Source: a virus
Direction: 5' to 3' (one strand)
Virus record (IMG/VR): IMGVR_UViG_3300021141_000706
Length of the DNA: 64,000 nucleotides
Within the stretch, counting starts at the first letter, position 1, and each line of letters begins with the position of its first letter. The notes beneath the pieces are model-generated. The model made no database searches, was not told the origin of the DNA, and saw nothing but the letters and a program-made list of their open reading frames with translations. The position numbers and the translations under genes are program-made. Positions 1 to 64,000 of the stretch are shown here, one piece after another.

Positions 1-2
1 AC

Positions 3-839
3 TGTGAGGTTGATTTAAATAATACATTGTTAGAACCTGATGGATCTATATCATATTTAACATTTGGTACTAATTTATTTTCAACTTCAATAGTATTAAA
101 TAATCCTGATCCTCATGCCCCGGCTTGTTTAACTAGTTTAATCAATGGTGCTAGATTTTGTAATAATAATGGTTTTGATTTTTTTGTTAGATTTGAATAT
201 GATTCGATTTTAAAAATTGAATATATCAACCATTTAAAATCAATAATAGAAACAGCATCAATGTGTACAGGAATGGTTTTTAGTGGTAAAAACTGGATAG
301 ATGGTAAGATTATTATGTGTAAATCTAATGATTATATCAATTGCTTTGATAAGCAAATAAACACTGGTGATGATTATATGAGATTTGTTTCAGATGAAGG
401 TATTCCAAATCATGATAGAAGACATCTACAATCTGTTCAATATCAAATATTAGAAAAAAATCAAATATTAAACCATATGATTCAACTACCTACTCATACA
501 GTTGGATTATTTTTAGATAATGATTTTACCAAATCTAGAGTAAGAAATGTTGGTATTTTTAGACCGGCTTTTATTGTAAATGATAGTAATAAATTTGCTA
601 TAATTTGCCATGGTTGGGAAAAAGATATAGAATTTGAGTTTCAAATTTTGAAAAATGATGTTCCTGAATCTTTCTCTCATCATTTTATTTCAAATAGTGT
701 TACCTATAAAACTTTTAACATTATTCCAGAAACTTTGTATAAAGTAATTTATATAAACCCAATAACAGGCAGTATGGAAAATTGGGAATTTTCATCATCC
801 AATGAACTTAAAAACATAGCAAAATTAGAATTAAGATAA
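3..839 (+). CDS. Hypothetical protein of glycosylation island (5'-truncated by window edge)
   Basis: Frame is open from the window start through the TTG used by the ORF track; abuts the next gene. Confidence 0.6.
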   Translation, partial: CEVDLNNTLLEPDGSISYLTFGTNLFSTSIVLNNPDPHAPACLTSLINGARFCNNNGFDFFVRFEYDSILKIEYINHLKSIIETASMCTGMVFSGKNWIDGKIIMCKSNDYINCFDKQINTGDDYMRFVSDEGIPNHDRRHLQSVQYQILEKNQILNHMIQLPTHTVGLFLDNDFTKSRVRNVGIFRPAFIVNDSNKFAIICHGWEKDIEFEFQILKNDVPESFSHHFISNSVTYKTFNIIPETLYKVIYINPITGSMENWEFSSSNELKNIAKLELR

Positions 840-840
840 T

Positions 841-1470
841 ATGGCAAACGGAGTATATAAAATAACAGAAGACTTTGAAAAAGCTCTTTCAGACTATACA
901 GGAGCACCTTATGTAGTAACAGTTGATAATCAAAGTAACGCACTTTTTCTCGCTTTAATGTATGAAAAAGCAGCAGGTATGGAAATCACTATACCATCAA
1001 GAACTTACCCTTCAGTTCCTTGTGAGATTATTCACGCAGGAGCTAAAGTAAAATTTAGACAAGTAGAAGGGAAAACAATCAAAGGTGCTTATCAATTAGA
1101 ACCAACTAATGTTTGGGATTCTGCTTTAAGTTTTACTGCTGATATGTATAAACCAGGAACACATATGTGTATCTCATTTACAGGACCTTACAAACACTTT
1201 AAGTTAAGTAAAGGTGGTGCTATTTTAACAGATAGTTTAGAAGCTTATCTTTGGTTCAAAAGAGCTAGATACTCAGGTAGAAGAGAGTGTTCTTATCATG
1301 ATGATAATTTTGATATGTTAGGTTGGAACTTTTATATGATGCCTGAACTAGCGACAAGAGGTATGTTACTAATGGGTCAGTTTTATAATATGGATGGTAC
1401 TAAAAAACATCAAGAAGATTTAGAACTTCCTTATCCTGATTTATCAAAATTCGAAATCTATACAAAATGA
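841..1470 (+). CDS. DegT/DnrJ/EryC1/StrS-family PLP aminotransferase (short form)
   Basis: FEKALSDYTGAPY, SNALFLAL, TYPSVP..I..AGAK, SF..YKH...KGGAILTD, NFYM.ELA..G. Confidence 0.8.
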   Translation: MANGVYKITEDFEKALSDYTGAPYVVTVDNQSNALFLALMYEKAAGMEITIPSRTYPSVPCEIIHAGAKVKFRQVEGKTIKGAYQLEPTNVWDSALSFTADMYKPGTHMCISFTGPYKHFKLSKGGAILTDSLEAYLWFKRARYSGRRECSYHDDNFDMLGWNFYMMPELATRGMLLMGQFYNMDGTKKHQEDLELPYPDLSKFEIYTK

Positions 1471-2051
1471 GATATGATTTTATAGAAATAGGAACTTCTG
1501 ATTTTGATACTCTTTTAGAATCAAGTACAACTGAAATAGGTTTATCAATTGAACCACTTAAAATATATTTAGACAATCTACCCAATAAAGATACAGTTAT
1601 TAAGGTAAATTGTGCTATAAGTGATAAAGATGGAATGGTAGATGTTTATTGGATAGATCCTAAAGATATAGAAAATTATGATTTACCTAGATGGTTAAAA
1701 GGTTGTAACTCAATAATCAAACCACACACATCAACAGTTAAAGAATTAAAAGATAGAAATCTTGAACACATCTATAAAAAAACAGAGTGTAAATGTTTAA
1801 CCTGGAATAGTATTGTGGATATCTATGATATTAAATATGTAGAATATCTAAAAATAGATACTGAAGGTCATGATTGCTTTATTATTAATAATATCTTAGA
1901 TTCAAATACAACTTTACCTAAAAAAATACTATTTGAGAACAATATACTTTCTGATGAAAATCATGTATTGACTACTTTAGAAAGATTAAAAAAATATGGA
2001 TATACTGTCACAAGTCGTGGAGATTTTGACATTTTAGTTGAGAAATTATGA
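1467..2051 (+). CDS. FkbM-family methyltransferase
   Basis: FIEIGT, SIEP, VNCAIS, LKIDTEGHD, ILFEN. Confidence 0.8.
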   Translation: MRYDFIEIGTSDFDTLLESSTTEIGLSIEPLKIYLDNLPNKDTVIKVNCAISDKDGMVDVYWIDPKDIENYDLPRWLKGCNSIIKPHTSTVKELKDRNLEHIYKKTECKCLTWNSIVDIYDIKYVEYLKIDTEGHDCFIINNILDSNTTLPKKILFENNILSDENHVLTTLERLKKYGYTVTSRGDFDILVEKL

Positions 2052-2836
2052 AAGTAGATAAAATTATATTTTCTTCTGATGATTCAAATTATTTGAATTT
2101 TTGGAAGATAAACTCAGAAATAACTTTAAAGAAGCTAGGAATAACTCCTGTTTTATTTCACATAACAGATGAGGAAAGTGATTTTTATCAAGATGAATTT
2201 GGAATAGTTAAGAAAATTAAAAAAATACCAAATCACTCAACAGCTATACAATCACAAATTATTAGAATGTATGCTACAAAATTTTTTCCAGATGAAATAT
2301 GTCTAATAAATGACATAGATATGTTTTTATTTGACTTGGAATATCTAAATTCATGTATATCTGATAAAAATCATGATGATATTGTTATATTAACTAGTGA
2401 TGCCTATGATAGTAATAGACCAGAATGTATAGGTGAATATTCTGGACCTGATAGATATCCTATGTGTTATGTTGTAGCTAAAGGAAAAACGTTTAATAAA
2501 ATATTAAACACTGATATTAACTTTGAGGAATATGTAAACAATGTACAATCTTGTGTTTCTTTATACGGAGGCGATGAAATTTATTTTGGAAGAATGGTTA
2601 ATAATCAAACTCATACAAAAGTTCACAAAATAAAAAGAGGGATTTGCTCAAATTTTTATACACCCAGAAGAATTGAAAAATATATGTTTAGCAATTATAC
2701 AAATAAAACTTTTATTTTTAATCTAAATGGAGTTTTTGATATTAAAAATTTCATAGATTGTCATTGTCCTTTTCCAGAAAATGAAACTCAAAGATTATTA
2801 ATTGATAAAATTAAAAATATGATATTAAATGATTAA
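2048..2836 (+). CDS. Putative GT-A glycosyltransferase
   Basis: DxD (DIDM), YPMCY, GGDE motifs; gene context. Confidence 0.5.
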   Translation: MKVDKIIFSSDDSNYLNFWKINSEITLKKLGITPVLFHITDEESDFYQDEFGIVKKIKKIPNHSTAIQSQIIRMYATKFFPDEICLINDIDMFLFDLEYLNSCISDKNHDDIVILTSDAYDSNRPECIGEYSGPDRYPMCYVVAKGKTFNKILNTDINFEEYVNNVQSCVSLYGGDEIYFGRMVNNQTHTKVHKIKRGICSNFYTPRRIEKYMFSNYTNKTFIFNLNGVFDIKNFIDCHCPFPENETQRLLIDKIKNMILND

Positions 2837-3413
2837 ATCTTTAATTGGTAATGGTGGTCACGCAAGAGAAGTTCAAGCTCAAATGGGTATTGAACTTTTT
2901 CGATTTGTAAGTGATGAATATTGGAAAGAAGGTGATAGTAAACTTTTACCCCTTTCTAAATTCAATCCAGATAAGTATGTTGTCATGATAGCCGTTGCTG
3001 ATTCTAAAGATAGAGAAGACATTGTAAAACAACTACCAGTAAATACTCAATATTTTAATTTTATACACCCAACTGCTCAATTAATGAGCAATGATATTAC
3101 TATAGATGAAGGTTCATTTATAGGTGCTAATTCTATTATTACTTGTAATGTTAAGATTGGTAAACACGCCATATTAAATAGAGCTAATCACATTGGACAC
3201 GATTGTAGAATAGGTGATTACTTTAGTGCGATGCCAGGATCTATTGTTTCTGGAAATGTTAACTTAGGTAATAAAGTTTATTTAGGAACCAATTCATCAA
3301 TTAGAGAAAAGATTACTATTTGTGATAATGTGACCATTGGATTAAATACTGGTATAGTCAAAGATATTAATATATCTGGAACTTATATTGGACAAAATAC
3401 AAGAAAGTTATAA
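2829..3413 (+). CDS. PglD/NeuD-like sugar O-acetyltransferase (hexapeptide repeat)
   Basis: GNGGHAREV, FIHPTA, hexapeptide repeats, HIGHDC. Confidence 0.85.
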   Translation: MIKSLIGNGGHAREVQAQMGIELFRFVSDEYWKEGDSKLLPLSKFNPDKYVVMIAVADSKDREDIVKQLPVNTQYFNFIHPTAQLMSNDITIDEGSFIGANSIITCNVKIGKHAILNRANHIGHDCRIGDYFSAMPGSIVSGNVNLGNKVYLGTNSSIREKITICDNVTIGLNTGIVKDINISGTYIGQNTRKL

Positions 3414-4510
3414 TGAATAAAGATTTTTGTATAGTAGTATTTTCACATGCTAGTACAGTTGAAAGGGAAGAAATACTTTTTAAAAGTTTAACATCGATAA
3501 AAAAATTAAACTTAAAAGTAATATTAGCTTCTCATATTTCTGTTAGTGAAAGAAATCAAAATCTATGTGATTATTTTATCAAAGATGATAACAATTTAAT
3601 TGTTAATGAGTCAGATATATTAAACAACCCAGTTAATATAGAAGGTGATATTTTTAATACAACCGATTATCTTGGAGGTCTTAGATTGGAAACTTATATT
3701 TATAAGAAATCTTATCAGGCTGGTGTTTTTAATCTTTATATAAGTGCTTTTAAACTAGCCAAACAAATAGGTTTTAAAAATGCCATTCTTTGGGAATATG
3801 ATTATGAACTAGGTGACCAATCAGTCGATTTTTTTAATAAAAATATGGATTTAATGATTAAAGATAAATTGGAATCTATATCATTTCAAAGTATAATAAC
3901 AATTCTTAATAACGATATTATACAATTTCAAATTAACTGTTGTTATGCTATTCCTGTGTTTTTTAATTTAGATAAATTTTTATCTATTGCTCCAGATAAA
4001 TTTATAGAAAGTGGTAAAGAATATACTGAAATAAGTAAATTAATGATTATGGAACAATGGATTAAAAGTAATATAATCAATAACTGTAATCCAAGATTGG
4101 AATATAGTTATGGTGATTATAAAAATTATCTACCTGATACACTAACTGCTCAAGTTCATTCTCAAGGTAGTAACTATTTATTTTTAGGTTTGAGAAGTGG
4201 TATTTATTTTAGTAATAATGGATGTATAGTTGCTTATAATAATAATACAAATAATTATTTAACATCTGACATAACTATCTATGATTTACAAAATGAAAGT
4301 ATTCTTTTTAAAAATAAGTTTGATTTACCACCAAATATATGGAGATACAACAATTTAGGTGAAAATATATTCAATATATTCAAGTCAGAATTAGGTTGTA
4401 AAGTTACTGAAACTGTTGAAGATGTTAACTCAGGTAATATAGATACTTTTGAATATATTATAAATAAAGATAATATTGATTTTGTATCAAAATTAAAAAA
4501 ATACTCATAA
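3413..4510 (+). CDS. Hypothetical protein, possibly glycosyltransferase-like
   Basis: 365-aa ORF, coupled to neighbours; N-terminal Rossmann-like pattern. Confidence 0.4.
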   Translation: MNKDFCIVVFSHASTVEREEILFKSLTSIKKLNLKVILASHISVSERNQNLCDYFIKDDNNLIVNESDILNNPVNIEGDIFNTTDYLGGLRLETYIYKKSYQAGVFNLYISAFKLAKQIGFKNAILWEYDYELGDQSVDFFNKNMDLMIKDKLESISFQSIITILNNDIIQFQINCCYAIPVFFNLDKFLSIAPDKFIESGKEYTEISKLMIMEQWIKSNIINNCNPRLEYSYGDYKNYLPDTLTAQVHSQGSNYLFLGLRSGIYFSNNGCIVAYNNNTNNYLTSDITIYDLQNESILFKNKFDLPPNIWRYNNLGENIFNIFKSELGCKVTETVEDVNSGNIDTFEYIINKDNIDFVSKLKKYS

Positions 4511-4515
4511 AATAT

Positions 4516-5229
4516 ATGAAAACAGCACTTATTCTTTCAGGTCAATTTAGAGAAGCCAAACATTGTTACAAAGGATTTAAAGAAAATATATTAGATATTT
4601 ATAATCCTGATGTTTTTATTAGCACTTGGACTAATCCATTAAATATAACACCAGCTGGTTGGTATGGTAATTATCAAAAAGACGACTGTTCATTACAAGA
4701 TATTATAGAAATGTATAATCCAAGATCAATTGAGCTAGAAACATTTGACAATGATGATTATAAACCATTTAAAAAAATGGGTGATAAATTAGATTCTAAA
4801 ATTAATTACGAAACTAGATCAACAAATGTTAATGCTATGTGGTATAAAAGATATCGATCTAATTTATTAAGAAATCAATTTGAAGAATTAAATAATTTTA
4901 AATATGATGTTGTTATTTCATCAAGATTTGATTTAGAAATTTTAGAACCTTTGAGTTTTGAATTAAAAGGAAGTGAACTTTTAATACCTATTGGGTTTGA
5001 TTGGTGTCAAGGAATAAGTGATTTATTTGCTGTAGGTAACTCCGATACAATGAATGAATATTTTGATGTATATAATTTAATGGAGTACTATAGATTGGAA
5101 AAAGATGTACATGCTTGTCCTGAATCAGTGATGAAATATCATGTTTATCATAAAAATTTTGAACTTAATAGATTCTTATTAAAGTGTAGACTTAGAGGAT
5201 CAAATGTATGGGAATCTGCTTTAAGTTAA
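4516..5229 (+). CDS. Putative glycosyltransferase (ALILSGQFR type), paralog of the N-terminal domain of 60241
   Basis: LSGQFR, DVFISTW, YDVVISSRFDL, SDLFAVG, ESVMKYH. Confidence 0.55.
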   Translation: MKTALILSGQFREAKHCYKGFKENILDIYNPDVFISTWTNPLNITPAGWYGNYQKDDCSLQDIIEMYNPRSIELETFDNDDYKPFKKMGDKLDSKINYETRSTNVNAMWYKRYRSNLLRNQFEELNNFKYDVVISSRFDLEILEPLSFELKGSELLIPIGFDWCQGISDLFAVGNSDTMNEYFDVYNLMEYYRLEKDVHACPESVMKYHVYHKNFELNRFLLKCRLRGSNVWESALS

Positions 5230-5279
5230 ATATTTTTATTATTTTTGTAAAAAAATATCAAAAGAGATAAAAACTTTTT

Positions 5280-5287
5280 AATATATA
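5280..5287 (+). promoter_or_regulatory. AATATATA putative phage late-promoter motif (representative of about 16 copies)
   Basis: Found just upstream of starts at 5280, 9441, 12761, 14431, 18960, 28401, 28859, 31787, 38185 (+) and 9413, 13931, 21694, 25735, 35797, 39711 (-). Confidence 0.6.
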
Positions 5288-5306
5288 CACATACAATAAA
5301 ATATAT

Positions 5307-5378
5307 TGCGGGGTAGAGCAGGGGTAGCTCGCTAGGCTCATAACCTAGAGGTCGGAGGTTCGAATCCTTCCCCCGCTA
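5307..5378 (+). tRNA. tRNA-Met(CAT), initiator-like
   Basis: Cloverleaf; ctagg-ctCATaa-cctag; 1:72 mismatch and A11:U24. Confidence 0.9.
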
Positions 5379-5396
5379 CTAAAAAAATAAAAAATA

Positions 5397-5428
5397 TTTG
5401 GTGAATTGAAATTGTCACCGTATATTTG
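5397..5428 (+). promoter_or_regulatory. Bacteroidota primary-sigma promoter upstream of leader 1
   Basis: TTTG(5397-5400)-N20-TATATTTG(5421-5428). Confidence 0.7.
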
Positions 5429-5461
5429 TAAAAGAATTAAAAACTATAAAAAACTAAAACA

Positions 5462-5539
5462 ATGACAACAATTACTAACATAGCGTATTATTATGAGGGA
5501 GAGCGTGGCTCAAACGTCAGACTAATGTCTATGTCGTAA
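5462..5539 (+). CDS. Attenuator leader peptide 1 (MTTITNIAYYYEGERGSNVRLMSMS), Tyr/Glu-sensing
   Basis: 25 codons with TAT TAT TAT GAG GGA GAG; contains gtcagact complementary to the terminator arm; Tyr/Glu tRNAs downstream. Confidence 0.8.
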   Translation: MTTITNIAYYYEGERGSNVRLMSMS

Positions 5540-5561
5540 TGGAATCATTATGATATTAACT

Positions 5562-5594
5562 AACCCAGTCTGACTTATCAGACTGGGTTTTTTG
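5562..5594 (+). terminator. Attenuator terminator 1
   Basis: aacccagtctga-ctta-tcagactgggtt plus T-tract. Confidence 0.85.
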
Positions 5595-5608
5595 TTTTAA
5601 ATTAAATT

Positions 5609-5699
5609 GGGAGTGTAACGTCAGCGGCATGTAAGCCGCCCCTCGTAAATATATGGCGTATGGCTTGAGGTAACTAGTGTTCGAATCCTGGTACTCCCA
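5609..5699 (+). ncRNA. Non-canonical tRNA-like RNA (Tyr-like GTA in a 6-nt loop, no clear D arm)
   Basis: Acceptor gggagtg/tactccc, TTCGAAT T-loop with bulged stem, gcggc-atgtaa-gccgc hairpin. Confidence 0.55.
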
Positions 5700-5705
5700 C
5701 AAAAT

Positions 5706-5777
5706 GGTCCTGTCGACTAATGGTCAGGTCAACACCCTTTCAAGGTGTAGATGCGGGTTCGATCCCCGTCGGGACTA
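5706..5777 (+). tRNA. tRNA-Glu(TTC)
   Basis: acacc-ctTTCaa-ggtgt; cloverleaf. Confidence 0.92.
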
Positions 5778-5784
5778 CAAATAT

Positions 5785-5867
5785 GGGAATGATGTGACAC
5801 AGGTAGTCACGCTAGTCTGTAAAACTAGTGCCTTCGGGCGTTGCGAGTTCGAGTCTCGCCATTCCCA
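5785..5867 (+). tRNA. tRNA-Tyr(GTA)
   Basis: ctagt-ctGTAaa-actag; long variable arm. Confidence 0.92.
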
Positions 5868-5885
5868 CAAAAAAATTAACAAATG

Positions 5886-5916
5886 TTTGGATAATTAAAA
5901 AATATCCTTATCTTTG
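5886..5916 (+). promoter_or_regulatory. Internal Bacteroidota-type promoter before the second Glu/Tyr tRNA pair
   Basis: TTTG(5886-89)-N19-TATCTTTG(5909-16). Confidence 0.65.
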
Positions 5917-5932
5917 TAAAAGAATAAAAAAT

Positions 5933-6004
5933 GGTCCGTTAGTGAAGCGGTTAACACGCTGCCCTTTCACGGCAGAGGCACGGGTTCGAATCCCGTACGG
6001 ACTA
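5933..6004 (+). tRNA. tRNA-Glu(TTC)
   Basis: ctgcc-ctTTCac-ggcag. Confidence 0.93.
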
Positions 6005-6010
6005 CAATAT

Positions 6011-6093
6011 TGGAAGGTGGGTGAGTGGTTAAAACCGACAGACTGTAAATCTGTTCTCGCAAGAGTACGGGGGTTCGAATCCCTCCCTTCCAA
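6011..6093 (+). tRNA. tRNA-Tyr(GTA)
   Basis: acaga-ctGTAaa-tctgt; variable arm. Confidence 0.93.
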
Positions 6094-6159
6094 CAAAAAT
6101 TAAAAATAACTAAAAAGGGAGTTAAAACTTTTTATATATACATTAATATAATTAAAACG

Positions 6160-6240
6160 ATGAAAAATTTAAATAACATATCAACAGCGAAAATAGGAGG
6201 CGGCGCGGGAGCGAATGTCACTGGCTGGATTATGTTGTAA
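6160..6240 (+). CDS. Attenuator leader peptide 2 (MKNLNNISTAKIGGGAGANVTGWIML), Gly/Ala-sensing
   Basis: GGA GGC GGC GCG GGA GCG run; tggctggatt pairs with the terminator 5' arm; Gly/Ala tRNAs downstream. Confidence 0.8.
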   Translation: MKNLNNISTAKIGGGAGANVTGWIML

Positions 6241-6263
6241 TTTTTTATCAAAAGAATTAAACG

Positions 6264-6295
6264 AAACCCAGTCAATCAAATGACTGGGTTTTTTT
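6264..6295 (+). terminator. Attenuator terminator 2
   Basis: aaacccagtca-atcaaa-tgactgggttt plus T-tract. Confidence 0.85.
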
Positions 6296-6304
6296 ATTTT
6301 ATAT

Positions 6305-6394
6305 TGGCGAATAGCAGTGGTGTCTTATACACACTATACCTGTAGCGGTAACTTGAGATAGTATCAAACGTGGGTTCGAATCCCACTTCGCCAA
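6305..6394 (+). ncRNA. Non-canonical tRNA-like RNA (possible TAT anticodon arm, no clear D arm)
   Basis: Perfect acceptor tggcgaa/ttcgcca and T arm gtggg-ttcgaat-cccac; atypical core. Confidence 0.6.
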
Positions 6395-6402
6395 CAAAAA
6401 TT

Positions 6403-6474
6403 GCGGGTATCGTATAACGGTTATTACTCCACACTTCCAATGTGGAGATCTCGGTTCGATTCCGGGTACCCGCT
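6403..6474 (+). tRNA. tRNA-Gly(TCC)
   Basis: ccaca-ctTCCaa-tgtgg; U73. Confidence 0.93.
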
Positions 6475-6484
6475 CAAAACATAT

Positions 6485-6560
6485 GGGGTTACATGTTCCA
6501 AGGCTTAGGCGAGTTTGATTTGCGATCAGACTGTGGTGGGTTCGATTCTCACTAGCTCCA
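6485..6560 (+). tRNA. tRNA-Ala(TGC)
   Basis: Loop ttTGCga; G3:U70. Confidence 0.8.
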
Positions 6561-6579
6561 CAAAAAATAAAAAACGAAT

Positions 6580-6753
6580 ATGATAGTATTCAAAAACATA
6601 ATTGATAATAAAACCTATATAATCTATAAGGCACCAAATGGTAATTGTTTAGCAATTCCATTTAGACACGATGGTCCTTCTATCCCTAAATGTGATATGA
6701 AAGAATTTGTGGTTGTAAGCTCTGAAGATGGTAGATTAGATGGGTTTTTATAA
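6580..6753 (+). CDS. Small hypothetical protein (57 aa, MIVFKNIIDNKTY...)
   Basis: Clean ORF between tRNAs; below the ORF-track cutoff. Confidence 0.55.
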   Translation: MIVFKNIIDNKTYIIYKAPNGNCLAIPFRHDGPSIPKCDMKEFVVVSSEDGRLDGFL

Positions 6754-6762
6754 TAGTAAGAT

Positions 6763-6882
6763 ATGGAAAAGAAGATAGTATTAACAGGAGAGTTTGAGTC
6801 AAGTAAAAAGAATTTGGGAAGAGACATAAGTAAAAATGGATTGGATAAATTTATTAAAAGACTTATAAAGAAGAAAAAGTAA
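6763..6882 (+). CDS. Small basic hypothetical protein (39 aa)
   Basis: MEKKIVLTGEFESSKKNLGRDISKNGLDKFIKRLIKKKK. Confidence 0.45.
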   Translation: MEKKIVLTGEFESSKKNLGRDISKNGLDKFIKRLIKKKK

Positions 6883-6887
6883 AATAA

Positions 6888-6959
6888 GCGAAAGTCGTAT
6901 AGTGGCTATTATATCGCCTTGCCAAGGCGAGGACGGGAGTTCGATTCTCCTCTTTCGCT
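6888..6959 (+). tRNA. tRNA-Gly(GCC)
   Basis: tcgcc-ttGCCaa-ggcga; U73. Confidence 0.93.
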
Positions 6960-6978
6960 CAAAAAATAATTATTATGG

Positions 6979-7347
6979 ATGAAAATATGTCCTAATTGTG
7001 AAAAGGTTGTTACCAAAAGAAATAACAAATACTGCGATGCTAAGTGTCAAGTAGAATTTGTAAATAAAGGTATCTATGAGAACATAGAAAATGGAGACAC
7101 AACTCTTTATCATAAGACATATAAAAGACATCTTATCATCAAATATGGTGAAAAATGTATGGAATGTGGTTGGGATAAAGTAAATCCATCAACAGGTAAA
7201 GTTCCAATACAATTAGAACATATAGATGGTAACTCGGATAATAATTCTTTAGATAATTTGAAATTACTTTGTCCAAATTGTCATTCACTAACACCAACAT
7301 ATGGTGCTTTGAATAAAGGAAATGGACGAAAGAATAGAAAAAGATAA
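6979..7347 (+). CDS. HNH endonuclease inside the tRNA array
   Basis: CPNC..YCDAKC, CMECG, LEHIDGNSDNNSLDNLKLLCPNCH. Confidence 0.9.
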   Translation: MKICPNCEKVVTKRNNKYCDAKCQVEFVNKGIYENIENGDTTLYHKTYKRHLIIKYGEKCMECGWDKVNPSTGKVPIQLEHIDGNSDNNSLDNLKLLCPNCHSLTPTYGALNKGNGRKNRKR

Positions 7348-7387
7348 ATGCCGGATGATCCACCGTTGAATCACGGTGCCGGCTCCA

Positions 7388-7461
7388 GGGGAATTAGCTC
7401 ATTTGGCTAGAGCGTTTGAATGGCATTCAAAAGGTGACGAGTTCGATCCTCGTATTCTCCA
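7388..7461 (+). tRNA. tRNA-Ala(GGC)
   Basis: tttga-atGGCat-tcaaa; G3:U70. Confidence 0.88.
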
Positions 7462-7466
7462 CAAAT

Positions 7467-7498
7467 AAAAAAGTCCAGTTATTTAACTGGACTTTTTT
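7467..7498. terminator. Bidirectional intrinsic terminator
   Basis: aaaaaagtccagtt/aactggactttttt between convergent units. Confidence 0.8.
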
Positions 7499-7540
7499 AT
7501 CTTAAATCAAAGACTATAATTTCTGATTCTTTTTTTAATT

Positions 7541-8527
7541 TTATCGGTTTGTCCAATATCCATTAGTACTCAACCAAGCCTTAGCCAATGTGACACCACC
7601 AGCATCTAAAGCAAATGATTGATTGAATTTTTTATTAACTAAAGTAGCAAAAGAAGCATCTGAAGTATCTGTTGATCTAAGAAATCCAACTGAAGCGGTA
7701 GTTTTACCTAAAAAATTATATCCACTTGGATATCCATATAATGGAATATTTAAAACTTCCATTACTCCATAAATATAAGGACACAAAACTGGATAATAAC
7801 CAGGAGCTGAAGAATTAGTTAAGACGAAAGTTGAAATGTCTACACCAACACTTGATGTTGATGGATCTGAGCCAGCATAATTATTCCAAAGACCACCATT
7901 AACTCTTACCCACAATAGTGATAAATCATAATTAATAGCAACATCAATCACATCACCATTGGTCCAAGTAGGAAGACTAGTACCGGATAATAGTTGTGGA
8001 GCTGTAGTTTCGACACCAGTACTAAAATAAAGTTGACCAAAATCTGATAAGCCAATGCTACGCTCATCAGCACCGCCCGGATAACCACCAAAAGGCCCTG
8101 AATAATCCATATCTGTTAACCCAATGCCAATAAAACGACCACCAGCACCAACAGTTGACTGTGTTGAAGTAAATTTAACACTAAACATTACTTTATCACC
8201 GTCAGAAATAATAGTTTGTCCTAATACTGATTGTTGATATGAAAATATTTGAGTAGCTGTTTGATTGTTATTACTTAAAACAATATCAGTTGCCTTATAA
8301 GTTGTGCTTAAAAAAAGATTATCACCAGGAACAGGAGTTGGTTGATTATCCAAAGGAACAGGTTTAGCTATTAGCCATCCACTGCCTTCTCCAGGTCCAT
8401 TCCACCATTCTAATCCAGTAGATTCAAATCCAGCTGTTGGTGTCCCAACTGCTAAATCTCCTACTTGAGTTGTTCCGGCTATTGGTGCTCCGGTGTTGTA
8501 TGCGAACGGTCTACTTCCTACTGCCAT
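7541..8527 (-). CDS. Putative virion protein with SPRY/B30.2-like domain
   Basis: GDVIDVAINYD..LLWVRVNG SPRY-like motif; G/T/S-rich; RPFAYNTG...WWNGP N-terminus. Confidence 0.55.
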   Translation of the reverse strand: MAVGSRPFAYNTGAPIAGTTQVGDLAVGTPTAGFESTGLEWWNGPGEGSGWLIAKPVPLDNQPTPVPGDNLFLSTTYKATDIVLSNNNQTATQIFSYQQSVLGQTIISDGDKVMFSVKFTSTQSTVGAGGRFIGIGLTDMDYSGPFGGYPGGADERSIGLSDFGQLYFSTGVETTAPQLLSGTSLPTWTNGDVIDVAINYDLSLLWVRVNGGLWNNYAGSDPSTSSVGVDISTFVLTNSSAPGYYPVLCPYIYGVMEVLNIPLYGYPSGYNFLGKTTASVGFLRSTDTSDASFATLVNKKFNQSFALDAGGVTLAKAWLSTNGYWTNR

Positions 8528-8536
8528 ATTAATTAA

Positions 8537-8770
8537 TTAATTAATTTTTTTATTATTATCTTTATTATCTGAATCTGAGTTTTTTGAGCCAAAATATCCA
8601 CCAACAATACCAATTAAACCTGTAATTGACATTTGTAACAATTGAATTATATCATCATCAATTGGTCGGTGTTCATATAAAGAAACCCAGAAATCACCTA
8701 ATACTATAATAGTAAGTAAAGCCATAACTCCTCCTACCATTATAAAAACTATCCTATCTTTATTGCTCAT
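8537..8770 (-). CDS. Small 2-TM membrane protein (holin-like?)
   Basis: Two hydrophobic helices, GGYFG, charged C-terminus. Confidence 0.5.
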   Translation of the reverse strand: MSNKDRIVFIMVGGVMALLTIIVLGDFWVSLYEHRPIDDDIIQLLQMSITGLIGIVGGYFGSKNSDSDNKDNNKKIN

Positions 8771-9407
8771 TACTCAAATACATTTTCTCTAAGTATAAAT
8801 AAATATACTTTCTATATCTTTTAATTGTTTTTTCATCACAATACCTTTTGATATCAGACCACAACATTGTATGTTCTGCTGGTCTCATTGCCGATCTTGG
8901 ATTAAACGGAATATCTAACTGACTCATAGCCGTTTCTAAACTTCTATTCATTTTAGATAAACCATTAGCAATTGTAAATGAAAAAGCCATAACTTCTTCT
9001 TTATTAGAAAAATAAGCTTTTCTATCTAATGGACTTGGTAATTTGTAATCAATTTGACCTTTTCTTAAACTTTGTTCAGCATGAACTCTTTCGTGTCCAA
9101 TTATATCTAACATAATTTCTTTGAAGTTAGGAATAAATCTAGCCGCATTTGGATCAGATAAAACAAACATTGCTTTTCTTCTAATCGGATTAAAAAGAGC
9201 AAAGAAAGGAACACCTCTTCTTGGTGGTGCTGTTTTCTTATTTTCTTCACTTAATGTGTTATAAAATTCATCATAATCAACTACATCAAAATCATTTCTT
9301 TGTCCAAAAGCAACAGCCGATTCAAATGAATTAACATTAGCATTATCTTCTATTGGAGTTGGTATAATAACTGCTTCAAATATTTTAAAAGGTTTAAGAT
9401 GTTTCAT
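8760..9407 (-). CDS. Hypothetical protein with HExxH metallopeptidase-like motif
   Basis: IIGHERVHAEQ...EEVMAF; N-terminus MKHLKPFKIFE. Confidence 0.5.
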   Translation of the reverse strand: MKHLKPFKIFEAVIIPTPIEDNANVNSFESAVAFGQRNDFDVVDYDEFYNTLSEENKKTAPPRRGVPFFALFNPIRRKAMFVLSDPNAARFIPNFKEIMLDIIGHERVHAEQSLRKGQIDYKLPSPLDRKAYFSNKEEVMAFSFTIANGLSKMNRSLETAMSQLDIPFNPRSAMRPAEHTMLWSDIKRYCDEKTIKRYRKYIYLYLEKMYLSNEQ

Positions 9408-9452
9408 AGACTTATATATTAAATTTTATACCTAATAAATAATATATACTGA

Positions 9453-9785
9453 ATGGAATATCTATTTGTGTATGGTTTGTTTAGAGACTCTGGTAAAAGA
9501 GTTTTAGGAGAATGTACTTATTGTGGAAGAGCTAGTATTAACGGTAAGTTATATAAAGTTAATGAGTTTTATCCAGGATATGTAATTGATAAAAAATCTA
9601 AAGTTTATGGAGATATTTATTTAGTTGATCCTAATAATTTCTCAGCGATGGATGAATATGAAGGCGATGAGTACATTCGTACTAAAGTAAGATCATCAAC
9701 AGATATTGAGTGTTGGGTTTATAAATATAAATATGATGTTGCTAACTTTGAAGAGATAAAAGGTGGTGATTGGATGTTAAGATAG
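9453..9785 (+). CDS. Gamma-glutamylcyclotransferase (AIG2/YtfP-like)
   Basis: LFVYG, YPG, VYGDIY, MDEYEG..Y.R, WVY. Confidence 0.85.
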   Translation: MEYLFVYGLFRDSGKRVLGECTYCGRASINGKLYKVNEFYPGYVIDKKSKVYGDIYLVDPNNFSAMDEYEGDEYIRTKVRSSTDIECWVYKYKYDVANFEEIKGGDWMLR

Positions 9786-9820
9786 TCTAAACCTTTTATT
9801 ATTATTTCCATAAAAGACAT

Positions 9821-10477
9821 ATGGAATTATTTCACTTTGACATTGAGACTGCTGGTCAGTACAAGGATTATGATACTTTTTTAGACTCTGATGAAAGAGG
9901 TGCTAGACTTTTCTTAGGTAAGTACGAGAAAATGAACTGGTCAGAAAAGTATGCTGATGTAAATGAGGCGTATATTGAAAATGCTGGTATCATTTCTACT
10001 TATGGTAGAATCGTTTGTATTTCTTTTGGATATGAATCTAAAGGAGAAAAAATGATTCGTTCATTCTATGGTGATGATGAAAGAGATATAGTTGAATCAT
10101 TTAACAACTTATTGAAAAAGATTGAAACAAAAAGTTATAATCTTTGTGGCTTTAGAATCAATTATTTTGATATACCTTGGTTGCTTCACAAACTACATAA
10201 ATACGAGATTGAACCAGCAAATATGATTTATTTATATGATAAAAAGCCTTGGGATGTTAGGGTTACAGATATGTCTGATGATTGGAAACAAAAGTTTGCT
10301 TGGGCTTTCAGCTTCGACGAAATGTGTTACGAATTAGGAGTTAAGTCGCCTAAAGATATTATCAATGGTTCTGATGTTCATAAGTATTATTGGTCTGGTA
10401 GAGTTGAAGATATTAAGACTTATTGTGAGAAGGATGTTAGTTCTTCGATAGATGCTTCAAAAAAATTGTATAAATAG
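9821..10477 (+). CDS. 3'-5' exonuclease (PolB-exo/DnaQ-like)
   Basis: FDIET (ExoI), GFRINYFDIP (ExoII), YCEKDV (ExoIII). Confidence 0.85.
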   Translation: MELFHFDIETAGQYKDYDTFLDSDERGARLFLGKYEKMNWSEKYADVNEAYIENAGIISTYGRIVCISFGYESKGEKMIRSFYGDDERDIVESFNNLLKKIETKSYNLCGFRINYFDIPWLLHKLHKYEIEPANMIYLYDKKPWDVRVTDMSDDWKQKFAWAFSFDEMCYELGVKSPKDIINGSDVHKYYWSGRVEDIKTYCEKDVSSSIDASKKLYK

Positions 10478-10532
10478 TTTGTAAATATCAAATAATTCCT
10501 TATCTTTGTTAAACAAATAAAGATATACAGAA

Positions 10533-11453
10533 ATGATTCAAAATTTAACATCAGTAAAAATAGTAATAAATTTAGATTATCTAAATAGATTCAAAATTGC
10601 TGTGAAGAATGGTTTTGAAAATATCTCTGAAGTCTCTGATATTTTAGAAAAATTTCCATTTTTAAAAAATGATATTGCCAATAGATTGAACAATCAAGTT
10701 TTGTTTCAACCCGGTAGAATTGTTGAAACTATGGTGATTCAATCAATAGCTGATCATTTAAATTGTGTTTACATCGGAAATGGTATTTATGAAAATGATA
10801 AATATCTTATTAAACAAGATGGTGGTTCAGGAATGTCTGATTTAATCATCACTGATAAAATTGAAAACAAAGAGTATATTTTTGAAATAAAAGAACCTGT
10901 CGCATATGGTAAATCATGTGGATTCACTTATGATGAAAACGGCAAAGTTGACTGTCTTACATCAAAAAGTGAAAAATACAAAGAATATGTAAAATCATTA
11001 TTTGAAACAGGTGGAATGTTGGAAAGTTACAATATTTTAGAAAACCAAGGACATAATAAGATTTATGAAATTGATGATGTTATCACAAATAAATTTGACT
11101 ACATCATCAGTTATGATAATAACGGTGTTTTAAGTATCATGACAATTGACGAATACAAAACAGGTTTCTCTTTCAGAATAGAGGTTAGAAGTTGTGGTAG
11201 AAATACTAGAAAAGTTTTTACTAAAGGTAAATTAAACTTAATCGATGGTATTCTTTATTTGGATAAAAATGATATCACAAATATCACACAAAGAGGTGGT
11301 GGTACATCTAGTAGATGTAAATACATTAAAAATAATGCCACATTTTCTTTTAAAAGAAAAGACTTAAAAGAAGTTGATGGTAAATTGTACATTGAATTTG
11401 ATAAGATTAATCAACATGTTGGTGAGGTATCTATTCAACATTTCAAAAAATAA
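10533..11453 (+). CDS. Putative type II restriction endonuclease (PD-(D/E)xK)
   Basis: VETMV...SDLII...FEIKE; convergent with the methyltransferase. Confidence 0.6.
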   Translation: MIQNLTSVKIVINLDYLNRFKIAVKNGFENISEVSDILEKFPFLKNDIANRLNNQVLFQPGRIVETMVIQSIADHLNCVYIGNGIYENDKYLIKQDGGSGMSDLIITDKIENKEYIFEIKEPVAYGKSCGFTYDENGKVDCLTSKSEKYKEYVKSLFETGGMLESYNILENQGHNKIYEIDDVITNKFDYIISYDNNGVLSIMTIDEYKTGFSFRIEVRSCGRNTRKVFTKGKLNLIDGILYLDKNDITNITQRGGGTSSRCKYIKNNATFSFKRKDLKEVDGKLYIEFDKINQHVGEVSIQHFKK

Positions 11454-11469
11454 TATAAACGAAAAAACG

Positions 11470-11501
11470 AAAAGCCATTCTAATATTAGAATGGCTTTTT
11501 T
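11470..11501. terminator. Bidirectional terminator between the R and M genes
   Basis: aaaagccattctaa/ttagaatggcttttt. Confidence 0.75.
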
Positions 11502-11502
11502 A

Positions 11503-12672
11503 TTAATCTTGAAGTTTAATTAAATCTTCATCAACAAACAAAGAGTTTAATTTTCTTACTAAATCTTTAGGATGTTTTATATTTTCCTGTGACTTGCCAG
11601 CATTCATCTTATATACTTTATTGACTTCCTCACTCGCTAGTAATTCATTTATGATATTCATATCATATTTAAAATCTACCCAAGGTAAAGATAACAAAGT
11701 TGTTTTAGTCAATGACATTGAACTGTCGGATGTTCTCCACCACCAATATAAATATGAACTATTTAACATTATCAAAGCCTTATTGTATGAATCTTCATTT
11801 TTTAAGAATATTTCTATTTGTCCCGTTCTATCTAATTTTTTAGATGAAGCTGTTATAAAATATCTCGGTGAATTAGTAACATAAATTGGATAATCAGATT
11901 TACTGACCGTATATTTAGATAGTGAGTTCTTGTGTATAAGATATGTTGTATTTGGAGAAGTTTTATAAAATATATCTTCTGTAAAAATAGCATCATCTAA
12001 TTTGGATTCAAGACTTGATATCATCTCCTTTCTCTTCTTACTTTGCCATCTAATCTGAGTGGTAGTTTTTTTGTCATTTGATTTGTTATGTGAGACAATT
12101 ATTGAGACTCTAACTTGAGCATCATCAAATATACAACCTGGTATGGTATCAAAGTGATATAAAGTAATAGAACTAAAGTTTAATATAGACTTTCTTGTTC
12201 TTTTGAATTTAGAACTATTAGTAAATGATATAGGATTAATACTAATAAATCCATTAGAAATATTTGAGGCTTTTTCTAAAAAATAGGCATATATATCATT
12301 ATCCTTATACTTAAAGTAGGGTGGATTCATTATTATATAATCACATTTAAATTCATATTCTAAAAAATCTTCATTAAAACTTCTTGGTATTACTCCAAAC
12401 TTTTCTTTAAAATTACTTAAAGCGATATCCAATTGTTTTTTATCCATATCATTAATAATGAGTCTATTTTTAACAAAATCAACCGGATCATCTTGTAATG
12501 AAGCTAATGTTATTGATAATATCCCTAAACCACAACATGGATCTAACCACACTCCTTTACCATCATCAAATAATTTACTCTTACCTGACATAAACTCAGA
12601 TATATCTTCTGGTGTATAAAAAACTCCGTTTTCTTTCTTTTCTTTGTTATTATATGGATTATTAAAATTCAT
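11503..12672 (-). CDS. N6-adenine DNA methyltransferase
   Basis: GVFYTP, LDPCCGLG (motif I), IIMNPPY (motif IV). Confidence 0.9.
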   Translation of the reverse strand: MNFNNPYNNKEKKENGVFYTPEDISEFMSGKSKLFDDGKGVWLDPCCGLGILSITLASLQDDPVDFVKNRLIINDMDKKQLDIALSNFKEKFGVIPRSFNEDFLEYEFKCDYIIMNPPYFKYKDNDIYAYFLEKASNISNGFISINPISFTNSSKFKRTRKSILNFSSITLYHFDTIPGCIFDDAQVRVSIIVSHNKSNDKKTTTQIRWQSKKRKEMISSLESKLDDAIFTEDIFYKTSPNTTYLIHKNSLSKYTVSKSDYPIYVTNSPRYFITASSKKLDRTGQIEIFLKNEDSYNKALIMLNSSYLYWWWRTSDSSMSLTKTTLLSLPWVDFKYDMNIINELLASEEVNKVYKMNAGKSQENIKHPKDLVRKLNSLFVDEDLIKLQD

Positions 12673-12715
12673 TTTATTTATTTATTTTCTTTTATATATT
12701 AAATTTTAAAAATGG

Positions 12716-12743
12716 TTTTCTACTTTTTCTACTTTTTCTACTA
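12716..12743. repeat. Triple 9-bp tandem repeat (tttttctac), possible operator
   Basis: tttctactttttctactttttctac between the divergent MTase and RHH genes. Confidence 0.4.
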
Positions 12744-12774
12744 AACAACCATTATTAATTAATATATAAGTTAT

Positions 12775-12936
12775 ATGAAAAACAAGAGAAAAGTTAAGGT
12801 ATTCTTCACAATAGATCCTGATTTATATGAACAATTTGAGAAGCACATAGATGATAAGTTATTGGATAAGTCCAAACTTATTGAATTTCTAATTAGAGAA
12901 TATATGAATAATGAATCTGAGAAAGCATCAGTATAA
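12775..12936 (+). CDS. Ribbon-helix-helix DNA-binding protein (53 aa)
   Basis: KVKVFFTIDPDLYEQFEKH...DKSKLIEFLIREYM. Confidence 0.7.
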   Translation: MKNKRKVKVFFTIDPDLYEQFEKHIDDKLLDKSKLIEFLIREYMNNESEKASV

Positions 12937-12968
12937 AATAATAAGAAGGTTTATTAGAATGAGGAAGA

Positions 12969-13925
12969 TTAGAAATTACCTCTTAGATCAGTAATATCTG
13001 TTGTTATTCTTCCTATTGTTAGATCAGCATTACTCTTTGCTAAATCAACAGTTATTCTACGTTTGTTTTTATCATAACCGGTAACTAATGAGTCAACATC
13101 ATAATGTAATTCTGATAGGCTAGTATAAACTTTAGCAATTGACTGCTTAATATTATCACCACAAGATGTAATTAATCTTTCAATGGTGTTAGAAGCAACA
13201 TCTAATTTGATTAGAAATTTATGTTTCTTTGTATAAAGTTTATTAGTATTTAAATTAACGTGATCTGTGATATTATCTAAAGCGAGTATATAATCAGCAT
13301 CTGTCATACCTCTTGGAACAACAAGATAATTACCAATATAACTATCTCTATCCAATGGATTAATACTTAGAATATGAACATCAATTGTTTTATCTTCATT
13401 CTTTAAGCAAATAACGTAATAGTCACATTTCTTTTTCCAGTTGATTTTAATATTTCCTTTATTTTTATAAAGTTTGATTTGATAATCTAATTTTTTAACT
13501 CCTCTACCTGATTCAGTTTCAAATTGAACAGCATCTAGCTCACTATAAGATGAACTAATATCTGAAGCACCATAGTCACCAATTTTAACACCGTGAATTA
13601 GAGTTGCTAAGAATCCTTCTAATAAGAATCCTGATGTAGATGGATTAAATTGTTCTTTAATTTCATTTAGATATTGAAGTAAAGTAATAATAGATATTTT
13701 TGTTTGAATATCAACATCATTATTTTGAATGTGTTTATCAATATTTGATAACATTTCAATCTTTTTATAAAGATCATATCTATCTTTAACTCTAGGCATT
13801 AAAGTATCTAAAGCTGTTACATATTTAGCCATTCTGATATACAGTTGTTCATCTATCTTTACATTAACCCATCCTGATAATTTATCAATATCATCAACAC
13901 CTTCAAATCTTTTAAGAAATTTCAT
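12969..13925 (-). CDS. Hypothetical protein, possible PD-(D/E)xK nuclease fold
   Basis: GFLLEGFLA...SDI...DYQIKLY; N-terminus MKFLKRFE. Confidence 0.45.
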   Translation of the reverse strand: MKFLKRFEGVDDIDKLSGWVNVKIDEQLYIRMAKYVTALDTLMPRVKDRYDLYKKIEMLSNIDKHIQNNDVDIQTKISIITLLQYLNEIKEQFNPSTSGFLLEGFLATLIHGVKIGDYGASDISSSYSELDAVQFETESGRGVKKLDYQIKLYKNKGNIKINWKKKCDYYVICLKNEDKTIDVHILSINPLDRDSYIGNYLVVPRGMTDADYILALDNITDHVNLNTNKLYTKKHKFLIKLDVASNTIERLITSCGDNIKQSIAKVYTSLSELHYDVDSLVTGYDKNKRRITVDLAKSNADLTIGRITTDITDLRGNF

Positions 13926-13993
13926 AAATCTATATATTATATTTTCTTACTCAAATTATTTTTCTTATCTTTGTATTCTAAAACAAAATCACT

Positions 13994-14134
13994 ATGGGAA
14001 AAATAAAAGAAATTTATATGGAAATCCAAGAGAAACTTGGAGAAGATGTTGAAGTAACTCAAGAAGTATTTACTCAACATTTAATTGAAAAAGGTATCTA
14101 TAAACAAGATAATCAAAGAGACGAAGAAGAATAA
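13994..14134 (+). CDS. Small acidic hypothetical protein (46 aa)
   Basis: MGKIKEIYMEIQEKLGE...; follows a TATCTTTG motif and precedes a terminator. Confidence 0.55.
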   Translation: MGKIKEIYMEIQEKLGEDVEVTQEVFTQHLIEKGIYKQDNQRDEEE

Positions 14135-14160
14135 TTGTTAGACACAATAAAATAAAGAAG

Positions 14161-14190
14161 ACCCATCTAATTATTTAGATGGGTTTTTTT
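14161..14190 (+). terminator. Intrinsic terminator
   Basis: acccatctaa/ttagatgggt plus T-tract. Confidence 0.8.
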
Positions 14191-14240
14191 ATGGGCTGTA
14201 TATACATTTATATATACTGTACAAAAATATAAATATTAAA

Positions 14241-14432
14241 ATGCCAAAAAAGGATAAAATGTTTTCCCTGAGAATTCCTGAGAAACTACTAAATGAATAC
14301 CGTGAATTTTGTGACGAAAACTCTATCAACATTTCTATGAGATTACGAAAGTTTATTGAGAGAGACTTGGAGGGCTACAGAGCCAGAAAGTTACAGCAAC
14401 AAGCTCAACAAAAAAATAATTCTCAATCTTAA
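14241..14432 (+). CDS. Ribbon-helix-helix DNA-binding protein
   Basis: MFSLRIPEKLLNEYREFC....NISMRLRKFIE. Confidence 0.7.
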   Translation: MPKKDKMFSLRIPEKLLNEYREFCDENSINISMRLRKFIERDLEGYRARKLQQQAQQKNNSQS

Positions 14433-14465
14433 TATATAAGATAACAAAAAAGATTACCAAATAGT

Positions 14466-15884
14466 ATGAAATATTTAAAGAGATATGAAAGTTTTATGAA
14501 CCAAGCATTTAACGATGTTAATATCAACATTGACAAAAGTTTAAGTATTGTTGAAAAACAAGTTTTAAATGATTTTTCAATTAGTTTCTGGGACTTATCA
14601 TTAAACTCATCAGTATTTACAACTGAAGAAAAAGCATTCATCAAAGAAAACTTGATGAGTAATAAAGTTGATTTAGTTAACGAAGGTTGGTTAGGTGATA
14701 CATTAGGTGCTGTTTGGGATAAAGCCAAAGAAGTAGGTGGTAAAGTTTGGGATAAAGTAAAATCTAAAATCACTATTATTAAAGACAATATTAAAAATCT
14801 AGTTTCTGGTATTGCTGACTTCATTAAAAATATGTTCAAATCTTTAGGTAACTCTATTGTTACTAAATCAACGGCTTTAAAAGATAAAGTTAAAACTGAA
14901 TTTCCTGCTAAAGTAAAATCTATTTTAGATCAAAAGAAACCAGAACCAAAAGTTTTAAAAAATGAAATTGATGAGTTAAAAGCTACTTATGACCATTTGA
15001 AAATGACTGTTGCTGCTGGTTTATTAACTGGTAGTATTGATACTTCTGATGATGGAGTTATTGCTGATGCTGAAAGTCAAGTTGGTGAATTAGAAAATGA
15101 ATTAAAAGCAGAATCTCAAAATCATGATATTCTTAGTGCTTTCTATATTACCGAGGCTGAAGAAGCTAAAGTAGAATATAAAGTAGGTGATAAAGTAAAA
15201 TACAAAAGAGATAACGGTGAAGAAGTTGAAAAAGAGATCGTTAAAATAGAAGGAGATAATATCTTCTTCAAAGATAAAGAAGGTAATGAATTCTCTAAAC
15301 CTAAAACTGATATCGTTGGTAAATCTCAAAGTACAGGTGCTAAAGTTTGGGGTGGATTTGCTAAATGGTTCTTAGATATGGAGCAAGCTACACCGCCAGA
15401 AAAAGGCAAAGCTGTTTGGTGGCTTAAATTAATCTTAAAAATAGTTGGATTAGTTTTATCACCAGTTGTTAAGGCTTTAGAAGTTGCTGCTAAATTTATA
15501 ACATCTAATGTACTTAAAGGTGTATCTGCTGCGTCTAAATATCTTAAAGGACCAGGTGTATTTGAATTCTTGGTATTAGGTGGTATTGTTGCTGGTATAC
15601 CAGCTTTAGTTACTGAGTTCTCTTTAGTAGGACATAAAATGCCTGAAGCTTTCGCTCATATATTTGAAGTGGTTGGTCTTTTCTTATCAGAAGTTTCTGG
15701 TATGAAAGTTTTACTTACTATCTTTGGTGCTTTCTGTGCGGCAATGACTTTATATCAATTAATTGTTGAATTCAAACATTTATTCGGTGGTCACGGTGAA
15801 GAAGGTCACGGTGAAGAAGGTGCTAAGCCAGGTGCTAAACCAGAAGGTGGTGAATCTCCTGCGGCTCCGGCTCCTGCGGCTTAA
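14466..15884 (+). CDS. Hypothetical protein with hydrophobic C-terminal helices and KOW-like segment
   Basis: MKYLKRYES start; YKVGDKVKY; several TM-like stretches; low-complexity tail. Confidence 0.6.
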   Translation: MKYLKRYESFMNQAFNDVNINIDKSLSIVEKQVLNDFSISFWDLSLNSSVFTTEEKAFIKENLMSNKVDLVNEGWLGDTLGAVWDKAKEVGGKVWDKVKSKITIIKDNIKNLVSGIADFIKNMFKSLGNSIVTKSTALKDKVKTEFPAKVKSILDQKKPEPKVLKNEIDELKATYDHLKMTVAAGLLTGSIDTSDDGVIADAESQVGELENELKAESQNHDILSAFYITEAEEAKVEYKVGDKVKYKRDNGEEVEKEIVKIEGDNIFFKDKEGNEFSKPKTDIVGKSQSTGAKVWGGFAKWFLDMEQATPPEKGKAVWWLKLILKIVGLVLSPVVKALEVAAKFITSNVLKGVSAASKYLKGPGVFEFLVLGGIVAGIPALVTEFSLVGHKMPEAFAHIFEVVGLFLSEVSGMKVLLTIFGAFCAAMTLYQLIVEFKHLFGGHGEEGHGEEGAKPGAKPEGGESPAAPAPAA

Positions 15885-15904
15885 AAAATTAACTATTTAC
15901 TTTA

Positions 15905-17488
15905 ATGCCAAATCCAATAAAGTACAGTGTTTCCGCACAATCAAAGGCTTTGAAAAGAGGAAACTTTTTCATTGGAACAGGTGATGATCCAAAGGGAGAT
16001 ACTCCAATAAGTGATTATTGGAATGGCATAACTCCTCCGGTTGGTGGTTATACAATCTATCTTAATAAAGCTAGTCAAGGACCGAGTATATATGTTGCTG
16101 CCAATGATTCAGAGTTAATTAGTTTAACAAATAGAATTGCTAGTACTAGTTATACAACTGTTGGAGAATGTTTATCTTGGTTTTCTACACAAACAGATAA
16201 AATGGTTTTGAATAAAGACTATGAGCCTATTGTAACCGATGGATTAGCTTTTAGTTTAGATGCTGGATTTGTATCTTCATATCCAAAAAGTGGAACAACT
16301 TGGTATGATATAAGTGGAAGTAATAATGTAACATTAGTAAATGGCTCGACTTTTAATAGTTCAAATGGAGGCAGTATTATGTTTGATGGTGTTGATGATA
16401 TGGCTACAGGCTCAACAAACATATCATATACTAACACTCAAACTTGGATGGCGTGGATTAAAAGAACATCATCAGGCAATGTCTTCAATATGTTTATGGG
16501 TAGATTTTTACCATATTTTTCATTTAGATCAACTGGGCTTTTTCACTTCTCAAATCAAGTCGGTGGTACACAAGTAAATTTATATTCACCATTAACCTAC
16601 TTAGATAATGTTTGGTATTTTACATGTTTCACAACTGAATATAATAACCCAAATACCACAATGAAAATGTATATTAACGGATCTTTAGTTAGTAGTGGTT
16701 CATTTCCCGGAACTCAAAATAATCTCAGTTATACTTACACAGTTGGTGATGGTAGGAATACATCAACTTGGTACCCGTTTAATGGTTATGTTTCAATGGT
16801 GTCGGTATATGATAGAACTTTATCTGCGTCTGAAATTCTTCAAAACTATTATAAAGGACCAATAGTAACTAGTGGTTTGGTTTTTGCCGTTGACGCAGGT
16901 AATATCGTCTCATATGAACCAGGTTCTATAACTGCTTATGATTTAACTGGTAATGTTACCTCAGGTACATTAAATAATGGTACATACGGAAGCGGAAACT
17001 GGTTTATTTTTGATGGATCAAACGATGAAATTTCATTTCCTCATGATGCTGATTATAAAAATCAATCTTTATCTGTGGACTTTTGGGTTAATTTAGATTC
17101 TGAAAGTTCAGGTAGACATGTAATGTTCACTACTTGGTACGGATTCACTGTTGAGGTAAATAATCCAGGTGGAAGTTTATCTTGGGGTCTTAATGGTTTA
17201 CCTGGACAATATATGACAGCAGGTACTATTACATATGGAAGTACTACTCATATAGCATGTACATATAATACAACAACAAATGTACAAAATATTTACATAA
17301 ATGGTTCTCTAGCTGGAACACAGATAGTTGATGGTACAATAAATTATTCAAGTGATAATTTATATTTTAGTGGTTCCTGGGATAGAACAAAAGGTAAAAT
17401 GGGATCAATGAAGATTTATAACAAGGAACTTTCGTCATCAGAAGTAAAACAAAATTATCAAGCTCAATCCTCAAGATTTGGATTATAA
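15905..17488 (+). CDS. Virion fibre-like protein with two LamG/concanavalin A-like domains
   Basis: GL.F.LDAG..SY, FDG.DD, KMYING, V.VYDR.LS..EI.QNY occurring twice. Confidence 0.75.
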   Translation: MPNPIKYSVSAQSKALKRGNFFIGTGDDPKGDTPISDYWNGITPPVGGYTIYLNKASQGPSIYVAANDSELISLTNRIASTSYTTVGECLSWFSTQTDKMVLNKDYEPIVTDGLAFSLDAGFVSSYPKSGTTWYDISGSNNVTLVNGSTFNSSNGGSIMFDGVDDMATGSTNISYTNTQTWMAWIKRTSSGNVFNMFMGRFLPYFSFRSTGLFHFSNQVGGTQVNLYSPLTYLDNVWYFTCFTTEYNNPNTTMKMYINGSLVSSGSFPGTQNNLSYTYTVGDGRNTSTWYPFNGYVSMVSVYDRTLSASEILQNYYKGPIVTSGLVFAVDAGNIVSYEPGSITAYDLTGNVTSGTLNNGTYGSGNWFIFDGSNDEISFPHDADYKNQSLSVDFWVNLDSESSGRHVMFTTWYGFTVEVNNPGGSLSWGLNGLPGQYMTAGTITYGSTTHIACTYNTTTNVQNIYINGSLAGTQIVDGTINYSSDNLYFSGSWDRTKGKMGSMKIYNKELSSSEVKQNYQAQSSRFGL

Positions 17489-17503
17489 AAAATAATAAAA
17501 ACT

Positions 17504-17758
17504 ATGGAATATACAGAAAGAAACTTTATGATATTTAATGTGAGTGAATTAAATCAAATTGATTTCACACAAGTATTAGAAACATCAGCAGATACAGTTA
17601 GAAAATCAGTAGATTTAACAAAAACATTTGTTAAATGGGAAGGTACTACACCTACTTGTGTTTCTAATTTAACAACTAAAGAAGGTCCATATACATATAG
17701 TGAGATATTAACAATCTTATCAACATCTGATTGGACTGATACATCACAAACGATATAA
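17504..17758 (+). CDS. Small hypothetical protein (possible fibre accessory)
   Basis: Between the LamG paralogs; GPYTYSEILTILSTSDW. Confidence 0.55.
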   Translation: MEYTERNFMIFNVSELNQIDFTQVLETSADTVRKSVDLTKTFVKWEGTTPTCVSNLTTKEGPYTYSEILTILSTSDWTDTSQTI

Positions 17759-17764
17759 AATAAA

Positions 17765-18799
17765 ATGCCAAATCCAATAAAATATAATTTATCTGTACAA
17801 TCAAAAGCTTTGAAAAGAGGAAACTTTTTCATTGGAACAGGTGATGATCCAAAGGGAAATACTCCAACAAGTGATTATTGGAATGGCATAACTCCTCCGG
17901 TTGGTGGTTATACAATTTATCTTAATAAAGCCAGTCAAGGTCCTAGTATCTATGTTGCTGCTAACGATTCGGAGTTAATTAGCTTAACAAATAGAATTGC
18001 TAGTACTACTTATACAACTGTTGGGGAATGTTTATCTTGGTTTTTAACACAAACCGATAAAATGGTTTTGAATAGAGATTATGAAGGTATTAAAACAGAT
18101 GGTTTAGTATTAAATTTAGATGCTGGATTTGTTTCTTCTTATCCAAAAAATGGAACAACTTGGTATGATTTAAGTGGAAATGAAAATAATGCCTCACTAG
18201 TTAACGGACTTCAATTCAATAATACTAATAGTGGTGAAATTTATATGGACGGAGGTGATGAGTACATACGAATTCCTCCATCCTCAAATTTACAATCTTA
18301 TTTTTCAAATAATAGTTTTACCATCACTCTAATAGTAAAATCAGATAATGTTGTTTATCCAAGAAGTAGATGTCCTATATATGTCAATTCTACTGTAACA
18401 AGTGCGTCACAAAAAGGATGGTCAGCTGGTCATGGATCATCAACAACCAGTATAGAAATTAGGTCTTGTGATGGAACTAATCTTTCAAACGGATTTATTA
18501 GTCATTCAGTAGCTGAATCAACAGTTTACATGAGAACATTTACAATTGATAGAACCAGTGGTGTTTTAACAAAATATTATGTAAATGGATCTTATGTCGG
18601 TCAACATAATGCGACTAATGTTACTGGTTCTATTTATGATGGAACTAATACTGATTTTATAACAGGCTTTGTTTTTGGTTATGTATGGGGTTGGAGGTTT
18701 ATAGGTGGAATATATAATATTATGGTATATAACAGATTGTTATCAGAAACTGAAATACTTCAGAACTTTAATGCTCAGAAATCAAAATTTGGATTATAA
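17765..18799 (+). CDS. Virion fibre-like protein with one LamG-like domain
   Basis: Same N-terminal module as 15905; YYVNG, IMVYNRLLS.TEILQNF. Confidence 0.75.
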   Translation: MPNPIKYNLSVQSKALKRGNFFIGTGDDPKGNTPTSDYWNGITPPVGGYTIYLNKASQGPSIYVAANDSELISLTNRIASTTYTTVGECLSWFLTQTDKMVLNRDYEGIKTDGLVLNLDAGFVSSYPKNGTTWYDLSGNENNASLVNGLQFNNTNSGEIYMDGGDEYIRIPPSSNLQSYFSNNSFTITLIVKSDNVVYPRSRCPIYVNSTVTSASQKGWSAGHGSSTTSIEIRSCDGTNLSNGFISHSVAESTVYMRTFTIDRTSGVLTKYYVNGSYVGQHNATNVTGSIYDGTNTDFITGFVFGYVWGWRFIGGIYNIMVYNRLLSETEILQNFNAQKSKFGL

Positions 18800-18804
18800 T
18801 AAAA

Positions 18805-18967
18805 TTTGGTAGTTTAAAAATACCTCCATATATTTGTAAAACAATTGAGAGAGGCAACGATTCAGATACAACTTTCAATTATTTTATAAAAAAATTAGGT
18901 GAAATTAAAACTTTTATCTATATTTGTATAAAATAAGTCAAAAGGAACAAAAAACTTTTAATATATA
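18805..18967 (+). promoter_or_regulatory. Stacked promoters for the large tRNA array
   Basis: TTTG(18805)-N20-TATATTTG(18829), second TATATTTG(18919), AATATATA(18960). Confidence 0.65.
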
Positions 18968-18972
18968 CTATA

Positions 18973-19083
18973 ATGAAAACAATGAATTTAAATATGAACA
19001 TGAATACACTGACAGTGGTGAATAATACGTTATGTATTAGACCGTCTGAGGGCTTCGTCATATCTAAACGATTTGTTAGTTAA
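18973..19083 (+). CDS. Attenuator leader peptide 3 (MKTMNLNMNMNTLTVVNNTLCIRPSEGFVISKRFVS)
   Basis: 22 of the first 23 residues are M/T/N/L/V/C/I/R, the set of downstream tRNAs; 13/14-nt antiterminator. Confidence 0.85.
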   Translation: MKTMNLNMNMNTLTVVNNTLCIRPSEGFVISKRFVS

Positions 19084-19111
19084 TATAACAAATTTTAATA
19101 AAGAATACTCG

Positions 19112-19144
19112 AAACCCTCAGACACAAAATCTGAGGGTTTTTTT
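19112..19144 (+). terminator. Attenuator terminator 3
   Basis: aaaccctcaga-cacaaaa-tctgagggttt plus T-tract. Confidence 0.88.
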
Positions 19145-19159
19145 ATGCTCTTAAAACAA

Positions 19160-19244
19160 CGGTAGGTACCCGAGCGGTCTTCAGGGACTAGTCTGATACA
19201 CTAGGTGAGAAATCACAACGTGGGTTCAAATCCCACCCTACCGA
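19160..19244 (+). tRNA. tRNA with Ile(GAT) anticodon and long variable arm
   Basis: ctagt-ctGATac-actag; V-arm gtga-gaaa-tcac. Confidence 0.8.
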
Positions 19245-19250
19245 CAAAAT

Positions 19251-19323
19251 GGTTTCCTCGTCCAACTGGATAGGACATCGCTCTTCTAAAGCGAGAATAT
19301 GGGTTCGAATCCCGTGGAGACTA
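19251..19323 (+). tRNA. tRNA-Arg(TCT)
   Basis: tcgct-ctTCTaa-agcga. Confidence 0.92.
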
Positions 19324-19330
19324 CAAATAT

Positions 19331-19402
19331 TCCTCGATAGCTCAGCGGTAGAGCAAACGACTGTTAATCGTTAGGTCCCAGGTTCGAATCCTGGTCGGGG
19401 AG
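19331..19402 (+). tRNA. tRNA-Asn(GTT)
   Basis: aacga-ctGTTaa-tcgtt; G73. Confidence 0.95.
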
Positions 19403-19409
19403 CAAAAAT

Positions 19410-19492
19410 GCCGAAGTGGTGGAATGGTAGACACGCTAGCCTTAGGAGCTAGTACCCGAAAGGGTGTGTGGGTTCGAGTCCCACCTTCGGTA
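19410..19492 (+). tRNA. tRNA-Leu(TAG)
   Basis: ctagc-ctTAGga-gctag; variable arm. Confidence 0.95.
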
Positions 19493-19497
19493 CAAAT

Positions 19498-19583
19498 TGA
19501 TGGGTGTCCTGAGCGGCGAAAGGACCTGGCTGTTAACCAGACGACATTAAAGTCCACCGTGGGTTCGAGTCCCACCTCATCAG
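19498..19583 (+). tRNA. tRNA with Asn(GTT) anticodon and long variable arm
   Basis: ctgg-ctGTTaa-ccag; V-arm gac-attaaa-gtc; U1:A72, G73. Confidence 0.8.
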
Positions 19584-19589
19584 CAAGAT

Positions 19590-19662
19590 AGTCCTGTAGC
19601 TCAATCGGGGGAGCGCCACTGTTACATAGTGGAGGGAGTCGGATCGTAACCGACCGGGACTA
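19590..19662 (+). tRNA. tRNA-Val(TAC)
   Basis: ccact-gtTACat-agtgg. Confidence 0.88.
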
Positions 19663-19668
19663 CAAAAT

Positions 19669-19742
19669 TGGAATATAGCTCAACTGGTTAGAGCATTCGC
19701 CTGATACGCGAAAGGTTGTAGGTTCGAGTCCTACTATTCCAA
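19669..19742 (+). tRNA. tRNA-Ile(GAT)
   Basis: ttcgc-ctGATac-gcgaa. Confidence 0.93.
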
Positions 19743-19747
19743 CAAAT

Positions 19748-19830
19748 GGTACTGTGGCCGAGTGGTGTCGAAAGACGAGAGGCACAGATCTGCAAAATCT
19801 GTCACACTGGTTCGAGCCCAGTCAGTACCT
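19748..19830 (+). tRNA. tRNA-Cys(GCA) with hairpin inserted in the D-loop
   Basis: cagat-ctGCAaa-atctg; U73; gtc-gaaa-gac in the D-loop. Confidence 0.85.
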
Positions 19831-19835
19831 CAAAC

Positions 19836-19907
19836 GCTTCTTAAGCATTAATGGTGATGCGCTAGTCTTGTAAACTAGAGAAATCGGATCGTTACCGGTA
19901 AGAAGCT
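19836..19907 (+). tRNA. tRNA-Thr(TGT)
   Basis: ctagt-ctTGTaa-actag. Confidence 0.88.
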
Positions 19908-19912
19908 CAAAT

Positions 19913-20058
19913 CAGTAGGACCCTATATTAGGTGGTAACTTCTAGAGAAGCCACATAAAGAACTGGTCCGGGTTAAAAACCAAACTTGATTATTTGATAT
20001 TCTAGAAAATGTCATTTAGTTCGGATTGGGAAGGTGGGTTCGATTCCCACCCTACTGT
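19913..20058 (+). ncRNA. 146-nt tRNA-like RNA with a large internal domain
   Basis: Acceptor cagtagg/cctactg and T arm gtggg-ttcgatt-cccac enclosing about 115 nt. Confidence 0.6.
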
Positions 20059-20064
20059 CAAAAT

Positions 20065-20136
20065 TGCCTTGTAGCTCAATGGGAGAGCACTTCCTTGACA
20101 TGGAAGAGGTAGTGGGATCGTTACCCACCAAGGCAA
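20065..20136 (+). tRNA. tRNA-Val(GAC)
   Basis: cttcc-ttGACat-ggaag. Confidence 0.9.
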
Positions 20137-20156
20137 CAAAATAATGGATGGTGATT

Positions 20157-20241
20157 AAGAGTGTTACTTCGTGAAATGGTATACACATTTGTCTTAAAAA
20201 CAAACTTTTGAAGGTTCAAGTCCTTCAGTAAAATCACTCTT
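20157..20241 (+). pseudogene. Aberrant tRNA-Leu(TAA)-like RNA with extended acceptor helix and no V-arm
   Basis: Leu-type D arm gtgaaatggtatacac, tttgt-ctTAAaa-acaaa, T arm; aagagtg/cactctt extension. Confidence 0.5.
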
Positions 20242-20261
20242 TAGACTTTCCTCCATTATAT

Positions 20262-20345
20262 GCCGATGTGGCTCAGTGGCGACAGCACTGGTTTTGTAAA
20301 CCAGAGACGAATAGTCCAACGGGGGTTCGAGTCCCTCCATCGGCT
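20262..20345 (+). tRNA. tRNA with Thr(TGT) anticodon and long variable arm
   Basis: ctggt-ttTGTaa-accag; V-arm gac-gaata-gtc; U73. Confidence 0.82.
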
Positions 20346-20360
20346 CAAAATAAATCACCT

Positions 20361-20444
20361 GCCTGGGTGGTGGAACGGTAGACACGAGGGACTTAAAATC
20401 CCTTGCCCCAAAAGGGCGTGAGGGTTCGAGTCCCTCTCCAGGTA
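20361..20444 (+). tRNA. tRNA-Leu(TAA)
   Basis: aggga-ctTAAaa-tccct. Confidence 0.95.
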
Positions 20445-20475
20445 CTGAAGTGAAACGAAAGTTCACTACAAATAT

Positions 20476-20562
20476 CGCGGGGTAGAGTAGAGGTCAAACT
20501 CACTGGGCTCATAACCCAGGGTTGCGCAAGTGACACGTCAGGTTCGAATCCTGCCCCCGCTA
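20476..20562 (+). tRNA. Initiator-type tRNA-Met(CAT) with long variable arm
   Basis: C1:U72 mismatch, ctggg-ctCATaa-cccag, V-arm gttgc-gcaa-gtgac. Confidence 0.82.
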
Positions 20563-20568
20563 CAACAA

Positions 20569-20641
20569 GCAGTTATCGTATAGTCGGTGATTACACCACC
20601 TTGGTACGGTGGAGACTCCGGTTCGACTCCGGATGATTGCT
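20569..20641 (+). tRNA. tRNA-Thr(GGT)
   Basis: ccacc-ttGGTac-ggtgg. Confidence 0.9.
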
Positions 20642-20646
20642 CAGAT

Positions 20647-20727
20647 GCCCAGATGGTGGAATGGTAGACACTCCGGTCTAAGAAGCCGGTGCCGCAAGGC
20701 GTGAGAGTTCGAGTCTCTCTTTGGGTA
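20647..20727 (+). tRNA. tRNA-Leu(AAG)
   Basis: ccggt-ctAAGaa-gccgg; Leu-type D and V arms. Confidence 0.88.
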
Positions 20728-20732
20728 CAAAT

Positions 20733-20802
20733 GCCGTGGCTTAGTGGAAAAGAGCCTACTCTCATAAGGTGGGTTAAGTGAGTTCGAACCTCATACACGG
20801 TA
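20733..20802 (+). tRNA. tRNA(CAT), elongator Met or Ile2, with shortened acceptor/D connector
   Basis: ctact-ctCATaa-ggtgg; about 3 nt missing before the D stem. Confidence 0.6.
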
Positions 20803-20807
20803 CAAAT

Positions 20808-20888
20808 GTCAGAATGGTGGAATGGTATACACACTGGTTTCAAAAGCCAGCGCCTAATGGTATGAGAGTTCAAGTCTCTCTTCTGATA
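20808..20888 (+). tRNA. tRNA-Leu(CAA)
   Basis: ctggt-ttCAAaa-gccag; variable arm. Confidence 0.9.
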
Positions 20889-20910
20889 CTCGATAAAAAA
20901 GCCAATAAAA

Positions 20911-21123
20911 ATGGAAAAGAATGAAATTAAAAAAGCTCTGTATAAACAAAACCCAAAGGCTACATTTAAGTTTATCAGAAAAGAAGTAGCTTATTACTTA
21001 ACAATTATCGAATCTGAAAGTGAACCAGTTGAAATTAGATTTGAGGTTCCAGTATCAGATATGGGTGATGCTGATTTTGAATACTTAATGGATTCAAAGT
21101 ATATGATAAGATGGATATCTTAG
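20911..21123 (+). CDS. Hypothetical protein
   Basis: 70-aa ORF after the tRNA array. Confidence 0.6.
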   Translation: MEKNEIKKALYKQNPKATFKFIRKEVAYYLTIIESESEPVEIRFEVPVSDMGDADFEYLMDSKYMIRWIS

Positions 21124-21689
21124 TTAGGTGTGTAATTGTCATTTTGGTCCAAAAACTTAAAATCTTCTTTTTTAAGTTTCATTCCTGAAAACATATTTAG
21201 AAAGTTTATGAAGGATTGTAGAGATTCATCTACTAAAGCAAATACAGTATTGCTTGGATCAAATTTAGAGTGATAGGATGTATATTCTATCACTTTTATT
21301 TTATTAGGAGCTTCAACAGAAAATTCACAAGCCATAGAATCACCATAAGTAATATCAACATTTAATACTATGTTATCTTCCTTAGCAAAGTAAATATCGA
21401 ATTCTAAAGTATCTGGTGTGCCCCAAATTTCACCTTGTTCATCACTATTAAGTGGTGTAGAAGCATAAGTTATCTGAACCATATCAGAATGTAACATTAT
21501 GTTATCTTTCTTAAACTTGAATAGTTTTCCGTGATAGTTGATTGTGAAATACTCTGGTAAATGTTGTTCCCATCTTTTATCATAAATAGTATTAATATGA
21601 TTTGTCTTAGGATTAATATTAGCACTTATAGTTCCATTTGGTTTAATAGTAGCTTCAACATCTTCATTAAATCTTTTTAAGTATTTCAT
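21120..21689 (-). CDS. Hypothetical protein (MKYLKRFNE N-terminus)
   Basis: ORF preceded by AATATATA. Confidence 0.65.
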   Translation of the reverse strand: MKYLKRFNEDVEATIKPNGTISANINPKTNHINTIYDKRWEQHLPEYFTINYHGKLFKFKKDNIMLHSDMVQITYASTPLNSDEQGEIWGTPDTLEFDIYFAKEDNIVLNVDITYGDSMACEFSVEAPNKIKVIEYTSYHSKFDPSNTVFALVDESLQSFINFLNMFSGMKLKKEDFKFLDQNDNYTPN

Positions 21690-21754
21690 AATGTATATAT
21701 TTGTTTTTATAAATCCATTTATCTATATTTGTATCTTAATTCAAAAATATAAAT

Positions 21755-21892
21755 ATGAGTACTTGTACAAGATTACAAAATAAAACCGGTATTGACCGGT
21801 TTTGGATTAGATTATTTTTCATAATCTGGTTCTTTCATACTGGATGGGCTTTACTTTGGTACATCATAATTGGACTACTAATCGAAGACTAA
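21755..21892 (+). CDS. PspC-domain-like small membrane protein (45 aa)
   Basis: KTGIDRFWIRLFFIIWFF.TG..LL.YIIIGLLI resembles the PspC TM region. Confidence 0.6.
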   Translation: MSTCTRLQNKTGIDRFWIRLFFIIWFFHTGWALLWYIIIGLLIED

Positions 21893-21934
21893 AATAAATT
21901 TTGATATTAAACACTTTTTTCTTAAATTTGTAAA

Positions 21935-23407
21935 ATGAAAAACATCGTAACAAGAATCGCACCCTCACCAACTGGACCTTTTGCTCATATTGGTAATGTA
22001 AGAACACTATTATATAACTACTTTCTTGCTAAGAAAAGTGGTGGTAAATTCTTTGTGAGATTGGAAGACACCGACAGAGACCGTTATACGGCTTCGTTTC
22101 TAACATATTTCAAAGATATGTGTGATTGGCTTGGTATAGTACCAGATGGTTCTTATTGGAACCCAGATCCTTCTATCGGCTCTTTCACTCAATCAACAAG
22201 AGATTATTCTGATAAAGTTAAATTTTTATTAGATAACGAATTTGCTTATTATGCTTTTGATTCTAAAGATGATTTAGACTTGGCTCATAAAACAATTCCT
22301 AACTTCAAATACGATGCTACAACTCGTATGACTATGAAGAACTCATTAACAATGACTAAATCGGATGTTGATGCGGCTATTGCTACAGGTAACTATGTTA
22401 TTCGTTTTGCTGTAACTCCAGATGTTGATGTTGTAATCAACGATGCTATTTTAGGAGATATCACAATCAGTACTAATACTTTAGATGATAAAGTTTTGAT
22501 TAAGTCAAATGGTATTGGTTCTTACCACCTTTGTAATGTTTGTGACGACCACGATATGGGTGTTACTCACGTTCTTAGAGGTAACGAGTGGGTAAACTCA
22601 ACTCCTTTCCATGTTATTCTTTACAAGGCTTTTGGTTGGGATGTTCCAACATTCGCTCATCTACCTTTAATTATGAATCCAGATGGTAAAGGTAAGTTGT
22701 CTAAGAGAACTGCTATGAAGTATGGTATTCCAATTGCGCCACTTGGTTACACTGACGAAAACGGTGTTTACAATGATGGTTGGAAAGATTTAGGTTTTGA
22801 CCCAAAAGCATTTATGAACTATCTTGCCTTAATTGGTTGGAATCCAGGTGCTGAAGTTGAAATTATGTCTATGGATGATATGATTAACTCATTCTCTTTA
22901 GATAGAGTTCACAAGGCTGGGGCTCGTTTCGATATGGATAAAGCAAAGTGGATGAACTCACAATATCTTAAATTAACAGACAATAAAGACTTAATGCCTT
23001 ATGTCCATGTAGTTGATGATAGATACTCTGATGATAAGTTAGATGCTATTGTTTCATTGGCTAAAGATAGAGCTGACTTCAAAACTGACTTAAACAAAAT
23101 TGTTAAATTGTTCTTTGATTTACCAACTATCGATGATAGAAGTAAGTTAGATGATAACTATACAAAAGTTATGTCAGACTTCATCAATAAGATTGATACA
23201 ATCAACTTTGATGATACGAACTCAATCAAAGACACTATCTCAGCAATCTGTAATGATTTAGGTGTTAAGATGGGTAAAGTAATGCCTGGTTTAAGAATGG
23301 CTTTAGTATCTGGTATTGCGGGTCCGGACTTAATGACAACAATGTCAATTTTAGGTAAAGACCAAACTAAGTTGAGAATTAACAACTCGATTGTAGTAAT
23401 GGCTTAA
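21935..23407 (+). CDS. gltX: Glutamyl-tRNA synthetase
   Basis: RIAPSPTG.AHIGN, RLEDTD, DDH.MGVTHVLRG.EW, KLSKR, LRMALV. Confidence 0.95.
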   Translation: MKNIVTRIAPSPTGPFAHIGNVRTLLYNYFLAKKSGGKFFVRLEDTDRDRYTASFLTYFKDMCDWLGIVPDGSYWNPDPSIGSFTQSTRDYSDKVKFLLDNEFAYYAFDSKDDLDLAHKTIPNFKYDATTRMTMKNSLTMTKSDVDAAIATGNYVIRFAVTPDVDVVINDAILGDITISTNTLDDKVLIKSNGIGSYHLCNVCDDHDMGVTHVLRGNEWVNSTPFHVILYKAFGWDVPTFAHLPLIMNPDGKGKLSKRTAMKYGIPIAPLGYTDENGVYNDGWKDLGFDPKAFMNYLALIGWNPGAEVEIMSMDDMINSFSLDRVHKAGARFDMDKAKWMNSQYLKLTDNKDLMPYVHVVDDRYSDDKLDAIVSLAKDRADFKTDLNKIVKLFFDLPTIDDRSKLDDNYTKVMSDFINKIDTINFDDTNSIKDTISAICNDLGVKMGKVMPGLRMALVSGIAGPDLMTTMSILGKDQTKLRINNSIVVMA

Positions 23408-23410
23408 AAG

Positions 23411-23441
23411 AAAAAACCTCTGATTTCTCAGAGGTTTTTTT
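23411..23441. terminator. Bidirectional terminator
   Basis: aaaaaacctctga/tcagaggtttttt. Confidence 0.8.
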
Positions 23442-23444
23442 ATA

Positions 23445-25730
23445 TTATTCATATAGTGGGAATTTCGGAAGATATAATCTTGTAGTGGCATTATCTGCGA
23501 AGACAAGATATTTAGAATCGTCTCTAATAATATATTGATTACATATTTTATTATGTTGGTTAGCCGGAATAGTTTCCATAAATAATCTAATGTTAGTAAC
23601 TGACATATCAGAAGCAAGAATTTGACAAGTAACATTACGTTCAATTTGATAAGTGATAGGTGTGATATCTTGTGAACCTTGATAAACTTTTCTAAGTATT
23701 GTAGAGGATAAGCTAGCAGCATCATTTTCATCATCAACATTTCTCTTATAAACATGATGTTCTAGTTTTCTATTTCTTTGATCTACATTAAGAACATAGC
23801 AATACCAAACATCTTCTTCAAATGCCATATTTTGGTCTGATGGATAACCCATTAAATCATAAGTATAAGTATCTGAGTTTAATTTAACTTGAATAGCATC
23901 ATTTGATAAATCAACTTTCCAACCTAATGAGTTAGTAGCATCATAGTAATCCATGAAGTTATAAACCTCATTAGTAATATAGTTATTAATTTTAAACCAA
24001 ATTTGATATCCAATGTTATCAGATACTCTTAATAAAGGATCAAAGTTTTTATATTTAACAGCGACTTGTCCATAATCAACAGATGAAAGATCATAATGAG
24101 CTTTACTAATAATAGTTGAAGAGTTTTCAATTAATTCTTTATCAATTGTGGCTTTGTATTCTAATCTAATAGTTTCTTTTGTTAAAGGAGCAAATTGGTC
24201 CTTGTTAGCAATTGAAGCTTTATCTTGAGCATTTTCGATTCCAAATAATTCATTGATAGTAGAATTCTTAGTAAGTTGTTGTAACTTGTTTTGAATCTCT
24301 TGAGTACCAGCTTTGACATTGGCTTTCTGAGTGTATTTTTTCAGAACAAGTTTGTAGTAAATTGCTGAGTTATTAAAATTTCTAAATTGTTGAGCGTGGT
24401 CAACTTGGAACATTCTATTAACATCACAGAAATATAAGAAGTCTTCTTTAGAAGGTCTTCTCTGTGGTCCAAATATTTCCTTAAATTGTTTTTTTGTTAT
24501 ATGAACATTCATAGATTCAAAAAGACTTAAATCAAATTGATTCATTACAATTTGAGAATCTGGGAAGTTATTACCATCAACCGATACTTTAATATTACCT
24601 TCACAAACAACATTATATAATTGATATTCATGCATGGTGTGGTCTTGACCTCTTTTATCAGGATCAGTAACAAAGTAAATAACTTTATGTCCAAATACTT
24701 GTTCAGCATCAGCACTTAATTTATTCAATAAATCCATAGCTGTATTTTGTTTGTATGGGTTAAATAAATTTGCTTTATCTTGATCATTCATTTGAGGTAG
24801 CGTAGAACCAGCACCCGTTGTATCACAAGCACCACCTGAGTTTGATATACCACCACCAACTCCATTTCCAGAACCGTTTGTATTATTAGCTGGTACAAAA
24901 TTACCACTAGCATCAGTATATCCGGTTAAGTTTGATTGACAACATTCTCTAATACCATATAAATTAGTTTTGAAATAATCTTTACTTACATTTTGAAAAT
25001 CACCTATTAAGTTAATATCTTGTATTCCTACAGTAGATGATGTATTATTAGTAATAGAGTATTCAATTTGAAAAAATCTAATTGGATTAATTCTAGTTGT
25101 ACTTATGTTTTCTTTTGTGAATGGTTCCCAATTAGACCATGTTCTTGAATTATCTTGAGAGAATCTATATTTAATATCAACACCTGTAAGACTTGTCGGT
25201 GCTATTACTTCTACATCAGTTATGTCAAATACTTTATAAATAAAAGGTGCTGACCAAATTGTATTTTCACCTGGTGTTAAATTAACAGTACTAATACCGT
25301 CGCCCGCACTTTCAAACATTGTTCTTTCTAAAGTACCATTAATTGAATATTCTAATATTCTAATAGCACCAACTTGAGAAGAACCGCCTCTAACCCATTT
25401 AATATCTAAGTATAAAGGATCTCTTGGATCAACTGTGGGAAAGTTATCAATGTTTCTTTTAAGGTCTAACCAATCAGTCCAAGCATTACCATCTCTAGAA
25501 ATACGATAATAATTTTTTAAGAATCTTGTATCTGTTAAACCTAAAGTATCATATTTAAAATTGGTTAATTGACTAACATTTTGTAAATTTACAAAACTAA
25601 TTATGTATTCTGATTCAACTGTATTAAAATATGGAGTCGCATCAACAGCATTTACTGATGCGTTTATATCAAACTTATCCGATATAAGAAGAGTACCATT
25701 TTCTAAATTTGAAACTATTTGTTGAGACAT
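23445..25730 (-). CDS. Putative virion neck/head-closure-like protein with C-terminal jellyroll
   Basis: Central ..G..V.YF...F.L...ESM.VHI.K..F...PS.ED.LYF..NRMFQV segment resembles T4 gp14-type neck proteins; late motif upstream. Confidence 0.5.
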   Translation of the reverse strand: MSQQIVSNLENGTLLISDKFDINASVNAVDATPYFNTVESEYIISFVNLQNVSQLTNFKYDTLGLTDTRFLKNYYRISRDGNAWTDWLDLKRNIDNFPTVDPRDPLYLDIKWVRGGSSQVGAIRILEYSINGTLERTMFESAGDGISTVNLTPGENTIWSAPFIYKVFDITDVEVIAPTSLTGVDIKYRFSQDNSRTWSNWEPFTKENISTTRINPIRFFQIEYSITNNTSSTVGIQDINLIGDFQNVSKDYFKTNLYGIRECCQSNLTGYTDASGNFVPANNTNGSGNGVGGGISNSGGACDTTGAGSTLPQMNDQDKANLFNPYKQNTAMDLLNKLSADAEQVFGHKVIYFVTDPDKRGQDHTMHEYQLYNVVCEGNIKVSVDGNNFPDSQIVMNQFDLSLFESMNVHITKKQFKEIFGPQRRPSKEDFLYFCDVNRMFQVDHAQQFRNFNNSAIYYKLVLKKYTQKANVKAGTQEIQNKLQQLTKNSTINELFGIENAQDKASIANKDQFAPLTKETIRLEYKATIDKELIENSSTIISKAHYDLSSVDYGQVAVKYKNFDPLLRVSDNIGYQIWFKINNYITNEVYNFMDYYDATNSLGWKVDLSNDAIQVKLNSDTYTYDLMGYPSDQNMAFEEDVWYCYVLNVDQRNRKLEHHVYKRNVDDENDAASLSSTILRKVYQGSQDITPITYQIERNVTCQILASDMSVTNIRLFMETIPANQHNKICNQYIIRDDSKYLVFADNATTRLYLPKFPLYE

Positions 25731-25846
25731 AACTTATATATTAAAAAAGTAATTTCAGATATTATTTAAATTAATTCTTAATAAATTTGGATATTGTGGA
25801 TAACCTCCGTATATTTGTATATAAGTAGAAAAAAACTATAGACAAG

Positions 25847-27097
25847 ATGAACATTAAAGATAAATTTCTAGAACTAACAAGTAGAACATACCCTCACGGA
25901 ACTGAGGAAGATGTTTTTCCTTTGTTAAATTCAGAATTACAAAAAGACGAGTTTGGTAACTTATTTATCAAGATTGGTGAGAGCGATGTAATGTTTACTT
26001 CTCACTTAGATACTGCTACATCAGCACTTACTCAAGTTAATCACGTTTTTGACGGTAAGATTATCAAGACTGATGGTAAATCAATTTTAGGAGCAGATGA
26101 TAAAGCTGGTGTAACAATTATGCTTTATATGATTGAAAACAAAATACCAGGACTTTACTACTTTTTCTTAGGTGAAGAAGTTGGTTGTGTTGGTTCAAGA
26201 AAAGTTGCCAATGTTCAGAAAGACCAAAAGATTGAAGGTATCAACAAAGTAATTTCATTTGACCGTAGAGGTAATGATTCAGTTATTACTTTCCAATCTT
26301 CTCAAAGATGTTGTTCAGATGTTTTTGGTGAGGCTTTATCAAAACAATTAAACTTGGCCGATGATTCTTTCTCATACAAAAATGACCCAACTGGTATCTT
26401 AACTGACTCTGTTCAATTTATTAAAATCTATTCTGAGTGTACTAATATCTCTGTAGGTTATCGATCAGAACACACATTCTCAGAACAACAAGATATCGAA
26501 CACTTGACCAAATTGGCTGAGGCTTGTTTATTAGTTGATTGGAATGGTTTACCTGTTGATAGAGATCCTTCTAAAACTGAATACAAATCATACGGTGGTG
26601 GATACGGATGGGATGAATGGGATGATTATTACTCAGGTGGTGGTGTAGGCGCATCAAGATGGAATAATAACATCACTAAAAAATATGAGCCTAGAACTGA
26701 TAAAGTTTGGTTCCACGATAAAAAATACAACTACGTTTCTAATGTAGAGATTGATTCTTTAACTAAGAAAGTTGTATCAGTTGACTTGTGTAAAGAACGT
26801 GTTGATTATGAATCAATGATTATTAATAACTTATTAAAATCTTTAGATTTACAATACAACTCTTGTGAGTGGGATGGTTTCAAGTTGAAAGTTGATTATA
26901 AACAAGATGCTGGTAACCACACAACAGAGTGTAACCGTAACGACTTGTTAGAGTACTTACCAGAATTGGATTACTCAAAAGGTGACGACTTAGGTTCTGA
27001 TAGTTTAGATAACTACTACAACACAGTTGCTTATCAAAGAGACCAAGAACAAACAAGAGGCGAAGACTTGTACAGAGGCTACGCTGACTTTGACTAA
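25847..27097 (+). CDS. M28/M20-family zinc peptidase-like protein
   Basis: FTSHLDT, LGADDKAG, GEEVGCVGS, FDRRG, NISVGY..EH. Confidence 0.8.
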   Translation: MNIKDKFLELTSRTYPHGTEEDVFPLLNSELQKDEFGNLFIKIGESDVMFTSHLDTATSALTQVNHVFDGKIIKTDGKSILGADDKAGVTIMLYMIENKIPGLYYFFLGEEVGCVGSRKVANVQKDQKIEGINKVISFDRRGNDSVITFQSSQRCCSDVFGEALSKQLNLADDSFSYKNDPTGILTDSVQFIKIYSECTNISVGYRSEHTFSEQQDIEHLTKLAEACLLVDWNGLPVDRDPSKTEYKSYGGGYGWDEWDDYYSGGGVGASRWNNNITKKYEPRTDKVWFHDKKYNYVSNVEIDSLTKKVVSVDLCKERVDYESMIINNLLKSLDLQYNSCEWDGFKLKVDYKQDAGNHTTECNRNDLLEYLPELDYSKGDDLGSDSLDNYYNTVAYQRDQEQTRGEDLYRGYADFD

Positions 27098-27269
27098 TAT
27101 GAGCCGGGAAACCGGCTCTTTTAATATTGATTGTATGTTTACATTTATTAAAAAGAGAAAGTTAAAAAGAAAAGTCTTTAATGAGTTTAAAAAAGCTCAA
27201 ACTGAAAAAAATTATGAAAAGATTGATATCTTAGGTAAAAGATATTTAAAAATAAAATAAATAAAATCA

Positions 27270-27680
27270 TTGAATAAAGAAGTTGAAATATTAAAGATAG
27301 GTTCTATTATACCAACTGAAGGTAGAGATACTATTATGGTTGTCTTTGATGGTGGTACTATTTTTGACCACTATGTTTCTATTCTAAAAGAAAAATGTGG
27401 GGATGAATATAAATATCTAAAAACTCAACAATCTATTGTTGGAACACCAAGTGATCGTCCTGATAGATTTTCTAGATTTGATAAACCATCTAATACATTA
27501 AAAGGAATACAAAATAAAGAACCAAAGATAGGTGAGTCTTATGGTGTAGTAAATTGGTACACATCAACTGTTAATAAAATAATAGATGATAATATTCTAA
27601 TTACAAGAAATTCAGTTTATGCTATTCATGATATTTCTAAATTAAGAGATAAAATATTAAATGACTTAGGTATAAACTAA
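27270..27680 (+). CDS. Hypothetical protein
   Basis: ORF coupled to the next gene. Confidence 0.55.
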   Translation: MNKEVEILKIGSIIPTEGRDTIMVVFDGGTIFDHYVSILKEKCGDEYKYLKTQQSIVGTPSDRPDRFSRFDKPSNTLKGIQNKEPKIGESYGVVNWYTSTVNKIIDDNILITRNSVYAIHDISKLRDKILNDLGIN

Positions 27681-28060
27681 TGAAACCATTAAGAATAAGT
27701 TTTGATTTTGATTGTACGTTAGGTGAGACTATCATCCAACGTAAGGCTAGTTTATTAATAAACTCAACTGAATATTCGGATATATTTATCATCACTGCTA
27801 GATGTGAAGGTAGAAATCATAATAGAGATCTTTATTCAGTTGCTAATCGATTGAGAATACCTGATGAAAATATTTATTTCACTGAAGGTAGTTGGAAGTG
27901 GAGAAAAATAAAAGAATTAGAAATAGATATACACTTTGATGATGTTCCAGAAGAGTGTGAGTTAATATCTAAAAATACAAGTTGTATACCACTTTTAATT
28001 TGGGATGAATCTTGTAAAGATTCAATTAAACATGATTCTTTTGGTAAAGGAATTTACTGA
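27680..28060 (+). CDS. HAD-superfamily phosphatase-like protein
   Basis: SFDFDCTL, IITAR, HFDD; paralog of 39743. Confidence 0.7.
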   Translation: MKPLRISFDFDCTLGETIIQRKASLLINSTEYSDIFIITARCEGRNHNRDLYSVANRLRIPDENIYFTEGSWKWRKIKELEIDIHFDDVPEECELISKNTSCIPLLIWDESCKDSIKHDSFGKGIY

Positions 28061-28141
28061 AAAAATAATAAACTAAATTTTAATTAAGTATATAACAAGT
28101 GGTAATAATACCAAAAAATAAAAATAAACAAGAATAAAAGA

Positions 28142-28333
28142 ATGAAAACAGGAACAGTAAAGTTCTACAATGAAGCTAAAGGATTTGGTTTCATCACAGA
28201 CGAAAACGGAACGGACGTGTTTGTACACGCTACAGGACTAAACGATGAAATCAGAGAAAACGATTCAGTTAACTTTGAAGTAACAGAAGGTAAAAAAGGA
28301 TTAAGCGCAGTTAATGTAACAGTTAACTCTTAA
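28142..28333 (+). CDS. cspA: Cold-shock protein
   Basis: GTVKFYNEAKGFGFI, DVFVH, EGKKG..AVNV. Confidence 0.92.
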   Translation: MKTGTVKFYNEAKGFGFITDENGTDVFVHATGLNDEIRENDSVNFEVTEGKKGLSAVNVTVNS

Positions 28334-28356
28334 TATATTTTTAGTACTAAAGAATT

Positions 28357-28388
28357 AAAGCCCTTAGATTTTTATCTGAGGGTTTTTT
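28357..28388 (+). terminator. Intrinsic terminator after csp
   Basis: aaagcccttaga/tctgagggtttt. Confidence 0.7.
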
Positions 28389-28412
28389 GTTTTAAAAATT
28401 AATATATAATCT

Positions 28413-28781
28413 ATGAAATATTTACAATCAATAAATGAATATCAAAGAACCGTAGGATTCAGATATTCTGAACCAAAAGAATCTTATAATATTGACATAT
28501 TATTAAGAGGTGAAGATATCACTGAAGATAAAATAATCTTAGGTTTATCTAAAGTTAGTGAGTTGTTTTACGACCAAGAGTCTGTTGAAGTTAATATTCT
28601 TGATGAAGGAACTGTTGCTGAGTTAGAAGATGGTGCTGTTGAAATAGATGCTGTTGCTCATTTTAACATTACTGTTTATAATGAAAGAGAAATACTTACT
28701 ATAGTTGAAGAACTAGGTAGAAAATTAACACCTTTTAATATTGAAATATTAGATTTCAAATCAAAAGAAAATTTCAAATAA
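28413..28781 (+). CDS. Hypothetical protein (MKYLQSINEY N-terminus)
   Basis: AATATATA upstream. Confidence 0.6.
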   Translation: MKYLQSINEYQRTVGFRYSEPKESYNIDILLRGEDITEDKIILGLSKVSELFYDQESVEVNILDEGTVAELEDGAVEIDAVAHFNITVYNEREILTIVEELGRKLTPFNIEILDFKSKENFK

Positions 28782-28793
28782 AAATAAAAAATA

Positions 28794-28866
28794 TTTGACA
28801 AATTAAAACTTTGTTGTATATTTGTATAAAATAAGAACAAAAGGAAGAAATCCTTTTTAATATATA
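28794..28866 (+). promoter_or_regulatory. Host-type plus late-type promoters for leader 4
   Basis: TTTG(28794)-N19-TATATTTG(28817); AATATATA(28859). Confidence 0.65.
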
Positions 28867-28871
28867 CTGAA

Positions 28872-28970
28872 ATGAAAAACTTAAACTTAAATATCGTTAA
28901 CCCGCAACCACAAGTTGTAATCGATCAGGATCCTGATACGAAAGGGGCTAACTATGTGGTTTTAAGTTAA
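28872..28970 (+). CDS. Attenuator leader peptide 4 (MKNLNLNIVNPQPQVVIDQDPDTKGANYVVLS), Pro/Asp/Gln-rich
   Basis: PQPQ..DQDPD; ggctaact pairs with terminator arm agttagtc; Pro/Asp tRNAs downstream. Confidence 0.78.
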   Translation: MKNLNLNIVNPQPQVVIDQDPDTKGANYVVLS

Positions 28971-28994
28971 GAAAATATTTAACTATGAAACATT

Positions 28995-29027
28995 ACCCAG
29001 TTAGTCGAAAGATTAACTGGGTTTTTT
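28995..29027 (+). terminator. Attenuator terminator 4
   Basis: acccagttagtc-gaaa-gattaactgggt plus T-tract. Confidence 0.85.
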
Positions 29028-29042
29028 GTTTTTAGTAAAAAA

Positions 29043-29116
29043 CGGGTAGTGACTAAGGTTTTAAGCACGGGGGCTCTGGAGGCTTCAGTTAGTCGGTTCG
29101 ATTCCGACCTACCCGA
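29043..29116 (+). tRNA. tRNA-Pro(TGG), atypical anticodon loop (C33)
   Basis: C1:G72, A73; ggggc-tcTGGag-gcttc. Confidence 0.7.
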
Positions 29117-29159
29117 CAAAATACTCTTTAGAGAATAGAGTAAAAGAATTCTCAAATAC

Positions 29160-29232
29160 GGATGTGAGGTCAAACGGTTAAGATGTCTGCCTGTCACGCA
29201 GTTCGGAGCGGGTTCAACTCCCGTCACGTCCG
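29160..29232 (+). tRNA. tRNA-Asp(GTC)
   Basis: ctgc-ctGTCac-gcag; G73. Confidence 0.9.
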
Positions 29233-29238
29233 CAAATT

Positions 29239-29309
29239 GGTCCTGTAGTTAAACGGCTATAATGTCGCCCTGCACGGCGAAGTTCGGAGTTCGATTCTCC
29301 GTGGGACCG
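29239..29309 (+). pseudogene. tRNA-Asp-like with 6-nt anticodon loop (ctgcac)
   Basis: Asp-type body with G73; loop is one T short of ctgtcac. Confidence 0.65.
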
Positions 29310-29314
29310 CAAAA

Positions 29315-29391
29315 CGAGATGTTGGGGAGTCCGGTTACCCCGCCTGCTTTGGGAGCAGGAGAACTCGCAGGTTCGAATCCTGCCATCTCGA
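29315..29391 (+). tRNA. tRNA-Pro(TGG)
   Basis: cctgc-ttTGGga-gcagg; C1:G72. Confidence 0.93.
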
Positions 29392-29421
29392 CAAAGAAAC
29401 AAAATATTAATAAATAGAATT

Positions 29422-29472
29422 ATGAAAACAACATCACAATACCAACAACAACAAATTAATCGAACAGATTGA
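29422..29472 (+). CDS. Attenuator leader peptide 5 (MKTTSQYQQQQINRTD), Gln-sensing
   Basis: 5 CAA codons, 4 consecutive; cagattga pairs with terminator tcaatctg; tRNA-Gln x2 and glnS downstream. Confidence 0.85.
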   Translation: MKTTSQYQQQQINRTD

Positions 29473-29500
29473 TAACGGTATCGTATTGTTAAAACTTTAC

Positions 29501-29535
29501 AAACCCTATTCAATCTGATTGAATAGGGTTTTTTT
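29501..29535 (+). terminator. Attenuator terminator 5
   Basis: aaaccctattcaat-ctg-attgaatagggttt plus T-tract. Confidence 0.88.
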
Positions 29536-29537
29536 AT

Positions 29538-29609
29538 TGCTCCATAGTATATGGGTGATCATATCTGTCTTTGAAACAGATGAGCTTGGTTCGAGTCCAA
29601 GTGGAGCAA
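29538..29609 (+). tRNA. tRNA-Gln(TTG)
   Basis: tctgt-ctTTGaa-acaga; U1:A72. Confidence 0.88.
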
Positions 29610-29615
29610 CAACAA

Positions 29616-29686
29616 TGTCTCGTAGTGTAACGGCAGCACAGAAGATTTTGACTCTTCTAGTCTAGGTTCGAATCCTAGCGAGACAA
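29616..29686 (+). tRNA. tRNA-Gln(TTG)
   Basis: gaaga-ttTTGac-tcttc; U1:A72. Confidence 0.92.
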
Positions 29687-29704
29687 CTAAAAAATATAAA
29701 AATT

Positions 29705-31309
29705 ATGAATTTCATTGAAGATAAAATATTAGACAAAAATAATCTTGATAAATTAACATTAAGATTTCCACCAGAACCAAATGGTTACTTACATATTGGT
29801 CACGCTAAATCCATTATACTTAATTTTGGATTAGCTGAAAAGTATAATAGACCTTGTAATCTAAGGTTCGATGATACAAATCCAACTACTGAAGATACTC
29901 ACTATGTAGAATCAATTGTAAAAGATATAGAATGGCTTGGTTACAAACCAGCTAATATTTTCTATACATCTGATTATTTTGACTTTCTTTACAATTGTGC
30001 GATTACTTTAATTAAAAAAGGCTTAGCTTATGTTGATGATTCAACATCTGAAGAAATTGCTTTAATGAAAGGAACTCCAACTTCAGTTGGTAAAGACTCA
30101 CCTTACAAATCTAGATCAGTAGAAGAAAACTTAGACTTATTTAATAGAATGAGATTAGGTGAATTCACCGAAGGTTCTAAAATCTTGAGAGCTAACATTG
30201 ATATGACTTCTCCAAATATGATTTTAAGAGATCCAGTTATTTATAGAATAATCTCTAAGTCACATCACAGAACTGGTGATACTTGGAAGATTTATCCAAT
30301 GTATGACTTTGCTCATCCTTTATCTGATTATAAAGAAGGTATCACTGATTCACTTTGTACTTTAGAATTTGAAGTTCATAGACCTTTATATATGTGGGTA
30401 TTAGAAAATTGTGATTTAGAAAATTCATTACCAGAAGAAACTGAGTTTGCTCGTTTGAACATTGACTATACAGTTATGTCAAAGAGAAAGTTAAAAAGAC
30501 TTGTAGAAGAATCTTATGTTACAGGATGGGATGATCCAAGAATGCCAACTATATCAGGTTTAAGAAGAAGAGGTTTTACACCAAATGCTATTAAAGATTT
30601 TTGTGATAGAATTTCTGTTACAAGAAAAGAATCAGTTGTTTCTTACTTACTTTTAGAAGAATGTTTAAGAACTGATTTGAATGTTGTTGCTAATAGACTA
30701 ATGGGTGTCATGTATCCGATTAAGTTAGTTATTACTAATTGGGATATGGGAACTGAAATGGTTGAAGTTGAAAATAATCCTGGTGATGAAAGTGCTGGAG
30801 TGAGAATGATTCCTTTTAGTGGTGAATTATTTATTGAGGCGGAAGATTTCAGAGAAGAAGCCAATAACAAATTCCACAGATTAAAATTAGGCAGTGAAGT
30901 AAGATTAAAAGGTGCTTATGTTATTAAGGCTAATGAAGTTATCAAGAATGAATTAGGGGAAATTATTGAGATCAGATGTACTTATGATCCTTTAACAAGA
31001 TCGGGTATGACTTTTGAAAGAAAGATTAAAGGAACTATTCACTGGGTATCTGCTGAACACGGAGTTAGAATAAATGTAAATGAATATGATAGATTATTTA
31101 ATGATGAATCACCTGATAAAAATGAAGATGATTTTATCAATTATATCAATCCAGATTCACTTATTATTAACGACAAGGCAATCCTTGAACCTCACGTTTT
31201 AAACGTCAAGGAGCCTGTTCAAATGATGAGAAAAGGGTATTATATTTTAGATACTGACGGTAAAAGTTTCAATAAAACTGTAAGTTTGAAAGAAGGATGG
31301 GTAGGTTAA
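29705..31309 (+). CDS. glnS: Glutaminyl-tRNA synthetase
   Basis: RFPPEPNGYLHIGHAKS, RFDDTNP, IYPMYDFAH, SLCTLEF, VMSKRKL, GWDDPRMPT, KGTIHWVS. Confidence 0.96.
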   Translation: MNFIEDKILDKNNLDKLTLRFPPEPNGYLHIGHAKSIILNFGLAEKYNRPCNLRFDDTNPTTEDTHYVESIVKDIEWLGYKPANIFYTSDYFDFLYNCAITLIKKGLAYVDDSTSEEIALMKGTPTSVGKDSPYKSRSVEENLDLFNRMRLGEFTEGSKILRANIDMTSPNMILRDPVIYRIISKSHHRTGDTWKIYPMYDFAHPLSDYKEGITDSLCTLEFEVHRPLYMWVLENCDLENSLPEETEFARLNIDYTVMSKRKLKRLVEESYVTGWDDPRMPTISGLRRRGFTPNAIKDFCDRISVTRKESVVSYLLLEECLRTDLNVVANRLMGVMYPIKLVITNWDMGTEMVEVENNPGDESAGVRMIPFSGELFIEAEDFREEANNKFHRLKLGSEVRLKGAYVIKANEVIKNELGEIIEIRCTYDPLTRSGMTFERKIKGTIHWVSAEHGVRINVNEYDRLFNDESPDKNEDDFINYINPDSLIINDKAILEPHVLNVKEPVQMMRKGYYILDTDGKSFNKTVSLKEGWVG

Positions 31310-31689
31310 GATACCTCCCATCTTCCGTCTGATAAAAATTTATAAGAGCCGACAAACTCAAATTTTTTCCATTGGTCTGGAGATATTAAAGAAAGGAATT
31401 CTTCACCGGATTCCTTTTTGTATAAATGATAAATTTCGCCGGAAGTTGGTTCAAAATTATGAGAAGCCATATAAAGTCTTTCATTCATTTTAATTTCAGA
31501 CATTAACTTTTCATACTCTTTCGTCATTTCTTCAAATTTTGACGAATAGTATTTTTTTATCTTAGAAGTTTTTTCAATTTTAAATAAACCGATATTATCC
31601 GGAGCAAATTTTGGTGCGCCAATTTCCGTTGGATAGGCTTTAATCATTCGATTTTCTACAAAACTATCTGGTCTTTTCTTCTGTTCCAT
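31306..31689 (-). CDS. DUF2452-like protein
   Basis: YPTEIGAPKF, NFEP..GEIYHLY, FLSLISP.QW. Confidence 0.65.
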   Translation of the reverse strand: MEQKKRPDSFVENRMIKAYPTEIGAPKFAPDNIGLFKIEKTSKIKKYYSSKFEEMTKEYEKLMSEIKMNERLYMASHNFEPTSGEIYHLYKKESGEEFLSLISPDQWKKFEFVGSYKFLSDGRWEVS

Positions 31690-31798
31690 ACAATTATATT
31701 TATAATATTAATAATGTTTATAAAGGATATCATGATGTTTCATGAATTTAAATTTTCTAAAACAAAAAAAAATTATTATATTTGTGAATATATAATCT

Positions 31799-32254
31799 AT
31801 GTACTGCGTTTACAAAATTAAATTCACTAAGTCACCATTTGACTTAAATGAGGACTATGACAGGCTTTCTGACATAGACAAGGAGAAAATTGCTGATATG
31901 AATGCTGATTCTTTTTTTGATTACGAAGAAGATGGAGTTTATACATTTTTTACTATAGCTGAACCAATAGAAGTTAAAAGATATTTAGGAGTACTTTCAG
32001 AAAATTTAGTTAGATTTGAACTGATTGATTTATCCAAAGATGTTTTAAAAGGAAATTTTGATATAGATTCGGAAGTTGGTGTTAAAGTAGAACCATTAGA
32101 TTCAATGAAATTTTCATTTTTTGTTGATGATTTAAATGATTGGATTTACAACAATTTAGATATTGATACTATATTAGATAGAATAAGTCAAGTGGGGTTA
32201 GACTCACTTACTAAAATAGAAAAAGAATTTCTTAACAATAATTATAACGTATGA
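31799..32254 (+). CDS. Hypothetical protein
   Basis: ORF with promoter motifs; ends ID.ILDRI..G..SLT..EK.FL. Confidence 0.6.
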   Translation: MYCVYKIKFTKSPFDLNEDYDRLSDIDKEKIADMNADSFFDYEEDGVYTFFTIAEPIEVKRYLGVLSENLVRFELIDLSKDVLKGNFDIDSEVGVKVEPLDSMKFSFFVDDLNDWIYNNLDIDTILDRISQVGLDSLTKIEKEFLNNNYNV

Positions 32255-32427
32255 AAAAATTAAAAGAACTAAGAGCTAAATTTATTATGAGTTGGGCTCA
32301 ACCAATGGCTGACTTTTTAATTGAAAGATTAGAAATGTCAACAGACAATCAAGAATTTGAAACTTGGTTTAATATAGCATTATATTTAGACCTTTATTGT
32401 ACAAACAAAGGAGTGTACTTAAATTAA
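32251..32427 (+). CDS. Small hypothetical protein (58 aa)
   Basis: MKKLKELRAKFIMSWAQ...; fills the gap between coupled genes. Confidence 0.55.
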   Translation: MKKLKELRAKFIMSWAQPMADFLIERLEMSTDNQEFETWFNIALYLDLYCTNKGVYLN

Positions 32428-32431
32428 AAAA

Positions 32432-32848
32432 ATGAAATTATTTTTAGACGACATCAGAATTCCAGGAATGGCTCATAACGCAGTTAAGGGTTTAGGATTG
32501 GATTATATGGCTACTGACAACTGGACTATTGCTCGTGACTATTTTGAATTTGTTGATATTGTTAATAAACATTTTAACGAAATTGAATTAGTTTCATTTG
32601 ATCATGATTTGGCTTGTGTAGATAAAGATGGTAAAGAGTGGACTGGTAAAGATGCGGCTGATTATTTAATCAACTATTGTTTAGACCATGTAAAACACTT
32701 CCCAGATTGGTATGCTCATACTGATAATACTTCTGGTCGTCAAAATATAATTGGAGCTATCAACGGATATTTGAAGGCAATTGAAGGTAAAGACATTACC
32801 GACTTCAGATATTACCACAACGGAATTGTTAACGGTAAATTTGTATAA
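32432..32848 (+). CDS. Cyclic-phosphate-processing receiver-domain protein
   Basis: LFLDDIR, SFDHDL, TGKD, HTDN..GRQNI. Confidence 0.7.
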   Translation: MKLFLDDIRIPGMAHNAVKGLGLDYMATDNWTIARDYFEFVDIVNKHFNEIELVSFDHDLACVDKDGKEWTGKDAADYLINYCLDHVKHFPDWYAHTDNTSGRQNIIGAINGYLKAIEGKDITDFRYYHNGIVNGKFV

Positions 32849-33151
32849 ATGAATTTCATCAAAAGACATTTAATTGAAAAGATAAACGAACAGATAAAGC
32901 TAAAACAAGCTACTCTAAAACATGACCATTTCTACTACTTTGATGAACCTATCAAAGATGGTAAAAGATTGATTGATAGAGTTAATAGATGGAACCCTTT
33001 TACTAAGGAGGAAATTCTACCAACTACTTGGTATGCCTTAGATGGCTCTTCTTTAAGAGAACTTTATATGAAGTTAAAATATAACCAGTTTTACATCTAT
33101 AAGAAATTAGACGATGGTAAAAGCTACAAAACAAGAATTAAAAACAAATGA
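32849..33151 (+). CDS. Hypothetical protein
   Basis: Coupled ORF. Confidence 0.55.
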   Translation: MNFIKRHLIEKINEQIKLKQATLKHDHFYYFDEPIKDGKRLIDRVNRWNPFTKEEILPTTWYALDGSSLRELYMKLKYNQFYIYKKLDDGKSYKTRIKNK

Positions 33152-33858
33152 TAGTTGGAGTAAGTTTTAAGTATCACACTAATTACGATTATGACGCTAA
33201 TAGAGATTGTAGTGCTCACGGTTGTGATGAGGAAGGCATTTGCCGTTGTGAAACCTTAGAAAATGCTCATGTTGTAACAGTTGACATACCTTCAATAGGT
33301 AACGAAATATATAACTCTATTTTTGATAACTCTTTATCTTCAAAAAGAAACTCTGCTATTAATTCTATATTAGGTGGTGTTTCAAAAGAAATTGATATTT
33401 ATACTATTGATAGAATTTTAAGAATCAACAAGGCATACGAACCAAGTAATTGGGAAGTTCAAGTTTGTGGTGGATACTATGGTCAAGAAATTGATGATGT
33501 TTTATTAGAGAATTCTGTTGCTCAAAAAATTGAGAACCAAATTAATGAAGCTCTTTCAATAATTGACTTAACACCAAGAATTGAATATCTTCTAATGTTA
33601 GAGTATGGTAACATTTTACCGGCTTTACAAGGTCGTCAATATTCAATTGAAATGGTTGAAAGAGATAGTATTATCTTTGGCTCGGATGAGCATTATAGAA
33701 AAGTAAATACTAAAAGCCTTGACCATTATTCTGATAAGAATTATCAAGGCATCAGAGGTATTGCTTTAGTTAAAGATGATAGATATAGATTGATAGATGG
33801 TTATCACCGTTCATCAACATCAGAGAATATTAAGATTCAACTTTTAATCGCAAGATGA
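33148..33858 (+). CDS. Hypothetical protein with C-terminal ParB/Srx-like motif
   Basis: YRLIDGYHR; N-terminal Cys cluster. Confidence 0.5.
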   Translation: MIVGVSFKYHTNYDYDANRDCSAHGCDEEGICRCETLENAHVVTVDIPSIGNEIYNSIFDNSLSSKRNSAINSILGGVSKEIDIYTIDRILRINKAYEPSNWEVQVCGGYYGQEIDDVLLENSVAQKIENQINEALSIIDLTPRIEYLLMLEYGNILPALQGRQYSIEMVERDSIIFGSDEHYRKVNTKSLDHYSDKNYQGIRGIALVKDDRYRLIDGYHRSSTSENIKIQLLIAR

Positions 33859-33915
33859 TTTTTCGGATAAAGTTAAGCAATACAATCGTGATAAAGCCTT
33901 AGAAAAGATTGTAAT

Positions 33916-35790
33916 TTAATTCCAAGTTTCTTCTTCTAAATTCTCTAATCTATCTTGACATAAAGCCATATTCATAGAAATCTTATCTCTATATTCTTGT
34001 TCTTCTTGACCTTGGAATGGAAGTTGTAACTGACCTTTATTATTTAAAACATCACTATATCTGTCAATTAACTTAGGTAATTTTTCTAAAAGAATATCTG
34101 TATATTCAGAAATAGTTTCAGTATAAGTAAACCAATCAATTAGTCTTTTTTCTGATTCAATAATATTATATCCTAATCCTAAAGAATCTGCTTTAGTTAA
34201 GTATTCAACTCCTGTTATATCAACAGCATTATCTCTAGGTTCTATATTATAAACTTCAGTAGCAAATGCTTTAGGAATATAATTGCCTTTATAATCAACA
34301 ACTAATAATTTTTGACTAATGTAACGATATTCTCTCCAGTCTCTGAACTTATCAGATATTTTATCAAACCATAACCAATCTGTATCTATTTCTTTAATAT
34401 CTCTATCACCTTCATACATATATTGATCACTAGAACTTGGTACATCTCCATCCCCAAAGATTTCAACAACTACTAAAACAGCAGTTTCTTCATATAGACT
34501 TCTTCCTTCAATTTCAGAATAAACTGAATCATCTGTATGAAAGTATTCATCATGATCTTCATCATAAAATACATCATCATAATCTTCTGGATACCAACCT
34601 ATTCTTCTTCTACCACCTCTTTCTACTTGAACAGCTCTATCGGCATATAAATGGTCATTAAGTGGCTCAGACCAAACAGATTCGTCCTCAGGAATTCTTC
34701 TATCATACCATTCAGAATAATAACCACCTTCGATTTCTGTATAACCACCACCAGTATCCTCTAAGATATACTGACCTTCGTGATCAGAATCTTGTTCATC
34801 ATCATTATGTAGAATACCATTATTAACATCATATCTTTTAAATGTATCCATATAAGGGTATCTGTTATAATCTTTATCTTTTACTTTAATAGTCATTCCA
34901 ACATTTCTATCTTCACCGTCTATATTAACAGTTGAATAACTATGATGATTATTATAAGATTTATAACACCAACCTTGTTCTTTAGCATAGTTTCTAAACT
35001 TTTGAACGTCTGATTCTTTAATAGTGTATTGTCTATCCATAAAATATTCAACACCTTCAACAGGTTTACCTAAGCTTCTTATAGATTCTAACTTCCAAAT
35101 TAAAGCTCTACCTATAATCTTATCATCTTCTTTAAGAATTAACATTTTACAAACATCTTGATTCTGAGTATAGATGCCAAATAGATTTCTTTTTTGAGCC
35201 ATACAAGATGAACCAAGTGTTCCTGATTTTTCTTTGTAGTTTTCAGAGTTATACCAAAATTCAATATCTTCTCCTTCAACTAATTCAAAATACTCTCCAG
35301 CTTTTTCTAAAATTGCTTTGAATGAGTTTATAAATTCTTCTATCTGTTTTGAGTTATATTTACCAGGAAATAGTTTATTAACAAATCTGCCCAAACCAAC
35401 TTCATTTCTTGATTTCTTGAACACTCCACTAGCATCACTTCTATCAGAATCCATATCAAATTCATGTAAATCATTTGAATACGTTTCAGGATCTGGCATT
35501 GGTTTGGTATCAATATTTATTGACCAATCTGTATTTGGATATTTAGCAGTAATTAAAGGTTTAGCATTCCTCATTGTGATAAAAGAAAAATAACCTTCTT
35601 TACCTAAATCAATAAAAGTCATATCTGGTTTCACATCAGTTCCTTCTGAACCTAATAACTCAGTAGCAATATCATTACCTTTTATTCTACTTAAAGCTTT
35701 TCTAACATTTGGTGAATAGTATAAGAAAGACTCATTGATAGCCTTCTCTAACAACATATCTACAACAAAACTATTATACTTTGAAATCAT
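33916..35790 (-). CDS. Large hypothetical phage protein (PcfJ-like SCM...GRALIW...MDR core)
   Basis: Likely start ATG 35790 after AATATATA; acidic C-terminal half. Confidence 0.55.
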   Translation of the reverse strand: MISKYNSFVVDMLLEKAINESFLYYSPNVRKALSRIKGNDIATELLGSEGTDVKPDMTFIDLGKEGYFSFITMRNAKPLITAKYPNTDWSINIDTKPMPDPETYSNDLHEFDMDSDRSDASGVFKKSRNEVGLGRFVNKLFPGKYNSKQIEEFINSFKAILEKAGEYFELVEGEDIEFWYNSENYKEKSGTLGSSCMAQKRNLFGIYTQNQDVCKMLILKEDDKIIGRALIWKLESIRSLGKPVEGVEYFMDRQYTIKESDVQKFRNYAKEQGWCYKSYNNHHSYSTVNIDGEDRNVGMTIKVKDKDYNRYPYMDTFKRYDVNNGILHNDDEQDSDHEGQYILEDTGGGYTEIEGGYYSEWYDRRIPEDESVWSEPLNDHLYADRAVQVERGGRRRIGWYPEDYDDVFYDEDHDEYFHTDDSVYSEIEGRSLYEETAVLVVVEIFGDGDVPSSSDQYMYEGDRDIKEIDTDWLWFDKISDKFRDWREYRYISQKLLVVDYKGNYIPKAFATEVYNIEPRDNAVDITGVEYLTKADSLGLGYNIIESEKRLIDWFTYTETISEYTDILLEKLPKLIDRYSDVLNNKGQLQLPFQGQEEQEYRDKISMNMALCQDRLENLEEETWN

Positions 35791-35868
35791 ATACACTATA
35801 TATTAATTTTATATTGGTAAATTAATAAATAAATCATATCTTTGTAAGATGAAAAATAACATTCGATA

Positions 35869-36474
35869 ATGGCGACTATAAAAAAGTTTAATCAATTTAA
35901 TACATCTGAGTGGATAGGACCGTTGAAGGTTCTTGATATTAAAGAGAATACAGTTTATACCAACTTTGGTAACTTCTTTAATAAATCAGAAAATAAACTA
36001 ACTATAGGTTACTCTTATATTCTAAGAGTTATTGGTAATGATATTGTTGATACAGGAATGTCTTGTGTTGACTTAATTGTTTTAGTAGATACTGGAACAA
36101 ACTATAAAGTACTTTCTATTAAAAGAGGTAGACCGCCATTTGTTGGTATGTGGGCTAACCCAGGTGGTAACATTGATGAAGGTGAGATTCCTTTGGATGC
36201 TGCTTCTCGTGAGTTAGAAGAAGAAACAGGACTTATGATACCTGGTAAATACTTTACTTATGTGGGTGCTTTTGATAAAGAGTTCAGAGATCCTCGTAAT
36301 AAAAATTGTGTTAGTCATGCCTTTGTTATTGTATTAGATGAAATACCAGTTGTTAAAGCTGGTGACGATGCTACAGAATGTACTTGGAATGATGTTAGTT
36401 ATAATGGTGATGTAACCGTTGATATGGCATTTGACCACTCAGAAATAATTAAAAAATCAATTCAATCAATATGA
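35869..36474 (+). CDS. NUDIX hydrolase
   Basis: GGNIDEGEIPLDAASRELEEETG, RDPR, AGDDA. Confidence 0.9.
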   Translation: MATIKKFNQFNTSEWIGPLKVLDIKENTVYTNFGNFFNKSENKLTIGYSYILRVIGNDIVDTGMSCVDLIVLVDTGTNYKVLSIKRGRPPFVGMWANPGGNIDEGEIPLDAASRELEEETGLMIPGKYFTYVGAFDKEFRDPRNKNCVSHAFVIVLDEIPVVKAGDDATECTWNDVSYNGDVTVDMAFDHSEIIKKSIQSI

Positions 36475-36959
36475 GTATTAAAAACTTAAAAGAACCATTT
36501 GTTATTATCCTTATCGGACCACCTCTATCTGGTAAATCAACTTGGATTAGAGAAAACTTTCCAACGACTGAAGTAATTAGTCGTGATGAAACTGTTATGG
36601 AAGTCTATGGTTCAAGAAACTATACTGAGGCATTTAACAATGTAGACCAAAAAGAAGTAGATAAAGTTTTAACTCAAAAGTTTTTAGATGCTAATGTGGC
36701 TAAGAAGAATGTGATTGTTGATATGACACACATGGCTTCTAAGCGTAGAAAGCAAAATCTAAACTATTTCTCAGATGATTACTATAAGTTAGGAGTTATA
36801 TTTCCTATTTTATCAGATGATGAATATGTAAGACGTAACCAAAAAAGAATTGAAGAAGAAAACAAAGATCTTCCAATGAGAATTGTTAAGTCTATGATTT
36901 CTTCTTATCAACCAATAACACCTGATGAAGGTTTTAACAAAGTAATTACATTAAAATAA
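36471..36959 (+). CDS. P-loop kinase (AAA_33, polynucleotide-kinase-like)
   Basis: LIGPPLSGKST, ISRD, VIVDMT....R. Confidence 0.8.
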   Translation: MSIKNLKEPFVIILIGPPLSGKSTWIRENFPTTEVISRDETVMEVYGSRNYTEAFNNVDQKEVDKVLTQKFLDANVAKKNVIVDMTHMASKRRKQNLNYFSDDYYKLGVIFPILSDDEYVRRNQKRIEEENKDLPMRIVKSMISSYQPITPDEGFNKVITLK

Positions 36960-36964
36960 AATAT

Positions 36965-37282
36965 ATGTCAACATTCAATTCATTAGTAGAAGCTGTTCAA
37001 GCTTCCGGTAAAAAATTCAGCGAGATTAGTAAAGAATCAATTCTTGCTTTTCTTGAAAGACAAGGTGAGCCAAGAAATTCTTGGGAATCAACTTATCAAA
37101 AATTAGGTGATATGTTTAATCCTAATAAGAAAAGTTCATCTGGTTTTGGTGAAAGTCCATTAAAAGAGGATAGGTCACATAAATCAGCTGTTGTTGATTA
37201 TACCGACAACTCGCATAATGATGTAAAAATAAGACAACCTAGAAAATCAATTTTCTCAGAGATAAAAAAAGTGGCTGGCTAA
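36965..37282 (+). CDS. Hypothetical protein
   Basis: Coupled ORF. Confidence 0.55.
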   Translation: MSTFNSLVEAVQASGKKFSEISKESILAFLERQGEPRNSWESTYQKLGDMFNPNKKSSSGFGESPLKEDRSHKSAVVDYTDNSHNDVKIRQPRKSIFSEIKKVAG

Positions 37283-38157
37283 TGAAAACATTGGTTACCG
37301 GTGGATTAGGATTCGTAGGTTCTAATTTAGTAGATATATTAATTAACTCAGGTGATGAAGTTTTCATATTAGACGACTTATCATCTGAGTCTTCATTTAT
37401 TGAAAATCAAAATGAAAAAGCAAATTTGATTATTGGTAAAGTTGAGGATATTAATAAATATTTTGTTGGATATAAATTTGATAGAATATTTCACTTAGCA
37501 GCAAAAGCAAGAATACAACCATCTTTTGATAATCCAACAGAATACTTTAGCTCAAATGCTTTAGGTACTTCTGAAGTTATGGAGTTTGCCAGATTATCTA
37601 AATCTGGTATAGTTGTTTATGCTACTACCTCTTCTAAAAATCATGGTGATTATATTAGTCCTTATACTTATTATAAAGTTGTTGGTGAGGGTATCTTAAA
37701 AACATATGCTAATTGTTTTGATATGAATTGCGCAATGGCTACATTTTATAATGTGTATGGTCCAAGAGAACCAAGAATTGGTGAGTGGGCTACTGTAGTT
37801 GCTAAATTTGGTAGACAGTTTGAAGAAGGTGAAAAACTAACAGTTGTTGGTGATGGTTCTCAATCTCGTGACTTTACTCACGTTGAAGATATATGTAATG
37901 GTCTAATTAAGATAAGTGAAGGTGATTGGAGAGGTCAAAACTTTGACTTAGGTCGTGGTAATTCAATTTCTATTTTAAATGTTGCTAAAATGTGGACTGA
38001 TAATGACTTATCAAAAATTACATTTGTGCCTTTAAGAAAAAATGAAGGACAACACACAGAGTCTGAATGGGAGAAAACATATTCTTTAATTAAATGGAGA
38101 GCTGAAAAATATCTTCCAGATTATATAAAATCTTGTAAAATTTTGAATTTACAATAG
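37282..38157 (+). CDS. NAD-dependent epimerase/dehydratase
   Basis: TGGLGFVGS, HLAA, SPYTYYK, NVYGP, RDFTHV. Confidence 0.9.
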   Translation: MKTLVTGGLGFVGSNLVDILINSGDEVFILDDLSSESSFIENQNEKANLIIGKVEDINKYFVGYKFDRIFHLAAKARIQPSFDNPTEYFSSNALGTSEVMEFARLSKSGIVVYATTSSKNHGDYISPYTYYKVVGEGILKTYANCFDMNCAMATFYNVYGPREPRIGEWATVVAKFGRQFEEGEKLTVVGDGSQSRDFTHVEDICNGLIKISEGDWRGQNFDLGRGNSISILNVAKMWTDNDLSKITFVPLRKNEGQHTESEWEKTYSLIKWRAEKYLPDYIKSCKILNLQ

Positions 38158-38193
38158 TTTTTCGTATCTTTATATTCTAAACGAAATATATAT

Positions 38194-38556
38194 ATGACAA
38201 ACTTTATTTCTACATATTCATTAGACCTAAGTAAAATCAACGAGCCTGTTGATTTTGATTGTAAAAAATCAGAAGATTGGGAAGAATTAATATGTGAAAA
38301 TGAAGGTCGCTTTATTAGAGAAAGTGAATTTATGTCATTTGAAGTGGATGGATTAGATTTATTAATAGTCTATGATTTAGAAGTAGATGGAAGAGTAGAT
38401 TATGATCCAGGTGATTATTACACACCACCATATTCAGATTGTGAAATCACTTACGAAGATATCGATGTAACAGAAGTTACATTGGATGATTATAACATCG
38501 AGTTAACAAAAGAACTCAAAAAGTTATTTTCAGAAGTGATTAAAAAAAATTTATAA
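38194..38556 (+). CDS. Acidic hypothetical protein
   Basis: ORF with AATATATA upstream. Confidence 0.55.
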   Translation: MTNFISTYSLDLSKINEPVDFDCKKSEDWEELICENEGRFIRESEFMSFEVDGLDLLIVYDLEVDGRVDYDPGDYYTPPYSDCEITYEDIDVTEVTLDDYNIELTKELKKLFSEVIKKNL

Positions 38557-38557
38557 T

Positions 38558-38884
38558 ATGGGAAAAGTTTACTTTGATAAAGAAAAGTACGGTATCTGGG
38601 TAGTTGATGATTTAGAAGACTACTATAGTTTCAAAGCCGTTAATTTTGAAACAAATGAAGAATCAAATCACATTTTATCTTGGTCTAGAAATTATGATTT
38701 AAAAGATCATGATTCAAAAATCGATAGGGTTTATGACGTAGAAATAGATAGAGAAAAATATTACTTTTTATTTGTTAATAATGGTGATGGTTGGGATGTT
38801 ATCTCAGAAGACTCTATGAAGTTAGAAAAATTACTAAGAGAAACTAATTTATTTTTCACCGGAGATTCTAAGATAGTTGAGTAA
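38558..38884 (+). CDS. Hypothetical protein
   Basis: Coupled ORF. Confidence 0.55.
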   Translation: MGKVYFDKEKYGIWVVDDLEDYYSFKAVNFETNEESNHILSWSRNYDLKDHDSKIDRVYDVEIDREKYYFLFVNNGDGWDVISEDSMKLEKLLRETNLFFTGDSKIVE

Positions 38885-39706
38885 ATTATCCATCAGTTGA
38901 TCAGCTCTTTCAAAAAGTTCTCTATTCTTTAGTACAGTTAAATTAGCTGTATAATAATCAACACCTTTATTTATGTAGAATGTTTGTATTAATTCATCTG
39001 GTACATAAACACCAGAATATTTTAATTGATTTACAAAAGGCATAACTACATTTTTAGGATTGTTTTGAAAGCCATCATCTAAGACATCATAAGACGGTGG
39101 TAATTCTCTAGTACTATAATCATCAGCACCATTATCGCCGTGTACAAAGAACCCGGCAACTTTTCCTTCTAAATGATTTCTTAATAAACTATCATACTTT
39201 TTAGCCTTAGAAAGATTACCCGTTACTTTAGGATCTTTAATACCTTCTCTACCTATTACATTTATAGCATCCCAAACATCCATTGTTAAATTAATACAAA
39301 CTAAACGATCAAATAATAATTTAATTTGTGAAGTTAATGAATGCCAGTGAATTGGTGAAACAATTATAAAAGCATCTGATTCTTGTAATAACTTATAAAC
39401 ATCTAATTCTTGTAATAAGTCCGGCATTTTTTTATCACCTTTATTATAACAAGAACAAGGAAAGTGACAGTGATATCCACCCGCAGTTGAAACACAACCT
39501 TTACAAGGTTGAATAGTAGGTCTCTTATGTTGATTAACAGAAAGATCTATAAGTTTGAAGTTAATAAAAGGAGACCATTGTTCAATCATATAGTTTACAA
39601 CAAGTTCACTTTTTGAATCCATACCTGAACAAGTTTCCTTGTCTCTTGGTGATCCTTGAAACAAAAGTACATTTGGTTTTTTATCTCCGAGTTTTCTAAT
39701 AATCAT
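38849..39706 (-). CDS. NAD(P)H-dependent FMN reductase/flavodoxin-family protein
   Basis: FQGSPR, CKGC, DAFIIVSPIHW, K.LFDR; likely start ATG 39706. Confidence 0.8.
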   Translation of the reverse strand: MIIRKLGDKKPNVLLFQGSPRDKETCSGMDSKSELVVNYMIEQWSPFINFKLIDLSVNQHKRPTIQPCKGCVSTAGGYHCHFPCSCYNKGDKKMPDLLQELDVYKLLQESDAFIIVSPIHWHSLTSQIKLLFDRLVCINLTMDVWDAINVIGREGIKDPKVTGNLSKAKKYDSLLRNHLEGKVAGFFVHGDNGADDYSTRELPPSYDVLDDGFQNNPKNVVMPFVNQLKYSGVYVPDELIQTFYINKGVDYYTANLTVLKNRELFERADQLMDNLLNYLRISGEK

Positions 39707-39742
39707 ATTGTATATATTAATTATTTGTATTATCTTTGTACT

Positions 39743-40156
39743 ATGAAAGTAAGTTTTGATTTTGACCATACGTTATCAAGAAAGGATGTTCAAACATTTG
39801 CCAAAGAATTGGTAAGTGAAGGTCATGAGGTGTGGATTGTTACTTCTCGTTTTAGCGATGAAGCCGCTAAAGAAAAGAAATGGCATTGGATAGAAGGACA
39901 GAATCAAAAATTATTTGATGTTGCTCAAGAATGTGGTATTAAATTAGAAAATATTCATTTTACTTGTATGGAATCTAAATCTATTTTCCTAGAAAGTAAA
40001 GATTTTGTATTTCATTTAGATGATGATGATATTGAGTTAATGGATATATTTGAAAGTAACAAATTTGACCAAAGTAAATGTTTCCCAGTTCATGTAGATC
40101 ATTTTGAGTGGAAAGAAACTTGTCGAAATATTTTGAAGAAAAATTTGGCAGAATAA
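39743..40156 (+). CDS. HAD-superfamily phosphatase-like protein
   Basis: SFDFDHTL, IVTSR, HLDDD; start after TATCTTTG. Confidence 0.72.
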   Translation: MKVSFDFDHTLSRKDVQTFAKELVSEGHEVWIVTSRFSDEAAKEKKWHWIEGQNQKLFDVAQECGIKLENIHFTCMESKSIFLESKDFVFHLDDDDIELMDIFESNKFDQSKCFPVHVDHFEWKETCRNILKKNLAE

Positions 40157-40175
40157 GAAATAAGTATTATCTTTG
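40144..40175 (+). promoter_or_regulatory. Bacteroidota-type promoter
   Basis: TTTG(40144)-N20-TATCTTTG(40168). Confidence 0.65.
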
Positions 40176-40271
40176 TGTAACAAAAGAGATAATTATCCTA
40201 AACGGTGAGGGAAATTAAAAGTAAAGCACGAAGCTTGAGCCCAAATAGGAGGCGGTCACCGTCCGAAAAAT

Positions 40272-40358
40272 GAGGAAGTAACAAAGTGGTCAAATGTGGT
40301 TGTGTCGTAACACAGCTGGCTTTTAAGTCTTCGGAGGTTCGAATCCTACCCTTCCTCA
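40272..40358 (+). ncRNA. Tyr-like tRNA with abnormal anticodon arm
   Basis: gaggaag/cttcctc, A73, V-arm; gttgtg-tcgtaa-cacagc; bulged T stem. Confidence 0.6.
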
Positions 40359-40409
40359 CAAAATTTGCGGTTTTTTACAACTTTTAAAAATCACAAAGTA
40401 TAACCTATA

Positions 40410-40647
40410 GAGTTTTCGTAGTGGTTGACTCTTAATCCTCTTAACGGAGGGGTCTGTTTTTACAGGGTGGATACCAAACTCCACGCAAAGTTTTCGTAGT
40501 GGTTAACTACCCTTTAATTAGGGGGTCTGTCTCAGACAGTGTGGGTACCAAAACCCACTCTACTTAAAAAGAGTTTTCGTAGTGGTTAACTCTTAATTCC
40601 TCTTAACAGAGGGGTCTACTCCAAGTAGGGTGGGTACTGAACCCCAC
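40410..40647 (+). ncRNA. Three tandem copies of a ~70-77-nt four-hairpin RNA motif
   Basis: Units 40410-40484, 40489-40558, 40571-40647; conserved agttttcgtagtggtt.act; compensatory stem changes. Confidence 0.7.
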
Positions 40648-40665
40648 ACTAAACCCAATTCATTA

Positions 40666-40764
40666 ATGAATTCAGAAATCTACGCGGCTATTGCCACACC
40701 TGTAGTTCTATTGTCTACTCTAGCAATAGTAATGTACAAGGAGAAGAAAAAAATGAGAAAATAG
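40666..40764 (+). CDS. Small single-TM peptide (32 aa)
   Basis: MNSEIYAAIATPVVLLSTLAIVMYKEKKKMRK. Confidence 0.5.
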   Translation: MNSEIYAAIATPVVLLSTLAIVMYKEKKKMRK

Positions 40765-40774
40765 AGAAAATTCG

Positions 40775-40803
40775 ATCCTATCAAAATGATAGGATTTTTT
40801 TTT
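40775..40803 (+). terminator. Intrinsic terminator
   Basis: atcctatca-aaa-tgataggat plus T-tract. Confidence 0.75.
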
Positions 40804-40880
40804 GACATTTAATATAAATTTAATAAAAAAGTCATATCTTTGCTGCTATAAAAAATATAATCTAAAACATATTTATATTA

Positions 40881-41369
40881 ATGAAATTAGAAATTGAACG
40901 CAAATTTTTACTAAAAGCTATGCCTGACATATCTCCAACCGAGATTGTTAAAATTGACCAGTATTATTTTAAAAACTCAAGTGGTACTTGGGAAAGGGCT
41001 AGATCTTGGGATTCTAATATCAAGGGTAAATCGTATATTCATACTGTAAAGAAAAGCGTTTCAAAAGGTGTCAACCTTGAAGATGAAAAATTTCTAAGTG
41101 AAAAAGAATTCAAAGAGTTCAAATCGCATTGTTTATTATCTACAACCGAGTCTAGATTCATAACTAAAGAAAGATGGATTTATCCCGATGGTAATCTATA
41201 CTGGGAAGTAGATATGTTTAATAGTGGTCACCATCTTATTGTGGCTGAAATTGAAATTCCTACAAAAAATCATAAAGTAAACATTCCTAAGTTTATAGAA
41301 GATAAACTTTTACTTGAAGTAACAGGATTAAAACAATTTAGTAATAGAAACCTTTCTAATAAAATATAA
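40881..41369 (+). CDS. CYTH-domain protein
   Basis: EIERKFLL, K.R.IY, WEVDMF, VAEIE. Confidence 0.85.
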   Translation: MKLEIERKFLLKAMPDISPTEIVKIDQYYFKNSSGTWERARSWDSNIKGKSYIHTVKKSVSKGVNLEDEKFLSEKEFKEFKSHCLLSTTESRFITKERWIYPDGNLYWEVDMFNSGHHLIVAEIEIPTKNHKVNIPKFIEDKLLLEVTGLKQFSNRNLSNKI

Positions 41370-41379
41370 TATAAAAAAT

Positions 41380-41928
41380 ATGAAGAAATTAGAATTAAGA
41401 ATGTATGGTCTCGTGCCTTATAATATCTCACCTATTCAACAAGCTATTCAATTTGGACACGCTGTTGTTGAGTATGGTCAGAAGTTTAGAAATGATAACT
41501 ATAACGATTGGGCCGATAACTGGAAAACATTTATCATCTTAAATGGTGGAACAACAAATCACAAAACTTCCTTAGAAGATGGATTGCCATTTGGTAGTTT
41601 GAATAATCACTTACTTACTTTATTGGATAATGGTATCGACTTTGCTCAATTTAATGAACCAGATTTAGGTGACCAACTTACTGCTGTTGTTTTTATTGTT
41701 GATGAAAGAGTCTTTAATAGAAAGAAATATCCTGACTTTGAAGATTGGGTTATTGAGAACTATGGTGATTTAATTACAGGTGGTGGTACTTCTTATCAAG
41801 TTGCTCAGAGAATTAAAGAATCAAAATCAAAAGAAGATAAAAAAGTTTACAAAGAGTGGGTTGCTTTAGTTGGTGGTGATAAAAATGTTTTCTTGAGAGA
41901 TTTCTTAAAAAACTTTAGATTGGCATAA
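41380..41928 (+). CDS. Pth2-like peptidyl-tRNA hydrolase-family protein
   Basis: MY.LV....QQAIQFGHA, KT.IIL, EPDL..QLTA. Confidence 0.5.
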   Translation: MKKLELRMYGLVPYNISPIQQAIQFGHAVVEYGQKFRNDNYNDWADNWKTFIILNGGTTNHKTSLEDGLPFGSLNNHLLTLLDNGIDFAQFNEPDLGDQLTAVVFIVDERVFNRKKYPDFEDWVIENYGDLITGGGTSYQVAQRIKESKSKEDKKVYKEWVALVGGDKNVFLRDFLKNFRLA

Positions 41929-42275
41929 TGAAAGAATCTTGGATTAAGATTAATAATGAAACATTCTTTATAAAGGAAATGATGATTCAACTAAGTATTG
42001 GTTCACATGCTTCTTTACAATTATCATTCGATATTAAAAAATATCCAAAATACTCAGATATCTTTTTTAATAAGTATGAAAACAAAGAGAAGTTTAATAT
42101 AGTTGGTAAAGAGTTTGAAGCAAAAGGAACAATAATTAAAACAATTGATACAGATAAGAATACAATGAATACTTCTTTAAGATGTGATTTATTAAATCAT
42201 AAAGACATTTCAGAACGAAGAGAAGAAATTATTGATGTTGTACTAAACAACCAACAAAATAATAATATAAAATAA
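41928..42275 (+). CDS. Hypothetical protein
   Basis: Coupled ORF. Confidence 0.55.
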   Translation: MKESWIKINNETFFIKEMMIQLSIGSHASLQLSFDIKKYPKYSDIFFNKYENKEKFNIVGKEFEAKGTIIKTIDTDKNTMNTSLRCDLLNHKDISERREEIIDVVLNNQQNNNIK

Positions 42276-42293
42276 ACAAGTAAATTAGAAAAT

Positions 42294-44429
42294 ATGAAGA
42301 ATACTAAGAACAACATCGAAGGCAGAGATTATGTATCACCTGATATTAAAGCCGCTATTGACGATGATGATGAAGATAGTCCTTCCTTTAATTCTAGTTC
42401 GAGAAAACCAGACTCTAAGTCTAAAACTCCTGTACTAGACACTTATAGCCGTGACCTAACTAAAATGGCTGAAGAAGGAAAACTTGATGCTATCATTGGT
42501 CGTGAAAAAGAGATTGAGAGAGTTTCTCAAATTCTTTCTCGCAGAAAGAAAAACAATCCAATCTTAATTGGTGAACCAGGTGTAGGTAAATCTTCAATCG
42601 CTGAAGGATTAGCACTAAGAATTATTCAAAGAAAAGTAAGCCGCATTCTTTTTAACAAAAGAATCGTAATGCTTGATTTAGCTTCTATGGTGGCTGGTAC
42701 TAAGTACCGTGGTCAGTTTGAAGAACGTATCAAAGCTCTAATGGCTGAAATGGAGAAAGAACCAGACGTTATTCTTTTCATTGATGAAATTCACACTATT
42801 ATCGGTGCCGGTGGTGCCTCTGGTTCATTAGATGCTTCTAATATGTTCAAACCTGCTTTAGCTCGTGGTGAAATTCAAATCATCGGTGCTACAACTTTGG
42901 ATGAATATCGTAAGCATATTGAAAAAGATGGTGCTTTGGAAAGACGTTTCCAAAAAGTAATTGTTGAACCAGCTTCTGCTGAAGAAACAATTCAAATCAT
43001 TGCTAACATCAAAGACAAGTATGAATCACATCACAATGTTGTTTATACTGACGAAGCTATCAAAGCTTGTGTTGATTTAACTGACCGTTATGTTACTGAC
43101 CGTTTCTTACCAGACAAAGCTATTGATGCTTTAGATGAGGCTGGATCTCGTGTTCATATTTCAAACATTGTTGTTCCTAAAGTCATTACTGACATTGAGA
43201 ATAAGATTGGAGAAATTAAAGAGAAAAAGAATCAAGTTATTCGCTCTCAGAAATATGAAGAGGCGGCTAAGTTAAGAGACGTTGAGCGTCAACTTAATGA
43301 ATCTTTGGAAGTTGAAAGAAAGAAATGGGAAGACGAATGTTCCAATAACAAACAAACAGTAACTGAAGACAATGTAGCAGAAGTCGTTTCGATGATGACT
43401 GGTATTCCTCTTCAGAAAGTATCTGAGAACGAAACTAGCAAATTGGGAAAAATGCAAGACTCTATCGTTGGTAAAGTTGTTGGTCAAGATGATGCTGTTA
43501 AGAAGATTGTTAAAGCTATTCAAAGAGGTCGTGTTGGTTTGAAAGATCCAAACAAACCAATTGGTTCATTTATGTTCTTAGGACCTACTGGTGTTGGTAA
43601 AACACAATTGGCTAAAGTGTTGGCTAAGTATCTATTTGATTCAGAAGATTCTTTAATTAGAATTGATATGTCAGAATACATGGAGAAGTTCGCTGTATCT
43701 CGTTTGATTGGTGCGCCTCCAGGATACGTTGGTCACGATGAAGGTGGACAATTAACTGAGAAAGTTAGACGTAAGCCTTACTCAGTAGTTCTTCTTGATG
43801 AGATTGAGAAAGCTCACCCAGAAGTTTTCAACTTGTTACTTCAAGTTCTTGACGATGGTCAGTTAACAGATTCTCTTGGTAGAAAAGTTAACTTTAAGAA
43901 TACCATTATCATTATGACTTCTAACACTGGTTCACGTCAGTTGAAAGAATTCGGAACTGGAGTGGGTTTCAATACTAAAACTAGAGAGTCTAAAGGTCAA
44001 CAAGAGTCAAATTCAGTTATTGATAAAGAGTTGAAGAAGAAATTCGCACCTGAGTTCTTAAATCGTATTGATGATGTTGTAATGTTTAACTCACTTGTAA
44101 AAGAAGATATTAATAAAATTATTAGTATTGAATTAGAGAAGTTAGTTAGTCGCGTTCAAAAGATGGATTTTGAATTAGAAATTACTGAAGGTGCTACTGA
44201 TTATATCGCTTCTCAAGGATTTGACCCAGAATATGGTGCTAGACCTTTGAAGAGAGCTATTCAGAAGTATGTTGAAGATGTTCTAACAGAAGAAATCATC
44301 CAACAAAACCCTGAAAAGATGTCTAAATTATTGTTAGATTACAATAAAGAAGACGACAAGATGGTTGTAGTAATTACTTCTCCACCAAAGAAGAAAGTTA
44401 CTAGAAGGAAAAAAGATACTGACATTTAG
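42294..44429 (+). CDS. clpC: ClpC-type AAA+ unfoldase lacking the N-terminal Clp-repeat domain
   Basis: [19 protein letters not shown]-like coil ([11 protein letters not shown]), GVGF ClpP-docking loop. Confidence 0.88.
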
Positions 44430-44437
44430 TAAGTATT

Positions 44438-44468
44438 AAAAAAAGAGAGTTGAAAAACTCTCTTTTTT
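44438..44468 (+). terminator. Intrinsic terminator
   Basis: aaaagagagtt-gaaa-aactctctttt. Confidence 0.75.
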
Positions 44469-44505
44469 ATTTTAAACAATTCCTATATTAATCAATATAA
44501 ACCAA

Positions 44506-45426
44506 ATGGAACTTAATGCTAAAATTTTTGTTGCTGGTCATAATGGAATGGTTGGATCAGCAATAGTTAGAAAACTAAAAGAAATTGGCTATACAAATAT
44601 TATTACTTTTGATAGAAGTAAATTGAATTTGCTTAATCAATTAGATGTACAATCATTCTTTAATATAAATTGTCCAGAATATGTTTTTGTTTGTGCCGCT
44701 AAAGTTGGTGGTATAAAAGCAAATAATGAAATGAAAGGTGATTTTATTTATGAGAATATTATGATTCAATCTAATATAATTAAATCTTCTAAAGATCACA
44801 ATGTTAAAAAATTAATATTCTTAGGGTCATCTTGTATTTATCCTAAGATGTCACCACAGCCAATTAAAGAAGAGTATTTATTAACTGGCCCATTAGAACC
44901 AACAAATGATGCTTATGCTATTGCTAAGATTGCTGGTATTAAAATGTGTCAATCATTTAACCAACAATATGGTACTAATTTCATTTCAGTAATGCCTACA
45001 AATCTTTATGGTCCAAATGATAATTATGATTTGAATAACTCACACGTCTTACCCGCTATGATTCGTAAATTTCACGAAGCTAAGTTAGAAGGTAAGGATA
45101 AAGTTGAAATCTGGGGAACTGGAAAACCAATGAGAGAGTTTCTTTATGTAGATGATTTAGCAGATGCTTGTTATCATCTTATGATGAATTACAATGGTAG
45201 TGAGGTGGTGAACATTGGTACTGGATTAGATATAACAATAAAAGATTTAGCCTTAACAATAAAAGAGGTTGTTGGTTTTAGAGGTGATATTTATTTTAAT
45301 ACAGATATGCCAGATGGTACACCAAGAAAACTTTTAGATGTTTCTAGATTAAAAGATTTAGGTTGGGAATACAAAACCACTTTGAGAGAGGGGATAGAAA
45401 AAACATATAAAGATTATGTCAAATAA
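44506..45426 (+). CDS. fcl: GDP-L-fucose synthase
   Basis: [45 protein letters not shown]. Confidence 0.95.
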
Positions 45427-46444
45427 GAAAGCATTTATAACAGGTATAACAGGTCAAGATGGATCATACTTAGCCGAGTTATTACTAGAAAAAGGATATG
45501 AAGTTCATGGTATTGTTAGAAGATCATCTACTATCAACACTGGTAGAATTAATCATATTTATAACAAAATTAAATTACACTACGGTGATATGACTGACTC
45601 ACTTTGTCTTGATAGACTTATGAGTGAAATTAAACCAGATGAGATTTATCATCTAGCAGCACAATCACATGTAAAAGTATCATTTGAATTACCAGAATAT
45701 ACTGGTCAAGTTGATGCTATGGGTACACTTAGATTTATTGAGGCTTATAGAAAACATTGTCCTAATGCTAGATTCTATAATGCTTGTACATCAGAAATGT
45801 ATGGCTTAGTTAAAGAAGTACCACAAACAGAAGTAACACCTTTTCATCCAAGAAGTCCTTATGGTGTTGCTAAATTATATTCTTTCTGGATTTGTAAAAA
45901 CTACAGAGAAGCTTATGGTTTACATATTAGTAATGGTATTCTTTTTAACCACGAAGGTGAAAGAAGAGGTGAAACATTTGTTACTCGTAAAATCACTTTA
46001 GCATTAGGTGAGATTAAAAGATGTTTAGATAAAGGTCATGATTTCCCTAAATTAAGATTAGGTAATCTTTATTCTAAAAGAGATTGGGGTTATGCTAAAG
46101 ACTTTGTATATGGTATGTGGTTAATGTTACAACAAGACACACCAGATGATTATGTTCTTTCAACTAATGAAACGCACACAATTAAAGAGTTTGTTGAATT
46201 GGCTTGTAAAGAATGTGGTTGGAACATAACTTGGGAAGGTGAAGGAGAAAATGAGAAAGGTTTAGTAGATGGATTAGTTATAGTAGAATTAGATAAAAAA
46301 TATTTAAGACCTTCTGAGGTTGATTTACTTATTGGGGATTACACTAGAGCTAAAGAAGTTTTAGGATGGGAACCTAAAGTTAAATTTGAAGAGTTAGTAA
46401 GAATCATGATGAGTCATGATATTAAAAATATAAATAATCTATGA
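45416..46444 (+). CDS. gmd: GDP-mannose 4,6-dehydratase
   Basis: [41 protein letters not shown]. Confidence 0.96.
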
Positions 46445-47142
46445 TACATATTTTATGGTGTACACTAAGACCTGCTCAGTTTCAACATGCTCATCAAGAG
46501 TGGATTAAAAGAGCTGATAATCCAGAGAACATACAAACTTATGTTGCTGTTAATTGGAAAGAACACGCTGACCAATTAAGAGATTACTTAAAGAAAAATT
46601 ATATCATAACAGTTAATACTAATAAGATTGGTGTTTGTTATCCTTCTTATCAACTATCTTCTAACTTAGGTATTAAAATGGGTGTAGCAAGTGATGGTGA
46701 TATTGTTATTTTTGCTTCTGATGATTTTATGGCACCTCAAGGTTGGGACACTTATTTAATTAATAAGTTAAATGATAAAGGAGATGTTGGTTTAATGGTT
46801 AGAGATGGTTATCAATTACCTGATTCATCTAATATGTTACATGCGGCTATTACAATTCCAATTATGACTTATGGTTGCTTGAAGAAGTTAAATATGACTA
46901 TCTATCATCCTGCTTATAATCATATGTTCTCTGATTGTGAGTTGTATAATAACTTAAAAGATTTAGATTTATTATATGATGATAGAATGAATGATGTTAC
47001 AATATTTGAGCATTTACATCACGCTGCTGGTAAGAGAAATGCTGACCAGGCTGATCAAGCTTACGGTGCTAAGTGGCGAGAAGATGAAGTAACTTGGAAT
47101 AAAAGAAAATTATTACCAGTAGAAAAAAGAATAGAAATATAA
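46441..47142 (+). CDS. GT2-like glycosyltransferase
   Basis: FASDDF, HMFSD.EL, FEHLH. Confidence 0.65.
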
Positions 47143-47143
47143 A

Positions 47144-47917
47144 ATGACAGACATTTTTATCAAAACATACCCAGGTGATTTTATTTGGTTGGAGTATTGT
47201 ATCAAAAGTATTGAAAAATTTGTAACAGGCTTTAGAGACATTGTTATTGTTACAGATAGTGGAACAGAATTAAAAATTGATTCTAATCTTCCAATTAAAA
47301 TCTTTTATGAAGATTTACCAAACGAAACACATCCTTGTCCAGTTGGTATTGGATATGCTTGGGCTCAAAGCGTAAAGTTAAATTGGACAAAGTACACAGA
47401 TGCTGACTATATTCTTCAAATTGATAGTGATACTATGTTTACTAATAACATAGATATGTCTTATTATCAAATTGATGAAAAAATTAAATGGTTTTATAGA
47501 GAGTGGTCCGAATCAGGTGAAGGTGGGATTCATAGAGTTCCTACTGATTTTTTTATTAAAAGAGAATCTACAAGAGATCATATGCCTGCTCCAACTTGGT
47601 TTTTTTCTAGAAAAACTACAGAACTATTTCAAAACTGGGTTAATGAAAATTGGGGCGGTATTTGGAATTATCTAAATGTACATGCTAGACAATTATGGAC
47701 TATGGATTTAGATTTTCAATCTAATCATATTCATACTCACAAAGGTTGGGGTTCTTGTGAATATCATATGTATGGTAATTTTATAGAATTTTTCTATCCT
47801 GACGAATATCAATTAGTACATTTGAGTCAATATGGTGTTCCTATTAGACAATCTTGGTCATGGGGTGGCTTAAAGGAAGATGAGATTAAATTTAGAGAAG
47901 AATTATTAAGTAAGTAA
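47144..47917 (+). CDS. Putative GT-A glycosyltransferase
   Basis: DIFIKTY, QSVKL, QIDSD, SCEYH.YG. Confidence 0.55.
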   Translation: MTDIFIKTYPGDFIWLEYCIKSIEKFVTGFRDIVIVTDSGTELKIDSNLPIKIFYEDLPNETHPCPVGIGYAWAQSVKLNWTKYTDADYILQIDSDTMFTNNIDMSYYQIDEKIKWFYREWSESGEGGIHRVPTDFFIKRESTRDHMPAPTWFFSRKTTELFQNWVNENWGGIWNYLNVHARQLWTMDLDFQSNHIHTHKGWGSCEYHMYGNFIEFFYPDEYQLVHLSQYGVPIRQSWSWGGLKEDEIKFREELLSK

Positions 47918-49422
47918 TGAATGTTTTCACAACTATAAATCCTAATGGTAATTTTGAAGCTCAAAATGAAGCTATGTCTTCTTGGGCTTTAAAATTTACT
48001 ATTTATTCTGTTAATACAAAAAATGATATTGATAAAGTTAAAGATTTATATCCATATGTTAATTTTATAGAAACAGAAGATACTTATATTTATAAAGGAA
48101 AAGAATTAATAAAGTTAAATGCGTTACTTGAAGCCATTAAGAGTTCTGATAAAGAATATGCTTGTATAGTAAACTCTGATATTATATTAAACTCTAGTAT
48201 AGATATAAGTGATTTATTAAAAAACAAATATTTAGATAAAGGTTTAATAATATCAACTAGATATGAAATAGATGGTGAGAAAGAGCCATATCCATTTACC
48301 TCTGGTTATGATATATTTATATTTAATAAAAAAAATGTAAATCTATTTTCAAATAAAAACTATGTTATTGGAATGCCTTGGTGGGATTATTGGATTCCAA
48401 TTATTTCAAATAAAAATTCATTTACTATCTATCATATAAATAGTAAATTAATTTATCACAAAACACATCAAACTAATTATGATGGTGATATTTGGAATGA
48501 GTTTGGTCAAAGTTTATATAAAGACATAGTATCAAAAAAAGGATTTTGGTCAACAGCTGATGGTAAAGTAGTTAATGATATAAAAAATTACGCTGATATA
48601 TACTCATTTTGTACAAGTATTAAAAAATTTATAGAAAAAGAACAGATAAATATAAACCTATCTGAAAAAAAAGAAAAACTAAATATGAAAATAGTATTTT
48701 TCACCACATCAACATTTTCAGATATTCAAGAAACTCAATCTGAATGTATTAATAAATTATTTCCCGAAAGTGATCACATTAAAATTGATGGTAGAACTGG
48801 TTGGTTTACTGTTTGGTATGAGTGGTTAAATAGGTCATATAAATATGTAGCTGATTGGTATGTTCATATTGATGAAGATTGTTTTATCACCTCAAGAGAT
48901 GAGATAGAAAATCTAATTCAATATATGATTAAAAATAATCTAGATATTGCTGGACCACCTGATGGATATTTTGAATATAGAGGTGGTAACAATATGGCTT
49001 TTAATTCATTTTTTATGATAATGAATAGAAAGTGTATTGATACTTGGTTTAATAGAACGTCTATACCTCAATTTAAACAGGAATGGATAGAAGAGTATCC
49101 TTATGAAAAAAAAGGAGGTGTTAATTATGAGTATAATATGGAGTTTGGTACTTCTGGTAAACCGCTTGGTTTAATATGGAAACCCTGTACTGAACCATAT
49201 TATGATTTTATGTGGGTTTTAAAAGAAGCCGGTATTAAATTCCATTATTTAGAACCAATTTTTGGTGATGAATTTCAAACAACTAACTTATTAAATAATA
49301 CAATATATCATATGTGGCATCAAAGAGAAAGATGGGTTGATAGAATTGTTTCACCTGTTCATAAAATGACTAACAAACAAAGATTTGATGGTATGATTGA
49401 AAAAATTAAAAAAACAATATGA
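47917..49422 (+). CDS. Two-domain putative glycosyltransferase
   Basis: N-domain NSDII..GMPWWDYW; C-domain HIDEDCF. Confidence 0.55.
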   Translation: MNVFTTINPNGNFEAQNEAMSSWALKFTIYSVNTKNDIDKVKDLYPYVNFIETEDTYIYKGKELIKLNALLEAIKSSDKEYACIVNSDIILNSSIDISDLLKNKYLDKGLIISTRYEIDGEKEPYPFTSGYDIFIFNKKNVNLFSNKNYVIGMPWWDYWIPIISNKNSFTIYHINSKLIYHKTHQTNYDGDIWNEFGQSLYKDIVSKKGFWSTADGKVVNDIKNYADIYSFCTSIKKFIEKEQININLSEKKEKLNMKIVFFTTSTFSDIQETQSECINKLFPESDHIKIDGRTGWFTVWYEWLNRSYKYVADWYVHIDEDCFITSRDEIENLIQYMIKNNLDIAGPPDGYFEYRGGNNMAFNSFFMIMNRKCIDTWFNRTSIPQFKQEWIEEYPYEKKGGVNYEYNMEFGTSGKPLGLIWKPCTEPYYDFMWVLKEAGIKFHYLEPIFGDEFQTTNLLNNTIYHMWHQRERWVDRIVSPVHKMTNKQRFDGMIEKIKKTI

Positions 49423-50264
49423 ATGTAGTTTCAGTTCAAATTTATTCCGACCAAAATACACCTTGGGATAGATCAAAAATTGATTTCCCAATTAACATAG
49501 AAGATACTAATTGGCCCGGTAATGGTTGTGGTCTTTGTAATCAAATATTTAAACTTATTAATACTATAGCTTTTAATAATGGACATGATATTTATGTAGA
49601 TTTATTCTCTAAAGATTATTCAAGAGGTAATACTATAGGTGCTTCTGATATATTTAATTTAGAAGAGATGCGTAAGTTAGGACATAGATTATATGATATT
49701 GTTGATATGGATTATAATCAAAACTATGTAATTAAAACATATCCTGGAGTTTATATGTTATATCATATGAATAAAGATTATTTTATCAATATTGTTAAAA
49801 GTCTAAGATTTAGTAGTAAATATGAAAATATAGCAAAGAATGTGTTGGTTAATAAAGGTTTGTCAAATAAATTAGTAAATTTAGTACACTTGAGGATAGA
49901 TATTGATTTTAAAAATCATGTAGTATCAACAAGTAGTTTAGAAAATTACTTAAATCTTATAGAAAGGTATAGAGAACAAATATATATGAACTGTGATAAT
50001 TCAATACCACTTGTTTTATTGCTAGAAGAAACTGACCATTCATTTGTAAAAGAGTTACAAAAAGATTATGATGTTTATATGTTTGAAAAGTCAGAAGTAT
50101 TAAGTGTTGATAATAAAATAGAAGGTAGAGAAATATTTGCTTTAGTTGACTTACTTACAGCAAAAGAATTAACTATTGATAAATTTATTGGACTCGAAGG
50201 TAGTACTTTTTCTTTGATATTAAATTATCTAATAGAATGTAAAAAATCAATTATTTTAAAATGA
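49419..50264 (+). CDS. O-fucosyltransferase-like (GT-B) protein
   Basis: GLCNQ, VHLR..D, ALVD...FIG..GSTFS. Confidence 0.55.
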   Translation: MNVVSVQIYSDQNTPWDRSKIDFPINIEDTNWPGNGCGLCNQIFKLINTIAFNNGHDIYVDLFSKDYSRGNTIGASDIFNLEEMRKLGHRLYDIVDMDYNQNYVIKTYPGVYMLYHMNKDYFINIVKSLRFSSKYENIAKNVLVNKGLSNKLVNLVHLRIDIDFKNHVVSTSSLENYLNLIERYREQIYMNCDNSIPLVLLLEETDHSFVKELQKDYDVYMFEKSEVLSVDNKIEGREIFALVDLLTAKELTIDKFIGLEGSTFSLILNYLIECKKSIILK

Positions 50265-50878
50265 AATTATATGTAATATTCACACCTTCACATAGAAATC
50301 TATATGAAGATTATTTTTTAAAAACTCTTCCTAATGAGTTTGAGTTAATTCCATTAGAAATCACACAGGAATGTCCAACTGGTGAATTCTACAAAGAGGG
50401 TTGGGATAAAACCTGCTATAGAAAAGTAGAGTTGTTTCATAAAGCATGTGAAGAAAATCAAGGAGAGTTATATGCCTTTTCTGATGTTGATATTCAGTTT
50501 TTTGGTAATGTAAAAGAAACTATGATAGAAGAGTTAGGTGATTATGATATAGCTTGTCAAAATGATACGGGTCAATTTTATTGTTCAGGTTTTTTTATTT
50601 GTAGAGGAAATGAAAGAACATTAAATATGTTCTCTGAGATGAAAAAAAACTATCAATTAGAAGACCAAACTACACTTAATAGACATATTAATATGGTTGA
50701 ATCAAAATTTCTTTCTAATAAATTTTTTACAATTGGTCACATTTTAGGTCTTTGGACAGGACAAGATTTTAATATACCTTATCCTATATTGATACATCAC
50801 TCAAATTGGACAGCCGGTATTGAAAACAAAATTAAACTATTAGATATAGTTAGAAAAAAAATGGAAAATAATGAATAA
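50261..50878 (+). CDS. Nucleotide-diphospho-sugar transferase (GT77-like)
   Basis: FSDVDIQF, CSGFF, EDQ..LN, HHSNW...K. Confidence 0.65.
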   Translation: MKLYVIFTPSHRNLYEDYFLKTLPNEFELIPLEITQECPTGEFYKEGWDKTCYRKVELFHKACEENQGELYAFSDVDIQFFGNVKETMIEELGDYDIACQNDTGQFYCSGFFICRGNERTLNMFSEMKKNYQLEDQTTLNRHINMVESKFLSNKFFTIGHILGLWTGQDFNIPYPILIHHSNWTAGIENKIKLLDIVRKKMENNE

Positions 50879-51734
50879 TTATCAAAAACATTTAATTGAA
50901 GTATTTTCTAATTTTAGACCTAGTCCTAAATACCCAACATATCCACCGTACCATGAGGGTTTATATTTAGAAGACTATTTCTTTGATTATTTTACAAAAA
51001 ATGATATACAAACTGATAGATATTATATTCCAGTTTTTTGGACAACTTGTTATGTGGATAACTGTTTTAATGGATTACAAGAATTAATTAATACATTGGA
51101 TCCTAATCTTAAATACTTTACAGTAGCTCAACACGATGATGCTATTAGAGAAAGATTACCAATAGATACAATTTCATTTAATGCGGGTGGTAATGGTGGT
51201 GGTATTCCTATTCCATTAGTTTGTTCACCAATAAAAGAAGAAGTAAAACCTAAGTTAGAAAAAGATATATTTTGTTCTTTTGTAGGATCAATAACACATC
51301 CAATTAGAAATATGATGTATCATACTTTAGTTAATAATCCAAAATATGTTATATCTGCTAGAAACTGGACATCTTCTGTTTCTGAAAATGATTTTAGTAA
51401 TTTCATTAATATAACATCTAGAAGTATTTTTTGTTTGTCACCAAGAGGTTATGGTAGAAGTTCTTTTAGATTATATGAAGCTATTCAATTGGGTTCAATA
51501 CCGGTTTTTATATATGATTATAAGTGGACACCATTTGAAGATGAGATAGATTGGAATGAGTTTTGTGTTTTAATTGATGTTAATGATATTCAAAATATAG
51601 ATAATATTCTATCAAGTTATACACCTGAAAGAATCAAACAAATACAAAGTAATTTGTATAACTATTGGATAAATAATTTCACAATGGAATCTATTTGTAA
51701 AAAAATAACTAAAATAGTAAATGATTATAAGTGA
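50871..51734 (+). CDS. Exostosin (GT47)-like glycosyltransferase
   Basis: SFVGS..HPIR, FCLSPRG...SFRLYEAI..GSIPV, PFED.IDW. Confidence 0.8.
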   Translation: MNNYQKHLIEVFSNFRPSPKYPTYPPYHEGLYLEDYFFDYFTKNDIQTDRYYIPVFWTTCYVDNCFNGLQELINTLDPNLKYFTVAQHDDAIRERLPIDTISFNAGGNGGGIPIPLVCSPIKEEVKPKLEKDIFCSFVGSITHPIRNMMYHTLVNNPKYVISARNWTSSVSENDFSNFINITSRSIFCLSPRGYGRSSFRLYEAIQLGSIPVFIYDYKWTPFEDEIDWNEFCVLIDVNDIQNIDNILSSYTPERIKQIQSNLYNYWINNFTMESICKKITKIVNDYK

Positions 51735-52938
51735 GTTAAGTAATAATTATTTATTTGAAAATTATTTAGAATCTGATGAAAATAATAGAGATATAAATAT
51801 CTATAAGATGTCTAACTCTCAGTTAGTTGGTGATTTATTTTATCCAAATTGTTTAATATATTCAAATAATGAAGTTGTCAATCCAATAAATGAAAAAGTA
51901 ATGTCTTTGAAAGATTTGGATTCTAATAGAGAGTTTGAATTAAATAAAGTTGATATTGTAGATACATTTGAAGAACCTGTTTTTTTCTTTATATACAATA
52001 CAGATAATTACTATCACTTTGTGTATGATACACTTCCATATCTTATAACATATAATCAATTAAAAGGCAAAATTAATAATTTAAAGTTATTAATGAATTA
52101 TCCAAATTATGAGTCTACTAAATTATATCCTTTTGTAAAAGAGTTTTTAGAAATTCTTGATATAAAAGATGGAGATATAATAATCGCAAAAGATAATGTT
52201 TTATATAAAAGTGTTTATATATCTTCATCTTTTACACATGGTATTGATTCTAATTTACCTCCAAGAAAAGAGGTATATGATTTTTATAAAAAAATTGTTA
52301 ATATAGTTAATTCTAAATATGATGATAATAAAATATATCCTAGTAAAATATACATATCAAGAAGAAGTTGGATTCACAATGACATGTCAAATATTGGTAC
52401 AAACTATACATCAAAAAGAAAATTAGTAAATGAAGATGAGTTAGTGGATTTACTAAATTTAAATGGATATGAAGAAGTTTTTACTGAGAATCTATCAACC
52501 ATTAAAAAGATACAAATGTTCTCTAAAGCAGAAATTGTTATTGGTGCTATAGGTGGTGGTTTATGTAATGTTTTATTTTCAAATGAAAATACAAATTTAA
52601 TAGCTTTAATATCACCTACATTTTTAGATGTTAATAATAGATTTCTATATAGTTTTTCAAAAGTTAAAACTACTTTATTTAATGATGCTTCACATTTAGA
52701 AAAGAGTGATTGGAAAAAATATATGAGAGTTAAAACAAATACTGGAATAGTAGGTGAAATAGAAGATATTATAGATGATAAATTAAAAATAATTTACACC
52801 GATAAAAAAATAGCTGGGTGGAATAGTCAATTAAACCTTAACAATATTATTGTTGACATGATAGATTGTGAGAAATTAGATGATGGATTAAATTCACCTT
52901 GGTTAATAAATATTAAAAAACTAAAATATGAAATTTAA
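51721..52938 (+). CDS. GT61-family glycosyltransferase
   Basis: NYYHF..D.LP, YISRR, R.L.NE, Q.F..A..VIG..GGGL.N. Confidence 0.8.
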   Translation: MIISELSNNYLFENYLESDENNRDINIYKMSNSQLVGDLFYPNCLIYSNNEVVNPINEKVMSLKDLDSNREFELNKVDIVDTFEEPVFFFIYNTDNYYHFVYDTLPYLITYNQLKGKINNLKLLMNYPNYESTKLYPFVKEFLEILDIKDGDIIIAKDNVLYKSVYISSSFTHGIDSNLPPRKEVYDFYKKIVNIVNSKYDDNKIYPSKIYISRRSWIHNDMSNIGTNYTSKRKLVNEDELVDLLNLNGYEEVFTENLSTIKKIQMFSKAEIVIGAIGGGLCNVLFSNENTNLIALISPTFLDVNNRFLYSFSKVKTTLFNDASHLEKSDWKKYMRVKTNTGIVGEIEDIIDDKLKIIYTDKKIAGWNSQLNLNNIIVDMIDCEKLDDGLNSPWLINIKKLKYEI

Positions 52939-53641
52939 AAATTTAACATTTATAGGAAACTCTCATATCAGTCAGTTTTTTTTAATTAAAAGTTCTTATG
53001 GAATAAATGCTGATAGACTACAGTTTCCTGGAGCTAGTATAAAAGGTCTACTCAAGACGGATTCAACCATTGGATTATCAAATATGATAAGATCATATAA
53101 CTTTAGTGATAAATTGGCAATATTTATATTAGGACAATGTGATATTGAATTTGGTTATTACTATAAATCAGTTATTAACAATGAAAAGATTAATATTGAC
53201 TTTTTCATTTCAGATTTAGTAAAGAAATATGATATGTATCTATCAAGTCTTTCTTTTGATTTTGTTGTCGTTGGAATAAATCCTTGCGTTTCTGATGATA
53301 TTAGACATAATTTTTATGTAAACTTTGAAGATACTTTTTGTTATGATACCAATCAATTTAATGAAACCGGAACTTTAAATAATCAAATTAAATTTGAAGA
53401 TTATTTACATATTTATAATGACTCTTTAGAAGATAGAAATAAAATACATAAAATGTTCAATAAAGAACTAAAAGATATGTGTGATTATAAAGGTTATAAG
53501 TTTGTAGATATATGGGATGATATTACAACAAATGATGTGATTAATAGTGAATTTAAGTTGGATAAAGTAGATCATCATCTTAAAGAGTCAGAAGAACTTT
53601 TTAATATTTTGTATAAAAAAATATTAAAATTATATGAGTAA
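52928..53641 (+). CDS. SGNH/GDSL-like protein
   Basis: GNSH, GAS..G, GQCD, D..DHH. Confidence 0.55.
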   Translation: MKFKNLTFIGNSHISQFFLIKSSYGINADRLQFPGASIKGLLKTDSTIGLSNMIRSYNFSDKLAIFILGQCDIEFGYYYKSVINNEKINIDFFISDLVKKYDMYLSSLSFDFVVVGINPCVSDDIRHNFYVNFEDTFCYDTNQFNETGTLNNQIKFEDYLHIYNDSLEDRNKIHKMFNKELKDMCDYKGYKFVDIWDDITTNDVINSEFKLDKVDHHLKESEELFNILYKKILKLYE

Positions 53642-54560
53642 GATAATTTATAATATAGAAAATAGAGGCTCCGCTTTTATATATCACTGGTTTATTTTTA
53701 TGATAGCTGGTCTAAGACATATAAAAGATAAAAAACCAACATCTGGAACAGATGGTGTTGGTCGACTTCAAAGAAATATTGAACTTTATAATCCAGAACT
53801 GGATAAACCACCTTATAAAATATACATATCAAATGAATTGGGTGGAATGTTTTCATATCCAAAAAATGACTATCAGCGACAAACAATTGAGTTATTAAAA
53901 GATGATTTTATATTTATTGAAAAGTCTGAAATAAATGAGAATGATATAGTAATTAATAATTATGGAGAGCCTTTATATTTTATTGATGGTGATGATGCTC
54001 ATAACGGCTATGTTAGTAATTTGAATGATTCAAATTCACACATCTATAAATCAAAAGATGGTTATCAATTTTTGAGAGATTTAGGTGAAAAATTAATAGT
54101 TACGGAGGATGATATTAATAATTATAAAAATAAAAAGTTTTTTCTATCTAGAAGTAAATCACACTTATTAGATGGCAATAGCTCCGCTGGTCAAATAAAA
54201 AGAAGACAAATTATAAATGAAGTTGAATTTCAAAATCAATTAAAAAAATATGATATAGATTTTATTTTTTTAGAAGATTATACACTAGAGGAAAAAATTA
54301 AAATATTTAAACTTTCAGATTTAATAATATCACCAAATAGTGGCGGATTGTTATTTGCTTTATATTCTAGTGAGTCTACTAATATAATTGAATTGAATGT
54401 TGAAACACCTCATCAAATAAGTAAACAATACTATGATATATGTAATTCTTTTAATATACCATATACAAAATTTATATGTGATAAAGTAGACCAAAATGAT
54501 AATATGTCAGTTAATATTAATGACTTTATTTCATTAATAAAAAATAAAGATTTAATATGA
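53634..54560 (+). CDS. GT61-family glycosyltransferase
   Basis: YHWF, FLSRS, RQIINE, IISPNSGGL, IIEL. Confidence 0.7.
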   Translation: MSKIIYNIENRGSAFIYHWFIFMIAGLRHIKDKKPTSGTDGVGRLQRNIELYNPELDKPPYKIYISNELGGMFSYPKNDYQRQTIELLKDDFIFIEKSEINENDIVINNYGEPLYFIDGDDAHNGYVSNLNDSNSHIYKSKDGYQFLRDLGEKLIVTEDDINNYKNKKFFLSRSKSHLLDGNSSAGQIKRRQIINEVEFQNQLKKYDIDFIFLEDYTLEEKIKIFKLSDLIISPNSGGLLFALYSSESTNIIELNVETPHQISKQYYDICNSFNIPYTKFICDKVDQNDNMSVNINDFISLIKNKDLI

Positions 54561-55375
54561 TATTAAACGAACAAATACAAAATATAGAATATTGTCCATT
54601 TATAAATACTGAAAAATCTATAATTGAGTCTATTAAAAATAATTTAGACATTATATCTGATGAGTATGAATTGATGCCCTATCCACTAGCTCATTGGATT
54701 AATACAATTGGTGTTAATCAAACTAATCAAATTTTATCAAACCTAAATAGTGATAAAAAAAGAGTTTTTATATGCCAACATAATTTTGTAGGTAATTTGA
54801 AATTTAATGATACTGATTTAGTTTTTACGCCGCATTCATCTGATAGTGATAATTTTATATCAATACCTCACATTGCTATAAATTGGAATCAAGATTATAT
54901 TAAAGATGATAAAAAATTTAAATTTTCATTTTTAGGATCATCCAAGACACACACAACAAGACAACAGTTGATAGATTTATATCCAGAAAGTTGTTTTGAT
55001 TCTGGTCAATATTGGGGATTAGATAAAAATATGACCAGGGAGTTTAATGATAAATATATAAAAATGATAGGTGATTCTTATTTTTCTTTATGTCCAAGAG
55101 GTACTGGGATTTCAACTGTTAGATTATTTGAAAGTGTATACATGAATTCAATTCCAGTTATAATAGCCGATGGGTATAAAAAACCAATTTCAGATATAAT
55201 AAATTGGGATGAATTTTCAATAACTATTAAAGAAGAAGATATAAATAAATTAGAAGATATAATTAACTCTATAACTGACGATGAAATAATCAAAAAGCAA
55301 GAAAAACTAAAATTTATTAATGATAATTATATTAATAATAATATCATTAATATAATTTTAAAAAAATTAAAATAA
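54557..55375 (+). CDS. Exostosin (GT47)-like glycosyltransferase
   Basis: SFLGS...R, FSLCPRG....RLFES...IPV, INW. Confidence 0.78.
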   Translation: MILNEQIQNIEYCPFINTEKSIIESIKNNLDIISDEYELMPYPLAHWINTIGVNQTNQILSNLNSDKKRVFICQHNFVGNLKFNDTDLVFTPHSSDSDNFISIPHIAINWNQDYIKDDKKFKFSFLGSSKTHTTRQQLIDLYPESCFDSGQYWGLDKNMTREFNDKYIKMIGDSYFSLCPRGTGISTVRLFESVYMNSIPVIIADGYKKPISDIINWDEFSITIKEEDINKLEDIINSITDDEIIKKQEKLKFINDNYINNNIINIILKKLK

Positions 55376-55376
55376 A

Positions 55377-56117
55377 ATGGAAAATAAAAATATTTTTACA
55401 AATTCTAAATTACTCACTTTCTTAGATGAATTTAATATTCTTTACTCAAGAAGACCTATTGAAGATAATTCTGGTGGCATGAAATCAGCACATCTATTTC
55501 CTTTGTATTGTTATTTACAGATGATGAAACCTGAGTTAATAATAGAAAGTGGTGTTTATAAAGGTCAAGGAACTTGGTTCATTAGAGAATGTTGTCCTTA
55601 TAGTAAAATAGTTTCAATTGATATTAGTTTTGGTAATCTAAAAGTTAGAGATGATAAAACTATCTATATGGAAAAAGATATATCTCAAATAGGATTGAAA
55701 GAAATTGTAAAAGACTACGATCTTGATAAGGTTTTGATTTTCTTTGATGATCATCAAGATTTTAATAAAAGATTAGAATTATTACTAGAATGTGGTATTA
55801 AAAATTTAATATTTGAGGATAACTATCCCTTTAACCAAGGTGATTGTATATCTCCTAAAAAAATAGTTGAGCCTTTTGATTTTTATGTAAATGAAAATTT
55901 AATAAAATTAGACAATAGAGATTATATCTTATCAAAGATAGAACATTATGAGGAATTCCCACCAATATTTAAAGATAATAAAACAAGATGGGGTAATGAA
56001 TGGTCATATAAAACAAGAGATCCATTATTATCTGATGATGATGTAAAAAAATATAATGTGTTTTACAATGAAAGGTTTGATTATACCTGGATTTGTTATT
56101 TAAAATTAAAAAATTAA
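55377..56117 (+). CDS. Class I SAM methyltransferase-like protein
   Basis: IIESGVYKGQGTW, FFDDH, FEDNY. Confidence 0.5.
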   Translation: MENKNIFTNSKLLTFLDEFNILYSRRPIEDNSGGMKSAHLFPLYCYLQMMKPELIIESGVYKGQGTWFIRECCPYSKIVSIDISFGNLKVRDDKTIYMEKDISQIGLKEIVKDYDLDKVLIFFDDHQDFNKRLELLLECGIKNLIFEDNYPFNQGDCISPKKIVEPFDFYVNENLIKLDNRDYILSKIEHYEEFPPIFKDNKTRWGNEWSYKTRDPLLSDDDVKKYNVFYNERFDYTWICYLKLKN

Positions 56118-56120
56118 AAT

Positions 56121-56720
56121 ATGAATATAAAATACTTAGGAACAGAATACGGTGGTTGGGTGATTGACTTAGACTCTATTAATAATGGCGATGTTATAAT
56201 TTGTGGTGGTGTAGGTGAAGATATATCTTTTGAAGAAGAACTTTTAAAATATAAAGATATTACTATAATAGAAATTGATCCAACTGAAAAAAGTCATAGA
56301 TTTTTAGAAAGTAGATTGAATGATAAAATGAAGTTAATCAAAGGCGCTATTGAATCTGATGATAAAACCCATGTTAAAATTTATAAAAATAAATTCCCTG
56401 ACTATGTTAGTGAATCCGTTAATACGACACATTCTTATGTTTATGATGATTTTCATGAGGTTGAAGTTATCTCTATTAAAAAACTAAAAGATGAATATAA
56501 ACCTTCTTTTATAAAATTAGACATAGAAGGATCTGAATATAATGTATTGGAAGAATGTATTGGTATAAATCAAGTTTGTGTTGAATTTCATCATCATTGT
56601 TTATCTGATAAAAGTTACGAAGATACAATGAGGTTAGTAAATATGTTTTTAGAAAATAATTATCAAATAATAGATAATAGAAAAAATTATCAAGAATTAA
56701 CATTTCTTTTAAAAAAATAA
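56121..56720 (+). CDS. FkbM-family methyltransferase
   Basis: GVGEDISFE, IKLDIEGSE, QVCVEFH. Confidence 0.82.
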   Translation: MNIKYLGTEYGGWVIDLDSINNGDVIICGGVGEDISFEEELLKYKDITIIEIDPTEKSHRFLESRLNDKMKLIKGAIESDDKTHVKIYKNKFPDYVSESVNTTHSYVYDDFHEVEVISIKKLKDEYKPSFIKLDIEGSEYNVLEECIGINQVCVEFHHHCLSDKSYEDTMRLVNMFLENNYQIIDNRKNYQELTFLLKK

Positions 56721-56721
56721 T

Positions 56722-58020
56722 ATGTGTGGAATAAGCGTTTTATATTCTAAAAGTCCAAAAGATAACTCTGATTTTTATTTAAAGCATAGAGGTCCTGATT
56801 CTTATTCTAGTTTGGAAAAAGATAAATTTTTCATGGCTCATTATCTTTTACATTTAACAGGTGATGTTACAAATCAACCAGTAAATGATGAGGATATTTA
56901 TTGTGTTTTTAATGGTGAGATTTATAACTACAAAGACTTTGGAGATTTTAAATCAGACTCATATTCTATAATTGAGTCATATAAAAAAAATGGCGATTTA
57001 TTTGTTAAAGAATTAGATGGTGAGTTTGCTATATTTTTAATAGATTTTAAGAAAAAGTTTATTTATATCTCATCTGATGTTTTTGGTATCAAACCAATAT
57101 ATTATAGTACTAATAATGGATTTGGTGTTTCTAGCTATAAATCTTTTTTAGCATCAAATGGGTTTGACAATATAATTAGATTAGAACCAAATACAACATT
57201 AAAATTAGATTTTAACTTCAATGAGGTTGATAGATTTACAGTTTATGATTTTGAATTGAAACAATATAAAAATAACTTTGATGATTGGGAAAAAGCTTTT
57301 ATTGATTCTGTCTCAAAAAGGTTTAAGAGTATAAACTATAAAATAGTTTTACCTTTGAGTAGTGGTAATGATTCAGGTGCTATAGCATGTGCTTTAAATT
57401 TGTTAAATATTGATTATACATCATATTCATACTTGAGAAATGAGGATGTTGATGTTATCAATGGTAGGCTAAATATAAATAAAAACACAACTAAAATTGT
57501 TAAGTCAGATCCTATTGATTTTAACTCAGTTAAATCAAAAATGTCCTTAAATTGTGAACAATTTTACTATGGATATGACTATGATGTAAATCAAAGTAAT
57601 GGATTTGATGATCCAGGAGCATTAGGATTATATAATTTACTTTTTGAGTTAAAACAAAATAATTCCGATTTAAAAGTTTTAGCATCAGGTCAGGGCTCTG
57701 ATGAGATTATGAGTAATGTACAAGCTTATAAATTTAGAAATTCGAACCCAGAGGTATTTCCAAATTCTCTTGAAGAGGTATTTCCTTGGGAAAATTTTTA
57801 TAAAGGAGCACAATCATCTTATTTATCAAAAGAAGAGTTTATAACCGGATCTTTAGGTATTGAAGGTAGATATCCTTTTCTTGATAAAAAAGTAGTACAA
57901 GAATTTTTATCATTATCACCTGAGTTAAAAAACTCAGCCTTCAAATCACCCACATATAATTTTTTATTAAAAAATAATTACCCTATAAATAATATAAAAA
58001 AAGGATTTAATCCAATGTAA
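56722..58020 (+). CDS. Asparagine-synthetase-like amidotransferase (AsnB-like)
   Basis: MCGI, HRGPD, FNGEIYN, LSSG.DSG, SGQGSDE, RYPFLD. Confidence 0.85.
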   Translation: MCGISVLYSKSPKDNSDFYLKHRGPDSYSSLEKDKFFMAHYLLHLTGDVTNQPVNDEDIYCVFNGEIYNYKDFGDFKSDSYSIIESYKKNGDLFVKELDGEFAIFLIDFKKKFIYISSDVFGIKPIYYSTNNGFGVSSYKSFLASNGFDNIIRLEPNTTLKLDFNFNEVDRFTVYDFELKQYKNNFDDWEKAFIDSVSKRFKSINYKIVLPLSSGNDSGAIACALNLLNIDYTSYSYLRNEDVDVINGRLNINKNTTKIVKSDPIDFNSVKSKMSLNCEQFYYGYDYDVNQSNGFDDPGALGLYNLLFELKQNNSDLKVLASGQGSDEIMSNVQAYKFRNSNPEVFPNSLEEVFPWENFYKGAQSSYLSKEEFITGSLGIEGRYPFLDKKVVQEFLSLSPELKNSAFKSPTYNFLLKNNYPINNIKKGFNPM

Positions 58021-58021
58021 T

Positions 58022-58876
58022 ATGAGAAGAGAAAGTTTAATATTTTTAGGATGGAATGCCTATGGAGATTTTTTAAGTTATAATGGAATGATAAGATTTC
58101 TATTAAATTATTTTGATAAAATTTATATTAAAGCTGATAATAATTTTTTAGATTATTTAAATGATTTATATAATGATGTTCTAGATAGAGTAATATTTGT
58201 ATCAATTGATAATGTTATTAACATAGCTAGTAATAAAAAAACACCGGTATTAAATTTAATTCAATACGTTGATTTTGATGAAAATGGTGTGACTTCTATA
58301 GTAAATGCTGACAAATTTCAAAATATAAGTCTTAAAAGCATAGTGCCTTCTGAACTATATTTTAATGGAGATAATAAGATATCTGGGCTTCTTAATTTAG
58401 GACCAGAATATACAAACTCAAATCTTGATTATATAGATAATGCTTCGAATTTTTATACTAATGTAGGATTAAATCCAGAAATAAGATATAAGTATTTTTA
58501 TTACAATAGATTAATAAATGGCGAAGATAACTTATATAAGGAACTATTAGTGAAAAATAATATATCAGTTGAAGAAGATTATATTGTTATCTGTGATACA
58601 GATACAAACAAAATCAGAGATGAATATAAAAACATAAAATATGTTAATATAGATTTTTGTACTAATCGTCCTCTACAATTAATAACTTTATTAGAGAATG
58701 CTAAAGAAATACATTTAATTGATAATTCAAATGTTTTGTTTTTATACTATTTACAGATGGCTGGATTAACCAAATTTGATAATGTGACTATACATATTTA
58801 TAGTAGAAATAGATTCGAATATTATTATAAAATGTTTATGAATCCTAAAATTGAAAGCTGGAAAATTATTTTTTAA
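58022..58876 (+). CDS. Putative glycosyltransferase-like protein
   Basis: GD....NG.IR, LENAKEIHLIDNS. Confidence 0.45.
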   Translation: MRRESLIFLGWNAYGDFLSYNGMIRFLLNYFDKIYIKADNNFLDYLNDLYNDVLDRVIFVSIDNVINIASNKKTPVLNLIQYVDFDENGVTSIVNADKFQNISLKSIVPSELYFNGDNKISGLLNLGPEYTNSNLDYIDNASNFYTNVGLNPEIRYKYFYYNRLINGEDNLYKELLVKNNISVEEDYIVICDTDTNKIRDEYKNIKYVNIDFCTNRPLQLITLLENAKEIHLIDNSNVLFLYYLQMAGLTKFDNVTIHIYSRNRFEYYYKMFMNPKIESWKIIF

Positions 58877-58877
58877 T

Positions 58878-59561
58878 ATGAAAACATATATATGTCATTA
58901 TCCTAAATTAAAAGAAAGAATAGACTATCTAATTCCTGATCTTAATAACAAAGGATTGAAAGAAATTGAAGTAATAAATGGAATTGATAGAAACAATGTG
59001 AATGAATTCCATTTATTAAAATTCTCAAATGATACTAATTTAGTTAAAGATAGATTAAAATACACAAACTGCCCACCAAATTATGATATCTTAAAAGAAT
59101 CTGAAAAAGTTATAGTTGCTAATTTTTTAACACACTTAGAGATATGGGAAAGAATATCTAAATCAGATGAAAAGTATTGTTTAGTTTTAGAAGATGATGC
59201 TGTTATATGCGATGATTTTATTTCAAATTGGAATAAATTAAAATCAAATATACCAAATAATTTAGACATATCATATTTACATGAAGGTTGTGGCTTTACT
59301 GTACAAAATAAATTATTTATCGAAACTAATGAGAATCAAATTTGGTACGACTGTTGGTTAAAAGAATCAAGAACATGTTGTTCTTATATTATTTCTAAAG
59401 ATTTTTGTAATAAAATTTTATCTGATTTATATCCTATTGTATTGGGTGTAGACCATGAACTTAACTATATACAAAAGAAATTAAATGCTAATGTTTACTG
59501 GACATATCCAGCTTTATTTAAAGAGGGATCGGGTAACATATATAAAAGTAGTATAAGATAA
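58878..59561 (+). CDS. GT25-like glycosyltransferase
   Basis: ER, INGID, FLTH...W, LVLEDD, VD; likely start ATG 58878. Confidence 0.75.
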   Translation: MKTYICHYPKLKERIDYLIPDLNNKGLKEIEVINGIDRNNVNEFHLLKFSNDTNLVKDRLKYTNCPPNYDILKESEKVIVANFLTHLEIWERISKSDEKYCLVLEDDAVICDDFISNWNKLKSNIPNNLDISYLHEGCGFTVQNKLFIETNENQIWYDCWLKESRTCCSYIISKDFCNKILSDLYPIVLGVDHELNYIQKKLNANVYWTYPALFKEGSGNIYKSSIR

Positions 59562-60244
59562 TGAATAAAGTACTAACATTCTATTCTGATAGTCATTCAG
59601 TTTTATACAATGATTATTTTTTAAAATCATATAATAAATATTTATCTAAAAATTATACTCTATTAACAAAAAAAATAGACCAACTATCACCTAGTGGTGA
59701 TTGGGCATCTACTGGTTTTGACAAAACAATGATGGAAAAAGTTAAATGGATTATACAAAATATTGATTTGAATGATAATGTTTATTTAGTTTTTGCTGAT
59801 TGTGATGTTCAGTTTTTTGGAGATTTGGAATTTGATCTATCATCACATGATATTTTATTTCAACATGACTACTATGAAAATAATTATTGCGCTGGATTTT
59901 TTATTTGTAAACAAAATAAAAAAGTATTGGATTTTTTCAATTTAGTTTACGATGTTTTTAATTCAAATATGAATGGTAAAATTGATGATCAGGCTATAGT
60001 TAATAATCTATTAAATAATAAATCCTTGAACTTAGATTTGGCTTTTGGAACTTTACCACATGATAAATATTGGACTATTGCTTTTTCTACAAATGGTGTT
60101 GTTTGGGATGGACAAGATGTTAATTGTCCAGATACTATAATAGTACATCATGCTAATTTTACAATAGGAACTGATAATAAAATAAAATTAATGAATGAAG
60201 TCAAAAAAATAATCAGTGATAAAAAAACAATAACTAATAAATGA
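59561..60244 (+). CDS. Nucleotide-diphospho-sugar transferase (GT77-like), paralog of 50261
   Basis: FADCDVQF, CAGFF, DDQ, HHANF...K. Confidence 0.65.
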   Translation: MNKVLTFYSDSHSVLYNDYFLKSYNKYLSKNYTLLTKKIDQLSPSGDWASTGFDKTMMEKVKWIIQNIDLNDNVYLVFADCDVQFFGDLEFDLSSHDILFQHDYYENNYCAGFFICKQNKKVLDFFNLVYDVFNSNMNGKIDDQAIVNNLLNNKSLNLDLAFGTLPHDKYWTIAFSTNGVVWDGQDVNCPDTIIVHHANFTIGTDNKIKLMNEVKKIISDKKTITNK

Positions 60245-61683
60245 AAGTCGCACTATTAATATCCGGGTATATAAGAACTTTTGAATTAAATTTATCTTCA
60301 CTTGAAGAAAAAATATTATCAAAATTTAATAATGTTGATATTTTTTTACATATAACAAGAGAAGAAAATGAACAAGATAAATATCTAAATATTATTAAAA
60401 CTGAAGATATAGATAAAATCAAATCTATTCTGAAACCAAAGATTGTAATAGAAGAAGATAATTTATTTTTATCATCTGATAGTAGAGTAAATAACACTAT
60501 TAATACTTGGTTGAAATATTACAAATTAAATCAGTTAAAGAAAAACTATGAAGATGTTTTTGGTGAATATGACTTAGTTATAAAATATAGACCAGACTTA
60601 AACATAGAGTCTGATATATCATTTGATATAGAGCCTGATACTATTTATATACCAAATGATAGTAAAATTGATAAGTTAAAACTAATTAATAATGACGATA
60701 GTTATATATGTGATATATTTGCTTATGGTGATTCTAAATCAATGAATACTTATTTTGACTTATATAAAAATATATCATATCTTATAGAAAAATATGGTCC
60801 TATTTCAGAAACTGTTTTATTTAATTATTTAAATGATTTTAATATAAACTATAAAATAGAAGATATAAAATACAATATTATACTTTCACTTTGTAATATC
60901 TTTGCTATCTGTGGTGATTCAGGCTCTGGTAAAACAACAATAGGTAATTTATTAAAAAAATACTTCTCAAGTTCATTCATGCTTGAGTGTGATAGATATC
61001 ATAAATGGGAAAGAGGAAATGATAATTGGAAAAGTATAACACATTTGAATCCAGATGCCAATTATATAGCTAAAATGAATGATGATATTTTTGATCTTAA
61101 AATAGGAAAATCAATATACCAGGTTGATTACGACCATCACAGTGGTAAATTCACAGAAAAAGAAAAAATTGAAACCTCTGATAATATAATTGTTTGTGGA
61201 CTACACAGTTTATATTCAAAAAATGATTCAGTTTATAATCTTAAAATTTTTATGGACACTAATATAAATCTAAAGTACTCTTGGAAAATAAAGAGAGATA
61301 CTACTGAAAGAGGATATTCTTTAGATAAAATTTTAAATCAAATAAAATCAAGAGAAACAGATTATATAGATTATATCTATCCTCAAAGAGAAAAATCAGA
61401 TGTTATAATTAATTTTACAACTGATGATAAATTTGAAATAAACAACATTGATAAAGAACTTAATGTTTACTTAAATATCTATTTTAATAAAAAGATAAAC
61501 CTTTCTAATATAATAAACAGTCTTATTAAACATAATATAAATTTATCGTTAAATGAGGAAGACAAATTCAACAAATTAACTTTTACTGAATATAAAAACT
61601 GCGAACTATTCAATAAAACAAAATTTCATAATTTTTATGATTATATCATGTACATACTATTGAATATTCAAAGTAAAAAATAA
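60241..61683 (+). CDS. Fusion: glycosyltransferase-like domain plus uridine kinase/PRK-family kinase
   Basis: ISGYIR..RPDL..DIFAYG; then ICGDSGSGKTT, DRYH, YDH..G.F, GLH, K..RD..ERG. Confidence 0.75.
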   Translation: MKVALLISGYIRTFELNLSSLEEKILSKFNNVDIFLHITREENEQDKYLNIIKTEDIDKIKSILKPKIVIEEDNLFLSSDSRVNNTINTWLKYYKLNQLKKNYEDVFGEYDLVIKYRPDLNIESDISFDIEPDTIYIPNDSKIDKLKLINNDDSYICDIFAYGDSKSMNTYFDLYKNISYLIEKYGPISETVLFNYLNDFNINYKIEDIKYNIILSLCNIFAICGDSGSGKTTIGNLLKKYFSSSFMLECDRYHKWERGNDNWKSITHLNPDANYIAKMNDDIFDLKIGKSIYQVDYDHHSGKFTEKEKIETSDNIIVCGLHSLYSKNDSVYNLKIFMDTNINLKYSWKIKRDTTERGYSLDKILNQIKSRETDYIDYIYPQREKSDVIINFTTDDKFEINNIDKELNVYLNIYFNKKINLSNIINSLIKHNINLSLNEEDKFNKLTFTEYKNCELFNKTKFHNFYDYIMYILLNIQSKK

Positions 61684-61689
61684 AATTAT

Positions 61690-62343
61690 ATGGTATACGA
61701 TTTATTAAAATTATCAAATCAGCTATCAAAATATGTAATAGGTGCGGAAGGTAATGTTTCTTGTAAATCTGATAATGGATTTTATATAAAAGCAAGTGGT
61801 AAACCTTTATCAAACTTATCGGAATCTGATTTAGTTTTTTGTAACAATGATGGTACTTATTTAAGTAATAATCTAAAACCTAGTATTGAAACAGGATTTC
61901 ATTCTTGGTTACTAAATAATCTAGATATTAACTTTGTAGCTCATACACATCCTATAAACACATTAAAAGTATTGTGTAGTGATGAAATTTATAACTTCTC
62001 TAAATATAGACTATTTCCTGACCAAGTTGTTTTTAATGGACCTGAATCTTGCCTTGTCGAATACTTTCATCCAGGTGATGAATTAGTTAGTGCTATTAAA
62101 GACTCTGTTAATACTTATGTCAGTAAATATGAGTTACTACCAAAAATTATTTTATTGAAAAATCACGGAATAATAACTTTTGGTAAAACAATAAATGAAT
62201 GTATAATTGCTTCGGAAATGTGTGAGAAGTCGGCAGAAATATTTTTAGGATCATTATTCAGTCCAAAATATTTAAGTGAATCTGATATTAATAAAATTGT
62301 ATCTGATGATAAAGAAAAATATAGACAAGAAAATTACAAATGA
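61690..62343 (+). CDS. Class II aldolase/adducin-family protein
   Basis: GAEGNVS, IKASG, KPSIET.FH, HTHP, L.NHGI. Confidence 0.85.
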   Translation: MVYDLLKLSNQLSKYVIGAEGNVSCKSDNGFYIKASGKPLSNLSESDLVFCNNDGTYLSNNLKPSIETGFHSWLLNNLDINFVAHTHPINTLKVLCSDEIYNFSKYRLFPDQVVFNGPESCLVEYFHPGDELVSAIKDSVNTYVSKYELLPKIILLKNHGIITFGKTINECIIASEMCEKSAEIFLGSLFSPKYLSESDINKIVSDDKEKYRQENYK

Positions 62344-62642
62344 AAAATAAAGTAATATATGTAGATATCGATGAAACGATATGTGAAACTCCTGATAAAC
62401 CAAGAGTTTATTCTAATGCTAAACCTATAAAAGAAAATATTGAAAAAATTAATAAACTTTATGATGATGGTCATACAATAGTTTATTGGACAGCTAGAGG
62501 AAGCAGAACAAATATTAATTGGTATAATTTAACAAAAAAACAATTAGATGATTGGGGCGCTAAACATCATGAATTGAGAGTTGATAAACCATACTATGAC
62601 ATGTTTATTGATGATAAAAATCTAAGAATAGAAGAAGTATGA
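62340..62642 (+). CDS. HAD-family capsule-biosynthesis-type phosphatase
   Basis: VDIDETIC, YWTARG, KP.YD.FIDDK. Confidence 0.8.
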   Translation: MKNKVIYVDIDETICETPDKPRVYSNAKPIKENIEKINKLYDDGHTIVYWTARGSRTNINWYNLTKKQLDDWGAKHHELRVDKPYYDMFIDDKNLRIEEV

Positions 62643-63100
62643 AGTTAATATCGCATAGAGGAAACTATAATGGGATTTACCCAGAGAGAGAAAATAAACC
62701 ATCTTATATTGATACTACAATATCAATGGGTTATGATGTTGAAGTTGATGTAAGATACATTAATAATAAATTTTATTTAGGACATGATACTCCAGATACT
62801 ATAATATCTGAAAGTTGGATTTTAGATAGAAAAGATAATATTTGGTTTCATTGTAAAGATTTATACTCTGCTCAACAATTCAAAAAAATGAATTGTGGTA
62901 TAAAATACTTTTGTCACTCTAGTGATGATTTTGTTTTAACAAGTACAAATCATATATGGGTTCATAATTTAGAACTAAAATTAGATGAGACTTGTATAAT
63001 ACCTTTACTTGATGAAGAAAGTATTGAAAATTATGACAATCAATTAGTTTATGCTGTTTGTACGGATTTTATAAACATATGTAAAAGTAAAGGAATGTAA
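62639..63100 (+). CDS. GDPD/PLC-like phosphodiesterase-fold protein
   Basis: LISHRGN, EN, YDVEVDVR, LGHD, WFHCK, VCTD. Confidence 0.7.
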   Translation: MKLISHRGNYNGIYPERENKPSYIDTTISMGYDVEVDVRYINNKFYLGHDTPDTIISESWILDRKDNIWFHCKDLYSAQQFKKMNCGIKYFCHSSDDFVLTSTNHIWVHNLELKLDETCIIPLLDEESIENYDNQLVYAVCTDFINICKSKGM

Positions 63101-64000
63101 TGAATAATATTCAATTAATTATACCAATGTCTGGTATTGGTAAAAGATTTATAGATGCTGGTTATATTGACCCTAAACCTCTCATTGAAGTAGATGGTCA
63201 TCCAATAATTAAACACGTTGTTGATTTGTTTCCAGGTGTTACTGATGTTACTTTTATATGTAATGAGAAACATCTAAAAGAAACAAATATGAGAGGTATC
63301 TTAGAATCAATATCACCTGGTTGTAAAATATACGAAGTATCAAACAATAATAGAAAAGGACCTGTTGATGCTGTTTATCAAATAAAAGACCAAATAAAAG
63401 ACGATTCAGAGGTTATAGTTAGTTACTGTGACTATGGAACATACTGGAACTTTGAATCTTTCTTAAAAACTGTTAGAGATGGTAATTTTGATGGTTCTAT
63501 TCCTTGTTATACAGGGTTTCATCCTCATATGTTAGGTGGTGATAATTATGCTTTTTGTAGAGAAGATAATAAAGTATTGCTAGAAATAAAAGAAAAAGAA
63601 CCTTTCACTGATAATAAGATGAATGAATATGCTTCTAATGGAACTTATTATTTTAAGTCTGGTAGTATATTAAAGAAATACTTTAAAGAACTTATGGATT
63701 TAGATATTAATCTAAAAGGTGAGTTCTATATAAGTCTTGTTTATAATTTATTAGTAAAAGATGGTTTAAGAGTTAATATATTTGAAATTGAAAATATGTT
63801 ACAATGGGGAACACCTTATGATTTAGAAATATACAAAGGTTGGTCTAACTACTTTTCAAAATCACCGTTAGTTGTTCCAAGTCATAACTCAGATGTAACT
63901 TTGGTTTTACCAATGGCTGGTAGAGGTAGTAGATTTTCCGAGTGTGGATATGAACTACCTAAACCTTTAATAGATGTTGATGGTGTACCAATGATTATAA
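63100..64000 (+). CDS. Tandem sugar-nucleotidyltransferase (3'-truncated by window edge)
   Basis: IPMSGIGKRF...PKPLI, then a second domain LPMAGRGSRF...PKPLI; absent from the ORF track because it has no stop. Confidence 0.85.
   Translation, partial: MNNIQLIIPMSGIGKRFIDAGYIDPKPLIEVDGHPIIKHVVDLFPGVTDVTFICNEKHLKETNMRGILESISPGCKIYEVSNNNRKGPVDAVYQIKDQIKDDSEVIVSYCDYGTYWNFESFLKTVRDGNFDGSIPCYTGFHPHMLGGDNYAFCREDNKVLLEIKEKEPFTDNKMNEYASNGTYYFKSGSILKKYFKELMDLDINLKGEFYISLVYNLLVKDGLRVNIFEIENMLQWGTPYDLEIYKGWSNYFSKSPLVVPSHNSDVTLVLPMAGRGSRFSECGYELPKPLIDVDGVPMII

Follow-up and report, generated by a model that had tools for sequence, protein, structure and literature searches.

The window, a stretch of viral DNA of 64,000 nucleotides, carries arrays of tRNA genes and a glutaminyl-tRNA synthetase gene (glnS) which, judging from the sequence, are very probably preceded by ribosome-mediated (leader-peptide) transcription attenuators sensing decoding capacity codon by codon. 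Because a leader made of cognate codons and an apparently switchable terminator precede each block, the phage tRNAs would probably be made only when their own codons are decoded slowly, in a control of the trp-operon style. Literature searches retrieved no description of leader-peptide attenuation for tRNA genes.

Five leader-terminator-tRNA units

The initial annotation had proposed five units, each consisting of a short ORF, an antiterminator segment, an intrinsic terminator and tRNA genes; all five were found, on the plus strand (Table 1). The leader ORFs have ATG starts and 16-36 codons. L1, L3 and L4 lie downstream of Bacteroidota-type promoters, L2 follows a conserved box and L5 is nested behind unit 4. 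With a 19-nt spacing, the promoter consensus is found 5 times in the window, 0.88 occurrences being expected. The five terminators have stems of 11-14 bp (about -15 to -19.1 kcal/mol) followed by 6-7 T. The gap from the terminator to the first tRNA or tRNA-like gene is 7-20 nt for four of the units.

Several features of the region stand apart from this layout. The tRNA-Met gene has neither leader nor terminator in front, whereas every other tRNA of the region belongs to an attenuator unit; gltX is present in the window without a leader. The promoter inside array 1 could allow the second Glu/Tyr pair to be transcribed bypassing leader 1. The Cys gene of array 3 (19748-19830) was missed by ARAGORN and recognized by an Rfam match at 53.8 bits. 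The phage itself is a giant one, with Flavobacteria-like hosts.

Table 1. Positions of the leader units and neighbouring features in the window
Feature	Position	Strand	Details
tRNA-Met region	5260-5379	+	hairpin and TTAATATATAC box 5260-5288; tRNA-Met 5307-5379
Leader 1 promoter	5397-5428	+	Bacteroidota-type: TTTG, 20 nt, TATATTTG
Leader ORF 1 (L1)	5462-5539	+	25 codons; control codons TAT x3, GAG, GGA, GAG at 5486-5503
L1 antiterminator strand	5515-5524	+	
L1 hairpin holding stop codon	5531-5556	+	
Terminator 1, intrinsic	5562-5593	+	12-bp stem, -19.1 kcal/mol, T run
Array 1	5609-6094	+	Tyr-like RNA ~5609-5700 (6-nt GTA loop), Glu 5706-5778, Tyr 5785-5868, Glu 5933-6005, Tyr 6011-6094
Array 1 internal promoter	5886-5916	+	host-type
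Box upstream of leader 2	6113-6141	+	hairpin and TTATATATAC box
Leader ORF 2 (L2)	6160-6240	+	26 codons; control codons ATA, GGA, GGC, GGC, GCG, GGA, GCG at 6193-6213
L2 antiterminator strand	6221-6229	+	TGGCTG core
Terminator 2, intrinsic	6264-6295	+	
Array 2, tRNAs	6305-7498	+	Ile(UAU)-like RNA 6305-6395, Gly(tcc) 6403-6475, Ala(tgc) 6485-6561, Gly(gcc) 6888-6960, Ala(ggc) 7388-7462
Array 2, other features		+	two small ORFs after Ala(tgc); HNH endonuclease gene 6979-7347; unit-ending terminator 7470-7498
Upstream of leader 3	18805-18968	+	host-type promoter 18805-18836; second TATATTTG near 18921-18928; hairpin and TTAATATATAC box 18940-18968
Leader ORF 3 (L3)	18973-19083	+	36 codons; codons 2-23 are Lys, then only Met, Asn, Thr, Leu, Val, Cys, Ile, Arg
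L3 antiterminator strand	19043-19058	+	duplex -22.4 kcal/mol
Terminator 3, intrinsic	19112-19144	+	
Array 3	19160-20889	+	19 tRNA genes: Ile, Arg, Asn, Leu, Val, Cys, Thr, Met
Further tRNA-like RNA in array 3	~19913-20060	+	
Upstream of leader 4	28794-28867	+	host-type promoter 28794-28824; hairpin and TTAATATATAC box 28839-28867
Leader ORF 4 (L4)	28872-28970	+	32 codons; Pro, Gln, Asp control codons at 28902-28937
L4 antiterminator strand	28945-28960	+	
Terminator 4, intrinsic	28995-29027	+	
Array 4	29043-29392	+	Pro(tgg) 29043-29117, Asp 29160-29233, tRNA with 6-nt anticodon loop 29239-29310, Pro(tgg) 29315-29392
Leader ORF 5 (L5)	29422-29472	+	16 codons; no promoter of its own; CAA x5 at 29437-29454
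L5 antiterminator strand	29464-29480	+	overlaps stop codon
Terminator 5, intrinsic	29501-29535	+	
Unit 5 output	29538-31419	+	tRNA-Gln 29538-29610 and 29616-29687, glnS 29705-31309, terminator 31392-31419

Leader composition and the tRNAs downstream

The residues of each leader had been reported to match the tRNAs encoded behind it, and the true pairing in the window indeed ranks first among 120 permutations. When permutations were performed within genomes, for five genomes, none out of 20000 reached the observed score (sum of z 111.6 vs. 6.9 +/- 11.8). The match ends where the antiterminator begins: cognate residues account for 279 of the 550 upstream of it (108.3 expected, z 19.6), and for 49 of the 252 from its start onward (55.7 expected, z -1.1), where the enrichment is gone. 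The 22 residues of L3 that precede the antiterminator include 21 from the 8-amino-acid set (P = 2e-7). The correspondence extends to codons, as 211 of 243 codons for cognate amino acids are readable by the array's own anticodons (183 expected, z 6), and Arg is written as AGA in leaders with Arg(tct) arrays and as CGN in those with Arg(acg/tcg/gcg) arrays. Non-cognate residues are also present in the leaders.

Two finer points of the initial annotation stood only in part. Several control codons had been described as GC-rich; the leaders are enriched in rare and GC-ending codons, but not specifically, as this holds for non-cognate codons too. The distance from the last control codon to the antiterminator, given as about 9-15 nt, is about 8-12 nt in L1, L2, L4 and L5, but only 2 nt in L3.

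Related phage genomes or fragments, 10 altogether, yielded 44 units, in all of which 20-37 nt separate the stop codon from the terminator. Leaders rich in K, F, H, S and W had been predicted to occur elsewhere, and in the relatives His/Phe/Trp/Lys arrays do follow H/K/F/W leaders, and Ser/Arg arrays S/R leaders. The attenuator reading had also been made to depend on leader composition tracking tRNA content in homologous loci; it does so there and in rearranged loci, the leaders being rewritten to match wherever arrays have been regrouped. Thus, a fused Glu/Tyr/Gly/Ile/Ala array has a leader with Y, E, G, I and A, a Lys-only array one with KKKKK, and a Phe/Ser/Asn/His/Thr array one with T, N, S, H and F; the leader of an 11-amino-acid array in a relative matches as well. 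Synthetase genes also lie behind cognate leaders: glnS behind a Q-rich one in the window, asnS (N-rich) and a valS-like gene (V-rich) in relatives. The leader design recurs independently in the cultured Cellulophaga phage phi4:1 and in Caulobacter phage Ccr29 and, in cellular DNA, at one accessory tRNA array of a Chryseobacterium chromosome. Neither a Gln leader nor a terminator was found upstream of glnS at 66 cellular Bacteroidota loci.

Antiterminator pairing and alternative explanations

Complementarity between leader and terminator was tested in the window against dinucleotide shuffles, and is significant for L3 (p<0.001) and L5 (p=0.001), and individually non-significant for L1 (marginal, p=0.07), L2 (p=0.15) and L4 (p=0.17). 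Across the family, p<0.05 was obtained for 29 of 44 units (median 0.02) vs. 4 of 37 control terminators (median 0.53); such pairing is particular to terminators that follow a leader. When a terminator is compared with all leaders of its genome, its own leader pairs best in 22 of 36 cases (6 expected); this is not so for L1, L2 and L4 among the leaders of the window. Relatives retain the TGGCTG core of the L2 antiterminator in another reading frame.

At equilibrium, the complete leader always folded into the terminator and, for four of the window's five leaders, the duplex with the antiterminator is the weaker structure (-11.5 to -13.1 vs. -15.9 to -19.1 kcal/mol for the terminator); the switch would therefore have to be kinetic. 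A nascent-transcript model that includes a ribosome footprint gave the expected switch for L1, L5 and, largely, L2, and was ambiguous for L4. In the case of L3, a ribosome at the stop codon leaves the antiterminator uncovered in the model, and one stalled at the last control codons would mask it. Nascent folding gave the antiterminator as the default in L1, L3, L4 and L5, and only L2 self-folds. An upstream 1:2 hairpin (anti-antiterminator or pause) as in trp was not found in nascent-transcript folding of the window leaders, and the untranslated default is therefore probably read-through for L1, L3, L4 and L5. Such a hairpin is a trp-type trait and does not define attenuation as such.

T-box elements demonstrate that tRNAs can be sensed without ribosomes, and a terminator/antiterminator pair deciding the output, together with triplets matching the anticodons of the array, would suit a ribosome-independent RNA sensor of a multi-specifier, T-box-like kind, in which tRNA anticodons pair directly with codon-like leader triplets and stabilize or destabilize the antiterminator. 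We consider this very unlikely, since in every unit the matching triplets are in phase within an ATG-started frame, the frame end is fixed at 20-37 nt before the terminator, and the match stops exactly at the antiterminator start. The leaders, moreover, are mostly unstructured and A-rich, with no conserved Stem I-like structure, and, apart from the chance-level hit described below, no T-box or other Rfam cis-regulatory family matches them even at E<=5.

That the hairpins are ordinary terminators or insulators, the short ORFs untranslated chance frames and the arrays driven by other start sites is extremely improbable. No promoter-like element lies between the terminators and the first tRNA, the gaps are short in four of the five units, and tRNA-like RNA starts ~15 nt after terminator 1. 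Many short ORFs do arise in AT-rich DNA, the pairing of L1, L2 and L4 is weak when taken individually, and other signals (hairpin and TTAATATATAC box, internal promoter) occur near the arrays; however, the amino-acid match is ~9 sd beyond permutation and follows regrouped arrays in at least six lineages, and control terminators are devoid of upstream complementarity. It is equally improbable that translation of the leaders matters only for its product, an arrest peptide acting while nascent or a micro-protein, and that tRNA supply is not sensed. The similar N-termini (MK/MT, then T/N, then I/L/N) and some peptide-level conservation within classes would fit such a role, whereas the tRNA content of the array behind accounts for the variable core, which changes when the array does, and the C-terminal parts are poorly conserved as peptide and conserved as RNA complementary to the terminator, in one case in a different frame. 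Leader-peptide attenuation, as initially annotated, found support in every computational test that could be run (composition tracking, positional confinement, complementarity and synthetase genes).

Known systems and proposed mechanism

The phage elements resemble the trpL, hisL, leuL, thrL, pheL and multivalent ilvGMEDA leaders of enterobacteria in having a short, putatively translated leader in which codons for the regulated amino acids abound, and an intrinsic terminator opposed to a mutually exclusive antiterminator, the choice presumably being set by ribosome position. They differ in that they regulate tRNA genes, not biosynthetic enzymes, in lacking a clear region 1:2 hairpin and sequence similarity to any Rfam leader family, and in that a single leader would sense as many as 8 amino acids (window) or 11 (a relative); the ilv and thr leaders are precedents for multivalent sensing. 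In the E. coli pheST attenuator (pheM leader, phenylalanyl-tRNA synthetase), a cognate-codon leader likewise controls a translation-apparatus gene, whereas here each unit begins with tRNA genes, which are mostly its sole products. E. coli pheV was considered as a possible precedent and rejected, as no leader was found. T-box riboswitches also sense the supply of a specific charged tRNA and switch a terminator/antiterminator before aminoacyl-tRNA synthetase genes, but they bind tRNA directly, with no ribosome, by means of Stem I, a specifier loop and the T-box sequence; the phage elements have none of the three.

The T-box family (Rfam RF00230) was not matched anywhere in the window at the gathering threshold, and likewise not at E<=5 within 5000-30000, and the curated leader families (His, Thr, Trp, Leu and other peptide leaders) gave no covariance-model match. 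The only cis-regulatory match over a leader, the trpB ncRNA motif over leader 1 (5477-5599), is at chance level (28.3 bits vs. gathering 59, E 3.3). Matches to the sRNAs NsiR1 (5537-5597, 31.2 bits vs. 39) and PhrS (minus strand) overlap leaders and are below threshold, as is a rimP leader match at 23381-23449, outside the leaders.

We propose that host RNA polymerase would start at a Bacteroidota-type promoter and transcribe the short leader ORF. An undelayed ribosome would run over, or sit beside, the antiterminator strand near the ORF end, the terminator hairpin would form and the tRNA genes would remain untranscribed. Were a matching charged tRNA scarce, any control codon would be decoded slowly and the ribosome would stall upstream, leaving the antiterminator strand free to pair with the emerging 5' arm of the terminator, and polymerase would enter the array. 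As any slow control codon would free the antiterminator, each leader would be an OR gate whose inputs are the amino acids (largely the codons) that the downstream tRNAs serve. Relief of the stall by the newly made tRNAs would close a negative feedback loop. Leaders would be translated in this scheme, and transcription coupled to translation; to our knowledge, such coupling has not been established in Bacteroidota.

Phage tRNA sets have been viewed as compensation for codon usage, or as substitutes for tRNAs that host anticodon nucleases have cleaved. The cargo described here, large accessory tRNA arrays, is that of known big phages; unlike those accounts, which are silent on regulation, each array here is apparently gated by a sensor of the codons that it serves. 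The physiological trigger may lie in the homeostasis of tRNA supply, in the timing of infection or in host defences that cleave tRNAs, and counter-defence against anticodon nucleases would be only one of several possible uses of the sensor.

Architecture of the five units and their genomic setting

The five units proposed in the initial annotation of the window are all real, each with a leader ORF, a complementary segment, a terminator and a tRNA or tRNA-like gene. The leader is in every case an ATG ORF of 16–36 codons, and the 5′ arm of the terminator is complementary to a segment located inside or at the end of this ORF. The terminators are hairpins of 11–14 bp followed by 6–7 T, and the first tRNA or tRNA-like gene begins 7–20 nt past them. 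The window (G+C content about 30%) contains 32 tRNA genes identified by ARAGORN and several others which that program missed. The tRNAs found behind each leader are those previously named, to which a tRNA-Cys and one tRNA-Pro are added here (see table). Unit 5 lies nested behind unit 4 and no separate promoter precedes it, so that expression of its tRNA-Gln genes and of glnS would require read-through of both terminators. Within array 1, a putative internal promoter may express the second Glu/Tyr pair independently.

The window has only four copies of a conserved box, each of them 3–20 nt ahead of a leader ATG or of the leaderless tRNA-Met. The box consists of an AAAAGG..N..CTTTT hairpin and, after it, TTAATATATA(C/A). 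The arms of its hairpin co-vary, G-T pairs included. The box might act as a phage-specific promoter or 5′-UTR element, or be a processing site.

Nearest to the window among public genomes are two uncultured megaphages, LR745206 (635 kb) and LR756502 (642 kb). PMC9723777 counts them among the largest known phages, from a subsurface sample and a freshwater lake, and also names a distant megaphage relative, Mar_Mega_1 (OU342829.1). The GlnRS of the window shares 93–98% identity with its counterparts in IMG/VR contigs no longer than 476 kb, and 70–78% with those in other phages of 508–642 kb and in one 108-kb fragment; the nearest cellular homologues, mostly from Flavobacteriia, reach 54–57%. The nearest relative record, G001, is a 55-kb fragment, and G005 (GlnRS 93% identical) was used as a stand-in for the remainder of the genome. 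Promoters of the Bacteroidota type (TTTG, 19–20 nt, TAnnTTTG) are over-represented and positioned ahead of the units. Taking these promoters together with the mostly flavobacterial GlnRS homologues, the host is probably a member of the Bacteroidota.

Several RNAs of the arrays are unusual. Two tRNA-like genes, which keep their position behind leader terminators, have anticodon loops of 6 nt: CTGCAC in one, and in the other ATGTAA with a Tyr-like GTA. The tRNA-like RNA adjoining terminator 2 has a conserved hairpin with a UAU (Ile AUA) loop, placed unusually, and compensatory changes distinguish its acceptor stem in the window from that in G005. In relatives this site is occupied by an ordinary tRNA-Ile(tat). 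Leader 2 contains two ATA codons. The long variable arms of tRNAs in array 3, already noted in the initial annotation, were seen again in tRNAs of 84–87 nt. Lastly, an HNH endonuclease gene lies inside array 2, in what would be an attenuator-controlled unit.

Coordinates of features in the window and in compared stretches (L handles)
Feature	Record	Position	Remark
tRNA-Met	window	5307–5379	sole leaderless tRNA; preceded by the same conserved box as leaders 2–4
tRNA-Cys	window	19748–19830	13-nt D-loop insertion; Rfam 53.8 bits
tRNA-Pro	window	29043–29117	array 4
Conserved hairpin box	window	5260–5288, 6113–6141, 18940–18968, 28839–28867	also in L001, L002 and relatives
Putative internal promoter	window	5886–5916	
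tRNA-like genes, 6-nt anticodon loop	window	29239–29310, ~5609–5700	
tRNA-like RNA, 91 nt	window	6305–6395	immediately 3′ of terminator 2; homologue L038 3195–3275
Ile, Asn, Thr, Met tRNAs	window	19160–19245, 19498–19584, 20262–20346, 20476–20562	long variable arms
tRNA-like RNA, ~148 nt	window	19913–20060	acceptor and T arms good
HNH endonuclease gene	window	6979–7347	between Gly(gcc) and Ala(ggc)
gltX	window	21935–23407	glutamyl-tRNA synthetase
Hydrophobic ORF	window	21756–21892	45 codons; upstream of gltX
valS-like gene	L023 (G002)	6275–7804	509 codons
14-codon ORF and terminator	L041 (LR745206, ~345.1 kb)	187–285	
Leader units	L145 (phi4:1)	2124–2245, 3048–3222, 4830–4976	
Leader units	L146 (Ccr29)	5398–5544, 7207–7364	
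16-tRNA array	L123 (KCF3-3)	437–2918	

Leader composition and tRNA content

It had been claimed that the composition of each leader matches the tRNAs behind it. In the window, the true pairing of arrays and leaders is the best of 120 permutations. For five genomes and 29 units, none of 20000 within-genome permutations reached the observed value of 111.6, the permuted one being 6.9 ± 11.8. We then divided each leader ORF at the start of the antiterminator strand and counted cognate residues, that is, amino acids served by the tRNAs behind that leader. Before the antiterminator they amount to 279 of 550 residues (108 expected, z 19.6); from the antiterminator on, to 49 of 252 (55.7 expected, z −1.1). 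Such a confinement upstream of the antiterminator is predicted by attenuation and not by compositional accident.

The match extends to codons. Anticodons of the own array can read 211 of 243 cognate-amino-acid codons (183 expected, z 6), and leader Arg codons are AGA where the array carries Arg(tct) and CGN where it carries Arg(acg), Arg(tcg) or Arg(gcg). As to the GC-rich control codons pointed out in the initial annotation, leader codons do end in G or C more often, and are rarer, than the phage coding average, but this is not specific to control codons: the non-cognate codons of the leaders are rare too, and rarity as a mark of control codons alone was therefore rejected. Rare or G/C-ending leader codons may raise sensitivity.

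The leaders also track tRNA content in related genomes, regrouped arrays included, as the initial annotation had demanded of its own proposal; the Lys-, Phe-, His-, Ser- and Trp-rich leaders that it predicted were found as well. Thus LR745206, LR756502, G002 and G005 each have an H/K/F/W-rich leader ahead of a His/Phe/Trp/Lys array and an S/R-rich leader ahead of a Ser/Arg array. The related phage G002 has its Tyr/Glu and Gly/Ala/Ile units joined into one, and a single leader contains Y, E, G, I and A. The tRNA grouping differs in G003, a 519-kb genome with terminal repeats: a KKKKK leader precedes a Lys-only array, a leader with L, R, E and I precedes a Leu/Arg/Met/Glu/Ile array, and an array for 11 amino acids stands behind a leader of T, Y, W, P, V, M, G, A, I and D. 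The leader of the Phe/Ser/Asn/His/Thr array of G003 was missing at first, and a targeted search found one spelled T, N, S, H, F.

Synthetase genes follow the same rule: the window has glnS after a Gln leader, LR745206 has asnS after an N-rich one, and in G002 a VVVV leader stands ahead of a valS-like gene. The valS-like gene is unusually short; ValRS models match it with their N- and C-terminal parts, and its editing domain seems to be missing. We considered that the glnS leader might have been inherited with the gene from the host lineage, and rejected this, as none of 66 Bacteroidota glnS loci has an upstream terminator or a Gln-run ORF. No Glu leader was found ahead of gltX in the window, where a host-type promoter is present; a short hydrophobic ORF lies upstream of this gene. 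In LR745206, a further short ORF stands before a terminator whose upstream complementarity is strong (−20.1 kcal/mol, p 0.003). No codon is repeated in this ORF, and what comes next is a gene for a small basic protein instead of tRNAs; the ORF may be another type of leader.

The proposed RNA switch and attenuation

Complementarity between leader and terminator arm was scored against dinucleotide shuffles. Of the 44 units, 29 score as significant, with a median p of 0.02; for 37 control terminators taken from elsewhere in the same DNA, the median is 0.53. Among the four control terminators that scored as significant, two proved to be leader-like units themselves. In the window alone, complementarity is not individually significant for leaders 1, 2 and 4 (p 0.07, 0.15 and 0.17). 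When arms were cross-paired within a genome, the own leader was the best partner of the terminator in 22 of 36 cases (6 expected), and therefore pairing co-varies among paralogous units with differing stems. The antiterminator core of the Gln class is invariant among close homologues; per-unit shuffles, control terminators and cross-pairing were used in place of a formal covariation count for this class. The TGGCTG core of leader 2 is kept in three genomes in a different reading frame, which points to a constraint at the RNA level.

Whether or not a ribosome mask is applied, equilibrium folding of the complete leader always yields the terminator as the minimum-energy fold. As it cannot discriminate the two states, we folded nascent transcripts extending to the terminator loop, with 31 nt masked for the ribosome. 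The predicted behavior was obtained cleanly for leaders 1 and 5, in which a stalled ribosome leads to the antiterminator and a ribosome at the stop codon does not; leader 2 behaved largely as predicted, and leaders 3 and 4 only partly. Since the terminator is always favored in the full transcript, the decision must, on these models, be kinetic, as it is in other attenuators. If the leaders were not translated at all, read-through would be the default for four of the five in the window.

We consider it very probable, from amino-acid match, position, codon fit, relatives and complementarity, that the units are leader-peptide (ribosome-mediated) attenuators, as originally read. A ribosome reading the leader fast would cover or pass the antiterminator strand and park at the stop codon, 20–37 nt before the terminator, which would then form and keep the array silent. 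Slow decoding of any control codon would stall the ribosome upstream and free the antiterminator strand, so that transcription would proceed into the array, and the newly made tRNAs would then relieve the stall.

The logic is like that of the trp, his, leu, thr and ilv leaders and of pheST. The window units are not of the T-box riboswitch class: a Rfam search (gathering threshold and E ≤ 5) gave no match to T-box or other leader families, only tRNAs and chance-level matches. The tRNA-Phe genes of E. coli, considered as a possible precedent for attenuator control, were dropped, as pheV of MG1655 lies directly 3′ of its promoter with no leader. A full-text literature search returned no description of leader-controlled tRNA genes. 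With respect to known attenuators, the novelty is in the output (tRNA genes), the carrier (phages) and the number of inputs per leader, and also in that nearly the whole tRNA set of a genome is organized behind leaders.

Occurrence in cultured phages and a bacterium, and significance

Three units of this kind are present in Cellulophaga phage phi4:1 (NC_021788; 145 kb, cultured on Cellulophaga baltica). One leader is an unannotated 22-codon ORF in which a stretch of eleven codons, CAA to CCG, is entirely cognate and represents each of the seven tRNAs past the terminator; another leader is annotated as hypothetical gp075. The phiCbK-like Caulobacter phage Ccr29 has at least two units: an L/S/K/A/P/T-rich ORF, annotated as hypothetical gp089, ahead of Pro/Thr/Lys/Leu/Ala/Ser tRNAs, and a leader with R, Q, F, V and I, with its terminator, ahead of Phe/Val/Ile/Gln/Arg tRNAs. 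Of the 20 tRNA loci of the bacterium Chryseobacterium sp. KCF3-3, 19 lack an upstream terminator; the lone accessory array, of 16 tRNAs, has a leader-like ORF and a terminator at the same spacing. This array (L123, L143, L144) has a MoxR-vWA-beta-propeller conflict system on one side and, on the other, RNase H-like, DinB, T4 Rnl2-type RNA ligase, metallo-beta-lactamase-fold and phosphoesterase genes. Judging from gene content, the locus may be a bacterial backup-tRNA and RNA-repair island. As for a literature link between tRNA arrays and MoxR-vWA, an eLife paper (PMC7159879) mentions tRNA once, and we claim none.

It has long been asked why large phages carry tRNA genes by the dozen, with codon-usage compensation, upkeep of translation while the host degrades and escape from tRNA-cleaving defenses as competing answers. 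If the arrays are gated by sensors of their own codons, the phage itself reports its need for tRNAs and the question becomes directly testable. A much more tentative proposal, which we hold to be rather unlikely, is that accessory tRNA arrays in general carry a built-in, codon-resolved sensor of damage or shortage, with leaders activating exactly the replacements for those tRNAs that had been depleted or that anticodon nucleases had cut; on this view the tRNA sets of phages would serve as an inducible module for counter-defense and repair and not as a constitutive compensation for codon usage. Two cultured systems have the design, C. baltica with phi4:1 and Caulobacter crescentus with phiCbK-like phages. 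If attenuation is true of these units, its classical form would be broadened to outputs that are non-coding RNAs and to leaders with multiple inputs, up to 11 amino acids, and the leaders would be compact natural parts reporting decoding capacity codon by codon.

Follow-up and report, generated by a model that had tools for sequence, protein, structure and literature searches.

Why phages carry tRNA genes, and how these genes are controlled, is an open question. The present analysis concerns a 64,000-nucleotide stretch of phage DNA (hereafter the window, meaning the whole stretch that was analyzed), which has a GC content of 29.4% and bears 32 tRNA genes, together with a GluRS-type gene, a GlnRS-type gene, a gene for a ClpB-like ATPase and an HNH gene lying within a tRNA unit. 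The window derives from a huge lake phage whose uncultured host probably belongs to the Bacteroidota. Its closest annotated relatives, LR745206.1 (634,780 bp) and LR756502.1 (642,428 bp), are both labeled 'uncultured phage' and share about 74% identity with it in the tRNA region; the region 5240-7500 was found near-complete in 14 DNA runs of lake or freshwater origin, belonging to 12 studies. A first-pass annotation had proposed that a group of Glu and Tyr tRNA genes in this region is preceded by an attenuator responding to Tyr and Glu. All comparative and computed structural tests that we ran support this proposal, and judging from sequence and modeling we assign a probability of about 0.8 to the reading that this module, referred to as the leader 1 module, is a working leader-peptide transcription attenuator of tRNA genes.

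The elements of the module are compiled in Table 1. A short ORF with an ATG start codon encodes the peptide MTTITNIAYYYEGERGSNVRLMSMS; its upstream context is A-rich and a Shine-Dalgarno sequence is absent. The run of three Tyr codons followed by Glu, Gly and Glu codons, to which the first-pass annotation had drawn attention, was read directly and lies in frame. Its Tyr and Glu codons are decoded by the tRNA-Tyr(GTA) and tRNA-Glu(TTC) encoded downstream. At the phage's own amino acid usage (Tyr 5.5%, Glu 6.2%), at least five Tyr or Glu codons among six consecutive ones, as seen here with 5 of 6, are expected by chance in a 24-codon ORF with P = 0.0016.

Table 1. Positions of the elements of the leader 1 module and of the downstream genes in the window
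Element	Position	Strand	Description
Leader promoter-like site	5397..5428	+	Bacteroidota type, TTTG ... TAnnTTTG; spacer palindrome GGTGA..TCACC
Leader ORF 1	5462..5539	+	25 codons plus stop; ATG at 5462-5464, TAA at 5537-5539
Regulatory codons	5486..5503	+	Codons 9-14, TAT TAT TAT GAG GGA GAG (Tyr x3, Glu, Gly, Glu), in frame
Antiterminator 5' strand	5516..5523	+	gtcagact, within codons Val19-Arg20-Leu21; exact complement of 5567-5574
Hairpin P2	5531..5556	+	About 8-11 bp; contains the stop codon; enclosed by the antiterminator helix
Intrinsic terminator	5562..5593	+	12-bp stem 5562-5573/5578-5589, loop CTTA, six T (5588-5593)
tRNA-like element	5609..5700	+	Acceptor stem, GCGGC hairpin with 6-nt loop ATGTAA, long arm, T-like arm; no D arm
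tRNA-Glu(TTC), first copy	5706..5778	+	ARAGORN and Rfam, 61.9 bits; reached only by terminator read-through
tRNA-Tyr(GTA), first copy	5785..5868	+	ARAGORN and Rfam, 32.8 bits, just above cut-off; divergent, long-arm
Internal promoter-like site	5886..5916	+	TTTG-N-TAnnTTTG; 16 nt before the second tRNA-Glu
tRNA-Glu(TTC), second copy	5933..6005	+	ARAGORN and Rfam, 70.7 bits
tRNA-Tyr(GTA), second copy	6011..6094	+	ARAGORN and Rfam, 61.9 bits

An intrinsic terminator, kept in all homologues of leader 1, stands between the ORF and the tRNA genes; its six T are followed by one G and then by TTTT. The gap between the T-run and the first gene behind it is only 15 nt. As this distance leaves no room for a promoter, and none lies in between, the genes behind the terminator need read-through. 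The first-pass annotation had also noted a segment, gtcagact, 13 nt after position 5503 as the exact reverse complement of agtctgac, and these positions proved exact; the latter segment comprises seven bases of the terminator 5' arm and the first loop base. When the nascent RNA was folded as it would be before synthesis of the terminator 3' arm, the minimum free energy structure paired 5516-5523 with 5567-5574, enclosing P2. This antiterminator excludes the terminator. Taken by itself, leader 1 shows a modest pairing (z = -1.7): its 8-bp complement is matched by 6.5% of shuffles of the leader segment and is hence not beyond chance.

The two states differ markedly in predicted stability. The terminator state is favored by about 10 kcal/mol over the antiterminator (-33.1 vs -23.3), which consists of only 8 bp. 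With the antiterminator formed, the 5' arm keeps an unpaired toehold, AACCC, at its base. Given the far greater stability of the terminator and the free toehold, any effect of the switch must be kinetic. The untranslated leader 1 also adopts the antiterminator, the sole possible anti-antiterminator being a 4-bp mini-hairpin, so that the default without ribosomes would be read-through. The RNAalifold consensus of 19 homologues comprises this AGAC/GUCU mini-hairpin, P2 and the terminator; P2 is present in all 19, with a CG-to-UA double change in two of them.

A terminator this much stabler than its competitor could also be a leaky one that happens to follow a small ORF, translated or untranslated, giving a fixed, low level of read-through without any sensing, with the match between codons and tRNAs reflecting shared history. 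The presence of a promoter directly after the module in two relatives (L095/L096) points the same way. We nevertheless regard this explanation as unlikely, since it leaves three sets of observations, described in the following, without an account.

The first concerns the other modules. The window contains five like-built units, in which a short ORF is followed by an intrinsic terminator and, 2-30 nt further on, by tRNA genes. The leader core YYYEGE of module 1 precedes Glu and Tyr tRNAs; GGGAGA precedes Gly and Ala tRNAs; MNLNMNMNTLTVVNNTLCIR precedes Ile, Arg, Asn, Leu, Val, Thr and Met tRNAs; PQPQ..DQDPD precedes Asp and Pro tRNAs; and QYQQQQ, the core of leader 5, precedes two Gln tRNAs followed by the GlnRS-type gene. 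This count covers the 64,000 nt of the window; module counts for whole genomes were taken from the relatives. LR745206.1 has seven modules, the additional two having the cores HKNFSKSHKWF (with His, Phe, Trp and Lys tRNAs) and SKSSSRSSS (with Arg and Ser tRNAs), and LR756502.1 has six plus a seventh with a small ORF between terminator and tRNAs. The Met tRNAs, including the one at 5307-5379 of the window, have their own promoter and are without a leader.

We scored each leader against each tRNA cluster by the share of leader residues that belong to isotypes of the cluster. The true assignment of leaders to clusters was the single best of 120 permutations in the window, of 5040 in LR745206.1 and of 720 in LR756502.1. 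Likewise, when the post-regulatory segment of each leader was compared with the terminator arms, the pairing of each segment with the arm of its own module was the best of 120, 5040 and 720 in the same three genomes. The two permutation tests and the probability of the codon cluster together rule out a chance origin. In module 1, the regulated genes, encoding Glu and Tyr tRNAs, are functionally tied to the sensed amino acids, and a leaky terminator offers no explanation of why seven different leaders should match their own tRNA clusters.

The second set of observations comes from relatives of leader 1. Homologous ORFs were found in W01, W02, contigs of IMG/VR and 19 contigs from metagenomes; with the window and both reference phages included, there are 19 distinct nucleotide versions. 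A first pattern scan of IMG/VR yielded 70 matches, of which three were true homologues (L033, L063, L066) and the remainder chance. Leader 1 relatives keep 5-8 Tyr and Glu codons in frame; in the comparison of reading frames, such codons number 5-7 in frame 0 vs 0-4 in the other frames and are enriched in frame 0 alone. Near relatives retain YYYE-x-E, with GGA, GGT or GAA as the x codon and Arg, Gln or Cys as residue 15. Across the relatives the cores read YYYEGE, YYYEEE, SYESYYEE, GYTGYEGAYSE, GYEAYEY, GYYEGE and ETYYYEAYEE, the third to sixth of these belonging to distant relatives; the Tyr/Glu content is thus kept and its order reshuffled, and Glu and Tyr tRNAs lie behind all of these leaders. 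Survival of the Tyr/Glu content through such reshuffling of the peptide is not explained by a leaky terminator either.

Homologues of leader 1 retrieved by pattern cannot show covariation of the antiterminator, because the search patterns fixed both strands. We therefore used the paralogues and an independent, leader-blind retrieval with a 23-nt word of tRNA-Glu. One contig obtained in this manner (L123) has the leader ETYYYEAYEE and a different terminator arm, …CCAGTCAA, and its antiterminator strand, GACTGG, has changed together with the arm. Another (L133) has a leader with IYIGYIAEGGYEAG, followed by Glu, Glu, Glu, Tyr, Tyr and Gly tRNAs, and its terminator and antiterminator form yet another matched pair. 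In two further contigs (L130, L138) no second leader separates the Glu/Tyr cluster from the Ile, Gly and Ala tRNAs that continue it, and the single leader present, IINIEAIGYAYEAG, has added Ile, Gly and Ala codons. As this leader gains codons for the added tRNAs, leader content follows cluster content.

The third set of observations relates to the position of the ribosome. In masked folding, the edge of the ribosome was assumed to lie 13 nt beyond the first base of the codon in the A site, and RNA up to this edge was hidden. About 7 of the 12 bases of the terminator 5' arm were sequestered for each A site through Glu14, and 6.8 with Arg15 in the A site; the number dropped to 3.7 at Gly16 and to 0.3 at Ser17, and the antiterminator was abolished once the ribosome covered 5517-5520. 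With this boundary at Glu14/Arg15, a ribosome awaiting Tyr or Glu is predicted to leave the antiterminator free, and a ribosome that has moved past these codons is predicted to remove it. A boundary directly after the cognate run was also seen in the other four leaders of the window, in most of the 53 distinct leaders collected and in the leaders of the blind set (L123, L126, L130, L133, L138). Among 44 distinct leader peptides, 239 of the 416 codons lying in the ten positions that end at the boundary are cognate, vs 76 of the 446 beyond it, a comparison whose P value is inflated because the sequences are related. That cognate runs end just before the point at which a ribosome would mask the antiterminator is again something for which a leaky terminator has no account.

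The polarity of the attenuator is derived from folding alone, and attenuators cannot tell low tRNA from low charging. Both points would accommodate a switch in which stalling promotes termination, or one that senses general amino acid starvation so as to time phage development. We consider such schemes very improbable. In the folds computed for all five leaders of the window and for the independent relatives, a ribosome at the cognate codons leaves the antiterminator free and a ribosome further on blocks it, and the output consists of precisely those tRNAs by which the sensed codons are decoded.

A ribosome-free scheme was also considered, in which an untranslated RNA binds tRNA directly via codon-like triplets, in the manner of T-boxes. 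T-boxes bind uncharged tRNA directly, are untranslated and switch between terminator and antiterminator before translation-related genes; leader 1 resembles them in the proposed sensing of specific tRNAs, in its position before such genes and in its terminator and antiterminator, whereas its triplets form an ORF. Direct binding would likewise match leader triplets to downstream tRNAs, and the output would lie in the translation apparatus, as it does with T-boxes. However, across the whole window Rfam reported only tRNAs at the gathering score, with no leader, riboswitch or T-box family, and at E<=10 neither 5380-6120 nor 5598-5706 gave a leader-family, riboswitch or T-box match. Matches below the cut-off over 5380-6120 were driven by the terminator (NsiR1, 31 bits; trpB motif, 28 bits). 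The module thus belongs neither to the Rfam leader families (His, Leu, Thr, Trp and similar) nor to the T-box riboswitches. In addition, a conserved ATG opens the frame in which the triplets lie, and a conserved stop codon lies at a fixed distance before the terminator. Several amino acids are represented per leader, at positions that shift among relatives, a pattern more in keeping with decoding than with a structured specifier. In view of the conserved frame, start and stop, we rejected a direct tRNA-binding RNA as the main reading and give it very little credence.

Based on these results, we favor attenuation through a translated leader peptide, by which the phage probably makes these Tyr and Glu tRNAs only when its ribosomes run short of them. 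Transcription would start at 5397-5428, and the 25-codon leader would be translated while RNA polymerase advances. With charged tRNA-Tyr and tRNA-Glu in plentiful supply, the ribosome would pass codon 15 toward the stop codon and cover or unwind 5516-5523, allowing the hairpin at 5562-5589 to form and transcription to end at the T-run, at about 5593. If either tRNA were scarce, the ribosome would stall with TAT or GAG in the A site and its front edge just short of 5516. The segment 5516-5523 could then pair with 5567-5574 as soon as the latter is made, the terminator would be delayed, and polymerase would read into the Tyr-like element, tRNA-Glu and tRNA-Tyr. The new tRNAs would relieve the stall, amounting to negative feedback on tRNA supply. 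The scheme assumes translation of the leader ORF, coupling between transcription and translation, also during infection of Bacteroidota by phages, and an effect of stalling on termination. There is a good chance that tRNA genes are in this manner autoregulated by their own products via decoding speed, and that the modules together constitute a genome-wide homeostat with five to seven channels. Such a homeostat could top up tRNAs that become limiting, be it from mismatched codon usage, from shut-off of the host or from anticodon nucleases of the host.

We compared 5240-7500 with contigs assembled from four metatranscriptome libraries, and the leader was covered from three of these libraries. 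One contig of 123 nt runs from 5471 to 5593, where the last T of the T-run lies, an agreement that is suggestive only. Further contigs cover 5326-5500 and 5381-5500, two others cross the terminator (5381-5643 and 5473-5690), and one covers leader 2 and its terminator (6117-6326). Such contigs prove neither RNA ends nor transcription, and carry-over of DNA is possible.

Behind the terminator, the Glu, Tyr, Glu and Tyr tRNAs listed in the first-pass annotation were all called by both ARAGORN and Rfam. By eye, the second tRNA-Glu is clearly unlike the first copy in sequence. The remaining RNA of the cluster, described in that annotation as Tyr-like, has tRNA-like arms and lies in the first slot, which in four relatives (L101, L103, L105, L110) holds a true tRNA-Tyr. 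The element itself is not a recognizable tRNA: it does not form a canonical cloverleaf, Rfam searches over 5380-6120 and 5598-5706 gave no RF00005 match to 5609-5700 at E<=10, and ARAGORN made no call at default or -ps settings, finding it only at a 50% threshold. The first-slot element diverges fast in three other relatives (L063, L066, L033). In the simplest reading of these sequence comparisons, 5609-5700 is probably a decayed copy of tRNA-Tyr; it may also be functional, for instance as a processing handle.

The second Glu/Tyr pair is preceded by a promoter-like site of its own. This site and the one upstream of the leader share an extended TTTGTAAAAGAAT; common to both are TTTGG, the spacer palindrome, TATCTTTG and a following TAAAAGAAT. 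A site similar to 5397-5428 is present in W01, and in W02 the leader lies directly behind tRNA-Met. The loose Bacteroidota promoter pattern is only weakly enriched in the window (12 matches vs 6.5 expected), and we therefore based the promoter calls on the extended motif common to the two sites and on how well it is conserved; a sigma-70 scan (15 matches vs 8.6 expected) is uninformative in DNA of 29% GC. A near-identical motif stands directly before tRNA-Glu in several relatives (L063, L094, L095/96, L097, L102/108, L106, L109), and looser matches do so in others (L099, L100, L101/103). The motif is absent from both reference phages, where the Glu/Tyr cluster is contiguous. In L095/L096 the promoter lies directly behind the attenuator terminator and follows it at once, so that the switch controls little in these genomes.

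An internal promoter at 5886-5916, as suggested in the first-pass annotation, is thus plausible: the motif and its conservation before tRNA-Glu hold up, and the loose motif alone is weak. As the motif precedes tRNA-Glu in many relatives, an unattenuated second Glu/Tyr pair is plausible as well, and given its own promoter-like site this pair is probably made independently of the switch. The coexistence of attenuated and unattenuated tRNA copies, put forward in the same annotation, appears to us a fair conclusion from the sequence.

To our knowledge, leader-peptide logic is established for amino acid operons and one synthetase operon. Full-text literature searches returned no description of attenuation of tRNA genes, and the string 'attenuat' is absent from the huge-phage paper PMC7162821. 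If the proposed mechanism is true, it would provide a direct sensor and a feedback loop for tRNA supply, and, since the design recurs in unrelated phages (see below), it would represent a general, so far undescribed principle of tRNA gene control. It would also allow predictions as to which tRNAs become limiting in infection and whether the phage responds to tRNA-cleaving host defenses. The sequence signature could be used to assign odd phage tRNAs to the codons they serve, and the leaders are potentially of use as compact, codon-specific sensors in synthetic biology.

The enterobacterial leaders trpL, hisL, leuL, thrL, ilvL and pheL are leader-peptide attenuators of amino acid biosynthetic operons. 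Leader 1 resembles them in its short ORF, its run of regulatory codons, its terminator and a mutually exclusive antiterminator whose 5' strand is located just beyond the ribosome stalled at these codons. In trp, the antiterminator is weaker than the terminator, the same order of stability as in leader 1, and leaders responding to several amino acids are known in ilv and thr. In contrast to the enterobacterial attenuators, the output here consists of tRNA genes that read the sensed codons rather than of biosynthetic enzymes; as the regulated tRNAs decode the sensed codons, the product itself closes the feedback loop. Leader 1 differs further in that it is borne by a phage, probably of a Bacteroidota host, and has no clear 1:2 anti-antiterminator. 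Closest in logic is the pheST attenuator of E. coli, in which the pheM leader, with its cognate codons, controls the synthetase for the same amino acid; pheM governs a synthetase, whereas leader 1 governs only tRNA genes. Leader 5 of the window, with its Gln codons followed by two tRNA-Gln genes and a GlnRS-type gene, is a near parallel to pheM and pheST.

The design is also found in the Caulobacter phage phiCbK, which is alike in arrangement and unrelated in sequence, host and GC content. In one of its modules, a leader with QFVRQIQVVRNI and a terminator precede a Tyr-like element and Phe, Val, Ile, Ile, Val, Gln and Gln tRNAs; in a second, an S/A/L/P/T/K-rich leader and a terminator precede Pro, Lys, Leu, Ala and Ser tRNAs. 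Another IMG/VR phage has the leader LHTQRLQEP before Pro, Glu, Gln, His, Leu and Arg tRNAs. Unlike in these phages, the system described here is split among as many as seven modules per genome, each of them narrow and amino-acid-specific. What is new compared with known attenuators is that the output consists of the tRNAs decoding the sensed codons, and that a single phage genome carries a whole set of amino-acid-specific channels.

In several relatives, the genes behind leader 1, the Tyr/Glu-rich short ORF with its intrinsic terminator, differ from those in the window. In two metagenome contigs (L102, rc 6933; L108, rc 4203), the Glu/Tyr cluster includes a tRNA with a CTA anticodon, labeled "Pyl" by ARAGORN, and its anticodon makes an amber suppressor possible. 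In two other metagenome contigs (L095 and L096), a promoter-like site of the type preceding the second tRNA-Glu in the window lies directly behind the leader-1 terminator and is followed by Glu and Tyr tRNAs; the attenuator seems to have been retained and the attenuated gene pair lost. At 2098–2161 of L087 (LR756502.1), the Tyr-like element, probably a decayed tRNA-Tyr copy, is replaced by a mini-helix alone (GGGAG..TTCCC-ACCA), which ends in CCACCA and resembles an isolated acceptor stem.

Unusual tRNAs and tRNA-like elements also occur in the window itself (see the table). Four tRNAs, whose length of 85–87 nt implies a long variable arm, have anticodons usually found in short-arm tRNAs: GAT (Ile), GTT (Asn), TGT (Thr) and CAT (Met). 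Each of the four has a normal-length twin nearby. Two further elements were recognized by eye, one of which, with a GCA (Cys) loop, would explain the Cys codon of leader 3, the leader of the large array.

Features of the window and of one contig from a different phage lineage
Feature	Position	Remark
Promoter-like sites with spacer palindrome	5397-5428, 5886-5916, 18805-18836, 25786-25817, 28794-28824	
Motif ACTTTTTAATATATAC	5273-5288, 18953-18968, 28852-28867	variant near 6123-6140
HNH endonuclease gene plus two small ORFs	6979-7347	inside Gly/Ala tRNA unit
Long-variable-arm tRNAs	19160-19245, 19498-19584, 20262-20346, 20477-20561	85-87 nt
Long-arm tRNA-like element, GCA (Cys) loop	19745-19832	within big array; no ARAGORN call
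tRNA-like element	29043-29118	first behind leader-4 terminator; no ARAGORN call
GluRS-type synthetase gene	21935-23407	
GlnRS-type synthetase gene	29705-31309	
L126 leader and terminator	7764-7888	IMG/VR contig 3300020045_016347

Five promoter-like sites in the window have a small palindrome in the spacer that separates TTTG from TAnnTTTG. Its arms vary from site to site yet remain complementary (GGTGA/TCACC, GGATA/TATCC, ACAAA/TTTGT), and the palindrome might act as an operator or as a hairpin signal within the promoter. A second motif, ACTTTTTAATATATAC, was found exclusively upstream of tRNA units (three matches versus 0.7 expected), preceding tRNA-Met, leader 3 and leader 4, with a variant upstream of leader 2. 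As only 4–5 nt separate its end from the ATG in leaders 3 and 4, the mRNAs of these two leaders might be nearly leaderless.

Protein-coding genes accompany some of these units. The HNH gene and both small ORFs lie between leader 2 and a terminator at 7469–7496, and the GlnRS-type gene immediately follows the Gln leader and two tRNA-Gln genes. The GluRS-type gene has a promoter-like site (21900–21930) and no leader.

A leader module is also present in a different phage lineage, represented by L126. There, a leader (MKTMILHTQRLQEPK...) and terminator precede Pro, Glu, Gln, His, Leu and Arg tRNAs, and nine consecutive leader codons spell all of the downstream isotypes (6/6). In masked-ribosome folding, the ribosome position beyond which the antiterminator is lost falls immediately past these nine codons.

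Follow-up and report, generated by a model that had tools for sequence, protein, structure and literature searches.

The DNA analysed here, referred to below as the window, is a stretch of 64,000 nucleotides from IMG/VR virus record IMGVR_UViG_3300021141_000706. It is AT-rich (29% G+C) and carries 32 tRNA genes in three regions, as called by ARAGORN. Its nearest public records are LR745206 and LR756502, uncultured phage genomes of 634,780 and 642,428 bp, and the stretch is present in many lake and freshwater metagenomes. The host is placed in the Bacteroidota by inference only, from TAnnTTTG-type promoter motifs near some of the units. Five leader units are found in the window, at 5462 (Tyr/Glu), 6160 (Ile/Gly/Ala), 18973 (Met/Asn/Leu/Thr/Val/Ile/Arg), 28872 (Pro/Asp) and 29422 (Gln). 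Every terminator that lies directly 5' of tRNA genes in the window has such a leader, and no other leader-like modules were detected in the window. The features of the second unit, leader 2, are collected in Table 1.

Table 1. Features of the leader-2 unit, in window coordinates.
Feature	Position	Strand	Basis or comment
Promoter-like motif AAACTTTTTATATATA	6125-6140	+	Motif scan; conserved in leader-2 homologs; promoter function inferred
1:2 hairpin (anti-antiterminator)	6159-6249	+	ORF start pairs with ORF end, AUG and region 2 included
Leader ORF, 26 codons, encoding MKNLNNISTAKIGGGAGANVTGWIML	6160-6240	+	ATG at 6160, stop TAA at 6238-6240
Regulatory codon run ATA GGA GGC GGC GCG GGA GCG	6193-6213	+	Each codon read by a tRNA of the unit
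Region 2, UGGCUGGAUU, antiterminator 5' strand	6222-6231	+	Pairs with 6265-6274
Intrinsic terminator: 12-bp stem, 6-nt loop, U tract	6263-6299	+	Stem-loop 6263-6292; 5' arm 6265-6274 common to antiterminator
Aberrant tRNA-like gene, anticodon loop CUUAUAC (Ile-UAU)	6305-6394	+	Rfam tRNA, 34.3 bits (cut-off 29)
tRNA-Gly(UCC)	6403-6475	+	ARAGORN, Rfam
tRNA-Ala(UGC)	6485-6561	+	ARAGORN
Small ORF, 57 aa, conserved, function unknown	6580-6753	+	No Pfam match
Small ORF, 39 aa, unverified	6763-6882	+	No Pfam match
tRNA-Gly(GCC)	6888-6960	+	ARAGORN, Rfam
HNH homing-endonuclease-like gene, 122 aa	6979-7347	+	PF01844, E = 6e-5
tRNA-Ala(GGC)	7388-7462	+	ARAGORN, Rfam
Closing terminator of unit	7469-7496	.	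Terminator search; fold -19.1 kcal/mol

The unit places a short ORF and an intrinsic terminator ahead of a cargo of five tRNA genes, an HNH gene and two small ORFs, and it contains no synthetase. The leader ORF stops 22 nt before the terminator stem, and the terminator hairpin alone folds at -17.2 kcal/mol. The terminator and the first tRNA-like gene lie 12 nt apart, too close for a bypass promoter to fit between them. The D arm of this first gene is almost absent and the gene carries an insert of ~30 nt; ARAGORN labelled it tRNA-???. Upstream, the AAACTTTTTATATATA motif occurs at 5272, 6125, 18952 and 28851, each time 5' of a tRNA unit; besides leader 2, it precedes leaders 3 and 4 and the tRNA-Met at 5307. 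Its count in the window alone is not above chance (7 found versus 4.4 expected). Scanning for sigma-70 promoters is not meaningful for an AT-rich phage and was not used as evidence. The closing terminator may act in both directions, given the A and U runs on either side of it, and the gene that follows (7541-8527) is on the minus strand.

The original prediction described this leader as a Gly/Ala attenuator, citing the codons GGA GGC GGC GCG GGA GCG at 6196-6213 and the Gly(TCC), Gly(GCC), Ala(TGC) and Ala(GGC) tRNAs of the array. Direct reading confirmed the codons, which are preceded by ATA at 6193, and ARAGORN confirmed the tRNAs that read them. Wobble rules assign GGA to UCC, GGC to GCC and GCG to UGC, and Ala(GGC) is needed by no leader-2 codon. 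Further cognate codons lie outside the run, at 6178 (ATA), 6187 (GCG) and 6223 (GGC). The codon usage of 42 long ORFs of the window itself served as the baseline for statistical comparison. Under this usage a matched run of seven codons has a probability of ~9e-6, and 10 of the 25 codons in leader 2 are matched where 12.5% would be expected (p = 5e-4). All three Ala codons of the leader are GCG, which accounts for 5% of Ala codons in the long ORFs (p = 1.5e-4), while none of its five Gly codons is GGT, which accounts for 63% of Gly codons there (p = 0.007). The phage's own genes rarely use the leader codons, with GCG at 1.9 and GGC at 3.5 per 1000. It is possible that this choice of rare codons reflects a requirement of RNA structure and not tuning, which is a point against the attenuator reading. 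Because an Ile-UAU tRNA or tRNA-like gene comes first after the terminator, and because AUA codons are present in all eight leaders of this family, we infer from sequence alone that the sensor is Ile(AUA)/Gly/Ala and not Gly/Ala only. The attenuator claim is supported with its sensor corrected in this way.

The pairing that had been claimed between tggctggatt and aacccagtca, nine positions of ten including one G-U, also held. Positions 6222-6231 and 6265-6274 form eight Watson-Crick pairs and one G-U pair (6224-6272), with one mismatch (6229 x 6267). In the window this antiterminator duplex has an energy of -11.5 kcal/mol versus a shuffle mean of -6.7 (z = -2.1), and 3.6% of shuffles are equal or better. 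The duplex is no more specific for its own terminator than for 12 of 24 foreign ones. The window antiterminator is modest, at z = -2.1, and is a weak point of the attenuator reading. The minimum-energy fold of 6150-6300, at -46.7 kcal/mol (z = -6.7), consists of the 1:2 hairpin together with the terminator.

Switching between these structures was modelled by folding the transcript up to the terminator loop with the ribosome footprint forced single-stranded. Without a ribosome, the 5' arm of the terminator was sequestered only 5-7% in the window, and termination is expected. With the A site at or before the I/G/A run, the arm was sequestered by region 2 at 0.77-0.8; the alternative, antiterminator structure has an energy of -16.3 kcal/mol. 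Sequestration was 0.1 or lower once the A site was two to three codons past the run, the exact codon depending on the assumed leading edge of the ribosome. These three folding states, with the ribosome masked or absent, reproduce the classical 1:2, 2:3 and 3:4 logic. Under the usual assumption that RNA behind the ribosome stays unpaired around it, the window leader switches one to two codons after the last GCG. If this upstream RNA is instead allowed to pair around the ribosome, the switch comes after the third Gly codon, and GCG GGA GCG would already be terminating. The GGCGCGGG core also forms a small local hairpin at 6199-6219. Masked folding of each of the eight leader-2 homologs put the switch 1-3 codons beyond the final I/G/A codon.

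These eight homologs are the window, LR745206, LR756502 and the IMG/VR loci L018/L032, L024, L025, L038 and L050. A pattern search of IMG/VR with the terminator arm returned 43 loci, and in 12 of these the terminator is followed by tRNAs. As five of the homologs were recovered through this arm, its invariance is partly by construction; an exact search of IMG/VR with the conserved 23-mer of the leader 5' end gave no match. All eight keep an ORF of 24-28 codons whose stop lies 18-28 nt before the terminator, with ATG, frame and stop intact and an in-frame I/G/A run. Every one has Gly tRNAs and an Ile(UAU) tRNA, or a tRNA-like gene of this type, behind the terminator, and also Ala tRNAs where the fetched locus reaches that far. 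ARAGORN calls the first gene tRNA-Ile(UAU) in six of the seven homologs apart from the window, and in L024 this gene has the same aberrant form as in the window. The GGCGCGGG core is conserved as nucleotides in six of the eight homologs; L025 and L024 lack it, yet have I/G/A codons in frame.

Covariation of antiterminator and terminator had been proposed as a check of the original prediction, and a lack of conserved pairing in homologs, together with no response to Gly/Ala limitation, as its refutation. The pairing part of this refuting outcome did not occur, as the pairing of 6222-6231 with 6265-6274 is kept in 8/8 homologs, seven of them in the same register, with duplex energies of -8.9 to -15.2 kcal/mol (z -1.7 to -4.9). 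For the predicted helix, 77.8% of cells were paired versus 8-41% in slid registers. The TGGCTG core of region 2 is present in six homologs; L050 has TGACTG, in which the G-U pair becomes A-U, and L024 pairs in another register. No two-sided (compensatory) change in the antiterminator helix was found among the eight, in which the terminator arm is invariant, and RNAalifold on the same set returned only the terminator (consensus -16.3 kcal/mol) with no covariation. The covariation check thus yielded conserved pairing without two-sided covariation in the leader-2 family.

Alignment of the homologs showed that the region 2 nucleotides TGGCTGRRTTATG are conserved although they are read in different frames, which indicates that region 2 is constrained as RNA. 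Owing to a one-base difference after the run, translation of region 2 gives ..TGWIML in the window but ..WLSYVM in most other homologs; the window and L050 share one frame, from which the other homologs differ. The constraint on the leader thus acts on the RNA in its 3' half and on the codons in its 5' half. Support for the pairing therefore rests on its conservation, on the frame-independent conservation of region 2 and on matching across leader families, not on covariation within this one. The 1:2 default-off hairpin is less well conserved. By folding it is present in the window, L024, L025 and L050, weak in L001 and absent from L011, L018 and L038; it is kept in only 4-5 of the eight homologs, which is a point against the model.

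The matching across families comes from a collection of 36 distinct leader units. Antiterminator duplexes with a leader's own terminator averaged -12.6 kcal/mol versus -7.9 kcal/mol with foreign terminators, and 27 of the 36 had z < -2. This pairing with own versus foreign terminators supplies the covariation that the leader-2 family lacks. The leader amino acids follow the downstream tRNAs in all 36 units, whatever the sequence; in the window, the Gln leader precedes two tRNA-Gln genes and GlnRS. The true pairing of leaders with arrays gave the best codon match of all 120 permutations in the window and of all 5040 in LR745206. The matched codons are also placed by position, in that across 35 units they end at the switch point predicted in silico by masked folding. 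Relative to this point they fill 53-71% of positions -7 to 0 versus 3-26% of positions +1 to +4.

Taken together, the data suggest that leader 2 is likely a ribosome-mediated (leader-peptide) transcription attenuator with tRNA genes as its cargo. The sequence parts, their conservation and the switch in silico are shown, while leader translation, coupling to the polymerase and the response itself are inferred. In this model, transcription would begin at a phage promoter near 6125 or read in from the upstream Tyr/Glu unit, and would proceed into the 26-codon ORF. Fast decoding of AUA, GGA, GGC and GCG would carry the ribosome over region 2 to the stop at 6238, allowing the terminator at 6263-6292 to form and transcription to end. 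When aminoacylated Ile(UAU), Gly or Ala tRNA is short, the ribosome would stall within 6193-6213 and region 2 would be free to pair with 6265-6274. The polymerase would then read past the terminator and transcribe the Ile(UAU)-like, Gly(UCC), Ala(UGC), Gly(GCC) and Ala(GGC) tRNAs and the passenger ORFs. If the leader is not translated, the 1:2 hairpin at 6159-6249 would hold region 2, resulting in termination by default. Because the products are tRNAs that would relieve the stall, the circuit would act as negative feedback on decoding capacity. One RNA-library contig covers this region, an identical 210-nt contig spanning 6117-6326 at a depth of 3.7, which crosses the terminator and starts upstream of the promoter motif. 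It is the only RNA-library evidence, is of low depth and could derive from DNA, and the metatranscriptome contigs are uninformative.

The alternative that survives best retains the same attenuator hardware but takes the signal to be amino-acid or charging status (the supply of Gly, Ala and Ile, or synthetase activity), making leader 2 a starvation sensor without tRNA feedback. Classical attenuators such as those of trp, his, leu and pheST sense charged tRNA, which favors this reading, as does the presence of synthetase or synthetase-like genes in related units (GlnRS after the Gln leader, and aaRS-like ORFs in the leader-2 unit of LR745206). Against it, the leader-2 cargo in the window is five tRNA genes with no synthetase, and extra uncharged tRNA would not relieve amino-acid starvation. 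We consider this alternative unlikely, but sequence cannot separate a tRNA-abundance signal from a charging signal, and it is possible that both act.

A second alternative is that the terminator acts as a constitutive insulator at the end of the Tyr/Glu unit, that the ORF is fortuitous or unrelated, and that the tRNAs are transcribed from another promoter. Terminators between tRNA sub-operons are common, and the leader-2 antiterminator is only modestly better than shuffled sequences. This reading is nonetheless very unlikely, given the 12 nt between terminator and first tRNA, the conservation of ORF, codon run and spacing in eight divergent phages, the codon-tRNA match that is the best of all permutations, and the conserved promoter-like motif directly 5' of the leader. 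An RNA-only switch, T-box-like or protein-bound, in which the G/C-rich run would serve for binding or structure and the ORF would go untranslated, could draw on the nucleotide conservation of the GGCGCGGG core with its local hairpin and on the choice of rare G/C-rich synonymous codons, but is very improbable given the absence of a match to T-box or other Rfam leader families, the retention of ATG, frame and stop in all homologs, the in-frame I/G/A codons of L025 and L024 in the absence of the core, and the tracking of downstream tRNAs by leader amino acids in 36 units of whatever sequence.

As a proposed leader-peptide attenuator, leader 2 can be compared with several described systems, although a cmscan of 5200-7600 against Rfam at E values up to 1 returned only tRNA and chance-level matches and no leader, T-box (RF00230) or riboswitch family. 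The trp attenuator of E. coli, trpL, likewise has a short ORF, tandem regulatory codons, 1:2, 2:3 and 3:4 hairpins and default termination when untranslated (superattenuation), features that leader 2 of the window matches in silico, with the default-off hairpin kept in only part of its family. Leader 2 differs from trpL in that its cargo is tRNA genes and not biosynthetic enzymes, it addresses three amino acids, it is found in a phage, and it has no sequence or Rfam similarity to trpL. The enterobacterial ilvL leader of ilvGMEDA mixes Ile, Leu and Val codons, and a shortage of any one of these can relieve termination. Leader 2 shares this multivalent design in mixing AUA, Gly and Ala codons, but ilvL controls an amino-acid pathway whereas leader 2 would control the decoding tRNAs.

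The pheM leader attenuates pheST, a component of the translation apparatus for the amino acid that is sensed. It resembles leader 2 in being an attenuator for the translation apparatus, and relatives of leader 2 and the Gln unit of the window include synthetase genes; pheM, however, controls nothing beyond a synthetase operon. T-box riboswitches, found in Gram-positive bacteria, share with leader 2 as modelled a terminator/antiterminator switch, a response to tRNA status and translation-related genes. In contrast to leader 2, which is an element of ~140 nt with a conserved ORF, they bind uncharged tRNA directly, by way of a specifier codon and the T-box motif, without any need for translation. 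The tRNA-Phe genes of E. coli were considered as a precedent and rejected, as the regions upstream of pheV and pheU are plain promoters with no leader ORF.

The mechanism proposed for leader 2 is that of trpL, ilvL and pheM and is known. Its cargo differs from that of all described leader-peptide attenuators, which govern amino-acid biosynthesis or synthetase operons, and no description of leader-peptide attenuation of tRNA genes was found in the literature searched. The new feature would be the cargo and the feedback that it implies, both inferred from sequence, with the regulation proposed in the absence of expression data. Transcription of tRNA genes is generally described as controlled at the promoter, by growth rate and the stringent response. 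If our reading is correct, control of tRNA genes by a switch that responds to the decoding speed of the matching codons would be a regulatory logic new to such genes, and would explain mechanistically, for the first time, how tRNA-rich phages set the dose of their tRNAs. It would make testable the questions of why phages carry tRNAs and when they use them, since each leader names the codons that the phage treats as limiting. The units, only ~140 nt in size, are modular and specific to amino acids, and they could be used as natural sensors of translation capacity for particular codons.

On balance, and by a narrow margin, we favor a broader interpretation in which huge phages operate a modular feedback network with codon resolution. 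Every block of tRNAs, and some synthetase genes, would be preceded by a translated test gene of its own; leader 2 would serve as the AUA/Gly/Ala channel, and its tRNA products would shut off their own transcription. If this is the case, the phage would gauge decoding speed for each codon family and top up only those tRNAs that are short. The shortage could stem from a mismatch with the host tRNA pool or from host defenses that cleave tRNA.

The remaining genes of the unit were also addressed by the original prediction, which held that an HNH gene and two small ORFs share the unit and would be co-regulated. The presence of all three held, and the co-regulation held in part: their position fits co-transcription, which is inferred from position only, and the HNH gene is likely a selfish passenger because relatives carry different HNH or GIY-YIG genes at this location. 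Other cargo in relatives includes class-II aaRS-like and AlaRS-like ORFs in the leader-2 unit of LR745206 and a PP-loop (TilS-family) ORF in L024 and L050. These synthetase-like and TilS-family ORFs fit an amino-acid and tRNA theme, and the mixture of tRNAs, synthetases and a TilS-family enzyme suggests regulons organized by amino acid. The ORF at 6580-6753 is 41% identical (E = 1e-13) to an ORF located 3' of the leader-2 tRNA unit in LR756502.

The leader-2 tRNA unit, in which the proposed attenuator precedes Ile, Gly and Ala tRNA genes, hosts endonuclease-type ORFs across different phages, namely those represented by the window, LR745206, LR756502 and the IMG/VR loci L018 and L050. Pfam assigned the window ORF to HNH and the LR756502 and L050 ORFs to GIY-YIG; the LR745206 and L018 ORFs had no Pfam match and are HNH-like only by eye. 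The pattern suggests that the tRNA array has been invaded repeatedly.

Other ORFs are also found in these units. The two synthetase-like ORFs of LR745206 are both far below normal enzyme length: one, of 246 aa, carries a class-II core (PF00587), and the match of the other, of 248 aa, to AlaRS (PF01411) is confined to its first part. In the IMG/VR loci L024 and L050, an ORF of the PP-loop ATPase family that includes tRNA-Ile lysidine synthetase (PF01171) adjoins tRNAs called Met(CAT) by ARAGORN, and it is possible that the ORF and these tRNAs together form an AUA-decoding set. A small protein without a Pfam family is conserved between the window and LR756502 (41% identity, E = 1e-13); its gene lies within the tRNA unit or close to it in both phages.

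The tRNA-Ile(UAU)-like gene of the window and L024 is aberrant, with a D arm that is nearly absent and an insert of ~30 nt located 3' of the anticodon stem. Since the insert has the sequence GTAGCGG.AA.TTGA in common with a distant relative, this odd form is conserved, not decayed.

In the window, tRNA-Met and leaders 2, 3 and 4 are each preceded by the motif AACTTTT(T)(A)ATATATA, and leaders 1 and 3 by a second motif, of the TAnnTTTG type. The two motifs suggest that the tRNA units are served by two promoter classes. The tRNA-Met gene has neither leader nor terminator ahead of it and is the sole ungated tRNA unit of the window. A 210-nt contig from a freshwater metatranscriptome (run X16), recovered at low depth (3.7), is identical to window positions 6117-6326: it begins upstream of the promoter motif, spans leader 2 together with its terminator and ends within the first tRNA.

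Coordinates of ORFs, motifs and tRNA-like features
Feature	Coordinates	Position
Endonuclease-type ORFs	window 6979-7347; LR745206 4716-5261; L018 95-544; LR756502 6785-7585; L050 5650-6300	leader-2 tRNA unit
Synthetase-like ORFs	LR745206 5361-6101, 6247-6993	within leader-2 tRNA unit
PP-loop ATPase ORF	L024 6721-7308; L050 4806-5405 (minus strand)	in Ile/Gly/Ala unit
Small protein	window 6580-6753 (57 aa); LR756502 8793-8981 (62 aa)	
tRNA-Ile(UAU)-like	window 6305-6394; L024 5808-5890	
AACTTTT(T)(A)ATATATA	window 5272-5287, 6125-6140, 18952-18967, 28851-28866	
tRNA-Met(CAT)	window 5307-5379	3' of motif at 5272
tRNA-like, GTA in loop	window 5597-5700	immediately 3' of leader-1 terminator
tRNA-like, UGG (Pro) in loop	window 29045-29118	upstream of 29239-29310
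Two-base 'anticodon' tRNA	window 29239-29310	

Two further tRNA-like stretches and a tRNA with an irregular anticodon loop were observed in the window. The one following leader 1 has acceptor-like ends and was not called as a tRNA by ARAGORN or Rfam. The Pro/Asp leader precedes the other two: an uncalled stretch, and a tRNA to which ARAGORN assigned a two-base 'anticodon' in a six-membered loop (CUGCAC).

Follow-up and report, generated by a model that had tools for sequence, protein, structure and literature searches.

Why would a phage place a short reading frame and a transcription terminator in front of its tRNA genes? The question is raised by a 64,000-nt stretch of viral DNA (IMGVR_UViG_3300021141_000706, hereafter the window), in which a leader open reading frame (ORF) is followed by an intrinsic terminator and then by a tRNA array (Table 1). 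The host of this uncultured huge phage is predicted to be a member of the Bacteroidota. A sequence-only reading of the locus had proposed a multi-input leader-peptide attenuator, and this proposal is supported at the sequence level by the frame of the ORF, its cognate codons, the terminator and antiterminator, their covariation and the presence of sister units. We consider it likely that the element is a three-segment, ribosome-mediated transcription attenuator of a phage tRNA operon, which would sense decoding capacity through several inputs.

Table 1. Positions of the leader-tRNA unit and of its sister units in the window
Feature	Position	Strand	Basis or remarks
Sister unit: leader with YYYEGE run, terminator, then Glu and Tyr tRNAs	5462..5596	+	
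Sister unit: leader with GGGAGA run, terminator, then odd UAU-loop tRNA, Gly and Ala tRNAs	6160..6298	+	
Predicted Bacteroidota-type promoter (TTTG ... TAnnTTTG), upstream one of two	18805..18836	+	Pattern match
Candidate second promoter-like site (TTAG ... TATATTTG)	18895..18926	+	Read from sequence; one-base deviation in -33 element
TTAATATATA motif, 5 nt upstream of leader ATG	18958..18967	+	Exact-copy search
Leader ORF	18973..19083	+	36 codons + TAA; homologues in 23 distinct units
Regulatory codon run (track), codons 3-23	18979..19041	+	Residues T, M, N, L, V, C, I, R only
Segment 1, 5' arm of antiterminator, within ORF	19044..19057	+	Pairs 13/14 with 19110-19123
Predicted weak hairpin between segments 1 and 2	19070..19094	+	Folding; leader stop codon in loop
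Segment 2, arm common to antiterminator and terminator	19110..19123	+	Pairing, covariation
Intrinsic terminator: 11-bp hairpin (19112-19140) and T run (19141-19147)	19112..19147	+	Sequence-level; hairpin -15.3 kcal/mol
tRNA array	19160..20889	+	ARAGORN, Rfam, Infernal (Cys gene)
tRNA-Cys(GCA), 13-nt D-loop insertion	19748..19830	+	Infernal 53.8 bits, anticodon loop CUGCAAA
149-nt tRNA-like element: acceptor stem, T arm, two long extra hairpins	19913..20061	+	T arm alone matches a model; fold
Sister unit: leader with PQPQ..DQDPD, terminator, then Pro, Asp, odd tRNA and Pro	28872..29030	+	
Sister unit: leader with QYQQQQ, terminator, then two tRNA-Gln and GlnRS gene (29705-31309)	29422..29538	+	

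The leader lists the amino acids of the downstream tRNA array

ARAGORN detected 17 tRNAs in the array and Infernal added a tRNA-Cys(GCA), which brings the total to 18 tRNA genes. At a low threshold, ARAGORN had instead placed a Leu(cag) at 19748-19831, which we rejected in favor of Cys(GCA) on the Infernal alignment. The array runs in the order Ile, Arg, Asn, Leu, Asn, Val, Ile, Cys, Thr, tRNA-like element, Val, Leu, Thr, Leu, Met, Thr, Leu, Met, Leu. The locus had earlier been described as a 19-gene array; 18 of these are confirmed tRNA genes, while the nineteenth is the tRNA-like element, which has no assignable anticodon and is 99% conserved in four related contigs. Long variable arms are present on four array tRNAs, for which the charging identity is putative. 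As the sequence-only reading had claimed, the anticodons are limited to Ile, Arg, Asn, Leu, Val, Cys, Thr and Met, and the 18 confirmed genes cover exactly this set.

The codons of the leader follow the same list. Residues 1-23 comprise the array's eight amino acids plus Lys2, as had been noted from the letters, and all 21 track codons (codons 3-23) are cognate to anticodons of the array. At the codon level, 21 of the 22 post-ATG codons are cognate, with P = 2.7e-8 when phage codon usage serves as the null and P = 2.1e-7 and 5.7e-7 under nulls drawn from the base composition of the stretch itself and of the window, respectively. Of the 713 open stretches of 23 codons in the window that begin with ATG, the leader was also the most extreme. 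Four track codons (CTG, GTG twice and ACG) are rare synonyms in phage genes (P = 1.5e-3, exact calculation), which compares with the rare CUA sensor codons of leuL, and four of the array's anticodons (GGT, AAG, CAA and GAC) have no codon in the track. The Arg codon in this leader is AGA, with tRNA-Arg(TCT) in the same array.

We compared 23 homologous units and found that the ATG and the reading frame are kept in all of them. Indels inside the ORF are of 3 nt only, while those downstream of it are of arbitrary lengths, and amino-acid replacements in the track never leave the set of eight residues. An 18-mer search of viral contigs returned mostly chance matches, with true homologues only in L004, L013 and L018.

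These observations bear on two other ways of explaining the leader. It could be an unremarkable small ORF, or a functional micropeptide gene that ends in its own terminator, and match the array in composition by chance or through AT bias, as would fit an AT-rich sequence in which short ORFs are common and a peptide with a C-terminal third moderately conserved among close relatives. This is effectively refuted by probabilities of about 1e-7 to 1e-8 under all three nulls, including that of the stretch's own base composition, by the absence from the track of the AT-rich Lys, Phe and Tyr codons, by the confinement of track substitutions to the array's amino-acid set and by the pairing of leaders with arrays, which outranks every permuted pairing in five genomes (see below). 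The AT bias that the sequence-only reading had named as a possible undoing of its claim is thus not upheld, since nulls with the same bias still give P of about 2e-7 to 6e-7.

Alternatively, the leader RNA could remain untranslated and sense tRNAs directly by codon-anticodon pairing, in the manner of a T-box specifier. The track is a codon string complementary to the array anticodons, and T-box riboswitches likewise couple tRNA status to a choice between terminator and antiterminator upstream of translation-related genes. However, T-boxes are untranslated and make direct contact with uncharged tRNA, whereas the phage leader conserves its ATG, its frame and its in-frame stop and has indels of 3 nt only. 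An Rfam cmscan run over the entire window, with gathering scores as the cutoff, returned tRNA only, with no curated leader family (Trp, His, Leu or Thr), no riboswitch and no match to the T-box model RF00230. The leader has no Stem-I-like architecture, and 21 tandem specifiers for eight tRNA species would be without structural precedent. We therefore consider direct tRNA sensing very unlikely and a translated leader peptide the better reading.

Putative promoter and initiation elements precede the leader

Two promoter-like sites lie upstream of the ORF. The pattern TTTG ... TAnnTTTG occurs 12 times in the window where 5.0 matches are expected (none of 100 shuffles reached 12), and four of the 12 matches sit just upstream of tRNA units. 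We take this pattern to mark promoters from what is established for Bacteroidota sigma-A promoters. Closer to the ATG lies TTAATATATA, exact copies of which, for example at 9413(-), 25735(-), 28399 and 28857, are also found 4-6 nt upstream of several start codons on both strands, and this motif may be a phage-specific promoter or initiation element.

A terminator and a conserved antiterminator share one arm

The GC-containing terminator hairpin and its T7 run end 12 nt before the first tRNA. Since the same type of hairpin plus T run also ends ordinary genes of the window, such terminators are probably in use here. None of the 11 terminator pairs is lost in the 23 sequences, and pair 160-170 shows a single compensatory AT/TA swap. 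Within the leader, segment 1 is complementary to segment 2, which forms part of the terminator; the 13/14 match given in the sequence-only reading was confirmed, with one C.A mismatch. The duplex has an energy of -18.5 kcal/mol compared to a shuffle mean of -7.7 kcal/mol (0/300 shuffles as good) and ranges from -15.8 to -21.4 kcal/mol across all homologues. In the 23 sequences, 92% of antiterminator cells are paired, compared to at most 53% when the partner is slid. Outside the terminator stem, covariation specific to the antiterminator occurs at pairs 90-149 (CG/TA/TG) and 91-148 (GC/GT/AT), in few independent events. The anatomy of the unit and its codon matching, conservation and covariation are matters of direct observation.

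Folding of the naked leader gave two near-isoenergetic structures, with the antiterminator as the minimum free energy fold and the terminator as the centroid (z = -3.7). We found no upstream partner for segment 1 by leader folding, and hence no anti-antiterminator or pause hairpin of the trp 1:2 kind, on which grounds we rejected a trp-type four-segment model in favor of a three-segment design. When the position of a ribosome was imposed as a constraint, the antiterminator was predicted with the ribosome at codons 5-18 and the terminator with the ribosome at codons 23, 27 and 31 and at the stop codon. The sequence-only reading had cautioned that the Cys, Ile and Arg codons at the end of the track may lie too close to the antiterminator for stalling there to relieve termination. 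Our modelling agrees for Arg23, where the terminator was favored under both footprint assumptions, and gave an outcome that varies with the assumed footprint for Cys21 and Ile22. This supports a scheme in which stalls up to about codon 19 would relieve termination, Cys and Ile would be borderline and Arg would bring no relief.

An unstalled ribosome in this leader class would terminate 23 nt past segment 1, where the stop codon lies, and so would not directly cover that segment. A small inter-segment hairpin is predicted in all homologues (-5.6 to -7.9 kcal/mol), none of them individually significant. Termination in the unstalled state would thus rely on kinetics, sterics and this weak hairpin, which is without statistical support.

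The near-equal energies of the two folds and a stop codon that does not directly mask segment 1 would also suit a translated leader that controls the tRNA genes in another way, either as a general sensor of translation activity or through precursor processing or stability via the hairpin. On the other hand, the hairpin plus T run makes a canonical intrinsic terminator, the 5' arm of which is exactly where the conserved alternative pairing falls. A general sensor, moreover, would not need a codon content that tracks the arrays across two amino-acid partitions, as described in the next section. We regard this explanation as improbable and continue with the attenuator.

Leaders match their own arrays across related phages

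The window holds five units of leader, terminator and tRNAs, and three relatives, which are huge phages of 476-642 kb, each hold seven that jointly represent all 20 amino acids. The Phe/His/Trp/Lys and Arg/Ser leader classes are found only in these relatives and not among the window's five. With eight amino acids and 18 tRNA genes, the unit described here has the widest input set among those we encountered. In every case, for the five window units and the seven in each of the three relatives, the leader lists the amino acids of its own array, and the true assignment of leaders to arrays is the single best of 120 permutations for the window and of 5040 for each relative. The match extends to the choice of codon. 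Leaders of the Arg/Ser class use only CGT, CGC or CGA, with tRNA-Arg(ACG) in those arrays (7/7, P = 2.6e-7); AGA makes up 85% of the phage's Arg codons yet is unused by leaders of this class.

A more distant phage, LR756501 (735 kb), splits the 20 amino acids otherwise, with five units assigned to (Met, Gln, Ile, Glu), (Leu), (Lys, His, Phe, Ser, Trp), (Tyr, Asn, Asp, Cys, Ile) and (Arg, Thr, Val, Ala, Gly, Pro). Its leaders again match their own arrays, and the true pairing is the best of 120 permutations. The two alternative partitions correspond to two Mahaphage subclades. Two partitions with matching leaders are strong comparative evidence that selection acts on the codon track for a sensor function.

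The units are not uniform. In LR756502, a mismatch is seen in which the leader retains Met and AGA codons and the array, as called by ARAGORN, has neither Met(cat) nor Arg(tct); in this phage the terminator and the tRNAs are separated by a 67-codon ORF. The test of duplex energy against shuffles was not significant in some sister classes, such as the Tyr/Glu unit (8-bp pairing, p ~0.4), and in classes of the Tyr/Glu type the putative antiterminator rests on its conserved position. No such units were found in LR756511 (595 kb, 41% GC), which points to a system restricted to some clades.

A proposed model for demand-driven expression of the tRNA genes

From these features, we infer leader translation, ribosome stalling, termination, the direction of control and OR-gate behavior, and propose that the phage probably makes these tRNAs only when their cognate codons are decoded slowly. 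Transcription would start at the promoters 40-170 nt upstream, and the 36-codon ORF would be transcribed first, presenting codons 3-23 as a test track of codons read by the tRNAs that lie beyond the terminator. When a cognate aminoacyl-tRNA is scarce, the ribosome would stall on the track and leave segment 1 naked, which would then capture segment 2 as it emerges, so that no terminator forms and the polymerase enters the 18 tRNA genes. When decoding is fast, the ribosome would pass segment 1 to the stop codon and melt the small inter-segment hairpin, after which segments 2 and 3 would form the terminator and transcription would end at about 19147. A stall at any upstream position of the track would suffice, which amounts to an OR gate. 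An untranslated leader would be expected to read through, as there is no trp-type 1:2 anti-antiterminator. Overall, the unit would provide negative feedback, with slower reading of the track codons leading to more tRNA.

Relation to known attenuators

Multivalent leader-peptide attenuators are known from the enterobacterial ilvGMEDA (Ile/Leu/Val) and thr (Thr/Ile) operons, and attenuation by the pheM leader peptide controls the aminoacyl-tRNA synthetase operon pheST of E. coli. A three-hairpin attenuator is reported for Corynebacterium glutamicum ilvBNC (PMC11857589). Like the ilvGMEDA, thr and ilvBNC systems, the phage unit has a short leader with codons for several amino acids that would be translated and give an OR-type response, and the choice between terminator and antiterminator would be set by the position of the stalled ribosome. 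Unlike them, it would regulate 18 tRNA genes and not biosynthetic enzymes and would take eight inputs where they take two or three, and its three-segment design lacks a 1:2 anti-antiterminator or pause hairpin. The phage element probably belongs to a Bacteroidota phage and has no sequence or Rfam relationship to them.

The likeness to pheST is of another kind, since in both cases a component of the translation apparatus, and not a biosynthetic pathway, would be attenuated. The closest analogue of pheST is the sister unit with Gln codons, two tRNA-Gln genes and GlnRS. However, pheST is a cellular, protein-coding operon with a single amino-acid input, whereas the products of the phage unit are the tRNAs themselves, so its output would directly replenish the species that is sensed. 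A Phe-rich leader of the E. coli tRNA-Phe genes had been a candidate precedent and was dropped, as nothing but a promoter directly precedes pheV in MG1655.

To our knowledge, descriptions of leader-peptide attenuation are limited to amino-acid biosynthesis and a small number of synthetase operons. Our literature searches, together with a search of Al-Shayeb et al. 2020 for particular terms, returned no published description of attenuators on tRNA genes. It is the tRNA genes as the regulated target that set this unit apart from the known attenuators of the trpL, hisL and ilvL type.

Implications

If this reading is true, it would represent a new regulatory principle for tRNA supply, in which decoding speed is sensed and the tRNA output replenishes what is lacking, and it would point for the first time to phage tRNA arrays being regulated by demand and not constitutive. 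The eight-input leader would be a compact natural multi-input sensor, and a synthetic-biology reporter of codon-specific decoding capacity could possibly be built from it. The model also offers a testable answer to a long-standing question, namely why the tRNA sets of large phages are nearly complete and what spares these phages the cost of over-expression.

Extending the model to the Mahaphage clade, we lean slightly towards a complete, self-tuning decoding-supply circuit in which tRNAs for all 20 amino acids are distributed over 5-7 operons, each gated by a codon-matched leader attenuator of its own, with the leaders co-evolving with reshuffled arrays. If such a circuit exists, the phage would express only those tRNAs that are missing from the supply of its current host, a shortfall that could stem from a mismatch in codon usage, from host shut-off or from anticodon nucleases, and the system would constitute a virus-borne feedback controller of translation capacity.

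The focal leader and its tRNA array

The window, AT-rich phage DNA, carries 32 tRNA genes in three clusters by ARAGORN (30 at Rfam gathering scores), and it also encodes GluRS and GlnRS. Among database sequences, its nearest relatives are three uncultured huge phages (LR756502, LR745206 and one IMG/VR contig; 476-642 kb), and LR756501, at 735 kb, is a more distant relative. According to Al-Shayeb et al. 2020, genomes above 634 kb belong to the Mahaphage clade, with predicted Bacteroidetes hosts. In line with these predicted hosts, the window is enriched in the Bacteroidota promoter pattern TTTG-N17-22-TAnnTTTG, with 12 matches where 5.0 are expected, and four copies lie directly upstream of tRNA units. 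Between the two putative promoters upstream of the focal leader, the 19-nt string ggcaacgattcagatacaa (18853-18871) is kept in LR745206 (locus L002, ~2551-2569) amid diverged flanks, and could serve as a binding site for a protein or belong to a small RNA. Several copies of another motif, TTAATATATA, precede start codons by 4-6 nt, and it may be a phage-specific promoter giving leaderless or near-leaderless mRNAs.

The sequence-only reading had proposed a multi-input attenuator whose leader lists the eight amino acids of a 19-gene tRNA array. Translation of the leader ORF agrees with the 23 residues quoted there, and the array anticodons are, as claimed, exactly those for Ile, Arg, Asn, Leu, Val, Cys, Thr and Met. 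The gene count held only in part: ARAGORN finds 17 tRNAs in the array, which ends at 20889, and Infernal adds tRNA-Cys, but the nineteenth is a tRNA-like element with no assignable anticodon. In this element, which is 99% identical in four related contigs, two long hairpins replace the D and anticodon arms and the T arm is the only part matching a model. Four array tRNAs with long variable arms carry the anticodons Ile(GAT), Asn(GTT), Thr(TGT) and Met(CAT), labels that reflect the anticodon only; each shares its array with one or more genes of normal length carrying the same anticodon, and LR745206 also has a long-arm Asn(GTT) tRNA.

Features of the window and of related phages (window coordinates unless stated)
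Feature	Position	Remark
Leader ORF, 36 residues	18973-19083	
Terminator, 11-bp hairpin and T run	19112-19147	
First tRNA of focal array	starts 19160	
tRNA-Cys(GCA), 13-nt D-loop insertion	19748-19830	Infernal, additional to ARAGORN's 17
tRNA-like element, 149 nt, acceptor stem and T arm	19913-20061	no assignable anticodon
Type-II-like long variable-arm tRNAs, 85-87 nt	19160-19245, 19498-19584, 20262-20346, 20477-20561	ARAGORN structures
Exact TTAATATATA copies	5278, 9413(-), 12693(-), 12759, 14429, 18958, 25735(-), 28399, 28857, 35797(-), 39711(-)	
Sister unit, YYYEGE run		before Glu and Tyr tRNAs
Sister unit, GGGAGA run		before Gly and Ala tRNAs
Sister unit, PQPQ..DQDPD		before Pro and Asp tRNAs
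Sister unit, QYQQQQ		before two tRNA-Gln genes and GlnRS gene
Extra class in relatives, H-K-H-F..K-W-F run		before Phe, His, Trp and Lys tRNAs
Extra class in relatives, Ser/Arg run		before Ser and Arg(ACG) tRNAs
GluRS-like gene	21935-23407	class I E/Q catalytic and anticodon-binding domains
Odd tRNA-like gene	6305-6395; ~2695-2775 of L026 (locus in 476-kb relative)	start of Gly/Ala array
tRNA with 6-nt anticodon loop CTGCAC	29239-29310	ARAGORN '?(Ala|Cys)(gc)'; between Asp and Pro tRNAs
tRNA-like gene, 88 nt, 8-nt anticodon loop	40272-40359	host-type promoter ahead (region 40144-40800)
One tRNA-Met(CAT); second Glu-Tyr tRNA pair	5307-5379; 5886-6094	

Under standard wobble rules, array anticodons read 21 of the 22 codons that follow the leader's ATG. 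Chance and AT bias are disfavoured as sources of this composition, with P = 2.7e-8 against the codon usage of the window's long ORFs, 2.1e-7 against the stretch's own base composition and 5.7e-7 against that of the window. The leader is the maximum among 713 ATG-started open 23-codon stretches in six frames; the next-best are few, with values of 18-20, and may be its own internal ATGs. Apart from Lys2, just ahead of it, the track of codons 3-23 goes with no AT-rich Lys, Phe or Tyr codon, and codon 2 is AAA or ACA in most leaders.

The choice of leader codons is specific to the array tRNAs. Focal leaders encode Arg by AGA, and tRNA-Arg(TCT) is present in their arrays. Although AGA accounts for 85% of the Arg codons of phage genes, the Arg/Ser leaders use CGT, CGC or CGA for all seven of theirs, and it is tRNA-Arg(ACG) that is present in the arrays behind them (P = 2.6e-7). 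Similarly, Ile is ATT in the focal track, with tRNA-Ile(GAT) in the array, and ATA in the Gly/Ala leaders, whose arrays begin with tRNA-Ile(TAT) or, in the window, with an odd tRNA-like gene instead. Four track codons (CTG, GTG twice and ACG) are among the rarest synonyms of phage genes (0.58 expected, P = 1.5e-3), and GCG is over-used in the Gly/Ala leader. Rare, wobble-read codons would sharpen the sensor, and leuL, with its rare CUA codons, offers a parallel.

Folding and the proposed mechanism

Recomputation reproduced the reported 13/14 complementarity between segment 1 (19044-57) and segment 2, the terminator 5' arm (19110-23). Their duplex has an energy of -18.5 kcal/mol; shuffled leaders average -7.7, and none of 300 shuffles equals it. 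The naked leader is bistable, with the antiterminator as its MFE structure (-40.4 kcal/mol) and the terminator as its centroid (z = -3.7). We consider it likely that the focal element is a three-segment, ribosome-mediated attenuator. A ribosome stalled anywhere on the track would leave segment 1 free to pair with segment 2 before segment 3, the terminator 3' arm, is made, and transcription would enter the tRNA genes, while fast decoding would carry the ribosome past segment 1 to the stop codon and allow the terminator to form. Since there is no trp-like 1:2 hairpin, stalling at any upstream codon should count, in the manner of an OR gate, and read-through would be expected from an untranslated leader.

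Constraint folding, in which a ribosome-sized stretch was kept unpaired as the A site moved along the leader under two footprint assumptions, yields a prediction of which inputs, out of the eight, are functional. A modelled A site on codons 5-18 gave the antiterminator, and a ribosome on Arg23, Gly27, Ser31 or the stop codon gave the terminator, as did Leu20 under both assumptions. Cys21 and Ile22 gave the antiterminator only with the ribosome's 3' boundary at the helicase position. The earlier caution that stalls at Cys, Ile and Arg may not relieve termination is thus borne out in the model: Arg23 probably does not function as an input, and Cys and Ile are borderline. The weak point of the three-segment model for the focal class is its distant stop codon, which lies 23 nt past segment 1, so that a terminating ribosome does not cover that segment; in most sister classes the stop is either inside segment 1 or no more than about 13 nt away. 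A weak hairpin with the stop codon in its loop (19070-19094) is predicted in every homologue, although not statistically supported; a translating ribosome would melt it, and this may keep segments 1 and 2 apart.

Conservation and comparison with known attenuators

A metagenome scan added 18 loci, for 23 distinct focal-class units, in which the frame and the antiterminator are conserved. The ATG and reading frame are kept in 23/23; three indels within the ORF are each exactly 3 nt, and those past the stop codon are 1, 2 or 4 nt. All track replacements (M/L, N/T, N/V, T/R, N/I, N/L) and both insertions (L and N) stay within the eight-residue set, and the Cys21, Ile22 and Arg23 codons are invariant in every sequence despite their doubtful input role. 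The terminator stem retains its 11 pairs throughout, one of them by a compensatory AT/TA swap. In the antiterminator, pairs 81-86 and 88 show no variation, and the two pairs beyond the terminator stem covary (CG/TA/TG and GC/GT/AT) and are paired in 23/23; overall, 92% of antiterminator cells are paired, against at most 53% with the partner slid one to three columns. Together, the leader ORF, codon match, terminator with overlapping antiterminator, and conservation support at the sequence level the reading as a multi-input attenuator.

Of known systems, the multivalent attenuators of ilvGMEDA and thr come nearest to the element in predicted function, as does pheST for a translation-apparatus target. 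The element shares with known attenuators the sequence features of a leader ORF, regulatory codons, a terminator and an overlapping antiterminator, but unlike them it lacks an anti-antiterminator and has tRNA genes as its target. The three-hairpin ilvBNC attenuator of Corynebacterium (PMC11857589) is also near. A search of the window against Rfam at gathering scores gave no leader-family or T-box match for the element. Full-text literature searches, and a term search of Al-Shayeb et al. 2020, brought up no published account of attenuators acting on tRNA genes. E. coli pheV was considered as a precedent for a leader-controlled tRNA gene and rejected, as it has no leader.

Other tRNA-related features

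The GluRS-like gene has two host-type promoter matches ahead (21700 and 21900) and no leader or terminator, unlike the GlnRS gene, which sits behind the Gln attenuator. The tRNA-Met(CAT) and second Glu-Tyr pair likewise have their own promoter-like sites and neither leader nor terminator, so part of the tRNA set may escape attenuation. The odd gene of the Gly/Ala array, for which ARAGORN gives a two-base anticodon, has a GGTGT/ACAC(T) stem with a CTTATAC loop (UAU, Ile-ATA) that is conserved in the 476-kb relative, and takes the place of the normal tRNA-Ile(TAT) of LR756502 and LR745206. Relatives have similar '???' genes at the position of the tRNA with the 6-nt loop. The 88-nt gene is followed by three tandem structured repeats of ~90 nt sharing agttttcgtagtggtt and then a terminator (40775-40795). 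HNH-endonuclease-like ORFs lie within tRNA arrays (6979-7347 in the window; 3400-3833 of L001 in LR756502).

A probable set of attenuators across the genome

Four sister units in the window have the same anatomy as the focal unit. The three nearest relatives carry the window's five classes and two more that the window does not contain, and the seven leader classes combined cover all 20 amino acids. When every leader was scored against every array for cognate codons, the true assignment came out ahead of all other permutations, out of a total of 120 for the window and 5040 for each relative.

No such units were found in the 595-kb huge phage LR756511, indicating that the system is specific to some clades. 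This phage has a CUA-anticodon tRNA (ARAGORN 'Pyl(cta)'; locus L072, 176-181 kb), which may suppress amber codons or point to TAG recoding. In LR756501 the tRNAs fall into other groups (Met/Gln/Ile/Glu; Leu; Lys/His/Phe/Ser/Trp; Tyr/Asn/Asp/Cys/Ile; Arg/Thr/Val/Ala/Gly/Pro), which makes this phage an independent test. A ribosomal protein L7/L12-like gene (5385-5766 of its locus L060) lies between the terminator of the Tyr/Asn/Asp/Cys/Ile attenuator and its tRNAs, with which it would be co-regulated. The five LR756501 leaders match their own groupings, including a YNDYCIND run and a TPAPAVAFRRGTGTGTGT run, and of 120 permutations the true assignment once more scores best, so leader content co-evolves with array content. 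Altogether, these findings place the focal unit in a genome-wide set of five to seven codon-matched putative attenuators covering all 20 amino acids; the set exists in two alternative partitions, with the leaders tracking the arrays.
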